Assembly: GCA_041661045.1 (NCBI GenBank)
Contig: JBAZVE010000001.1
Span: 870,001 to 902,000 of the forward strand
Length of the DNA: 32,000 nucleotides
Direction: 5' to 3'
DNA from: Candidatus Saccharimonadota bacterium
GTDB taxonomy: Bacteria > Patescibacteriota > Gracilibacteria > UBA1369 > 2-02-FULL-48-14
The first letter of the stretch is position 1. Every line of letters starts with the position of its first letter. This document shows, in pieces, positions 1 to 32,000 of this stretch. The translations under genes and the position numbers were made by a program. The notes under the pieces were generated by a model. It had not been told where the DNA came from, searched no databases, and saw only the letters and a list, made by a program, of their open reading frames with translations.

Positions 1-1408
1 AAAATAAAACTGCGGCGATGCCTGCTGAAGCGAAGTTATATGGGTTAGCATATTTTAGATACTTCATGTGATCGGCGCCGGTAACACCAGATGCCATATT
101 GGTCATTCCAGCTACTGGTGAAGTGGTGTCTCCAAACGTTCCGCCAGTAATAACTGCTGCTACACAAATTGGAATTGAGACGCCACTGGATACAGCAATG
201 AAAATTGCAAAAGGCATAATTAGTGAAGCTGTGGCCCAACCCTCCCCAATAAAATAAGTCACAAGAGAAGATATGAGAAAAAGTGATACAGGGATGCTCC
301 ATATGGGCAGCTGATTTCCCAAAAGCTGTTGGATGAAATCACTCAAACCTAATTCCTGCGAAACGTCACCCAAAGCCCATGCGATCACGAGAATAATCAA
401 TATTCTCATTAGTTCGTTTCCTCCCGAGATCATGTCTTCGGTCATTTTCTTTAAAGGGTACTTTTGGAAGGCATAAAGCAAGCCCGTAATAAATATTGAA
501 ATAGATAGTGCAACCAACATTGCCATATTAGGGTCGGTGGCGGAAATAATGGATGCAATAGTTTCATTTACTCCATTCTCACCCCTGCCAAAGTACCAGA
601 AGAAAAAGAAACAAAGGGAAACAACCGTTAACATGGGTACTATTAGGTTGATTATGCGTGGTTTTATTTGTGGCTTTTCATCACCCATAGACATACTCAT
701 TTCGTCAGCAGTCTCTTTGTGATAATGCTCACCCTGTTTTCCTAAAGGCTGTTTTCTCCATTGAAAAAATATGGTGCTGAAAGTGATGAGAAGAACCACA
801 ATACTATAAAATTCAAAAGGAATAGCGCGAAGTAAAACGCTATAAGCCGATTGCTCTTCAAGTACTCCTGCAGATTCCAATCCCTGACTGATATTGGCTA
901 TATTGAACCCTACGAAAGTCGTAGCTATTGGAATGACTTCAAGAACCGGACTGGCTGTATTATTGATCATGAATGCAAGCCGTTCCTTCGCTATTTTATG
1001 TTTTTCTGCGAGTGAACGCATGATGGACCCCGCACCAACAATTCTGAAGTCACAATCAATGAACGTAACGGGTATCAATGCCCACAAGGTGTAAAAGACT
1101 CCACGGTCGCTTTTGATGTATTTACCGAGCCAACTTGAAAAGGCCTTGATGCCGCCTGCATTTTTTATAAGTGTGATCAAGCCGTTGAACAAATACAGAA
1201 AAAGTAAGACCTGTAAGTTACTTGTGTCCGACAATATCTTTAATATATTTTCTATGGCGACTTCCAGTCCGCCTATAATTGATGGGTCCAATAAATAGGA
1301 ACCCACCAATAAACCCAAGAGGAGCGACGGTAAAATCTTTTTTGACCAAATTGCAAAAGCAATGGTGATCACTGGGGGCAGAACTGAAAGCCAAGTTAGA
1401 GTTTCCAT
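1..1408 (-). CDS. NhaC-family Na+/H+ antiporter-like membrane protein, C-terminus runs off the left edge
   Basis: Absent from the ORF track because it has no in-window stop. Hand translation of the minus strand from the ATG at 1406-1408 stays open for 469 codons down to position 1 (METLTWLSVLPPVITIAFAIWSKK...GGTFGDTTSPVAGMTNMASGVTGADHMKYLKY). It is polytopic, and its GD..SP...T / DH segment is typical of the NhaC family. Confidence 0.75.
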   Translation of the reverse strand, partial: METLTWLSVLPPVITIAFAIWSKKILPSLLLGLLVGSYLLDPSIIGGLEVAIENILKILSDTSNLQVLLFLYLFNGLITLIKNAGGIKAFSSWLGKYIKSDRGVFYTLWALIPVTFIDCDFRIVGAGSIMRSLAEKHKIAKERLAFMINNTASPVLEVIPIATTFVGFNIANISQGLESAGVLEEQSAYSVLLRAIPFEFYSIVVLLITFSTIFFQWRKQPLGKQGEHYHKETADEMSMSMGDEKPQIKPRIINLIVPMLTVVSLCFFFFWYFGRGENGVNETIASIISATDPNMAMLVALSISIFITGLLYAFQKYPLKKMTEDMISGGNELMRILIILVIAWALGDVSQELGLSDFIQQLLGNQLPIWSIPVSLFLISSLVTYFIGEGWATASLIMPFAIFIAVSSGVSIPICVAAVITGGTFGDTTSPVAGMTNMASGVTGADHMKYLKYANPYNFASAGIAAVLF

Positions 1409-1455
1409 AGAAATTTAAATTAAAGGATCTTTTCTTTCGAGTATCATGTGATTTC

Positions 1456-1980
1456 CTACGCAGATGGGGTAATTGGTTTTTCACTTTTTTGAAGTCGACT
1501 CACCAGTTCTATTAAACGTCCTGGATAGGGTACATATTTGAACTCAAGTGTTTGATAACTGGTAGGTAAATTCATTTCTACTTCTCCGTAGTGTAAAAGA
1601 TTCTTAATCAGTCCTCGTTGGTGTTTTTCAATTTCATTGATCTCTTGGATATTGATATAGCTCATGTCGTGGCGCACATAAGGGAAGAAGCGGAAGTCGA
1701 TGATTCTCCTTTTTGTGACTGCTAAACCTGAAAGCTGTAAGGACAGTAGATAGAGAAAGAGCAAATGATGCGCAATCAAAATGGTGCCGTAAGCTATAAA
1801 AGTAACCACCATAGCTGCTGGATGAGCCAGCTCATGTAGGTTGGTACCCAGCCAGAACAAGAAAGCTCCTAATGAAAGCCCAACTAAGTAAAGAGAAAGC
1901 GGCAAAAGGAAAACCATCCAATGTTCGTGCAGGAGCATAAGTAAAGGTTCCTTGTTTTGGTCTTGTTCATGGCTGTTCAT
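1456..1980 (-). CDS. Membrane protein with two N-terminal TM helices and a bacterial PH-like (YdbS/YdbT-type) C-terminal domain
   Basis: 174-aa ORF. Hydrophobic hairpin (FLLPLSLYLVGLSLGAFLFWLG / VVTFIAYGTILIAHHLLFLYLL) followed by VTKRRIIDF...INIQEINEIE..., which resembles the bPH_2 fold. The family call is from memory. Confidence 0.55.
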   Translation of the reverse strand: MNSHEQDQNKEPLLMLLHEHWMVFLLPLSLYLVGLSLGAFLFWLGTNLHELAHPAAMVVTFIAYGTILIAHHLLFLYLLSLQLSGLAVTKRRIIDFRFFPYVRHDMSYINIQEINEIEKHQRGLIKNLLHYGEVEMNLPTSYQTLEFKYVPYPGRLIELVSRLQKSEKPITPSA

Positions 1981-1983
1981 AAA

Positions 1984-2214
1984 TTAGATGGAAAACAAGT
2001 ACAGAGTAAATCCTAAGGTTAGTACTAGAAGCGCAACGGCGTAGAATTTTAATAAAAAATTAAGAGCAGGTGTCTCAATTTGTTTTTTGTTTTCGTAGCC
2101 TAGTATTTTCATCTGTGTGTTTGTATATCCAAAAATATCTTTCTGAATAAGAACGTACCAAAGAACCGTAAAAAGGTGTGAGATTCCTAAAATGATCCAT
2201 AATATCAGATTCAT
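1984..2214 (-). CDS. Small two-TM membrane protein, unknown function
   Basis: 76-aa ORF tightly packed between co-directional neighbours, with two clear hydrophobic helices. Confidence 0.5.
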   Translation of the reverse strand: MNLILWIILGISHLFTVLWYVLIQKDIFGYTNTQMKILGYENKKQIETPALNFLLKFYAVALLVLTLGFTLYLFSI

Positions 2215-2220
2215 GAGAAA

Positions 2221-2652
2221 TTAATTGTTTAAATCCCATTTAAAATTGCGCTCTTTAACACCGCCAATGTCTTTCAAAATAAGCTCAATAGCTCCTGGCT
2301 TGTTTCCCGTTTTTTCAAAACTTAAAATGCCTTCCTGATGATGAGATTGCTCGCTCGACATTTCCCAAGAAAAAGCTGAAAGGGTTTGCCTATTGTCGAG
2401 GAGCAGCTCTGCGTCACCCTTTAGATCTTCCGGTAGTTCACCAGAATGGGTGTTCAGCTCAATCTCAAAGCTCCAATTGTCGGATTCCAATGAAGTGATT
2501 GGATTAACAGTTACTGTGACCCCTCCTTCATCACTCGTCAGGGTGTTAGTATCTTGTAACTCTTTATTTTTGATCGTTATCCAATAAACAAGCAAGACCA
2601 CACCAATGGAAATAGCAATGAGTCCTAAGCTTAGAGTTGCTGATCTTTTCAT
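2221..2652 (-). CDS. N-terminally membrane-anchored extracytoplasmic protein, unknown function
   Basis: 143-aa ORF with a signal-anchor (ATLSLGLIAISIGVVLLVYWI) and a soluble domain containing SHHQEG. Its start overlaps the upstream gene's stop by 4 nt (2649-2652). Confidence 0.65.
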   Translation of the reverse strand: MKRSATLSLGLIAISIGVVLLVYWITIKNKELQDTNTLTSDEGGVTVTVNPITSLESDNWSFEIELNTHSGELPEDLKGDAELLLDNRQTLSAFSWEMSSEQSHHQEGILSFEKTGNKPGAIELILKDIGGVKERNFKWDLNN

Positions 2653-3101
2653 GCTTGTTTTTTAAAATTTATAATTTGCTTGGTGATGTAGGCCAATCCG
2701 AGAATATTGAAGGCAAGTCCTACTAGGAACAACTCTTCTTGGTAATCAGGGATTACGGTTAAGAAACCGGATACTCCAAGAATCGGGATAATATTGGCCA
2801 GATAGTGAGCGCAACACGAAATCATGGCAAGGGTGGAGCTAGTTCCCGAAACAGCCAATGCTTTCCCTGTGCCTGTTGGGCAGTGGTGAGCAATGCTCAT
2901 CCTCAAATAAGAGTAAAGTCCTAGTTGGAGCCCAAAACCAATCGCTAGTGGAACGATATATATCCAAAACTGAGCGAACTGGTTTTGAGCGAAATACCAC
3001 CCCGAAATTAAGCTCACAATTGAGAAGAAAAACGTGAGGAGCAAAGAAGTGCCTAAGACTCCCCACAGCACGGCTTTGATTTTAAGGCTAAGTTGAGTCA
3101 T
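2649..3101 (-). CDS. Polytopic membrane protein with HHCPTG and SCCAHY motifs (putative metal/thiol-handling)
   Basis: The ORF track gives 2649..3131. I prefer the internal ATG at 3099-3101 (MTQLSLKIK...) because it avoids overlap with the DUF2933 gene that ends at 3109. Architecture is shared with the ORFs at 11045 and 12463. Confidence 0.65.
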   Translation of the reverse strand: MTQLSLKIKAVLWGVLGTSLLLTFFFSIVSLISGWYFAQNQFAQFWIYIVPLAIGFGLQLGLYSYLRMSIAHHCPTGTGKALAVSGTSSTLAMISCCAHYLANIIPILGVSGFLTVIPDYQEELFLVGLAFNILGLAYITKQIINFKKQA

Positions 3102-3108
3102 GGGATTA

Positions 3109-3288
3109 TTATTGATGTTTGTGTCCACCATGCCCTCCGTGTCCGAATAGGTGCATCAATGGGCAGGCGAGTAAAATAAGATACGGTAGGACGGACAAGA
3201 CATGTGAAGTATGCGTCTTTAAAAGGAATATAAGTCCGACAATGCCAATGATGAGAACTATTCCCCATGTTCTTTTTGAGAATTCCAT
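3109..3288 (-). CDS. DUF2933-like small membrane protein with a C-terminal His/Gly tail
   Basis: 59 aa, so below the ORF-track cutoff. Hand translated: MEFSKRTWGIVLIIGIVGLIFLLKTHTSHVLSVLPYLILLACPLMHLFGHGGHGGHKHQ*. The LLACPLMH..HGGHGGH pattern is typical of DUF2933 proteins in metal-resistance loci. Confidence 0.7.
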   Translation of the reverse strand: MEFSKRTWGIVLIIGIVGLIFLLKTHTSHVLSVLPYLILLACPLMHLFGHGGHGGHKHQ

Positions 3289-3307
3289 ATGCTTATTGAA
3301 TTACTGA

Positions 3308-3529
3308 TTAAATGAGTTCACCTTTCTTTTCAAGCATCATGTGATGAATCGTTGCAATTTGTGCCCAGATTGCAATGAGAATAAGGATGGCCGTGCAGGC
3401 TAAAGCGTCTGCTTTTGTAATTCCGAATACAAGGTTATCAGCCCCACCAAGGATGGCGGACACAAATGTAACGACTCCGGCGAATCCGACTAAAACACTG
3501 ATAACGTGAAGTAATTTTGATAGTTTCAT
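3308..3529 (-). CDS. Small two-TM membrane protein, unknown function
   Basis: 73-aa ORF with two hydrophobic helices, co-directional within the island. Confidence 0.55.
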   Translation of the reverse strand: MKLSKLLHVISVLVGFAGVVTFVSAILGGADNLVFGITKADALACTAILILIAIWAQIATIHHMMLEKKGELI

Positions 3530-3547
3530 AATTTTAGGATTAATGGA

Positions 3548-3730
3548 TTAATTGAGATATTTTTCTGGATCACTGACGAATTGATCTTTGCAAGCCGTAC
3601 TGCAAAAGTAATAGATTGTTCCTTTGTGGGCGACTTGGAGGGTTTCTTCTGTGATTTCGGGCTCCATGCCACAAACTACGTCCTTAACTGGAGACATACT
3701 TTTATGACCGCAACATGATGAGTTTTCCAT
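3548..3730 (-). CDS. YHS/TRASH-domain metal-binding protein
   Basis: 60 aa. VVCGMEPE...AHKGTIYYFCSTACKDQFVSDPEKYL matches the YHS domain pattern (C-G-M ... YYFCS..C...F..P..Y). Confidence 0.85.
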   Translation of the reverse strand: MENSSCCGHKSMSPVKDVVCGMEPEITEETLQVAHKGTIYYFCSTACKDQFVSDPEKYLN

Positions 3731-3808
3731 ATATTTATTGTTTATTAAATAAGTATTACCTCTATGTAATTAGTTTGCCTGTGCACGACTTTCGTTTTAA
3801 ATTTTTGA

Positions 3809-4582
3809 TTAAACATATGATTTTTTTGTTACAGTAGAACGTCTTATGAAGAAACCTGTGTAAACTACCATAAATCCAACTGTGACCAGAGATAGTAAAA
3901 GTCCAGCCTGATTGTCATATCCATATAGAGGTGGAAATGGACTCAGGTGCGGGTAGGTGTGGAACACAATAAAATAGGTTCCAAGCGTAAAAACTCTAGC
4001 CTGAAGCCACCTTTCTTTATTGAGAAACCCAATGATCAAAGCGGATCCAAGTACGGCGAGCTGCGGGATTGCGCCTTCTCCAAGATTCAGATAAATAAAA
4101 ACCCAATTCCATAGAGTGTAGCCGATGATCCATGCCAAGGTCATATCACTCCAGTATAAATCCTTATACTTTCCCTTGGTATCAATATGGATTGTATTTA
4201 TTTTGGCCAAAGTCACTATCAGCAAAATACCAGCCGTTGCATTCAAATAATTCGCAAGATTCGCTGTTTCAATATCTCTAACAACTGCCTCAAGAATGTT
4301 GAAAACCAGAAAGAAATAAATAGACCATTGGCATAGTTTGGTGTGTCCCAGCTTTGTAGTCCTTAATAGAGAAAGTAGGATGATTCCGGTCACAACAGAG
4401 AACACCTTGGCCCAAAGGAACCAATCGGCGACCCCTATTAATAATATCCAACAAGGGAAAAGGATAATCGAAGCGACTCCGAAAAATGCCAACGTGAATC
4501 TTGGATAACGATGAAATATCTCTTGGGTCACAAGTAGCCCTATAAATATAAGCAAGAGATAGAGGAGTGAAAAGAATGTCAT
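3809..4582 (-). CDS. Polytopic (about 8 TM) membrane protein, unknown function
   Basis: 257-aa ORF, hydrophobic throughout, with no recognisable catalytic motif. Confidence 0.7.
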   Translation of the reverse strand: MTFFSLLYLLLIFIGLLVTQEIFHRYPRFTLAFFGVASIILFPCWILLIGVADWFLWAKVFSVVTGIILLSLLRTTKLGHTKLCQWSIYFFLVFNILEAVVRDIETANLANYLNATAGILLIVTLAKINTIHIDTKGKYKDLYWSDMTLAWIIGYTLWNWVFIYLNLGEGAIPQLAVLGSALIIGFLNKERWLQARVFTLGTYFIVFHTYPHLSPFPPLYGYDNQAGLLLSLVTVGFMVVYTGFFIRRSTVTKKSYV

Positions 4583-4593
4583 ACTTTCAGAGG

Positions 4594-4857
4594 TTATCGA
4601 TTTCCATGTTCCATGCTGGAGTTAAGCATCCAGACCATGTAGGCCGCAAAAATCCATGCAAAAAAGAAGATCTCTATGGCTCCCAAGACGGTGCTACCTA
4701 GATTGATCCAAGTGAAGCCAGGAATCATTTCAAAAATAGAGTGGTGAAGATCGGCATCGGCTCCGGTTAAGCTGCTGCCATAAAGGAGACAGATTAAATA
4801 AAATACCTCGGCTCCTAAGACGCAGCGCCAACCGTATTTTGATAAAGAGAATTTCAT
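4594..4857 (-). CDS. Small membrane protein, unknown function
   Basis: 87-aa ORF with two or three hydrophobic segments, immediately downstream of the multicopper oxidase gene. Confidence 0.55.
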   Translation of the reverse strand: MKFSLSKYGWRCVLGAEVFYLICLLYGSSLTGADADLHHSIFEMIPGFTWINLGSTVLGAIEIFFFAWIFAAYMVWMLNSSMEHGNR

Positions 4858-4876
4858 ATAAAAAGGGTTAAAAAAC

Positions 4877-6433
4877 TTAAAGAGAAGAAACTTTGAAAGG
4901 CATCATCATTCCGCTTTCAAGGTGTTCGGGAATATGACAGTGGAGCATCCACTCGCCTGGATTAGACATTTCAACCAAGAGTTCAACCGTGGAACCTGAT
5001 GGAATTAAGACTGTGTCTTTCCAAACCAAGTTATCTGACTTCACTCCATCTACGGACAAGATCAGGAAGCGTTGACCGTGTATATGGATCGGATGCTGCA
5101 TTGGATGGGTGGTGTCGTCGGGATTGGCTACTTGAATTTTCACCAAGTCGCCCTCTTTGAAGTTCCAGTCGTCGATGTCCATGTTCGTTTTTTCCGTGTC
5201 TTCGTCTAAGAGCTGCCACTCCAATGTGTCTGTGTTTGAAGTGCTATTCATCATGCTCATGGTGTCTTCCCATTCAATCGGTTCTCCATCATTCATCATC
5301 CCCATCTCTGAATCATCCATCATCATTCCACCGTGCATGGAGTGAGAACCTCCCATGCCCTTCATATCTAGGTCAATGGATAGAAACTTATCTATATAGC
5401 TCTCGAAACTAGAACGGTAAGGGTCGATACTGGCGATGGTGCTCTGGTGTGTTTTAAGAGTATTGAAGTCAGTGGCGTAAGATTCAGATAGCTCTTCGTC
5501 GGAGACTTGGAAATCTGCCAAGGTATAAGTTCTATCTGGTGTTTTGTGGACTAAGGAGAAGTCACCTGATTCTGCAAACATCACCTCAACAATTGCGCGC
5601 TCGGATGGCCCAAGCAGAACTTCGTCTGCCCATTCGTCGTGTTCATAGAGTCCATTGTCTGCTCCAACCAATTTCATTTGTGCGCCGGGAATGCTTAGAT
5701 TGAAAACTCGAGTGTTGGCAGCATTGGTGATGTAAAAGCGTATGACTTCACCTTTCTTTGCCGTCAGGCCGTAATCCGTGCTTCCATTCACAAGCATGGT
5801 GTTTCCAAAGCGACCCATGAGGGTGTGAGTGACTTCATCAAAGGAGTAAGAAGCCAGTTCGTTTCCTTGCATAAGGATGTCATCGACCATCAAGGTTTCT
5901 TCTCTATTCACTGGGGACCAATCTTCTTCATCGGCGACGATGATGTAGTTTCCATAGAGCCCCATGTCTTGAGCGTAATCTTCTCTCAAGTGAGGGTGGT
6001 ACCAAAATACACCTGAATCATCGAAGCGAACCGAGTATGTGAACGTTTCTCCTGGCTGGATTGCCTCCTGGGTTACGTCCGGAACTCCATCAAAGGCGTT
6101 ATCCAAACGCACACCGTGCGAATGAAGGGTGGTTTCGATCTCTGTGTTGTTAGTGAAATTGATCGTAACGGTTGAGCCTTGCTTCACTTTGAGTGTGGGG
6201 CCGGGAATAGAACCGTTGTAAGCCAACATTTTATAGAGTGAGCCATTGAGCTCTTTCTCAACAAAAGAGGATTCAAGGTCATAGGTGTCTCCATCATTCA
6301 GCTCTACGATTTGAGTGCTGGAGGCCAAAGGTGCTTCGGAAGTTTCTTCCACAGCACCTTCTTGGGTCGTATTCTGGCAGGCCGTGAGAAAGGAGAGAGT
6401 GAGGAAGGCGATGATCAGTGAGGTTTTTTTCAT
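4877..6433 (-). CDS. Multicopper oxidase lipoprotein (CopA/CueO/laccase-like) with a Met-rich insert
   Basis: All four copper-site motifs are present: HSHGV, WYHPH, HPIHIHG and HCHIPEHLESGMM. Met-rich segment MKGMGGSHSMHGGMMMDDSEMGMMNDG. Lipobox LSFLTAC. I prefer the ATG at 6431-6433 (MKKTSLII...) over the track start at 6466 because it removes the overlap with the upstream gene. Confidence 0.9.
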   Translation of the reverse strand: MKKTSLIIAFLTLSFLTACQNTTQEGAVEETSEAPLASSTQIVELNDGDTYDLESSFVEKELNGSLYKMLAYNGSIPGPTLKVKQGSTVTINFTNNTEIETTLHSHGVRLDNAFDGVPDVTQEAIQPGETFTYSVRFDDSGVFWYHPHLREDYAQDMGLYGNYIIVADEEDWSPVNREETLMVDDILMQGNELASYSFDEVTHTLMGRFGNTMLVNGSTDYGLTAKKGEVIRFYITNAANTRVFNLSIPGAQMKLVGADNGLYEHDEWADEVLLGPSERAIVEVMFAESGDFSLVHKTPDRTYTLADFQVSDEELSESYATDFNTLKTHQSTIASIDPYRSSFESYIDKFLSIDLDMKGMGGSHSMHGGMMMDDSEMGMMNDGEPIEWEDTMSMMNSTSNTDTLEWQLLDEDTEKTNMDIDDWNFKEGDLVKIQVANPDDTTHPMQHPIHIHGQRFLILSVDGVKSDNLVWKDTVLIPSGSTVELLVEMSNPGEWMLHCHIPEHLESGMMMPFKVSSL

Positions 6434-6447
6434 AGAATTAAAAAGGG

Positions 6448-8325
6448 TTAATAGATTTTCTCCCAAGTGAGTCCGCTATTCTCACTTTTGTAAACTTGGT
6501 TGTTCTCGTCGATGGCATAAACCATTTGAGGATTGCTTGCAGAAAAGGCAATAAAATAAAGAACTGCATTGGGTGCGCCCGCTAGTGAAGCCCATGTTTT
6601 CCCGCCATCATTGCTTGAAGCCAAACCTAAGGTATCTGAGAAACTGAGCATTTGGTTTCTATCTTTTGGATTTTGCGACATAGAAATGATAATGCTTGCT
6701 TCGAGAGAAGTTGATAAGCTCTCCCAGTTTTCCCCTCCATCGCTACTCATCCAAATTCCTTGCTGTGTACTCGCGTACACAGTTTTTACATCAGCCACGT
6801 CTGCTACGAGCGCGATGATCTTTTCGGGCTGTTTATCCAGTAGCATCCACGTTGTGCCCCCGTCCGTACTTTTTTGTATTTGGCCGCTAAATAGTCCGTA
6901 AATGATATTTGAATTAACAGGGCTGACAGTCATGGTATGAAAATCAACCGGCCCATTTATTCCATCTGATATTTTTTCCCAAGTCTCACCACTGTCTATC
7001 GTCTTTTGAAAGCCAATATTCCCTCCGTAAGAAGGGTGACCGCTACTGTAAAAGGTTTTGGAATTCTTTGCATCAGCCGTAAAGCCCATGAGGTCGTTTG
7101 TAGTTTCTCCAATTCGGTACAAATCTTTTTCATCTTTAAGTAGAAGCAGCCCTTCATGGGTCGCAATGTATAGTTTATTGGGATTTTCTATATCTACAGC
7201 CAAACCATGAGGGTGGGAAATGGAATTGACGGGGGTGAGTGAAACTGAAGATTCACTGGTTTCACGTTCCCACACGCTGACGCCATTTGGCGCTTCACCT
7301 ATTTCGATGGTTTTGGTGACTTGATCGGTTTTGGTGTCAATGATGGAAAGGTTTCCACTCACGATATTGGTCACATAAACTTCTGAACCGTCTTTAGAGA
7401 TTGCCACCCCGTGTGGACCTTCACCTGCAATGATGGTTGAAACAACTTCTTGAGATTCTAGATCGACTTTATAGACTTTATCGCTTGTGGGTTGGTCGAA
7501 GTAATAACCTTGATCGGCGATATAAACATATCGCGAATCTGGAGTTGGATAGACTTGAACAGGTCCTTTTGCGTCTGGAAGAAGAACCGTGCTTGTTTCT
7601 TTTGTTTCAATATTATGGATACCCAATTGTTTGGTGGAGTACATTGACCCAAATGCATATTTACCATCAGGTGTGACGCCGGTTTGTACCACCGCGTCTC
7701 CGAAATCAATGATTTCAAATGCTTCGGTTTCGAGATTGAGAATCCCCATTCCCTTAGTGCCCATCAGCGCAATATAAGCAAAATTTCCCTCTGGATCGAG
7801 ACGAAGACCGTGAGGCTCAGAACCCTCAGGAAGATCAACCGTTTTTTCTAGGGTAAAAGTTTGAGAGTTTACTATAAAAACTTTATTTCCTTCTTGAGCA
7901 TTGGCATAAGCCCACGCACTGTCCGGACTTAAGACGACATGGGCAAGATGAAGATCAGTTCCTAAATTTATTTGCTGACTGATTTCATCCGTTTTTGTAG
8001 AAACAACTACGAGTTGGTCTTCTGTATCCAGAGAGCTTTCGTTTGAATGCATGTCGTCCTCACCCTCTTCCATCGTATTTACAGTTACCCAAAGGGCCTC
8101 ACCATTTGGAGACACTTGCACATTGTGAGGCATGCCAGGGAGATCTATTCTCTTTACGACCACACCTGTTTCTGGGTCGATTACGGCTACTTGATTATCA
8201 TTTTCTACGGCAACATAGACCTTTTTATCAGGTGAACTTTCTTCTTGCACGGTATCTGTATTTTGACTTTGGCAAGCACTTAAAATGAGTGCTGTGCCAA
8301 GTAGGAGTGAAAGTATTTTTTTCAT
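6448..8325 (-). CDS. Lipoprotein with two beta-propeller regions: N-terminal YVTN-type repeats and C-terminal BNR/Asp-box repeats
   Basis: 625 aa with lipobox LILSAC. Repeated YVTN-like blades (KVYVAVENDNQVAVID, EVYVTNIVSGNLSIID, YVYIADQG). Five Asp-box-like S.D.G.TW motifs (TIDSGETW, STDGGTTW, SSDGGENW, SNDGGKTW, SENSGLTW). Confidence 0.85.
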   Translation of the reverse strand: MKKILSLLLGTALILSACQSQNTDTVQEESSPDKKVYVAVENDNQVAVIDPETGVVVKRIDLPGMPHNVQVSPNGEALWVTVNTMEEGEDDMHSNESSLDTEDQLVVVSTKTDEISQQINLGTDLHLAHVVLSPDSAWAYANAQEGNKVFIVNSQTFTLEKTVDLPEGSEPHGLRLDPEGNFAYIALMGTKGMGILNLETEAFEIIDFGDAVVQTGVTPDGKYAFGSMYSTKQLGIHNIETKETSTVLLPDAKGPVQVYPTPDSRYVYIADQGYYFDQPTSDKVYKVDLESQEVVSTIIAGEGPHGVAISKDGSEVYVTNIVSGNLSIIDTKTDQVTKTIEIGEAPNGVSVWERETSESSVSLTPVNSISHPHGLAVDIENPNKLYIATHEGLLLLKDEKDLYRIGETTNDLMGFTADAKNSKTFYSSGHPSYGGNIGFQKTIDSGETWEKISDGINGPVDFHTMTVSPVNSNIIYGLFSGQIQKSTDGGTTWMLLDKQPEKIIALVADVADVKTVYASTQQGIWMSSDGGENWESLSTSLEASIIISMSQNPKDRNQMLSFSDTLGLASSNDGGKTWASLAGAPNAVLYFIAFSASNPQMVYAIDENNQVYKSENSGLTWEKIY

Positions 8326-8362
8326 ATCAGTGAGTTATAGGCTAAATCGATTCAATCGCCTA

Positions 8363-8671
8363 TCACTCTCTCTGTATGACTCCTTTTAGGGTACGCCGGA
8401 GAAGGTTTCTATCCGGACGCAGCGGTACAGGACTTAAGGAAGATTTGTTTTCAGAATAAGAAAGGAAAACAAAAAATACTGGAACAACTAAGGTGAGTAG
8501 TAGTGGGAGGACTGCTTCACTTTGATTTACTGCTGACTCGAGGATGCAGTGCTCACTAAATGCACAAGTATTTTCATGTCCTTGACTACTCATTAGTAGA
8601 GCAAAAGAGAACTGGAGTAGGCTCAAGCCTACAATCAGCATCCACAGCATTTTTGTCTTTAGTGATTTCAT
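8363..8671 (-). CDS. Small membrane protein with a conserved C-terminal KGVIQRE tail; paralog of 13641..13973
   Basis: 102-aa ORF whose start overlaps the ATPase stop by 4 nt (8668-8671). N-terminal signal/TM, Cys pair (NTCAFSEHC), second TM, and a tail ...RRTLKGVIQRE shared with the 110-aa ORF. Confidence 0.6.
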   Translation of the reverse strand: MKSLKTKMLWMLIVGLSLLQFSFALLMSSQGHENTCAFSEHCILESAVNQSEAVLPLLLTLVVPVFFVFLSYSENKSSLSPVPLRPDRNLLRRTLKGVIQRE

Positions 8672-10812
8672 GCTTCGAGTTTAGATCGTTTGAGTAAAAC
8701 AGCGTTAATAGCCACAATGACTGTGCTGAGGGACATAAAGATCGCTGCCAAAGCGGGTTGCATTAGAATTCCGTAAGAAGCTAAAACCCCGGCCCCAAGT
8801 GGAAGGGCAACTGCATTGTATCCGGTAGCCCAGAAAAGATTTTGAATCATCTTTTTATAAGTCAGCCGTGAGAGTCGAATGATTTTCATAATATCTCTTG
8901 GGTCATTTCGTACCAAGATAATTCCTGCGGATTCGATGGCCACATTGGTTCCTGCTCCTATAGCGATTCCCAAATCTGCTTGCGTGAGGGCGGGAGCATC
9001 GTTGATGCCGTCTCCGACCATAGCAACCTTTGATCCTCTTTCTTGCAAGAGTTTTACTTTCGCCGCTTTTTGATCCGGAAGCACATTGCCAAAGTATTCA
9101 TCGATTCCAAGTTCCGTTGCGACCCACTTTGCTACTTCATCGTTGTCACCGGTGATCATGGCCACTTTAAGTCCGTTTTCTTTCAACTCTTTAATGGCCT
9201 GACGTGATTCTTCGCGAATAAGGTCTCCGAGGGCAAGAGCACCCAAGGCTTTCTTTTCCCTGAGCACGAAAATGATTGTTTTACCCTTTTTATTTTCAGC
9301 TTCAATTTCTTTTTGGATCTCAGTTGGAAGTCTTATCCCTTTTTCTTCAAGGAGACTCATACTACCGATGGCGACTTCTTTGCCTTCTAAAAAGGCCTTA
9401 ACTCCTTTACCGGGGATTCTTCCGAAATCTTTTACCTCTTTTATAGGAAGATTCTTTTGTTTGGCACTCTCCACTATTGCTCGCGCAATGAAATGCTCGG
9501 AATGAGCGTCTACTGAAGCTGCCAGACTTAAGACTTCACTTTCGTCTTTGGCTTCCAGCGACCAGATTTTATCTACGCCGTATTCTCCTTTTGTGAGAGT
9601 TCCTGTCTTATCAAAAAGAACCGTATTCACCTCACGAGCTACTTCTAAAGCAAGTCTTTGTTTAATCAAAAGACCATTTCGCGCTGCCATTGTTGTAGAG
9701 ATAGAGGCAACTAAAGGAACTGCCAAACCGAGGGCATGAGGACAGGCAATAACGAGAACAGCAACTAAACGTTCGGTTGCGAAAACAAGTCCTGCCCCAG
9801 CAAGTAGCCATGCAACAAAAGTAATCCCACCAACGCTAATGGCGATGAGGGTTAAATAGAATGCTGCTCGATCTGAGAGCATTTGGAGCCGTGATTTGGA
9901 TGCCTGAGCTTCGGCAATGAGTCGCTTCACTCCCGCAAGAAAAGTGTTTTCGCCGATTTTAGAAACTTTTATTTTCAGCATTCCATCTTCATTAATGGTT
10001 CCAGCAATCACTTCTTTCCCAACGGTTTTACTAATTGGTTTTGATTCTCCTGTAACCATGGATTCATTCACGTCTGATTTCCCCTCCACCACCAGACCAT
10101 CTGCAGCGATTTTCCCGCCAGGACGAACGACAATAATGTCTCCCACTTTCAGTTCTTCCAATGGAACCATATGGGTTTCATCCCCATGAACTACCTCCGC
10201 TGTATCTGGAAGTAGTTTTGACAACTCTTTCAAAGCTCCTTGTGCCCCCTGAACCGCTCTCATTTCGATCCAATGACCGAGAAGCATAATCGTAATCAGC
10301 GTGGTGAGTTCCCAAAAAAGGGTATGTCCCAGGCCTGCAAAAGTAGCGTAGGCGCTAAAAAGATAAGCTGCCGTGATCGCAATGGAGATGAGCGTCATCA
10401 TGCCGGGCATTCTTGCTCTGACTTCTCTGAAGGCTCCGACTAGAAAAACCCAGCCTCCATAAAAGAACACGATGGAACCTAAAATGAGCCCGATATACTC
10501 AGAACCAGTAAAAGTAGGGGCTGCCCATCCCAAAAGGCGTTCGGGAAGCTCCGAGTAAAGAACCACCGGCACTGTTAACAGAAGACTTACGTAGAATTTT
10601 CGAGCGAAGATATTTACGTTGTGCCCTTCGTGCTTATTAAGTCCATTTTCCATTTCGTGATGTTCATGCTTTTTTACCTCGTGATCGTGCACTGGATTTT
10701 CTTTCCTCTTTGCAGGCAATAAATTCATCCCACACAGAGGGCACATTCCAGGCTTATCTTGCTGGATTTCAGGATGCATTGGACACGTGTAGATGATATT
10801 GTCTTGTGACAT
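8668..10812 (-). CDS. copB: Copper-translocating P1B-type ATPase, CPH subtype (CopB-like) with a His-rich N-terminus
   Basis: 714 aa. Motifs DKTGTLT, TGES, GDGINDAPAL, and the membrane CPH motif (VIACPHALGLAVP). The N-terminus has YTCPMHPEIQQDKPGMCPLCGM, a Cys-rich metal-binding mini-domain, followed by HDHEVKKHEHHEMENGLNKHEGH. Confidence 0.95.
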   Translation of the reverse strand: MSQDNIIYTCPMHPEIQQDKPGMCPLCGMNLLPAKRKENPVHDHEVKKHEHHEMENGLNKHEGHNVNIFARKFYVSLLLTVPVVLYSELPERLLGWAAPTFTGSEYIGLILGSIVFFYGGWVFLVGAFREVRARMPGMMTLISIAITAAYLFSAYATFAGLGHTLFWELTTLITIMLLGHWIEMRAVQGAQGALKELSKLLPDTAEVVHGDETHMVPLEELKVGDIIVVRPGGKIAADGLVVEGKSDVNESMVTGESKPISKTVGKEVIAGTINEDGMLKIKVSKIGENTFLAGVKRLIAEAQASKSRLQMLSDRAAFYLTLIAISVGGITFVAWLLAGAGLVFATERLVAVLVIACPHALGLAVPLVASISTTMAARNGLLIKQRLALEVAREVNTVLFDKTGTLTKGEYGVDKIWSLEAKDESEVLSLAASVDAHSEHFIARAIVESAKQKNLPIKEVKDFGRIPGKGVKAFLEGKEVAIGSMSLLEEKGIRLPTEIQKEIEAENKKGKTIIFVLREKKALGALALGDLIREESRQAIKELKENGLKVAMITGDNDEVAKWVATELGIDEYFGNVLPDQKAAKVKLLQERGSKVAMVGDGINDAPALTQADLGIAIGAGTNVAIESAGIILVRNDPRDIMKIIRLSRLTYKKMIQNLFWATGYNAVALPLGAGVLASYGILMQPALAAIFMSLSTVIVAINAVLLKRSKLEA

Positions 10813-10821
10813 AAATGAGAG

Positions 10822-11094
10822 TTATTTTTTTCTTTGTGCAAGTTTGTAAACTTTTAGTATCTCCGCTACAGCCTTGTCTTCTTTTCCATTTTTCATTTGC
10901 TCGATAACATGAGTGGAGAGGTGGTTTTCTAAGACCAAATCTTCAATGCCAGAGAGTGCTTCTTTAACCGCGCTGGATTGAGTGATTATATTTACGCAGT
11001 AGCTCTCATCCTCAACCATTTTTTGAAGACCACGAATTTGACCCTCAATGATTTTTAGTCTTCGTATGGCTTTGGATTTTATGTCTTTTCTCAT
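10822..11094 (-). CDS. csoR: CsoR/RcnR-family metal-sensing transcriptional repressor
   Basis: 90 aa. RRLKIIEGQIRGLQKMVEDESYCVNIITQSSAVKEALSGIEDLVLENHL is the characteristic DUF156 helix bundle with Cys and His ligand positions. It lies directly upstream of the ATPase. Confidence 0.9.
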   Translation of the reverse strand: MRKDIKSKAIRRLKIIEGQIRGLQKMVEDESYCVNIITQSSAVKEALSGIEDLVLENHLSTHVIEQMKNGKEDKAVAEILKVYKLAQRKK

Positions 11095-11599
11095 ATATAC
11101 TGGAGAATACCCCTTGGGGGTATTTTATGCAACTCTTGCAATCACCGAGTTGCTTATTCAATAGAACTAATGCTGTGAGCATAAAAATCAGGCTAAGTAT
11201 TTTGAAAAATAAGTTGTACGTCGTGAAAAATCCAAGCCCTACACTGAAACCAAAAATGGATATGAGGGGAATCGTACAAAGCGTACAAAATATTGTGAAA
11301 AAACCGGTTAAAAAACCGAAGCCCAGTATTGAACCTGTCTTTGTACTTTTTACTATGGACTTTCTAAGCAAGTAAAGTCTCACTAAACCTGCCAAAATCA
11401 GCGCCGTTAAAACGCTGAGTAGCCCAGAGAAAACGACGTTCTTAATCGTGAGTGAACCTCCTACAACACAGGCTGGGACTTTTCCGACTGCCGGTAGGAT
11501 TTTCATCACTTGGTAATAGCCATAAAAAATGGTCATTGCCAGTGCCAGGGTATAAAGCCATTGGAGGGGTTCTTTATGAATTTTTTGTAGTCCTTTCAT
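11045..11599 (-). CDS. Polytopic membrane protein with CTLC and CKSC motifs, unknown function
   Basis: 184-aa ORF. Its 3' end overlaps the csoR start by 50 nt and contains the operator. Architecture is similar to the ORFs at 2649 and 12463. Confidence 0.65.
   Translation of the reverse strand: MKGLQKIHKEPLQWLYTLALAMTIFYGYYQVMKILPAVGKVPACVVGGSLTIKNVVFSGLLSVLTALILAGLVRLYLLRKSIVKSTKTGSILGFGFLTGFFTIFCTLCTIPLISIFGFSVGLGFFTTYNLFFKILSLIFMLTALVLLNKQLGDCKSCIKYPQGVFSSIYEKRHKIQSHTKTKNH
11107..11123 (-). promoter_or_regulatory. Candidate CsoR operator ATACCCCTTGGGGGTAT
   Basis: Perfect 7-bp inverted repeat (ATACCCC / GGGGTAT) around a 3-nt centre, 13 nt upstream of the csoR ATG. On the coding strand a TAAAAT -10-like hexamer immediately precedes it. 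It belongs to the same GC-rich TACCC...GGGTA class as described CsoR operators (recalled from memory). Confidence 0.6.
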
Positions 11600-12070
11600 T
11601 TATTCAAATTTTACAAGAATATTTTGCTTATCTTTAATGATGATCTGACTCGGGTCGGTGAATGTCTGGCCGTCGACTACAAAACTAATTTTTCCGGGCT
11701 CACCTGTGTTTTCACAGATATCCCCATTTTTGTAGTCTTCCAGGTTTTCACTCGTGATACTAAGCCCTGCGTTTTTGAAAAAGTTCGCCAAAGTAATATC
11801 GGATTCGCTGAGCACAAGGCCTTCTACGTGAACCAGGTTGTCGTCGTGACCATGAATGACGTCGTGATTGCCTGAGTCGCTTAGGTTTAGCGACTTTCCA
11901 CAGGCTTCGTAAGAAATTGGGGCGTGCCAGTGGACTTCGGTGTCGGTTACCGGGTTAGAAACATCTTTCAGACTATTCACGAAGCCAAAAATCATGAGTG
12001 CAATGATAAGCCCAATAGTTCCATACACTAAGATGTCCTGCACCCAGCGATTTTTTAAAAATGTTGACAT
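11600..12070 (-). CDS. N-terminally anchored extracytoplasmic protein with His-rich patches, unknown function
   Basis: 156-aa ORF with one TM (ILVYGTIGLIIALMIFGFV) and a soluble domain containing HWHAP and HDVIHGHDDNLVH. It abuts the next gene with no gap (11599/11600). Confidence 0.7.
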   Translation of the reverse strand: MSTFLKNRWVQDILVYGTIGLIIALMIFGFVNSLKDVSNPVTDTEVHWHAPISYEACGKSLNLSDSGNHDVIHGHDDNLVHVEGLVLSESDITLANFFKNAGLSITSENLEDYKNGDICENTGEPGKISFVVDGQTFTDPSQIIIKDKQNILVKFE

Positions 12071-12080
12071 GAAGTTTAGG

Positions 12081-12470
12081 TTAGATTTTAGAGATTACTC
12101 TGGTGAGGGTTGCTTCAATAGTTTCTGCTAGAGATTTCAGGTTCGGATTATCAACCCTACTCATGGCTACTGAAGGACGAATGGCGCCAACGCGAACCGC
12201 ACCCGTTTCATCCTCGTAAACAATCACGTTACATGGCAAGAAAAGGCCGATCTCCTCTTCCAGTTCCAATGCTTTAAAAGCAGAGGGTGGATGGCATGCT
12301 CCCAAAATCAAGTAAGGGCGCATCTCTTTATCCAGTTTTTCTTTCATTTTAGCTCGGACATCAATTTCTGTGAGTACGCCAAAACCGTCCTCTTTTAAGG
12401 CCAATTTCACTAGTTCAATGGTTTCGTCAAAGGACTTCATGCTGTAGGTCGATATTGAATAGCTAGACAT
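12081..12470 (-). CDS. DUF302-domain protein
   Basis: 129 aa. FGVLTEIDVRAKMKEKLDKEMRPYLILGACHPPSAFKALE...LPCNVIVYE matches the DUF302 pattern. Confidence 0.8.
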   Translation of the reverse strand: MSSYSISTYSMKSFDETIELVKLALKEDGFGVLTEIDVRAKMKEKLDKEMRPYLILGACHPPSAFKALELEEEIGLFLPCNVIVYEDETGAVRVGAIRPSVAMSRVDNPNLKSLAETIEATLTRVISKI

Positions 12471-12885
12471 AAGAAGGATAGGTTAATGATTTTAATGAGA
12501 GCTTTTTATAAACCGCAACACTCATAAGGAATACTCCCAGGAGTCCTAAAAATGGGCGGATGGGTTCCAAGTAAGTGAGTAAGAGACCTGAACCAAAAAG
12601 TAGTAAAAGGAGTTTATTGCAGATTGGACAAGCGAACCCAAGAAACCCGAGCACTCCACCAACGCCTGCTTTCTTGGTCGCACAAACAGGTGCGTTCAAT
12701 CCAAAAAATAAACCCATCAATATGGATTCAAGAATAAGAAATACATAGTCGAGCCAATACACGGGTGTCATTCGTTGAAAAAATGGATTTTCATATACAG
12801 CTGTGACGGCGCCAAAAATCACGAATACTGTAATAGAGATTCCGATTATTTTCAAAATTTCTCTGTTTGAAAATTTGAGGTTCAT
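12463..12885 (-). CDS. Membrane protein with an intramembrane CPIC (CxxC) motif, translationally coupled to DsbA
   Basis: 140-aa ORF with four hydrophobic segments and motifs APVCATKK and GFACPICNKL. Its start overlaps the DsbA stop by 4 nt (12882-12885). Confidence 0.7.
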   Translation of the reverse strand: MNLKFSNREILKIIGISITVFVIFGAVTAVYENPFFQRMTPVYWLDYVFLILESILMGLFFGLNAPVCATKKAGVGGVLGFLGFACPICNKLLLLLFGSGLLLTYLEPIRPFLGLLGVFLMSVAVYKKLSLKSLTYPSYV

Positions 12886-13604
12886 TTTAGAAGTTCATTA
12901 AAGATTTGCTCAAAGGTTTCGTACGGATATGCGCCGATAACGAGCTGCCCATTGATGACAAAACTTGGAGTGCCGTTCATCCCCGCGGCTCTGCCTGCCG
13001 CAGAGTCTTCGGCGATTTCGTCGTAGTATTTTTGTCCTTCCTGGCACTCTTTAAATTGATCAGCATCTAAGCCAAGTTGCTCTGCATAGGTGTACAAACT
13101 CTCTTCCGGGATTTTTACCGTCCCATAGCCCAATTTATTTTCCCCTTCAAAAATAAGGTCATGGTAGGCGAAGTACACTTCATCCCCTCCTTGATCTCTG
13201 GCACATTCCGCTGCATTGGCCGCTGGAGTCGCATCCGTATGACCTAGAGAAGTCAAAGGCATATCCCTGTAGACGAGTTTCACCAAGCCTTTGTCGATAT
13301 AATTTTCTTTGATTAAAGGAAGAGTTTCATTAAAAAAACTTCTACAGAAAGGGCATTGATAATCCGAGAATTCGATCATGGTTATTGGAGCATCCTCTGA
13401 ACCCATAAAAGGATCGTCGTCCGCATCCGTTGGATTCTGCACTTGATTGACCGTTGGTGTGGGACTTGTTGAATCACTTTGGGTAGTGGTGGTTTCCTTG
13501 GCATTTCCCATTTGCTGGCCCAAGAGAATGCCGATTCCCAATATAATCGGGAGGGTTAGGATCGGAAGTATTTTTGAAAAGGATTTCTTAGTTTCTTTCA
13601 TCAT
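12882..13604 (-). CDS. DsbA-family thiol:disulfide oxidoreductase (thioredoxin fold), membrane-anchored or secreted
   Basis: 240 aa with an N-terminal anchor and the active site FSDYQCPFCRSF, plus the typical C-terminal GTPSFVINGQ. Confidence 0.9.
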   Translation of the reverse strand: MMKETKKSFSKILPILTLPIILGIGILLGQQMGNAKETTTTQSDSTSPTPTVNQVQNPTDADDDPFMGSEDAPITMIEFSDYQCPFCRSFFNETLPLIKENYIDKGLVKLVYRDMPLTSLGHTDATPAANAAECARDQGGDEVYFAYHDLIFEGENKLGYGTVKIPEESLYTYAEQLGLDADQFKECQEGQKYYDEIAEDSAAGRAAGMNGTPSFVINGQLVIGAYPYETFEQIFNELLK

Positions 13605-13640
13605 AAAAAGCGTTAAGTTTAAAGGATTGAAGTAAAGACT

Positions 13641-13973
13641 TCACTCCCTTTGAACCACGCCTTTCGAGAAACGAATGAAGGAAGGGACTAGAGGTGGATA
13701 GGTGGAAAATTGCTTCCCGGCTAGTTGGAAAACTAGGATGGTAGTCGCGACAAAGTAGGCAGCTACCCAGAGGAGTAAAGGCTGTGGAGTCAGGTCGTTT
13801 GGTAATATCTTTGTGATGGAGGGACTGTGAATGGTGTCACAGCAAGCTTGTTCGATTGAAGCCGGAGTTTTTGTAGACAGTTGGTGCATTCCTTCCATCG
13901 ACTTCATACACAAAAATGACCCCAACAGGGTGATGAGAAATAGGAATAGGATTTTTTGCGTCAATTTTTTCAC
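13641..13973 (-). CDS. Small membrane protein with a conserved C-terminal KGVVQRE tail; paralog of 8363..8671
   Basis: 110-aa ORF: signal/TM, a CC pair (EQACCDTIH), a second TM, and tail ...FSKGVVQRE. Confidence 0.6.
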   Translation of the reverse strand: MKKLTQKILFLFLITLLGSFLCMKSMEGMHQLSTKTPASIEQACCDTIHSPSITKILPNDLTPQPLLLWVAAYFVATTILVFQLAGKQFSTYPPLVPSFIRFSKGVVQRE

Positions 13974-14009
13974 CCAATTATTCTAAGCCTTTTCCATTTT
14001 AAAGCAATT

Positions 14010-14565
14010 TCAATGGCAACAAAGTTTTCCCTCCTCAATGCTTTCACGTCCTTCTTTAAAACACAGAAAGACGAAAACAAGCCCTGTGACTGCATCTGTC
14101 CACCAAAGACCAAATAGGAAATTGAGTCCTGTTCCAAACAAGAGAGCAAGGGACATGAGCACGCAGACAAAAGTTTGTTTGGAGTCTGCCACCAGGCTTC
14201 GACTCCTCATGGATTTTCCAGTCTTGTATTTGAGGTGGGCCAAGAAAGGCATGATGATTAAAGAAAGCGCGGCAATAATCATACCGAGGAGACTGGGCTC
14301 CGGCCCCTCATGAAGGTAAAGTTTTTTGATGGATTCAAATAGAATATAGGCTCCCAAGACATAGAAACTGTAAACCCACAAACTTGGACGCCTTTCTTTC
14401 GATTTCTTCTTCGTGTTCTTCACTCTTAATTTTTGCACTGAATCTCCAAATTATCACAGTTCCCGATATTGATTCAATGAAGCTGTCAAAGCCGAAGCCG
14501 ACCAGGGCTAGACTTTCCGTTAAAGCTCCTGCCGCAATGGAAACAAGCCCTTCGAGGATATATGA
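14010..14565 (-). pseudogene. Decayed CDF-like short cation transporter: N-terminally truncated and frameshifted
   Basis: The 142-aa track ORF (14010..14438) carries ...YVLGAYILFESIKKLYLHEGPEPSLLGMIIAALSLIIMPFLAHLKYKTGKSMRSRSLVADSKQT.... A different frame upstream (14565 down to about 14375) reads SYILEGLVSIAAGALTESLALVGFGFDSFIESISGTVIIWRFSAKIKSEEHEEEIERKASKFVG, which is the expected N-terminal part of the same family. The frames switch near 14368-14378. The upstream frame opens directly after the TAG at 14566-14568 and has no start codon. Confidence 0.6.
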
Positions 14566-15159
14566 CTAGCGAACCTTCCTCAAGACCATTCCAAACCACC
14601 AAGGGTTTGTATACTGTTTTTTTACCTTAAAGCCAAGGTTTTTGAGTTCTTCGTAAAACTCCTTCCGCTTGTACATTTCTTTATAGGGATGAGCTAAGAA
14701 AAGCCTTAGAATTTTACCGATTCTAGTCTCGAAAGTGTCTATGGAGAGGTCTTCTAGGATGAGTTGTCCGCCTGGCTTCAAAAGTCTATGCAATTCCTTC
14801 AATGCATCTTTCCAATTTGGAATGTGGTGGATGATCCCAAAATCGACAATGGCATCGAAGGACGCATCGGTGAATCTCAAATGACTAGCATCACCTACCT
14901 CAAAGGCAATATGAGGAGCCTTCACGCGACGTTTTGCTCGTCTAATCATTTGAGGGTCAAGGTCGATGGCGTTGATGCTCTTAGGTTTGAAATGTTTTTG
15001 AATCAGCTTTGTGCCGACCCCTTGTCCGCATCCTATCTCTAAAACAGCCTTATCACTTGGTAGATCAGACATGCTTTTGAGTTTTTTTGCTTCAAATCCT
15101 TGAATAAACGCCCTTATAGGGTTATTCATCAGCCAGAACTCGATCTTGTTCATGAGCAT
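14566..15159 (-). CDS. Class I SAM-dependent methyltransferase
   Basis: VLEIGCGQGVG (motif I), AIDLDPQM, FDAIVDFGIIHHI, LKPGGQLILED. I prefer the ATG at 15157-15159 (MLMNKIEF...), 10 nt after the upstream CDF stop, over the track start at 15285, which would overlap that gene by 116 nt. Confidence 0.85.
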   Translation of the reverse strand: MLMNKIEFWLMNNPIRAFIQGFEAKKLKSMSDLPSDKAVLEIGCGQGVGTKLIQKHFKPKSINAIDLDPQMIRRAKRRVKAPHIAFEVGDASHLRFTDASFDAIVDFGIIHHIPNWKDALKELHRLLKPGGQLILEDLSIDTFETRIGKILRLFLAHPYKEMYKRKEFYEELKNLGFKVKKQYTNPWWFGMVLRKVR

Positions 15160-15169
15160 AGCTTTTGGG

Positions 15170-15985
15170 TTATTTGGAGAGCTGCATGATCTTGTAAGAC
15201 CCTCTCGCAACCATAAAGAAGATGAGGGAACCGATGATGAGATCGGGGTAGCTCGACTGTGTATAGTAAACCAATACTGCTGCAAGAATGACCCCTATGT
15301 TTGCGAGCACATCATTAGAGGTGCAAAGCTCGCTTGCCTTGATGTGCACGTCCTTACTCTTGGAGCGTTGGAGTACCACAAGGGAGGTGACGTTTGCAGC
15401 GAGGGCAAAAATAGAGATCAAAATCATGTACGCAAAGAGAGGAGTTTCTTCAAAACCAATGAAGCGTCTAATGACTTCTATGAGTCCGAAACTAGCAAGA
15501 GCGAGCTGAAGGTAAGCAATCAGCTTCACGATACTCTTCTTGGCTACAGTGGCTCTTCCAATGGCATAAAGGCTAAGTCCGTATACAACTGCGTCCGCAA
15601 ACATATCCAGACCATCCGCTACCACGCCCATTGAGTGAATAATGAATCCTGCTGTGACTTCAACGAAGAAGAAGGCGAGGTTGATGCCTAGTACTAACTT
15701 TAGAGTTTTTTCTTCATCCTGATCGATCTCCAATTGAGCTGGGGAAGAGTTTTTTTGTGACTTCAGGAGTTTGGAGTCGAGCCGTAGGCTTTCTAGGGTT
15801 TTCGTTACTTGTTCAATATCGCCCTCGTGGTAAACCTGTACAAGCCTAGCTGAAAGATCTACCTCGATCTGCTTAATACCTTCCAGCGGTTGGAGCTTCA
15901 TTCGTATCATTCTTTCCTCACTGGGGCAGTCCATCTTTGAAACCTTGAATGTGCTTTTCTGCATAGAGTTTAGTAACGGGTACAC
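15170..15985 (-). CDS. Cation diffusion facilitator-like efflux protein with an N-terminal HMA-like domain
   Basis: 271 aa. The N-terminus FKVSKMDCPSEERMIRMKLQPLEGIKQIEVDL is HMA-like. It is followed by six hydrophobic segments carrying the D/H-rich TM2 motif HSMGVVADGLDMFADAVVY. Confidence 0.85.
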   Translation of the reverse strand: MYPLLNSMQKSTFKVSKMDCPSEERMIRMKLQPLEGIKQIEVDLSARLVQVYHEGDIEQVTKTLESLRLDSKLLKSQKNSSPAQLEIDQDEEKTLKLVLGINLAFFFVEVTAGFIIHSMGVVADGLDMFADAVVYGLSLYAIGRATVAKKSIVKLIAYLQLALASFGLIEVIRRFIGFEETPLFAYMILISIFALAANVTSLVVLQRSKSKDVHIKASELCTSNDVLANIGVILAAVLVYYTQSSYPDLIIGSLIFFMVARGSYKIMQLSK

Positions 15986-16284
15986 TTATAAATTTCGTCC
16001 GCGTGTTCCCTTACGATCTTGCGAGCGGACTCAATCATGTCGCGAATTTCCTTTGAAGCAAGCTCGTAAGACACTTCACGACCGATCTTTTCTTTTTGAA
16101 CGAGACCACATTCCAAGAGACAAGCTAAATGAGTAGAAGTGTTCGGCTGGGAAAGCCCTGTGGCTTCTACGATTTGTGAAACGGTCTTGGCTCCTTCCAT
16201 GAGTTCGGTGAGGATGGCTAGGCGGGACTGGTCAGCGAAGCCTTTGAAGAAGCGGGATTCAATTTCAAGTTGTTTCTTATCCAT
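15970..16284 (-). CDS. ArsR/SmtB-family metalloregulator
   Basis: 104 aa. FKGFADQSRLAILTELMEGAKTVSQIVEATGLSQPNTSTHLACLLECGLV is a winged HTH with the LACLLECG metal-site region. It overlaps the CDF start by 16 nt. Confidence 0.9.
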   Translation of the reverse strand: MDKKQLEIESRFFKGFADQSRLAILTELMEGAKTVSQIVEATGLSQPNTSTHLACLLECGLVQKEKIGREVSYELASKEIRDMIESARKIVREHADEIYKCTRY

Positions 16285-16311
16285 AAGGTATCAATACATG
16301 TTTATGTGTTT

Positions 16312-16340
16312 ATATTAAGTAATACGAAGTCTTCAGTCAA
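16312..16340 (-). promoter_or_regulatory. Sigma70-type promoter of the arsR-CDF operon (TTGACT-N17-TAATAT)
   Basis: On the minus strand, -35 TTGACT (16335-16340) and -10 TAATAT (16312-16317) are separated by exactly 17 nt. The -10 lies 27 nt upstream of the arsR ATG at 16284. Confidence 0.55.
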
Positions 16341-16350
16341 GTTTGATATC

Positions 16351-16466
16351 CCTTTTTATACTGTCTCAAATGTCTCATTTAGCCTGAAACGCCATAGTTG
16401 TGTCTCACGGCAAGAGACACTACAATGAGACAGCCCAAAGGGTACTAGACCCGAGTGGCCAGCCAA
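16351..16466 (+). repeat. Cassette-boundary repeat copy A (long form, modules 1+2+3)
   Basis: Module 1 is CCTTTTTATACTGTCTCAAATGTCTCATT. Module 2 is TAGCCTGAAACGCCATAGTTGTGTCTCACGGCAAGAGACACTACAATGAGACAGCC. Module 3 (core) is CAAAGGGTACTAGACCCGAGTGGCCAGCCAAT, with the core GGG starting at 16440. Confidence 0.9.
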
Positions 16467-16541
16467 TTAAAAATGGGAAGTAGTCAAGTTTTTCAGCGAA
16501 AATTTTTGAAGTGATTCATATCATGCTATGATTGCGATCAT

Positions 16542-17621
16542 ATGAAATCACTTTATTGGAAGTTGCCACTTTTTCTTACTGTCTCTCTTGGTCTACTCGG
16601 AGCGATATGGCTAGGGGTAACTGTCTATCCAAATTTAACGCTTCCGATCTGTGGGGAAAAGGGTGAGTCCTCACCTGCAGTAGCGAAATCTTACGATCAA
16701 TTGTCGGTTTCCAATGAATCAATTGAGTCAGGGTCGATTTGTGATCAGGTGATTGGGATGGAGAATGTCGATGCGAGTCGTACGGATTGTTCTGTTTCCT
16801 GGGTAGATGAAGAAGGGTCCACTGCCTTCCTGGTGGCAACACGCACAAATACCTGTAGAACGCATGGCCAGAAGGAACCATTTAAAAAATACTTTTTCAG
16901 CATTTTATCTGAAAACCTTGTCTTCCCAATCACGGACTTGGCGCAATTCCCGACTTTGAATGCAGAAGGCATGGAAAATGTCGCACACTATGCAAATCAG
17001 TATGGGCTTGAATCGCTCGATTATTTTGTTGGGCAATATGCGTATTTTTGGGGAAAGAAAAATGATGTCACATGCGAGGATATGGAACTTAACGGCGCCA
17101 TCATGGAGCATTGTCGCTTTACTGCTATTAACGATCTTTATCCTGATTACGATGCTTACGCTAATAGCGTGAACTTGCTACTTAAAGAGTACAAAGATTG
17201 TAACGCTATGCGCGATAAAATGGGGTATGATGATGGAGAATATGGATCGTATTACAGTGGCAAGGTTAATACTATTCTTTCAGCATGCGCAATGACTTAT
17301 GCGCAAGAGAATAGTGACGCTTATTACTGCCTTGACCATTTCTTTGGAGAAAAAGAGGAGGGATTTGCTGGTCGCTACGAATGTGTGGAGAGGTCGACGA
17401 ATAATGTCAGTGTGGAATATTGTGACTCATTGCCAAGCAATGCGCAGGACAAGAGCAGAATGACCCCTGCATGTTATGAAGCCCTGGCCTGGGTGACACT
17501 CGATGAAAACTATTGCGACAAAATTGAATACCCTGGAAATGGCAGTGAGGAGTATTTTATAGCTCAATGCAAAGATGAAGTTCTTCAACTGAAATCTGGA
17601 GAAAAACCTCTACTAGAATAG
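16542..17621 (+). CDS. Membrane-anchored Cys-rich extracytoplasmic protein, unknown function
   Basis: 359-aa ORF with an N-terminal TM (LPLFLTVSLGLLGAIWLGVTV) and about 20 cysteines spread through the soluble part. Its stop TAG (17619-17621) is the first triplet of repeat copy B. Confidence 0.75.
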   Translation: MKSLYWKLPLFLTVSLGLLGAIWLGVTVYPNLTLPICGEKGESSPAVAKSYDQLSVSNESIESGSICDQVIGMENVDASRTDCSVSWVDEEGSTAFLVATRTNTCRTHGQKEPFKKYFFSILSENLVFPITDLAQFPTLNAEGMENVAHYANQYGLESLDYFVGQYAYFWGKKNDVTCEDMELNGAIMEHCRFTAINDLYPDYDAYANSVNLLLKEYKDCNAMRDKMGYDDGEYGSYYSGKVNTILSACAMTYAQENSDAYYCLDHFFGEKEEGFAGRYECVERSTNNVSVEYCDSLPSNAQDKSRMTPACYEALAWVTLDENYCDKIEYPGNGSEEYFIAQCKDEVLQLKSGEKPLLE

Positions 17622-17705
17622 TCTGAAACGCCATCGTTGTGTCTCACGGCAAGAGCCACTACAATGAGACAGCCTAAAGGGTACTAGACCCGAGTGGCCA
17701 GCCAT
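17619..17705 (+). repeat. Cassette-boundary repeat copy B (modules 2+3)
   Basis: TAGTCTGAAACGCCATCGTTGTGTCTCACGGCAAGAGCCACTACAATGAGACAGCCTAAAGGGTACTAGACCCGAGTGGCCAGCCAT. Core at 17679-17704. Confidence 0.9.
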
Positions 17706-17756
17706 TCTAGCTTTTTGTACACTAATCTGTTATAATAAGGAGATTTATTTTATATT

Positions 17757-18170
17757 ATGTCATCAACTCGTGAAGCACCTTCTGGCAATTTAGATCCTAG
17801 TAAGGAACAAAAATTTTTAGGTGAAAATAGAGAAATCTTGGGTGATTTACTTGCAGATGAACCAGAGAAGCGCGCAGAGGCTATGTAATCACTTTTTTCA
17901 GAACTTGAACAAGCTAAGGATGTTGACTATAAAGTAGTTTTAACAAAGTTAGTTGAAAAAGGATTTTTAGCTACCGAGTCTGCTTCGGTAGGAGAAAGAT
18001 TCTCGCTTGGGTTTTACTACGATCGAGGAGGGGAGCAGCAATCGATCTACAGGATGGATTTGCAAAAAGATGAAGCTGGTGAAACCCTTACTTTAACTCG
18101 TAATCCTGCTCAAGTAAGAGAAGAAACAGCAAAGAAATTAAGAGATCTTGAAAAAGAAATAGGCCAATAG
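17757..18170 (+). pseudogene. 137-codon reading frame interrupted by one in-frame TAA (17886-17888); unknown function
   Basis: Hand translation gives MSSTREAPSGNLDPSKEQKFLGENREILGDLLADEPEKRAEAM*SLFSELEQAKDVDYKVVLTKLVEKGFLATESASVGERFSLGFYYDRGGEQQSIYRMDLQKDEAGETLTLTRNPAQVREETAKKLRDLEKEIGQ*. AAGGAG lies at 17737-17742. The 94 codons after the TAA are stop-free and have no in-frame start before 18054. Confidence 0.5.
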
Positions 18171-18173
18171 ATG

Positions 18174-18208
18174 CAAGGGTACTAGACCCGCTTAGCCAGC
18201 CATTACGG
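18174..18208 (+). repeat. Cassette-boundary repeat copy C (module 3 only)
   Basis: CAAGGGTACTAGACCCGCTTAGCCAGCCATTACGG. The core starts at 18177, 6 nt after the stop at 18168-18170. Confidence 0.85.
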
Positions 18209-18359
18209 GCACTTTGAAAGCCTATGACCCACTTTCCTAGGGAGAAGGGGAACATAAGGCTAGGTTTTGTTTTGGGCGTAGGTATCCGTAAAGGAATTGT
18301 TGACATGACTCAAACGCCAGGCCATGATTAATTGATAGAAATATCTCCATTATAGCGCT

Positions 18360-20048
18360 ATGCAGAAGACCGTCGTCATTTTCGGTGCTGGCGTCGCGGG
18401 GCTGAGTGCCGCTCATGAATTTTCACGATTGGGATATCAAGTGACGATTTATGAATCGAATCCGGATGCGGGAGGGTTTTTTAGAAGTGCACGAATGGAC
18501 AAAGATCAAGGGATGCCGTCTGAATATTCGTGGCATGGTTTTGGTCCCTGGTATCACAATACCTATGACATCATGAGACAGATTCCATTTGATGACCACA
18601 ATAGCGTTTATGATAAAAGTCTTTCGAGACCGATCAATTATGGCATCGCCCATGATCAGACAAATGAAGATGAGGATGTGAACGACTGCTTTAGAGCCTT
18701 GAAACGATTTCGAATGACAATGTGGGACAAAATGCGATGGGCAATCTTGCTTTTTAAAACATGGAGTGCAAATAATCGTACAAAGGAATATTACTCAAGG
18801 CTCAATGCTTCTGATGCATGGAAACCGATCATGAGCGATCGGGGCTGGAAAACATGGCGCTCCACCTTTGGCCCTTGGGTTGGTTCTGATTGGACGCGCG
18901 TATCGCTGCATCATGTCGGACAATTTTTTCGTCGCAATCTCATGTCCGGAGAAAGGCACGAGCATAAATCTGATGATGAAGGAGAAGAATGGTCACAGGG
19001 TGCAGGTGATGGTTGGCTTCTGCTTCGTGGACCAAGCAACGAATTCTGGTTTGATAAATGGGTAAAATATCTTCAAGAAAAGGGGGTGAAGATGCTTTGG
19101 CAAACATCACTTCGTAAGCTGGTCTATAACGGTAAAAGTATCACAGGAGCATGCTTGTCATCTGGAGAGATGGTGCATGCAGATATTTATGTCGTTGCGA
19201 TAAATCCTTTTTCTGCTGCTGATATTTTTGATCAGACACCGGAGCTTGCAGCTCTGGACGAACTGCGTTTTTTTAGACCCCTTATAGGCGATGGTCCACA
19301 TACGCAGGTCTCTTTCCATTTAGCATTTTCCGAACGAGTATCTTGGCCCAAAGAAAGAAGTGCGCTTCTTCTGCCCGATTCGGAATTCAATCTGACTCTT
19401 TTCCCAGAAGAACAAGTGTGGTCAGAAGATGTGGTGCTTGGCGACGGTGTTGTTTCATTATGGACCGGTACCGCCTGCGTCTCATCAGTGCCTGGGAGAA
19501 AATATGGTCTAGCACTTTCCCATTGTACAAAAGAACAGTTCATTGAAGAAATAAAAGACCAACTTTCTCGCTGTGCGGAATTGAATCTCCTGTTGAAGCA
19601 AGCAAATCAAGGAAGAGAGTTAAAAGATTTTTCTTTGTTAAGAATTGAAGTCTGGCATGAGTGGCAATTTTCTTCAGCAGGTATCAAACCACGCCAGCCC
19701 AAGTGGGTCATGAGCAATCATACTCAGCCCTACCTGCCCAGCCAACGAACACCAGTTCCAAATTTGCTTCTCGCAGGTGCTCACACGAAAACAGACGCAG
19801 ATATTTGGAGTATCGAGGCTGCGGTTGAGAGTGGCCGACGAGCCGCAAAAATCATCGAACCTGAGGTTCATGTTATTGAGCAATACAAGCCAAGCTGGCT
19901 TCGTGCAATCAGTGCAATCGATGACATTTGTTTCCGCTTGAGACTCCCTCATGTCCTCGATATCCTCCTCATTATTGTTTCTGTAATCATAATTCTTTTC
20001 CTAGTGAGACTATCCCTGCGGATTACCTGGTACATATCCTTTTTCTAG
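18360..20048 (+). CDS. FAD-dependent oxidoreductase (amine oxidase / phytoene desaturase-like fold) with a C-terminal TM anchor
   Basis: 562 aa. N-terminal dinucleotide fold VVIFGAGVAGLSAAHEFSRLGYQVTIYESNPDAGG. C-terminal FAD motif LLLAGAHTKTD..WSIEAAVESGRRAA. Terminal hydrophobic helix VLDILLIIVSVIIILFLV. Confidence 0.85.
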   Translation: MQKTVVIFGAGVAGLSAAHEFSRLGYQVTIYESNPDAGGFFRSARMDKDQGMPSEYSWHGFGPWYHNTYDIMRQIPFDDHNSVYDKSLSRPINYGIAHDQTNEDEDVNDCFRALKRFRMTMWDKMRWAILLFKTWSANNRTKEYYSRLNASDAWKPIMSDRGWKTWRSTFGPWVGSDWTRVSLHHVGQFFRRNLMSGERHEHKSDDEGEEWSQGAGDGWLLLRGPSNEFWFDKWVKYLQEKGVKMLWQTSLRKLVYNGKSITGACLSSGEMVHADIYVVAINPFSAADIFDQTPELAALDELRFFRPLIGDGPHTQVSFHLAFSERVSWPKERSALLLPDSEFNLTLFPEEQVWSEDVVLGDGVVSLWTGTACVSSVPGRKYGLALSHCTKEQFIEEIKDQLSRCAELNLLLKQANQGRELKDFSLLRIEVWHEWQFSSAGIKPRQPKWVMSNHTQPYLPSQRTPVPNLLLAGAHTKTDADIWSIEAAVESGRRAAKIIEPEVHVIEQYKPSWLRAISAIDDICFRLRLPHVLDILLIIVSVIIILFLVRLSLRITWYISFF

Positions 20049-20804
20049 CTGTTGAATTAAATGGACGACTGCTTCAGGAAAATTAAAACCAAAGCGATAA
20101 TAAGATTCCGGTTTTAGTAAGGTATTAGTATCCACTACCCATATTTTTCCCTCCGGGTCGACTAATAGATTTTGCTGATCTAGGCCTGGGATATCTGGGA
20201 CACATTTCAACTCTCTGCCCATCGATTCAAAAGAACGGAGTATTTCTTCTAAAGAATTTCTAAATTGAGGTCTTTCTGCAATGGGGCCTCTGGATGCTTC
20301 TATAATTGTGTTTGGAGCTGGAATGCCTTCTTGAATCATAAAAGGATTTGTTCTCATTGCTATTGCAAACTCGTTATCTGCTTCAAATTGAGTGCTTGAT
20401 CCAAAAAAAAGTGTGTCTGGCACACTACCCTCAAAGTAGTGCTCAACAGCGGTATGTTCAACAGCATGCCTAGTAAATATTTTTTCAAGATCTCCTCTGT
20501 CTGGTGGCATGACAGAAAATCTACCCTCCGAAACCAATACTTTTACATAGCAATTACCAATTGCGAAAACCAAATATCTTTTTCCTCGGTGGCGTCTATC
20601 TACCAATACTGCTTTTCCTGAGCTTTCTAACAAACAGTTTAGCAGAGCTGCTTTGGACCGTTCTAGTAAAACCTGATTACTATTTGTGCGAGCTTTATGT
20701 AAATCCCCCTTCGGTCCAATTTTTTCGAGTTCAGTTAGTCTGTCTCGTACTTTCATCTCAGTTTCGAAGGGTGGAAAGTCTTGTAAAGTTTTTTGATGGT
20801 CCAT
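20010..20804 (-). CDS. Hypothetical protein, possibly an atypical protein-kinase-like fold
   Basis: 264-aa ORF. The weak kinase-like features are YLVFAIGNCYVKVL (a beta3-Lys-like segment) and LDQQNLLVDPEGKIWVVDTN (catalytic-loop and DFG-like). It is convergent with 18360..20048 and overlaps it by 39 nt. Confidence 0.6.
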   Translation of the reverse strand: MDHQKTLQDFPPFETEMKVRDRLTELEKIGPKGDLHKARTNSNQVLLERSKAALLNCLLESSGKAVLVDRRHRGKRYLVFAIGNCYVKVLVSEGRFSVMPPDRGDLEKIFTRHAVEHTAVEHYFEGSVPDTLFFGSSTQFEADNEFAIAMRTNPFMIQEGIPAPNTIIEASRGPIAERPQFRNSLEEILRSFESMGRELKCVPDIPGLDQQNLLVDPEGKIWVVDTNTLLKPESYYRFGFNFPEAVVHLIQQLEKGYVPGNPQG

Positions 20805-20876
20805 GATTATGCGGTCGAAGATGGTTGTAGATTATTACATCCCCTCTTTTGGATGTAAATAGTGCAAAGATTGGGA

Positions 20877-20950
20877 CGGTTGTATCTCACGGCAAGAGAC
20901 ACTACAATGAGCCAGCCAAAAAGGGTACTAGACCTGAATGGCCAGCCAAT
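20877..20950 (+). repeat. Cassette-boundary repeat copy D (partial module 2 + module 3)
   Basis: CGGTTGTATCTCACGGCAAGAGACACTACAATGAGCCAGCCAAAAAGGGTACTAGACCTGAATGGCCAGCCAAT. Core at 20923-20948. Confidence 0.9.
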
Positions 20951-20969
20951 CTAACTTAACCCAACAGTC

Positions 20970-21767
20970 ATGTCATATCTCCGTCGTTTGCTGCCGTGGT
21001 TGGTTTTGGATGTATTTTTCACTTTGGAGTTTCATCTATACCCGCTTAGGTTACTGGGCATAATGATTTATAACGATGCTTATCTGGTGCTCACAATGTT
21101 TCCGCACTTTGTTTTCTTTCTAATTTTTGGATATGTGTTTGCACGGCGAGGAGAACCTTTGAAAGTCATCCTTCGGGACGGTAGCTTTATTCTTTTCGTT
21201 TCTATCGTAGTGGCTCTTGTGAAGTATTTCTTTATCAGTCAGTCTGCTTTGTTCGATGCTGGCACGCTTTTTTCCATCTTAATAATGCTTCCGATTAGTC
21301 TCATCCCCTATTATGCCGCCTTGTTTCTAGGAATTTCAGTTTATAAGCTTAAGATGAAGGCAGTCGTTGATCGTAATAATCCTGATTTCTTTTCCTTAAA
21401 ATCGATCTTTCTACTTTCATTGAAGCCTACACTGATCTTATCGATTTTTGTTTTCCTCTTGGATGCTTATGTTTTATGGAATGGTTTCGAAGTAGGTCCT
21501 CTTTTGAGCCTTTCTTTTGTTCTATTGAATCCTATTTCTATGATAGACCTGGATATTTTCCGTGATTTAATCGTCAGGTTCCCAATCACGATTCTCTACC
21601 TCTTTGTCTTTATTTTTTTAGTAACCCTACTCTACAAACGATCTAAAAGATCTGGCTTGAGTAGAGTGCGAAAAGGCTTGTTTTATGTAGGGATAGTAGC
21701 TGTGGTGCTTTTATATCTTCTACAATCTTTTCTCTTTTTATATATAATGGCTTTGGGTGGAATTTAA
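20970..21767 (+). CDS. Polytopic membrane protein, unknown function
   Basis: 265-aa ORF with about 8 hydrophobic segments. Its stop TAA (21765-21767) is followed 2 nt later by repeat core E. Confidence 0.7.
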   Translation: MSYLRRLLPWLVLDVFFTLEFHLYPLRLLGIMIYNDAYLVLTMFPHFVFFLIFGYVFARRGEPLKVILRDGSFILFVSIVVALVKYFFISQSALFDAGTLFSILIMLPISLIPYYAALFLGISVYKLKMKAVVDRNNPDFFSLKSIFLLSLKPTLILSIFVFLLDAYVLWNGFEVGPLLSLSFVLLNPISMIDLDIFRDLIVRFPITILYLFVFIFLVTLLYKRSKRSGLSRVRKGLFYVGIVAVVLLYLLQSFLFLYIMALGGI

Positions 21768-21796
21768 AAGGGTACTAAACTCGAGTGGCCAGCCAA
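21768..21796 (+). repeat. Cassette-boundary repeat copy E (module 3 only)
   Basis: AAGGGTACTAAACTCGAGTGGCCAGCCAA. Core at 21770-21795. Confidence 0.85.
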
Positions 21797-21850
21797 AGTG
21801 GATGGCCACTAAATAATTAAGAATCTACTTACTCACTATCTATTCGTAAA

Positions 21851-22291
21851 ATGGAAGACCCTTCAGAATCTGATCTGGACATTGAATCTACGGATTCATG
21901 GTCGTTACAAATGACTTTGTTACTGGGTGCTTTTGACAAAGTTTCCCAAAAATTAGCTGGGTATGGAAATGATTCGGCAAACGCGTTAGAGTTCCTTTCC
22001 GAATTGAGATCTAAAGTCCTTCGTGTACAGGAACTTGGAGAAGCGGTTTTTCAAGATTCAGATTCGGAGCACTATAAAGATCTATTTAGTGTTCAGGGGT
22101 CAGGAGTGCGAGACTATGAATCTTTGATGCTTGAGCTCCTTGTTCGAATAGCTGGACTAATTTGTGTCCCAGAATTTTTTTATACACTTTCTCAACCAAG
22201 TGAACTGGCTAGCCTACCAAATGGAGCTACTCAACTTGCCAGTTTCTACCAGAAATTAGAGGCTCATTTAAATAGAGAAGGTGCTTTTTAA
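21851..22291 (+). CDS. Acidic soluble hypothetical protein
   Basis: 146-aa ORF with no TM and no recognisable motif. Its stop TAA (22289-22291) directly abuts repeat copy F. Confidence 0.65.
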   Translation: MEDPSESDLDIESTDSWSLQMTLLLGAFDKVSQKLAGYGNDSANALEFLSELRSKVLRVQELGEAVFQDSDSEHYKDLFSVQGSGVRDYESLMLELLVRIAGLICVPEFFYTLSQPSELASLPNGATQLASFYQKLEAHLNREGAF

Positions 22292-22323
22292 GGGTACTTG
22301 CTTCTTCACCCCAGCCATTACGG
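22292..22323 (+). repeat. Cassette-boundary repeat copy F (degenerate module 3)
   Basis: GGGTACTTGCTTCTTCACCCCAGCCATTACGG. It keeps the GGGTACT start and the CCAGCCATTACGG end, the same end as copy C, while the middle has diverged. Confidence 0.6.
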
Positions 22324-22363
22324 AAGTTTTAAAGTCTAGATGTAGAGCCATTAATCAATAGTA

Positions 22364-22780
22364 ATGAAGAGTCTGTTTCTTTTACTCGCTGCGCCCATTT
22401 TACTGCTCACCTGCGCTTCACCTTGGCCAGATCCGGTTAGCTTTTCTTTTGTTGAGCCGACCGAAGGAAGTGAATGGGATATAACATCACCTCAATCCAT
22501 ACAGTGGGAAAGCAGTGGAGCGGGTGATGACTATACTTTGGTTTTATGGCTGTCCGATGGTTTTATTATTGGAAACTACTTTCTTGAAGACGGACAATTT
22601 ATATGGGAGGATCGGACAGTTTATAATGGTGACATTGGAAAGCGCATAGAGCGGCCAGGGAACTACACTCTTAAAGGTCAGATCTATGACGGTCCTGCAT
22701 GCCTGACAGGTGAGGGATGTGAGAATGTGGTGAATGGTAAAATAGTGGCTGAAGATGAAGTAGACATTAGATTAAAATGA
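22364..22780 (+). CDS. Small lipoprotein, paralog of 30371..30802
   Basis: 138 aa with lipobox LLLTC. It shares W..I.W, PGNYTL/PGKYTL and C.TGEGC motifs with the 143-aa lipoprotein. Confidence 0.75.
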   Translation: MKSLFLLLAAPILLLTCASPWPDPVSFSFVEPTEGSEWDITSPQSIQWESSGAGDDYTLVLWLSDGFIIGNYFLEDGQFIWEDRTVYNGDIGKRIERPGNYTLKGQIYDGPACLTGEGCENVVNGKIVAEDEVDIRLK

Positions 22781-22791
22781 AGCAGTCTCAT

Positions 22792-22808
22792 GGGTACTGG
22801 ACCTGCTT
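22792..22808 (+). repeat. Cassette-boundary repeat copy G (truncated module 3)
   Basis: GGGTACTGGACCTGCTT, 11 nt after the stop at 22778-22780. It ends at the ATG of the next gene (22809). Confidence 0.55.
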
Positions 22809-23141
22809 ATGAAAAAAAATGGATCCAATAGACGAATATTTAGAAAGATCCTGTTTATTTTTGGGTCATTTCTTGCGCTTGCAGTACTTATTATTGGACT
22901 GGTTATTCTTTTGGAGATATTGCCTCGGGATAGGTGGGACGGGTTCTCCAGAGAAGAGAAGTTGGTGTGTAAGGACGCGGGGGGAAATTACTCTCTCTTA
23001 AATGGTTGTGGTGATTCGTGTGGTCTCCTTTCAGGAGAAGTGGCTTGCATCACATCCTTTTCTTACGCATGTGACTGTGGATCTAATCAATGTTGGGACG
23101 GGATAGAGTGCGTGAGTAATGAATCTTTTGGAAGTAAGTAA
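22809..23141 (+). CDS. Membrane-anchored small Cys-rich protein (8 Cys), duplicate of 29616..29948
   Basis: 110 aa with an N-terminal TM (ILFIFGSFLALAVLIIGLVILL) and the domain CKDAGGNYSLLNGCGDSCGLLSGEVACITSFSYACDCGSNQCWDGIEC. It differs from the second copy by about 13 substitutions in 110 aa. Confidence 0.8.
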   Translation: MKKNGSNRRIFRKILFIFGSFLALAVLIIGLVILLEILPRDRWDGFSREEKLVCKDAGGNYSLLNGCGDSCGLLSGEVACITSFSYACDCGSNQCWDGIECVSNESFGSK

Positions 23142-23142
23142 T

Positions 23143-23165
23143 CCCAAAAGGTACTCGAACCCGTT
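23143..23165 (+). repeat. Cassette-boundary repeat copy H (degenerate module 3 start)
   Basis: CCCAAAAGGTACTCGAACCCGTT, compared with CCCAAAGGGTACTAGACCCGAG in copy A. The GGCCAGCC end is replaced by a local hairpin. Confidence 0.55.
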
Positions 23166-23182
23166 GTCCTGAGGAGCACGGG
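23160..23182. terminator. Hairpin between convergent genes (possible bidirectional terminator)
   Basis: CCCGTTGTCCTGAGGAGCACGGG has outer pairing CCCGT/ACGGG and inner pairing TCC/GGA with a two-mismatch interior. It lies between the 110-aa gene (+) and the 487-aa gene (-). There is no clear U-tract. Confidence 0.3.
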
Positions 23183-23221
23183 CATTAGGAGATTTGAGCG
23201 ACTGGTGTGTGGTGCTACTTC

Positions 23222-24685
23222 TCAGAACAGTTGTTTAGCAAGGATAATGATCTTTGCAACCTCAGCACGGTTAGGGACTTCATCAGGGCGGAACTTACCC
23301 GTTGCTTCGTCACCTGATATCACTCCCACGCTTAGTGCATAGTTGATCGCATTCACATTTGAATGATCAAGTGTGACATCACTGAAAGGTGCTTCACTTG
23401 CGTCAGAGACATCCAAGCCAAGCACATCAACGATCAGTTGAATGAGTTCGCCTCGCGTAACTTCTGATGTGTATTCAGCATCATCTACAAGTGCATTTTC
23501 AACCCGACTTAACAGGTCTTCACTAAGTAAATCTGAGAAATCATTTTGGAGTGTGAGTGCGTAACCACGAGCCCAGAAATCACCCTCTGCAATTTCCTCA
23601 GGGTCTTTATCTAAGACACATTGCAAGACAAACTTCATACTTTCTCCAAACAGTACTTCATTTGAAGGACGGAATTCGCCTAATTCATTTCCCGCTTCAT
23701 CTTTGAATCCAGAAATACAAGCTTCTGAATCCATTTGGTCAACAAAATTGAAGAACCATTCTTCATCATCTGTATCTCTAAACGGAATCACATCATCTTC
23801 GAATTTCTTTTCAGTGGATTCATTTTTAATCTCTTCAATCTTGTCTTCCAGATCTGAGGCCTTCTTTTCAGAATCGTCATCTGATTCAATAATTCCTTCG
23901 ATGTCTGAGATCACTTCATCCTCATTTACTCCACTTACATTGAAGTTCGCCAGAGCAATGAGAAGGTTACTCAATTCTGATTCAACCGTGGTGGAAAGGG
24001 CCGTAAGGGCGTCATCGATCGCAGTGTTTGAGGCCTGGTCTTCTTCGGACAATAAGTTTTCAACAAAATCTGCGATTTCTTCTTCAAAGTCTTCAAAACA
24101 TTCATCAAACTCATCAGCATCATCATCTTCTGAGACTACTGCTTCAGCAATACATTCTCCAAAGTTTTCACCAAGTTCAGATTCCTCACTGGCTGAGTGT
24201 ATGTCTTTTCCCTTGGCGTACATTGCTTCATGTTTGGCTTCTTTAGCAAGATCTTCTGCTTCTTCATAGTTTCCTGCGTCAAATTCGGTTTGTGCATCAG
24301 CAAGAAGCACTTTTGCACCCTCAAGTCTAACCAGTGCATCAGAAACATCTTTTCCTTCCGCCTCTTTTTCAACAATAGTTTCTTCTGCTTCAGCAATTTC
24401 TTCCTCAGCGTCTTCAATCTTATCAGCTGCATTTTCCATATCAGAATCTTCGTCATCTTCATCCTTCTCTTCATCCTTCTCTTCCTCTTCATCTTCATCT
24501 TCATCCTCCTCTTCATCCTCCTCTATATCGGCCGATTCATCATCGCTATCTGGATTGTCAGAGCTTTCACCTTCTTCCGATAATGCAACAGTGTCAGATG
24601 CTTCTCCATCGTCAGTAATGGCTGCTAAGGCTAGCGATGTAGGCACAAGGAGTACGAGCAAAGCAATAAATAGATTTTTATACAT
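23222..24685 (-). CDS. Secreted, extremely acidic protein with a C-terminal SLH domain
   Basis: 487 aa with signal peptide LLVLLVPTSLALA and long D/E tracts (DEEEDEDEDEEEEKDEEKDEDDEDSD). C-terminal FSDVTLDHSNVNAINYALSVGVISGDEATGKFRPDEVPNRAEVAKII is an SLH motif. Confidence 0.85.
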   Translation of the reverse strand: MYKNLFIALLVLLVPTSLALAAITDDGEASDTVALSEEGESSDNPDSDDESADIEEDEEEDEDEDEEEEKDEEKDEDDEDSDMENAADKIEDAEEEIAEAEETIVEKEAEGKDVSDALVRLEGAKVLLADAQTEFDAGNYEEAEDLAKEAKHEAMYAKGKDIHSASEESELGENFGECIAEAVVSEDDDADEFDECFEDFEEEIADFVENLLSEEDQASNTAIDDALTALSTTVESELSNLLIALANFNVSGVNEDEVISDIEGIIESDDDSEKKASDLEDKIEEIKNESTEKKFEDDVIPFRDTDDEEWFFNFVDQMDSEACISGFKDEAGNELGEFRPSNEVLFGESMKFVLQCVLDKDPEEIAEGDFWARGYALTLQNDFSDLLSEDLLSRVENALVDDAEYTSEVTRGELIQLIVDVLGLDVSDASEAPFSDVTLDHSNVNAINYALSVGVISGDEATGKFRPDEVPNRAEVAKIIILAKQLF

Positions 24686-24707
24686 GACTTGATGGTTAAA
24701 TCATGTT

Positions 24708-24736
24708 ATTTTACACTACTTTATATGTATGGTCAA
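24708..24736 (-). promoter_or_regulatory. Sigma70-type promoter of the acidic SLH gene (TTGACC-N17-TAAAAT)
   Basis: On the minus strand, -35 TTGACC (24731-24736) and -10 TAAAAT (24708-24713) are separated by exactly 17 nt. The -10 lies 22 nt upstream of the ATG at 24685. Confidence 0.5.
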
Positions 24737-24781
24737 ACTGCAGTGTTTGCAAGGGCTGCTTATAAATAGCCAAATTTGATG

Positions 24782-24897
24782 CCTTTTTATACTGTTTCAA
24801 CTATCTCATTTAGTCTGAAATGCCACAATTGTGTCTCACGGAAGAGTAGGTAAGATGAAACAGTCCCAAGGGTACTAGCCTCGAATGGCCAGCCAAT
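24782..24897 (+). repeat. Cassette-boundary repeat copy I (long form, modules 1+2+3, divergent)
   Basis: CCTTTTTATACTGTTTCAACTATCTCATTTAGTCTGAAATGCCACAATTGTGTCTCACGGAAGAGTAGGTAAGATGAAACAGTCCCAAGGGTACTAGCCTCGAATGGCCAGCCAAT. Core at 24870-24895. Confidence 0.9.
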
Positions 24898-25084
24898 TCG
24901 GTCTCTGATACGATGAGTTTTTAAGCAGACTCCCGCAACAATGCCCCACGAGGTAGACCTAAGGCCAAGATTCTTGGGGACTTCTTGTAGTCTTGTAACT
25001 TTTGAAGAAGCTGTCGGCCTGCCTCTGTACGATTAAGAAAAATCATAAAAAAATGTATTGACCTAGAAAACACTTTAACCCATC

Positions 25085-25114
25085 AAAGGTGTCATTGAAT
25101 CAAGTGACACCTTT
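25085..25114 (+). terminator. Perfect 10-bp hairpin followed by a T-rich run (terminator-like or structured element) in a 350-nt noncoding gap
   Basis: AAAGGTGTCA ttgaatcaag TGACACCTTT followed by TCTTCATT. The inner TTG/CAA can extend the stem. No upstream plus-strand gene is evident. Confidence 0.3.
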
Positions 25115-25250
25115 TCTTCATTCAAGTGTTTATCAGTATGTACACTGTTTAATATGTTCAAATGGTTGAGCAAAAAGAAGACAACATACAAACTTTAAGA
25201 AAATTATTGAAGTCCCATTTGGACTGATTTATTTTTTAACCCCCTATTCT

Positions 25251-25811
25251 ATGAAGACTTTAATCTTTAGCCTGATGGTGGTTGCCCTTTTGGGCATGCA
25301 TATAGTTCAGGCAGCTCAAACTCAAACTCAAACTCAAAATTTTGAGGATATCCCACAAGGTGCCTGGTATGAAGAAGCCGTACAGTTTATGCATCAATGG
25401 GAATTCATGACTGGTGACACAAACGGAAATTTTGATCCCCATCGTTCCGTTAATCGGGCAGAACTCGCTATGGTGATGTACCGCTTTTACTATCACTTAG
25501 AAAATCAATTCCAGTTGTCTCCAGTGGTGGGAACCATGGATGTTGATAAAAATGAAACTTTCACCATTACATTGGATGCTAACCCTAGCACCGGTTACGA
25601 ATGGCAAGTGAATTTTGATGAAGATTATCTAGACTTGACGGACCGTGATTTCGAAGCAGATTCCGAGCTTTTGGGCAGTAGTGGGGAAGAAACTTTCCAG
25701 TTCAAAGCTTTGGAGTCTGGCACCACCTATATTTATTTCATCTATTTGCGCCCCTTCGAAGAAGATGAAGCGCCTATTGAGAAGCAGATCTACAAAATAA
25801 GAATTTCTTGA
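25251..25811 (+). CDS. Secreted SLH-domain protein fused to a chagasin/ICP-type (I42) cysteine-peptidase inhibitor domain
   Basis: 186 aa with a signal peptide. SLH motif FEDIPQGAWYEEAVQFMHQWEFMTGDTNGNFDPHRSVNRAELAMVMYRF. C-terminal FTITLDANPSTGYEWQVNFDEDYLDL...GSSGEETFQFKALESGTTYIYFIYLRPFE carries the NP(S/T)TGY.W signature of the I42 family. Confidence 0.85.
   Translation: MKTLIFSLMVVALLGMHIVQAAQTQTQTQNFEDIPQGAWYEEAVQFMHQWEFMTGDTNGNFDPHRSVNRAELAMVMYRFYYHLENQFQLSPVVGTMDVDKNETFTITLDANPSTGYEWQVNFDEDYLDLTDRDFEADSELLGSSGEETFQFKALESGTTYIYFIYLRPFEEDEAPIEKQIYKIRIS
25315..25338 (+). repeat. Hexanucleotide tandem repeat (CTCAAA)x4 inside the SLH-chagasin gene
   Basis: Four exact units encoding the TQTQTQ stretch just after the predicted signal-peptide cleavage site. 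Confidence 0.8.
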
Positions 25812-25934
25812 TCACTAAATTTTGCTATAGTGAAAGAAGGATTTTTAAAACTTTGCCGATAAAAACGAACACATCCAGGAATCTTAAAAACCAGTTGCCT
25901 TTTCTGAAGGAGGTGTACTGGAGAACAGACTGAA

Positions 25935-26050
25935 ACCCCGGGCGTAAGCCTGTGGGAGTTTCACCAGTGTACGGGCTTATGTGCATGAGAGAAGAAAGAG
26001 ATCCAGAAGAAATAAGAATGGCCTTTCGGTCTTGTCGTGCAGGTTCAAAT
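25935..26050 (+). pseudogene. Remnant of a second yggS-like gene (3' portion only)
   Basis: GGGCTTATGTGCATGAGAGAAGAAAGAGATCCAGAAGAAATAAGAATGGCCTTTCGGTCTTGTCGTGCAG aligns with yggS 29379-29446 (GGTCTTATGTGTATGGGAAAAGAGGGAGATCCAGAAGAAACGAGAAAGGCCTTTCGGCTTTGTCGCCAG). In translation this is RKPVGVSPVYGLMCMREERDPEEIRMAFRSCRAGSNF* against RKLRFISVVGLMCMGKEGDPEETRKAFRLCRQLA. There is no upstream coding continuation. Confidence 0.6.
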
Positions 26051-26112
26051 TTTTGACTGACACCTTTTGCCAGATGATGTGTTTCTAATGGTGTTGCTTA
26101 ACCCACTCACTC

Positions 26113-26910
26113 ATGTTTATCACATTTAAAAAAACCACCTGTTCTATACTGATCATATCTGGACTGCTCCTTAACACCCAGGTGAGTTTTGCTGCGGTCT
26201 TTGATGATGTTGACCCAAGCACTTCCGAATACTTAGCAGTAGAGTACCTATCAGGTTACGCAGTGATCAGTGGCTATGAAGATGGCTCTATTAAGCCAGC
26301 CCAAGAAATAAATCGTGCAGAAATGGTGGCAATGATGGTCCGTGCAAGTTATGGTGAGCCATCAGCCACACAGTATAGAAACTGTTTTCCTGATGTAGGA
26401 GAAGAATGGTTTGCACCTTATATTTGTTATGCAAAAGCGTATGGCTGGATTAAAGGCTATGATGATGGATATTTCCACCCCGCACGAATTGTGAACCGTG
26501 CAGAAGCCTTAAAAATGGTAAGTAACTCTTTTGAATATCAAGTGTCTGTACAAAATCAAGAAAAAGTAAATGCGTACAACGATGTGTCGGACAATGATTG
26601 GTTTGGACGCTATGCTCAATTTCAACATGAATACAATCTAAATATGTTTTTTGGTGATGAATTACATCCCGATTGGCACTTGGATCGTGGCCAAGCGATT
26701 GAGATAGTATACAGACACCACTTAATGCATCAACAAGGTGAGCCTCAATATCTAGATGAAGAGGATCGCATGCAATACTTAATCGATCAAGGTTTTGGTG
26801 ATCAAGTCCAAGAGCATCTTGAAGATCAAGACCAAGACCAAGACCAAGACCAAGACCAAGACCAAGACCAAGACCAAGACCGAGACCAAGACCAAGACCA
26901 AGGGTACTAG
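26113..26910 (+). CDS. Secreted protein with two SLH domains and a C-terminal (Asp-Gln)n repeat
   Basis: 265 aa with a signal peptide. SLH motifs FDDVDPSTSEYLAVEYLSGYAVISGYEDGSIKPAQEINRAEMVAMMVRA and FPDVGEEWFAPYICYAKAYGWIKGYDDGYFHPARIVNRAEALKMV. The tail is EDQDQDQDQDQDQDQDQDQDRDQDQDQGY*. The last two codons and the stop lie inside repeat copy J. Confidence 0.85.
   Translation: MFITFKKTTCSILIISGLLLNTQVSFAAVFDDVDPSTSEYLAVEYLSGYAVISGYEDGSIKPAQEINRAEMVAMMVRASYGEPSATQYRNCFPDVGEEWFAPYICYAKAYGWIKGYDDGYFHPARIVNRAEALKMVSNSFEYQVSVQNQEKVNAYNDVSDNDWFGRYAQFQHEYNLNMFFGDELHPDWHLDRGQAIEIVYRHHLMHQQGEPQYLDEEDRMQYLIDQGFGDQVQEHLEDQDQDQDQDQDQDQDQDQDRDQDQDQGY
26824..26901 (+). repeat. Hexanucleotide tandem repeat (GACCAA)x13, two variant units
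   Basis: One GATCAA unit, eight GACCAA, one GACCGA, then three GACCAA. It is in frame and encodes (DQ)n. Confidence 0.9.
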
Positions 26911-26914
26911 ACCC
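26902..26914 (+). repeat. Cassette-boundary repeat copy J (truncated module 3)
   Basis: GGGTACTAGACCC. Its TAG (26908-26910) is the stop codon of the SLH/(DQ)n gene, and the GGCCAGCC end is absent. Confidence 0.6.
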
Positions 26915-27207
26915 TACTTGCATCATTCATTTCTCCTGTGAGTCTAGCGATTGCTGTAAGTTTTTGATCGATATTTGATTGGTAGTTGCCGCTTGGATTG
27001 CAGGCGCATTTCTGCTCGGTTGTATGCTGGCTTACTTGATCCCTCCAGCTGGAAGCTTTCTTATATATCGCTGCTACAGATTTGATCTCAAAGTTGAAGG
27101 AAAAAAGAAAAAATTATTCCTGTAGAAAGATGATCCAGCAAATATTTTTGTTTTTGTCTGCATGGGTTCAGTGCTATTCTAAACTGTACTGTTTTATTTG
27201 GATAGTT

Positions 27208-28275
27208 ATGAATAGAGACGAAAAACCACAACTACTGCAAGATTTAAATCAGAGTACCGGAGTACTGCTCATTACAGATACGAATGGGCACATTTTGTAT
27301 GTTAATAGGCAAGTTGAGGAAACGAAAGGCTTTTCTGAACAAGAAATCTTGGGAAAACGGCCAGGTGAACTATGGGGAGGACATATGGATGAGTCTTTTT
27401 ATGAGAAAATGTGGAATTATATTTATGTTCAAAACCGCCCTTTTGTTAGTGAAGTACAAAACCTGAATAAACAGGGAGATGTCTTACATGAAGAGGTACA
27501 CATTGCTCCCCTCCTGAATCCTGAGGGCGAGGTAGAATATTTTATTGAGATCGATCCCAAAGTTCACACCAAAAGTGAACTTTCTTCTTTTGATCAAGAA
27601 TTTCTTTCCTTGGGTAAAGCTCCGCCATTGACGCCCGACGACTTGATGCACATGCTTAAACGCTGGATTCTCAAAGAACCATTGAACCGTCAGCCCGATC
27701 TCAAAGAAGATTTTGCTCACTTCATGCATCGGCTTTTCTTGTCGCAGAATACAAACTCAAAGATTGAAGATAAATTTTTAGTTGAATCTGCCCAAGAAAA
27801 TATAATTGCTTTCAAAAAACTCTACAGCAAGTATTACAAAAAAATCTTTGCTTATTTTGTTCATCGGGTGAACTTTAGGGGAGAGGCTGAGGAGCTTAGT
27901 CAAGAAACTTTCTTGAGGGCGTTCAAAAGTTTGAACTATTTTAGTTATCAAGATTGCACTTACCTCAGTTATTTGTTGATGATCGCTCATAACTTGCTCG
28001 TTAACCACTATCGAAAATACCGGCCCGTCTTGAAAGATGATTTGAGCCTTTTAGCTACTACGGATGCCTCTGAGATTTACAAAGACATTGAACTAGAACT
28101 TTTGTGGAAGGCTGTTCACGAACTTTCTAAGATCGAAGAACAAGTACTCAAGATGAAATACCAAGAAGATCGATCTGTACGGGAGATTGCATATACTTTT
28201 GATAAGAGTGAAAATGCAATTAAACTGATTTTGTCGCGGGCTCGTAAAAAATTAGGTAAACAATTCGCAGAATAA
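27208..28275 (+). CDS. PAS domain fused to an ECF-type sigma-70 factor
   Basis: PAS: GVLLITDTNGHILYVNRQVEETKGFSEQEILGKRPGELWGG...EVHIAPLLNPEGEVEYFIEI. Sigma region 2: FKKLYSKYYKKIFAYFVHRVNFRGEAEELSQETFLRAFKSLNYF...LLMIAHNLLVNHYRKY. Region 4: LSKIEEQVLKMKYQEDRSVREIAYTFDKSENAIKLILSRARKKLGKQF. I prefer the ATG at 27208 (MNRDEKPQ) over the TTG at 27082 used in the track. Confidence 0.85.
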   Translation: MNRDEKPQLLQDLNQSTGVLLITDTNGHILYVNRQVEETKGFSEQEILGKRPGELWGGHMDESFYEKMWNYIYVQNRPFVSEVQNLNKQGDVLHEEVHIAPLLNPEGEVEYFIEIDPKVHTKSELSSFDQEFLSLGKAPPLTPDDLMHMLKRWILKEPLNRQPDLKEDFAHFMHRLFLSQNTNSKIEDKFLVESAQENIIAFKKLYSKYYKKIFAYFVHRVNFRGEAEELSQETFLRAFKSLNYFSYQDCTYLSYLLMIAHNLLVNHYRKYRPVLKDDLSLLATTDASEIYKDIELELLWKAVHELSKIEEQVLKMKYQEDRSVREIAYTFDKSENAIKLILSRARKKLGKQFAE

Positions 28276-28325
28276 AAGTTACTCTTTTTACTGAGATTTA
28301 CATCTCATGTCGGAAAATCCTACTC

Positions 28326-28895
28326 ATGCGAAATCTCGTACTCTTTCTCCATCTGTCGCTCGATGGGTTCAGTGCCACTGAAGATGGCCGCCTTGATTGG
28401 ATCCCGTACAATGAATCGCTTCAACAGTACGCTGCAAAGGTTGTGGCTACCGTGGGTGTGCCTGTGTATGGCCGTGTGACCTACGAAATGATGAAAGGAT
28501 ACTGGCCGATGATGCTTCGGGACGAATCTGCCTCGAAGCAGACCAGAGAACATGCGGAGTGGCTTGAAGGTGTGGAGAAGATTGTCGTATCTACGACACT
28601 TCCAGAACAGGATTGGAACAACACACGAGTCATACGCGAGAATGTTGTAGAAGAGCTTACCAAGCTTAAACAGGAACCCGGGAAGAATCTTGTTATCTTC
28701 GGAAGCATAACGCTTGCAAACTCGCTCATGGAAAGCGATCTCATCGATGAGTTTCAGTTCACAATCAGTCCAGTTTTCCTCGGGAGGGGTAAAACATTTA
28801 TCCGAAGTATAGGGAAAAAGCTTCCACTTGAGCTGCTGGCGTCAGAGGCCGTAGAAGGAGGTGTTGTTGGGCTTCATTATAAGGTGGTGCGGTAA
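28326..28895 (+). CDS. Dihydrofolate reductase-like protein (RibD C-terminal domain family)
   Basis: 189 aa. LSLDGFSATEDGRLDWI, YGRVTYEMM, KNLVIFGSITLANSLMESDLIDEFQFTISPVFLGRGKTF. Confidence 0.85.
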   Translation: MRNLVLFLHLSLDGFSATEDGRLDWIPYNESLQQYAAKVVATVGVPVYGRVTYEMMKGYWPMMLRDESASKQTREHAEWLEGVEKIVVSTTLPEQDWNNTRVIRENVVEELTKLKQEPGKNLVIFGSITLANSLMESDLIDEFQFTISPVFLGRGKTFIRSIGKKLPLELLASEAVEGGVVGLHYKVVR

Positions 28896-28924
28896 ACCTA
28901 TTCACTCATCCAACATTGATCAAT

Positions 28925-29557
28925 ATGAACACTCGAATCGATTCATTGAAGCAAGAAGTGGCCCCGGCAAAGCTCATGGTCGTCACGAAAGGGCGATCGG
29001 CGGAGGAGGTTTATAGGGTTGTTCAGGCTGGGGCACAATATTTGGGTGAGAATCGTGTTCAAGAGGTGTTGGCAAAATACAGTCCGGATTTAATGGAAGC
29101 GCTTGCTTTGGCGGGCGCAGAAAACCATTTTATTGGCAAGCTCCAGACCAACAAGGTGAAAGCGCTTTTGCCTTATATTCACGCCATTCATTCCGTGGAT
29201 AGTTTGAAATTGGCTCAAAAAATTCACAAAGAAGCAGAATCTCTTGGGCGTATCATTCCGGTCTACCTACAAGTAAACGCTACTGGTGAAGCTCAAAAAT
29301 CAGGTTTTTCGCCAGAAGTTCTTCGGGCGCATATAGAAGAGATTCGTAAGTTAAGATTTATATCGGTGGTCGGTCTTATGTGTATGGGAAAAGAGGGAGA
29401 TCCAGAAGAAACGAGAAAGGCCTTTCGGCTTTGTCGCCAGCTGGCCAATGAGTATGAGCTCGAAGGCTGTTCCATGGGCATGAGTGCGGATTACCCCATC
29501 GCTCTCTCCGAAGGATCAACCATGGTTAGAATTGGGAGGAGGGTATTTGAGGGTTAA
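28925..29557 (+). CDS. yggS: YggS-family pyridoxal-phosphate homeostasis protein
   Basis: KLMVVTKGRS (PLP Lys), YLGENRVQE, FIGKLQTNKVK, HSVDSLKLA, YLQVNATGEAQKSGF, GLMCMG, SMGMSADY, GSTMVRIGRRVF. The ATG at 28925 is preferred over the TTG at 28916. Confidence 0.9.
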   Translation: MNTRIDSLKQEVAPAKLMVVTKGRSAEEVYRVVQAGAQYLGENRVQEVLAKYSPDLMEALALAGAENHFIGKLQTNKVKALLPYIHAIHSVDSLKLAQKIHKEAESLGRIIPVYLQVNATGEAQKSGFSPEVLRAHIEEIRKLRFISVVGLMCMGKEGDPEETRKAFRLCRQLANEYELEGCSMGMSADYPIALSEGSTMVRIGRRVFEG

Positions 29558-29615
29558 AACCTAGCCAACTCAGAGGCCTTGTTTTTTAAGAGTTTTTTTT
29601 GGTATATTTTTTACA

Positions 29616-29948
29616 ATGAAAAAAAGAGGATCCAACAGACAAACAATTCGGAAGATCCTGTTTATTTTTGGGTCATTGCTTGTGTTTGCTGTACTTATTA
29701 TTGGGCTGGTTGTTCTTTTAGAGATATTGCCTCGGGATGGGTGGGACGGGTTCTTTAGAGAAGAAAAGTTGGTGTGTAAGGATGCGGGGGGAGATTACTC
29801 TCTCTTAAATGGCTGTGGCGATTCGTGTGGTCTCCTTTCAGGAGAAGTAGCTTGCATTGCATCATTTTCCTACGCATGTGACTGTGGATCCAATCAATGT
29901 TGGGACGGGATAGAGTGTGTGAGTAATGAGTCTTTTGGAAATAAGTAA
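29616..29948 (+). CDS. Membrane-anchored small Cys-rich protein (8 Cys), duplicate of 22809..23141
   Basis: 110 aa, near-identical to the first copy at both DNA and protein level, and followed 6 nt later by repeat core K. Confidence 0.8.
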   Translation: MKKRGSNRQTIRKILFIFGSLLVFAVLIIGLVVLLEILPRDGWDGFFREEKLVCKDAGGDYSLLNGCGDSCGLLSGEVACIASFSYACDCGSNQCWDGIECVSNESFGNK

Positions 29949-29950
29949 CC

Positions 29951-29983
29951 CCAGGGGTGCTAGACCCACATCTCCAGCCAATA
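29951..29983 (+). repeat. Cassette-boundary repeat copy K (module 3, divergent middle)
   Basis: CCAGGGGTGCTAGACCCACATCTCCAGCCAATA. Core at 29955-29980. Confidence 0.75.
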
Positions 29984-29993
29984 AAAATCGATT

Positions 29994-30299
29994 ATGAGCT
30001 TTCTCTATAATAGAGTTGAAACAAAAGATAAGGTGAAAATTTCTTTCAAGAATTATTATCTCTGGTACTTGAATATTACTGCTATCTTTGCCATGGCTTT
30101 TGTGAAGCCTGGGTCAGAACTCACATATATTGCTACGATTCTTGTATTTTTATTACTGTTAGCCATCTTTTTGTATCAGTTTATTGTCCGCATGAATCTA
30201 GCGACTGAAATTGGGAAGGCCATGAAGAACGGCTCAGTGGAGGTGAGTGGAAGTAAGTTTTCGAATAAAAACCCCCTAACCTATATTATAAAAAAATAG
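29994..30299 (+). CDS. Small two-TM membrane protein, unknown function
   Basis: 101-aa ORF with hydrophobic segments WYLNITAIFAMAFV and IATILVFLLLLAIFLYQFIV. Its stop is followed 6 nt later by repeat copy L. Confidence 0.6.
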   Translation: MSFLYNRVETKDKVKISFKNYYLWYLNITAIFAMAFVKPGSELTYIATILVFLLLLAIFLYQFIVRMNLATEIGKAMKNGSVEVSGSKFSNKNPLTYIIKK

Positions 30300-30305
30300 G
30301 TCTTA

Positions 30306-30347
30306 GCGTCTCACGGCAAGAATAGGTAAGCTGAGACAGCAGCCAAT
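30306..30347 (+). repeat. Cassette-boundary repeat copy L (module 2 hairpin joined directly to the terminal AGCCAAT; GGGTAC...GGCC segment deleted)
   Basis: GCGTCTCACGGCAAGAATAGGTAAGCTGAGACAGCAGCCAATA. The GTCTCA/TGAGAC stem is retained, and the TAGGTAAG loop variant is shared with copy I. Confidence 0.7.
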
Positions 30348-30370
30348 ACTTTAAACGGAATAAACCTCTT

Positions 30371-30802
30371 ATGAAAAAATTCAATCCCTCCGTTACCCTC
30401 CTTTTATTTTTTCTGGTGGCTTGTAGCTCTACTCCGGATAAGGCATCCGTTCTTATTAGTTCGCCAACTGGAAACGAGGTATGGGGAATAGGCTCTAACC
30501 AGGTTATTAGTTGGGATGCGAAAAATTGGGATGCTAATGATTTTTTGGTTTTAACTCTGGAAGGGGAAGCTGGTGGAGAAATTGTATGTCTGGATAGGGA
30601 AGATTTCACGAAAAATCAGTGTGCGTGGGCGGTGGAAGGGGTCTTACGGGGGGATATTGTGGCAGAAATAGAGCCAGGGAAATATACACTGACCGCACGA
30701 TTGTATGATGATCTTATTTGCACCACTGGAGAGGGTTGTGATCAATACGAAGAAAGCCCCAAGCTTAAAGCCAAGGATTCGGTAAACATCGTGATTGAAT
30801 AG
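30371..30802 (+). CDS. Small lipoprotein, paralog of 22364..22780
   Basis: 143 aa with lipobox FLVAC. It shares the motifs VISWDA, PGKYTLTARLYDD and CTTGEGC with the 138-aa lipoprotein. Confidence 0.75.
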   Translation: MKKFNPSVTLLLFFLVACSSTPDKASVLISSPTGNEVWGIGSNQVISWDAKNWDANDFLVLTLEGEAGGEIVCLDREDFTKNQCAWAVEGVLRGDIVAEIEPGKYTLTARLYDDLICTTGEGCDQYEESPKLKAKDSVNIVIE

Positions 30803-30809
30803 TGAGGTC

Positions 30810-30962
30810 TTAAGTGCGGCGGCCTACACCCAGTAGTCGTGCGACTAAGATGATGAGCGCCAGCACCAAGAGGAGGTGGATCAGTGAGCCGGCTATGTTG
30901 AGGGAGAACCCTGCCAGCCAAGCGACGACCACCACAATGAGGATAATATCGAGGATGCCCAT
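30810..30962 (-). CDS. lmo0937-family mini membrane protein (50 aa)
   Basis: Below the ORF-track cutoff. Hand translated: MGILDIILIVVVVAWLAGFSLNIAGSLIHLLLVLALIILVARLLGVGRRT*. The W..G......G.LIHLLLV...I......GRR pattern fits that family. The two overlapping track ORFs in other frames have no features. Confidence 0.65.
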   Translation of the reverse strand: MGILDIILIVVVVAWLAGFSLNIAGSLIHLLLVLALIILVARLLGVGRRT

Positions 30963-31144
30963 AAAAAAGGGGGTAAAAATAGGTAACCCTGCAGTAGGGC
31001 ATCGTTCAGTGTGTGCCTAAAGGCAACGCTTGTCTATTAATATCCCTTGCCATAACTAGGTTGATTCACACCCAGTGCGCCTTAGGCGTAACATTGTGTT
31101 CCTTCTTTGGTAGGAATAACCTATTGGTGCTTAACCCCAAAACT

Positions 31145-31543
31145 ATGAAAGGTTATCACGGCGACATTGAGGGCCTTACCCTTGGCAATGAAAAATTTCG
31201 GCAGGTCCTTTATACCGGTAAGCATTCCCAACTTGTATTGATGTGTTTGCAAGCCTCTGAAGAAATTGGTGAAGAGGTCCATGCTGGAAATGACCAATTC
31301 TTTCGATTCGAAAGTGGTACGGGAAAAGTATTGATTGATGGAAACGAATATAGTGTTGGCAGCGGTTCGGTCGTCATCATCCCCGCAGGAGCCAAGCATA
31401 ACATTATTAATACTTCGTCTCACGATACGCTTAAGATGTATACCATCTACTCTCCGGCGCATCACAAAGAGGGCACCATTCACTCAACGAAAGCGGAGGC
31501 AAAAAGCGACCGTGAAGAGTTTGATGGGGTGACAACGGAATGA
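31145..31543 (+). CDS. Cupin-domain protein
   Basis: MKGYHGDIEG...GEEVHAGNDQFFRFESGTGKVLIDGNEYSVGSGSVVIIPAGAKHNIINTS carries the cupin motifs. The ATG at 31145 is preferred; the track start at 31013 adds 44 residues of implausible leader. Confidence 0.8.
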   Translation: MKGYHGDIEGLTLGNEKFRQVLYTGKHSQLVLMCLQASEEIGEEVHAGNDQFFRFESGTGKVLIDGNEYSVGSGSVVIIPAGAKHNIINTSSHDTLKMYTIYSPAHHKEGTIHSTKAEAKSDREEFDGVTTE

Positions 31544-31573
31544 GGGCAAAGTCTTGAGCGGACAGCCCTTGTT

Positions 31574-32000
31574 TTATAAATAAATAAAAAACTCTGAACC
31601 TTTTCCCGGTTCACTCTTTACTTCTATTCGGCCACCATGGGCCTCAACAAGGTCTTTTACGATGGTGAGGCCAACACCGGTTCCGCCTGTTTTTCTGGAA
31701 CGAGATTTATCCACTCGGTAGAATCGTTCAAAAATATAAGGGAGATCTTCTTCAGAAATTCCTATTCCATCGTCTTTTACTGAGAGGCAATCTTCGTTGT
31801 TCTTCCTTCCCGTGGATACTGCAATATGCCCGCCGTTTGCAGTGTAGGCAATGGCATTCGCAAGCAGATTCATCACCACTTGAATGAACTTTTCTCGATC
31901 GACTTTCATGCTTGGTAAATCCTCCTCAAGGTTCATTTTGAGGTTCAACGCTTTGGATTCAAATTCGGGCCTCATATTTTTAACGACCTCCCTGATGAGT
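31574..32000 (-). CDS. Sensor histidine kinase, C-terminal HATPase_c part (N-terminus beyond the right edge)
   Basis: N box NLLANAIAYT, G1 DDGIGI, F box FERFYRVD, G2 GGTGVGLTIV. The frame remains open upstream of the track ATG through position 31999 (..LIREVVKNMRPEF..). Confidence 0.85.
   Translation of the reverse strand, partial: LIREVVKNMRPEFESKALNLKMNLEEDLPSMKVDREKFIQVVMNLLANAIAYTANGGHIAVSTGRKNNEDCLSVKDDGIGISEEDLPYIFERFYRVDKSRSRKTGGTGVGLTIVKDLVEAHGGRIEVKSEPGKGSEFFIYL

What the first reader, a model, noticed from the sequence alone, without database searches (positions are those of the whole stretch)
16338..30347. Twelve same-orientation repeats divide 14 kb into about 11 ORF-plus-3'-repeat cassettes: an integron-like array built on a non-attC repeat
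I found twelve copies of one repeat family, all in the plus orientation: 16351, 17619, 18174, 20877, 21768, 22292, 22792, 23143, 24782, 26902, 29951 and 30306. I saw none in the 16 kb metal island or after 30.4 kb. The family is modular. The core is AAGGGTACTAGACCCGAGTGGCCAGCCAWT. A ~55 nt upstream module (TAGYCTGAAAYGCC...GTGTCTCACGGCAAGAG.CACTACAATGAGACAGCC) is present in copies A, B, D, I and L, and a further ~30 nt extension in A and I. The repeat is tightly coupled to plus-strand ORF ends. The distance from stop codon to repeat is 0 nt (F), 2 nt (E), 6 nt (C, K, L), about 8 nt (H) and 11 nt (G), and in B and J the stop codon lies inside the repeat. Minus-strand genes (20010..20804 and 23222..24685) sit inside cassettes as inverted cargo. 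Cargo is a heterogeneous accessory set: small Cys-rich, lipoprotein, membrane and SLH proteins, a sigma factor and an oxidoreductase. The array also contains a duplicated cassette, a gene remnant and a nonsense-interrupted ORF, which is what a recombinationally active cassette array would leave behind. I do not recognise the repeat as any described family. Alternative explanations are a lineage-specific 3'UTR RNA element (processing, stability or termination) or a REP/MITE-type repeat.
Basis: seen in the sequence. Interest (0 to 1): 0.9.

Follow-up and report, generated by a model that had tools for sequence, protein, structure and literature searches.

The report
Promoter-plus-28-nt boundary repeat framing gene cassettes
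A nearly invariant 28-base sequence, headed by a portable promoter, brackets individual genes in variable regions of Peribacteria (candidate-phyla-radiation) genomes, and gene order breaks at it, so these regions look like integron cassette arrays but lack an integrase and integron-type sites.

Summary
The repeat is real. Seven solid copies, three partial and two decayed copies lie at the stated places, all on the + strand, and none lies elsewhere in the window.

It is not private to this genome. The 28-nt core AAGGGTACTAGACCCGAGTRGCCAGCCA occurs in about 170 different contexts in some 120 Peregrinibacteria/Peribacteria contigs, with only 1-2 exact-match loci per roughly 1.2 Mb genome.

The promoter would fire just upstream of the core.

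The recurrent grammar is promoter+core, ORF, core, ORF, core. The last core often abuts a convergent gene. ORF stops sit within a few nt of the core or inside it.

Homology between genomes ends exactly at core edges. Promoter+core units with no gene behind them, duplicated ORF+core units and a 7.4-kb circular or tandem segment closed at one repeat also occur.

There is no attC signature, no dyad symmetry, no covariation, no recurrent neighbouring recombinase and no Rfam or literature match.

Best reading: a strand-specific gene-boundary element, probably read in the transcript, whose copies also serve as recombination substrates. A true integron-like site-specific system remains possible at about 0.2.

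The parts
16351..16465 (+). Copy A, full long form. It has a T-tract and two TGTCTCA boxes (16362-16368, 16371-16377), a -35/-10 promoter at 16398-16426 (TTGTGT, 17 nt, TACAAT) and the 28-nt core at 16438-16465. It lies divergent from the ArsR gene 15970..16284(-).
   Evidence: ArsR identified
17619..17704 (+). Copy B, with the promoter part (-35/-10 at 17637-17665) and the core at 17677-17704. Its first triplet, TAG, is the stop of ORF 16542..17621.
18175..18288 (+). Copy C. The core is at 18175-18202, 4 nt after the stop of the interrupted ORF. It is followed by the ATTACGGGCA extension and a CCTAG...CTAGG hairpin with a T-run that looks like a terminator. The oxidase gene further downstream has its own TTGACA-17-CATGAT promoter.
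20880..20948 (+). Copy D, with the promoter part at 20880-20908 (TTGTAT, 17 nt, TACAAT) and the core at 20921-20948. The ATG of 20970..21767 lies 21 nt after the core.
21768..21795 (+). Copy E, core only. It starts at the base after the stop of 20970..21767.
22290..22317 (+). Copy F. Both ends are kept at the right 28-nt spacing but the centre has diverged. It overlaps the stop of 21851..22291.
   Evidence: (D4)
22790..22803 (+). Copy G, left arm only (ATGGGTACTGGACC), lying 5 nt before the ATG of 22809..23141.
   Evidence: (E=0.054)
23147..23165 (+). Copy H, a decayed left part (AAAGGTACTCGAACCCG) after 22809..23141. It is recognised only through its paralogue K.
24782..24895 (+). Copy I, full long form, with the promoter at 24829-24856 and the core at 24868-24895. 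It lies divergent from the SLH gene 23222..24685(-).
   Evidence: (D10)
26900..26914 (+). Copy J, left arm only. Its TAG is the stop codon of the SLH protein 26113..26910, whose GACCAA (Asp-Gln) repeat tract runs straight into it.
   Evidence: (D3, D7)
29953..29980 (+). Copy K, a core with a diverged left arm and centre, lying after the duplicated ORF 29616..29948. The next ATG is 13 nt downstream.
30306..30346 (+). Copy L, with the promoter part joined to the right end (...GAGACAGC|AGCCAAT). The core is lost through a deletion between two CAGCC repeats.
   Evidence: (D8)
16542..23141 (+). Cargo of the first stretch. It holds 16542..17621 (secreted, Cys-rich), 17757..18170 (one frame with one TAA), 18360..20048 (amine-oxidase-type flavoprotein), 20970..21767 (membrane), 21851..22291, 22364..22780 (lipoprotein) and 22809..23141 (Cys-rich). 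It also holds 20010..20804 on the - strand.
23222..24685 (-). SLH-domain protein transcribed divergently from long form I. It is conserved next to the long form in L004 and L070 (80-84% amino-acid identity). In L127 it is conserved without any repeat.
25251..30802 (+). Cargo of the second stretch. It holds 25251..25811 (SLH + chagasin-type inhibitor), 26113..26910 (SLH), 27082..28275 (PAS + sigma-70 r2/r4), 28326..28895 (RibD_C), 28916..29557 (YggS-type), 29616..29948 (duplicate of 22809..23141), 29994..30299 and 30371..30802 (lipoprotein, paralogue of 22364..22780).

Best explanation
The repeat has two functional pieces.

(1) The long copies (A, I; partly B, D, L) are a complete portable promoter. 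It has a T-tract, two or three TGTCTCA boxes 10 nt apart, a -35 of TTGTsT, a 16-17 nt spacer and a -10 of TAnnnT. If it fires at the usual distance from the -10, the transcript begins 3-12 nt upstream of the core.

(2) The 28-nt core AAGGGTACTAGACCCGAGTRGCCAGCCA is a strand-specific, sequence-specific gene-boundary element. It lies at the start of the transcript, between successive ORFs and after the last ORF.

I think the core is most likely read in the transcript by a conserved protein or RNA, as a processing or insulating mark. It would give every ORF of these accessory operons the same ends. The upstream ORF keeps the core as its trailer, and the next ORF starts about 12-28 nt after it. 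These genomes almost never use Shine-Dalgarno sites.

Because each ORF is bracketed by identical direct repeats, recombination between copies deletes, duplicates, circularises and swaps ORF+core units. The regions therefore evolve like cassette arrays without a dedicated integrase. Recombination between long forms would be homologous. Recombination between 28-nt cores would rest on short homology or microhomology.

Shown: the repeat family, its architecture, the promoter signature, the n+1 grammar, the coupling to ORF ends, the wide distribution in the lineage, the low copy number per genome, and rearrangement breakpoints at the repeat.

Inferred: that the core acts at RNA level, what reads it, and that recombination is passive.
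For: Reality and spread:
- establish the family in the window.
- 48 genome loci and 78 metagenome loci carry it, almost all from Peregrinibacteria/Peribacteria, with 1-2 exact hits per contig of about 1.2 Mb.
- There are 169 non-redundant cores. Entropy is near zero at 22 of 28 positions and the edges are sharp.

Promoter:
- In 26 aligned long forms the -35 TTGTGT and only T, A and T of the -10 are invariant.
- 53 of 78 long or partial forms fit TTGTNT-N16/17-TAnnnT. The spacing is 17 in 48 of them, there are 14 different -10 hexamers, and the motif ends 9-23 nt before the core.
- Long forms often sit in divergent intergenic regions, for example next to ArsR or CsoR.

Boundary grammar:
- Arrays of long form, ORF, core, ORF, core that end against a convergent gene occur in L047, L009, L053, L093, L106 and others.
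- Of 82 short copies with an upstream ORF, 54 have the stop between 8 nt before the core and +20 inside it, 25 use a TAG inside the core, and 4 read through it.
- The modal distance from the core to the next ATG is 16-17 nt. Shine-Dalgarno motifs precede only 2-3% of ORFs.
- All copies are co-oriented with the flanking genes.

Recombination at the repeat:
- L043 and L045 are 90% identical up to the last base of the core and unrelated beyond it. L095, L108, L058 and L116 behave the same way, and L090/L124 do so from the other side.
- Alignment end points are about 7-fold enriched at core edges, 47 against 6.8 +/- 2.8.
- L070 and L124 have a promoter+core with no downstream gene.
- L004 joins the long form to an internal site of the oxidase gene at a CAGCCCAAG(T)GGGT microhomology.
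- The window holds a duplicated unit, and L066 and L044 hold tandem duplicates.
- L045 is a 7.37-kb circular or tandem segment closed at one long form. An independent assembly, L081, shares the junction.

Passive rather than dedicated recombination:
- No recombinase family recurs among 133 neighbour families.
- The core has no dyad symmetry.
- The 13 left-arm-only copies break at different positions.
Against: - No transcript data exist, so neither the start site nor any processing is shown.
- No covariation supports an RNA fold.
- The only possible helix, GGGT/ACCC, is invariant and therefore uninformative. Some variant copies break it.
- A 28-nt homology is short for RecA-type recombination.
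- The comparison with random positions does not correct for the tendency of homology to end at gene boundaries in general.
- Promoter+core units with no downstream gene, and tandem cores with no ORF between them (L023, L106), have no obvious RNA-level use. They fit a DNA-level att-site reading at least as well.
Confidence: 0.45

Rival explanations
1. A true integron-like site-specific system. The core is an att site: attI-like when it lies behind the promoter, attC-like when it lies after each ORF. A recombinase encoded elsewhere in the genome recognises it. That could be a housekeeping enzyme, as Xer is for pdif modules, or a single-strand or RNA-guided enzyme that needs no dyad symmetry. Circular ORF+core units are excised and inserted at resident cores.
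For: - The topology matches an integron: promoter, site, then ORF-site units repeated n times, including a final site and arrays with no cassette.
- The same gene families occur with their core in unrelated contexts, for example Bro-N G8, F10, G159 and Fic.
- Breakpoints fall at core edges.
- A circular or tandem segment carries one repeat.
- The core supplies stop codons in two frames, as attC sometimes does.
- Conservation is far higher than ordinary regulatory sites need.
- Cargo is small, secreted, defence-type and of unknown function.
Against: - There is no intI or other recombinase in the window, and none recurs among neighbours.
- There is no R''/R' consensus, no hairpin and no dyad symmetry.
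- Left-arm-only copies break at positions 14 to 22 rather than at one point.
- The variable centre differs between cores of one array, which classical tyrosine recombinases tolerate poorly.
- No case with both flanks conserved and a clean cassette insertion or deletion was found.
Confidence: 0.2
2. A DNA- or elongation-complex-level transcription signal repeated before each ORF. It could be a promoter for an alternative sigma factor or RNA polymerase, or a loading site for a NusG/RfaH-type factor read on the non-template strand, like ops/JUMPStart. Either would drive expression of foreign genes that lack Shine-Dalgarno sites.
For: - The element is strictly co-oriented with genes and asymmetric.
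- It has two conserved blocks around a less conserved centre.
- The next ATG is most often 16-17 nt after it.
- A PAS-sigma-factor gene lies inside the window array.
- A histidine kinase and an OmpR-type regulator lie just beyond the window.
Against: - About a quarter of short copies face a convergent gene 0-20 nt away, so there is no ORF for them to serve.
- 28 contiguous near-invariant positions are unlike sigma-70-family promoters.
- The sigma factor is not a recurrent neighbour.
- In long forms a good sigma-70 promoter already lies directly upstream.
Confidence: 0.13
3. A non-autonomous selfish repeat of REP, MITE or CREE type. It targets gene ends and is mobilised by a transposase encoded elsewhere, with no benefit to the host.
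For: - It is a short intergenic repeat with partial and decayed copies.
- It lies right after stop codons, as REP and BIME elements do.
- It is present in many species.
Against: - Only 1-2 exact-match loci occur per genome, and they are clustered rather than dispersed.
- There are no terminal inverted repeats, no visible target duplication, no palindrome and no RAYT or other transposase among neighbours.
- All copies have one orientation relative to genes.
- 92% of left-arm matches keep the right arm, and the sequence is the same across the class. That indicates purifying selection rather than bursts and decay.
Confidence: 0.07

Closest known systems
Integron gene-cassette arrays, including chromosomal arrays and attC clusters that lack an integrase
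   Same: A promoter and a first site come first, followed by co-oriented, mostly promoter-less small ORFs, each followed by a site. A final site closes the array. Platforms with no cassette exist. Cargo is heterogeneous and mostly uncharacterised. Stop codons sometimes lie inside the site. Content varies between relatives.
   Different: No IntI was found. The site is a 28-nt asymmetric invariant sequence rather than a 57-141-nt imperfect palindrome with R''/R' boxes. The site behind the promoter and the sites after the ORFs are the same sequence. Partial copies do not share one crossover point. Several small arrays lie next to housekeeping genes rather than forming one platform.
PeSL (promoter-early stem-loop) regulatory cassettes of T4-type phages (PMC2839356, PMC4122927)
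   Same: Conserved regulatory motifs that include a sigma-70-type promoter sit between small non-essential ORFs in hypervariable regions. According to the paper's abstract, recombination between copies shuffles the ORFs and can produce small circles. That matches the logic of my best explanation.
   Different: PeSLs are promoter plus terminator stem-loop in phage genomes. Here the recurring unit is a 28-nt core with neither hairpin nor T-run, and only the head copies carry the promoter. The host is a cellular Peribacteria chromosome, and no copy is found in viral contigs.
REP/BIME intercistronic elements of enterobacteria and their RAYT transposases
   Same: Short repeats lie right after stop codons and between cistrons. 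They are thought to affect mRNA ends, and they are also recombination substrates.
   Different: REPs are palindromic, occur in both orientations, number in the hundreds per genome and are linked to RAYT genes. None of these features holds here.
pdif modules of Acinetobacter plasmids (28-bp XerC/D sites flanking gene modules)
   Same: The site is 28 nt long. Genes are bracketed by sites. The recombinase, if there is one, would be encoded elsewhere.
   Different: pdif sites have an 11-6-11 dyad structure and alternate in orientation. The core has no dyad, all copies are direct, and it bears no similarity to dif consensus sequences (the dif comparison is from my own knowledge).
ops/JUMPStart elements read by RfaH
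   Same: A strand-specific short element lies in the leader of horizontally acquired, Shine-Dalgarno-poor operons.
   Different: ops is 12 nt long and occurs once or twice per operon, not after every ORF. No NusG paralogue was seen near the arrays. This comparison rests on my own knowledge and was not tested.

Membership tests
Integron / attC | attC site: imperfect inverted repeats R''(RYYYAAC)-L''...L'-R'(GTTRRRY) that fold into a hairpin | tested here: not met
   There are no R''..R' pairs on either strand of 16.3-30.4 kb, against about 1.4 expected in shuffles. The consensus core lacks both boxes. Its longest stem is 4 bp, and 35% of shuffles do as well. There is no covariation for the long-form hairpin and no long-range mutual information.
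Integron / attC | Adjacent intI tyrosine recombinase with attI | tested here: not met
   No Pfam recombinase domain occurs in any window ORF tested. No Phage_integrase, Resolvase or transposase family appears among the families shared by two or more of 133 neighbour representatives. This check was not exhaustive, because only the top 25 of 155 families were shown.
Integron / attC | Promoter at the head of an array of co-oriented ORF+site units | tested here: met
   The promoter signature is present in long forms. The array grammar is seen in the window and in more than 20 loci.
Integron / attC | Cassette-level gain or loss with junctions exactly at the site | tested here: inconclusive
   Homology ends at core edges, and duplicated units, units with no downstream gene and a circular or tandem segment all exist. 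No pair was found with both flanks conserved and a clean insertion or deletion. Half-site breakpoints are heterogeneous.
REP / RAYT | High-copy, genome-wide dispersed palindromic repeat linked to a Y1 (RAYT) transposase | tested here: not met
   Contigs of 0.7-1.25 Mb carry 1-2 exact matches. The core is not a palindrome. No Y1_Tnp family recurs among neighbours.
MITE | Terminal inverted repeats and target-site duplication | tested here: not met
   The left end CCTTTTTATAC and the right end CCAGCCA are unrelated. The flanks of 58 long forms show no duplication on inspection.
PeSL-type regulatory cassette | Composite of a sigma-70 promoter and a terminator stem-loop between ORFs of a phage hyperplastic region | tested here: not met
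   The promoter is present only in head or partial copies. The core has no stem-loop or T-run. Viral contigs give no match. The functional logic, recombination between regulatory repeats, is shared.
Described RNA families (Rfam 15) | Match to a curated covariance model | tested here: not met
   There are no hits at gathering score in the whole window. Over 16300-18300 only chance-level hits appear, with E above 1.
tRNA/tmRNA-derived att repeats | The repeat equals the 3' part of a tRNA or tmRNA gene | tested here: not met
   ARAGORN finds no tRNA or tmRNA in the window. The core has no T-loop consensus on inspection.
Xer/dif-type (pdif) module | 28-bp site with two inverted 11-bp arms around a 6-bp centre, in alternating orientation | tested here: not met
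   Matches of the core to its own reverse complement are 14, not above shuffles (16% of shuffles reach this). All copies are direct.
CRISPR array | Regular 25-40-nt spacers between repeats, with cas genes nearby | tested here: not met
   Spacing is 350-3050 nt and holds ORFs. No cas domains were found.

The most novel reading that the evidence does not exclude
Peribacteria, and more widely the Peregrinibacteria, possess a previously unrecognised gene-capture system. A 28-nt asymmetric site placed behind a portable promoter serves as the integration platform, and the same site serves as the cassette boundary. An unlinked and so far unknown enzyme acts on it, possibly a single-strand or RNA-guided one. 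This would be an integron analogue invented independently in the candidate phyla radiation.
Probability: 0.2. Interest if true: 0.9.

Novelty: new variant of a known kind. Interest (0 to 1): 0.7.

Why it matters
Candidate-phyla-radiation bacteria have tiny genomes and few recognisable mobile elements. How they acquire and express accessory genes is largely unknown. These genes include surface proteins, defence genes and metal resistance genes.

A class-wide, nearly invariant 28-nt gene-boundary element coupled to a portable promoter marks their variable regions. It gives a searchable handle on them.

If the core is an RNA processing or insulation mark, it is a bacterial form of operon punctuation in organisms that barely use Shine-Dalgarno sites. 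If it is a recombination site, it is a new cassette-capture system without a linked integrase.

Either way it defines a testable recognition problem: what reads 28 invariant bases? It also offers a possible compact part for expressing or assembling genes in these uncultured lineages.

Tried and rejected
- Rfam at gathering score and at E-value threshold found nothing.
- tRNA/tmRNA origin is rejected.
- The generic promoter/terminator scan of the region was not above shuffles. It missed the element because the -35 is TTGTsT.
- RNA folds looked strong for single copies. The minus strand of A gave z = -4.8. Across 26 long forms the hairpin gets no more covariation than shuffles. In many species TGAGACAG is replaced while CTGTCTCA stays. 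I therefore dropped an attC-like or structured-RNA reading of the long form.
- I looked for compensatory changes in the GGGT/ACCC stem and for a loop-tail pseudoknot (CUAG with NUAG). Variant copies break the pairs rather than compensate.
- The Shine-Dalgarno replacement idea is dropped. These genomes lack such sites everywhere, at 2-3% of ORFs.
- The apparent left-arm match at window 454 lies inside a minus-strand transporter gene. I treat it as chance.
- The idea of one fixed crossover in the variable centre is not upheld, because breakpoints are heterogeneous.
- The search for a linked recombinase found none that recurs. A large serine recombinase appears in L127, which has no repeat at all.
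- The exact-protein look-up of ORF 16542..17621 found no record.
- Literature searches on Peribacteria repeats, Peregrinibacteria integrons and the literal sequences found nothing. The Peribacteria genome paper does not mention the element.
- CsoR/ArsR operator similarity of the core was considered from memory and rejected, because the arm order is opposite.

Full report
OBSERVATION

All hits are on the + strand between 16.4 and 24.9 kb, against zero expected from shuffles. The repeat finder recovers the modular families independently. D4 and D7 are the core, D5, D6 and D8 are the core plus the upstream part, and D10 is the extra 5' extension shared by A and I.

An nhmmer profile iterated over the window and related loci reports ten + strand copies and nothing outside 16.3-30.4 kb. 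F (diverged centre) and H (decayed) fall below the profile threshold. F keeps both ends at the correct 28-nt spacing. H lies at the position where its paralogue K has a core after the duplicated ORF.

The stated stop-to-repeat distances hold. So do the duplicated cassette, at 90% identity, and the interrupted ORF, one frame with one TAA.

WHOSE GENOME, AND HOW WIDESPREAD

A strict core pattern (19.5 specified bases) finds 48 loci in the species-representative genome collection. Almost all are Candidatus Peregrinibacteria/Peribacteria MAGs. The few with other labels are short contigs and are probably mis-binned.

The same pattern finds 78 loci in metagenome contigs and none in viral contigs. 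Contigs of 0.7-1.25 Mb carry only one or two exact matches, and MAGs have 1-2 loci. This is therefore not a dispersed REP-type repeat.

The window's own SLH protein is found at 100% identity on a 1.32-Mb contig.

Across 169 non-redundant copies, the 28 nt AAGGGTACTAGACCCGAGTRGCCAGCCA are almost invariant. Only positions 15-17 and 19 vary. Entropy jumps to background one or two bases outside the block.

THE LONG FORM IS A PROMOTER

Aligning 26 long forms of the window type shows which columns are invariant:
- TTTATAC;
- two TGTCTCA boxes 10 nt apart;
- CCTGAAA;
- TTGTGT;
- 17 nt further on, only T, A and T of a hexamer.

That last pattern is the classic TAnnnT signature of a -10 box.

Over all long and partial forms, 53 of 78 fit TTGTNT-N16/17-TAnnnT. 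The spacing is 17 in 48 of them, and there are 14 different -10 hexamers. The motif ends 9-23 nt before the core. A second architectural type of about 93 nt uses the second TGTCTCA box itself as the -35.

The sequence TGAGACAG makes the window's copy A look like a long hairpin. In many species it is replaced, while its partner stays unchanged. A pair count finds no more covariation than in shuffles. The conservation is therefore of the DNA-signal kind and not of an attC-like fold.

A transcript started 6-8 nt after the -10 would begin 3-12 nt before the core. This start site is inferred from the usual geometry of such promoters.

Long forms commonly lie in divergent intergenic regions. Examples are the ArsR gene here, and CsoR genes in L043, L045, L058 and L116. 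A histidine kinase and an OmpR/PhoB-type regulator lie just beyond the window's right end. The directly repeated TGTCTCA boxes resemble binding sites for that class of regulator. This last point is my inference only.

THE GRAMMAR

In the window and in more than twenty other loci the order is long form, ORF, core, ORF, core, and so on. The last core frequently lies 0-20 nt from the stop of a convergent gene. There are therefore n+1 cores for n ORFs.

Of 95 short copies, 82 have a same-strand ORF ending nearby. Their stops fall as follows:

| Position of the upstream ORF's stop | Copies |
|---|---|
| 0-5 nt before the core | 21 |
| Overlapping the core's first bases | 4 |
| TAG at +8 inside the core | 15 |
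| TAG at +18 inside the core | 10 |
| At +0 inside the core | 1 |
| ORF reads through the core | 4 |
| 6-20 nt before the core | 14 |
| More than 20 nt before the core | 13 |

The next ATG is most often 16-17 nt after the core, within a broader range of 12-28 nt. Shine-Dalgarno motifs precede only 2-3% of ORFs, whether or not a core is near.

A one-sided role fails either way. A purely 5' element does not explain the many cores that face convergent genes. A purely 3' element does not explain the cores behind promoters. The core is a boundary element.

REARRANGEMENTS AT THE REPEAT

- L043 and L045 are 90% identical through the CsoR gene and the whole long form, up to the last A of CCAGCCA. After that they are unrelated. 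L095, L108, L058 and L116 behave the same way. L090 and L124 share the downstream Fic gene and the core but differ upstream.
- Internal alignment end points fall within 8 nt of a core edge 47 times, against 6.8 +/- 2.8 for random positions. This control does not correct for gene boundaries in general.
- Three relatives share the SLH gene and long form I at 80-84% identity but differ completely downstream:
  - the window has the SLH/chagasin cassettes;
  - L004 joins the long form to the 3' remnant of an oxidase gene at a CAGCCCAAG(T)GGGT microhomology, then has a core and different ORFs;
  - L070 has the long form directly against a convergent gene.
- A fourth relative, L127, has no repeat at all and carries a tRNA-Gln gene at that place.
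- The same gene families travel with a core into unrelated contexts and occur as tandem duplicates. Examples are the Bro-N family G8, F10, F7, G159 and Fic.
- L045 has an exact 99-nt terminal overlap. It is therefore a circular or tandemly repeated 7.37-kb copper-resistance segment closed at a single long form. An independent assembly, L081, shares the junction.

WHAT ARGUES AGAINST A CLASSICAL INTEGRON-TYPE MECHANISM

- No recombinase domain occurs in the window ORFs.
- The recurrent neighbours are housekeeping genes (BipA, DEAD-box helicase, guanylate kinase, M23 peptidase, a class II tRNA synthetase) or accessory genes (Fic, Bro-N, ParB-methylase).
- Among 133 neighbour-family representatives, no integrase, resolvase or transposase family recurs.
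- The core lacks the attC boxes, has no stem beyond 4 bp and has no dyad symmetry above chance.
- Of 168 left-arm matches, 155 keep the right arm. The 13 that do not break at positions 14 to 22, or show small slippage deletions, rather than breaking at one crossover.

MECHANISM

I commit to the following, at 0.45. The long form is a portable, probably regulated promoter. The core is a strand-specific recognition sequence carried in the transcript, at the head, between cistrons and at the tail. It is probably a processing or insulating mark that standardises the ends of each cistron. Identical direct repeats around every ORF make these regions recombine like cassette arrays.

The closest functional precedent is the PeSL regulatory cassette of T4-type phages. 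According to the paper's abstract, recombination between promoter-containing motifs shuffles small ORFs there and yields mini-circles.

The integron-like site-specific reading is kept at 0.2. It explains promoter+core units with no downstream gene and cores in tandem with no ORF between them more naturally. It needs an unlinked, unconventional enzyme. A transcription-signal reading is at 0.13 and a selfish-repeat reading at 0.07. Both are less consistent with the data.

NOVELTY

There is no Rfam family. No full-text hit was found for the sequences or the topic. The Peribacteria genome paper does not mention the element.

I rate it a new variant of a known kind: cassette arrays or regulatory-repeat-mediated shuffling, here in a cellular candidate-phyla-radiation lineage, with an unusual 28-nt asymmetric invariant boundary.

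Noticed in passing
L045 (whole locus, 7467 nt); homologous to window 1798-8687 and 10822-11134: The contig has an exact 99-nt terminal overlap, so it is a circular or tandemly amplified 7.37-kb segment. It carries a multicopper oxidase, a beta-propeller protein, CsoR and small membrane proteins, lacks the P-type ATPase, and is closed at one long-form repeat. L081 is an independent assembly of the same junction.
   Followed up: partly
window 18196-18288; L045 3035-3203; L095 8077-7907(-); L121 530-692: A second conserved module of up to about 170 nt follows the core in some loci. It begins (A/T)TACGGGCA, contains ..CCTATGACCCGAGTACCTAGGG.., a partial direct repeat of the core centre GACCCGAGTA, and has hairpins with T-runs. 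In L095 it runs up to the ATG of a 346-aa ORF with no Pfam match. It could be a terminator, an attenuator or a leader RNA.
   Followed up: partly
all loci (617 ORFs away from cores, 46 near cores): GGAG, GAGG or AGGA occurs between -18 and -4 of only 2-3% of ORF starts. These Peribacteria genomes therefore appear to initiate translation essentially without Shine-Dalgarno pairing.
   Followed up: partly
L130 4723-6500 (just beyond the right end of the window; window 31574-31975 is the C-terminus of the kinase): A HAMP-HisKA histidine kinase and an OmpR/PhoB-type response regulator lie directly after the array. The two or three TGTCTCA boxes spaced 10 nt apart in the long form resemble direct-repeat binding sites for that regulator class.
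   Followed up: no
L089 3312-4547(+) and L092 4142-5401(-): A reverse transcriptase of 411-419 aa lies next to repeat arrays in two loci. It matches RVT_1 strongly and the group II intron maturase domain weakly. In L092 it is divergent from the long form.
   Followed up: partly
L127 9680-9754 and 12208-15659: A relative with an 84% identical SLH gene has no repeat. It carries tRNA-Gln where the long form sits in the window. On the other side of the SLH gene it has an S24 peptidase, a large serine recombinase and a ParB-methylase, an island that looks like an integrated element.
   Followed up: partly
window 26800-26908 and 24435-24542: There are two coding tandem repeats. A GACCAA (Asp-Gln) tract at the end of SLH protein 26113..26910 runs straight into core J. 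An acidic Asp/Glu-rich tract lies near the N-terminus of the minus-strand SLH protein. A Logan contig, L130, breaks at the first tract.
   Followed up: no
window 24896-25250: About 350 nt of non-coding sequence lie between long form I and the next ORF. They include a 12-bp perfect hairpin with a T-rich tail at 25085-25114. Long form I may therefore drive a short non-coding transcript rather than ORF 25251..25811.
   Followed up: no
window 30847-30971 (minus strand); L038 3724-3848: An 86% identical 125-nt stretch is shared with an unrelated locus. It encodes a small DUF5670-type membrane protein on the minus strand, called as a 50-aa gene in L130. It is not a repeat copy.
   Followed up: partly
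window 29549-29570: A possible thirteenth, strongly decayed core (GAGGGTTAAAACCTAGCCAACT) overlaps the stop codon of the YggS-type gene. In L017 and L101 the homologous gene is instead preceded by a core.
   Followed up: no
window 22364-22780 and 30371-30802: These two lipoprotein ORFs are paralogues (family F29), as are 22809..23141 and 29616..29948. In both places the lipoprotein gene and the Cys-rich gene lie close together. This suggests an older segmental duplication within the array.
   Followed up: no
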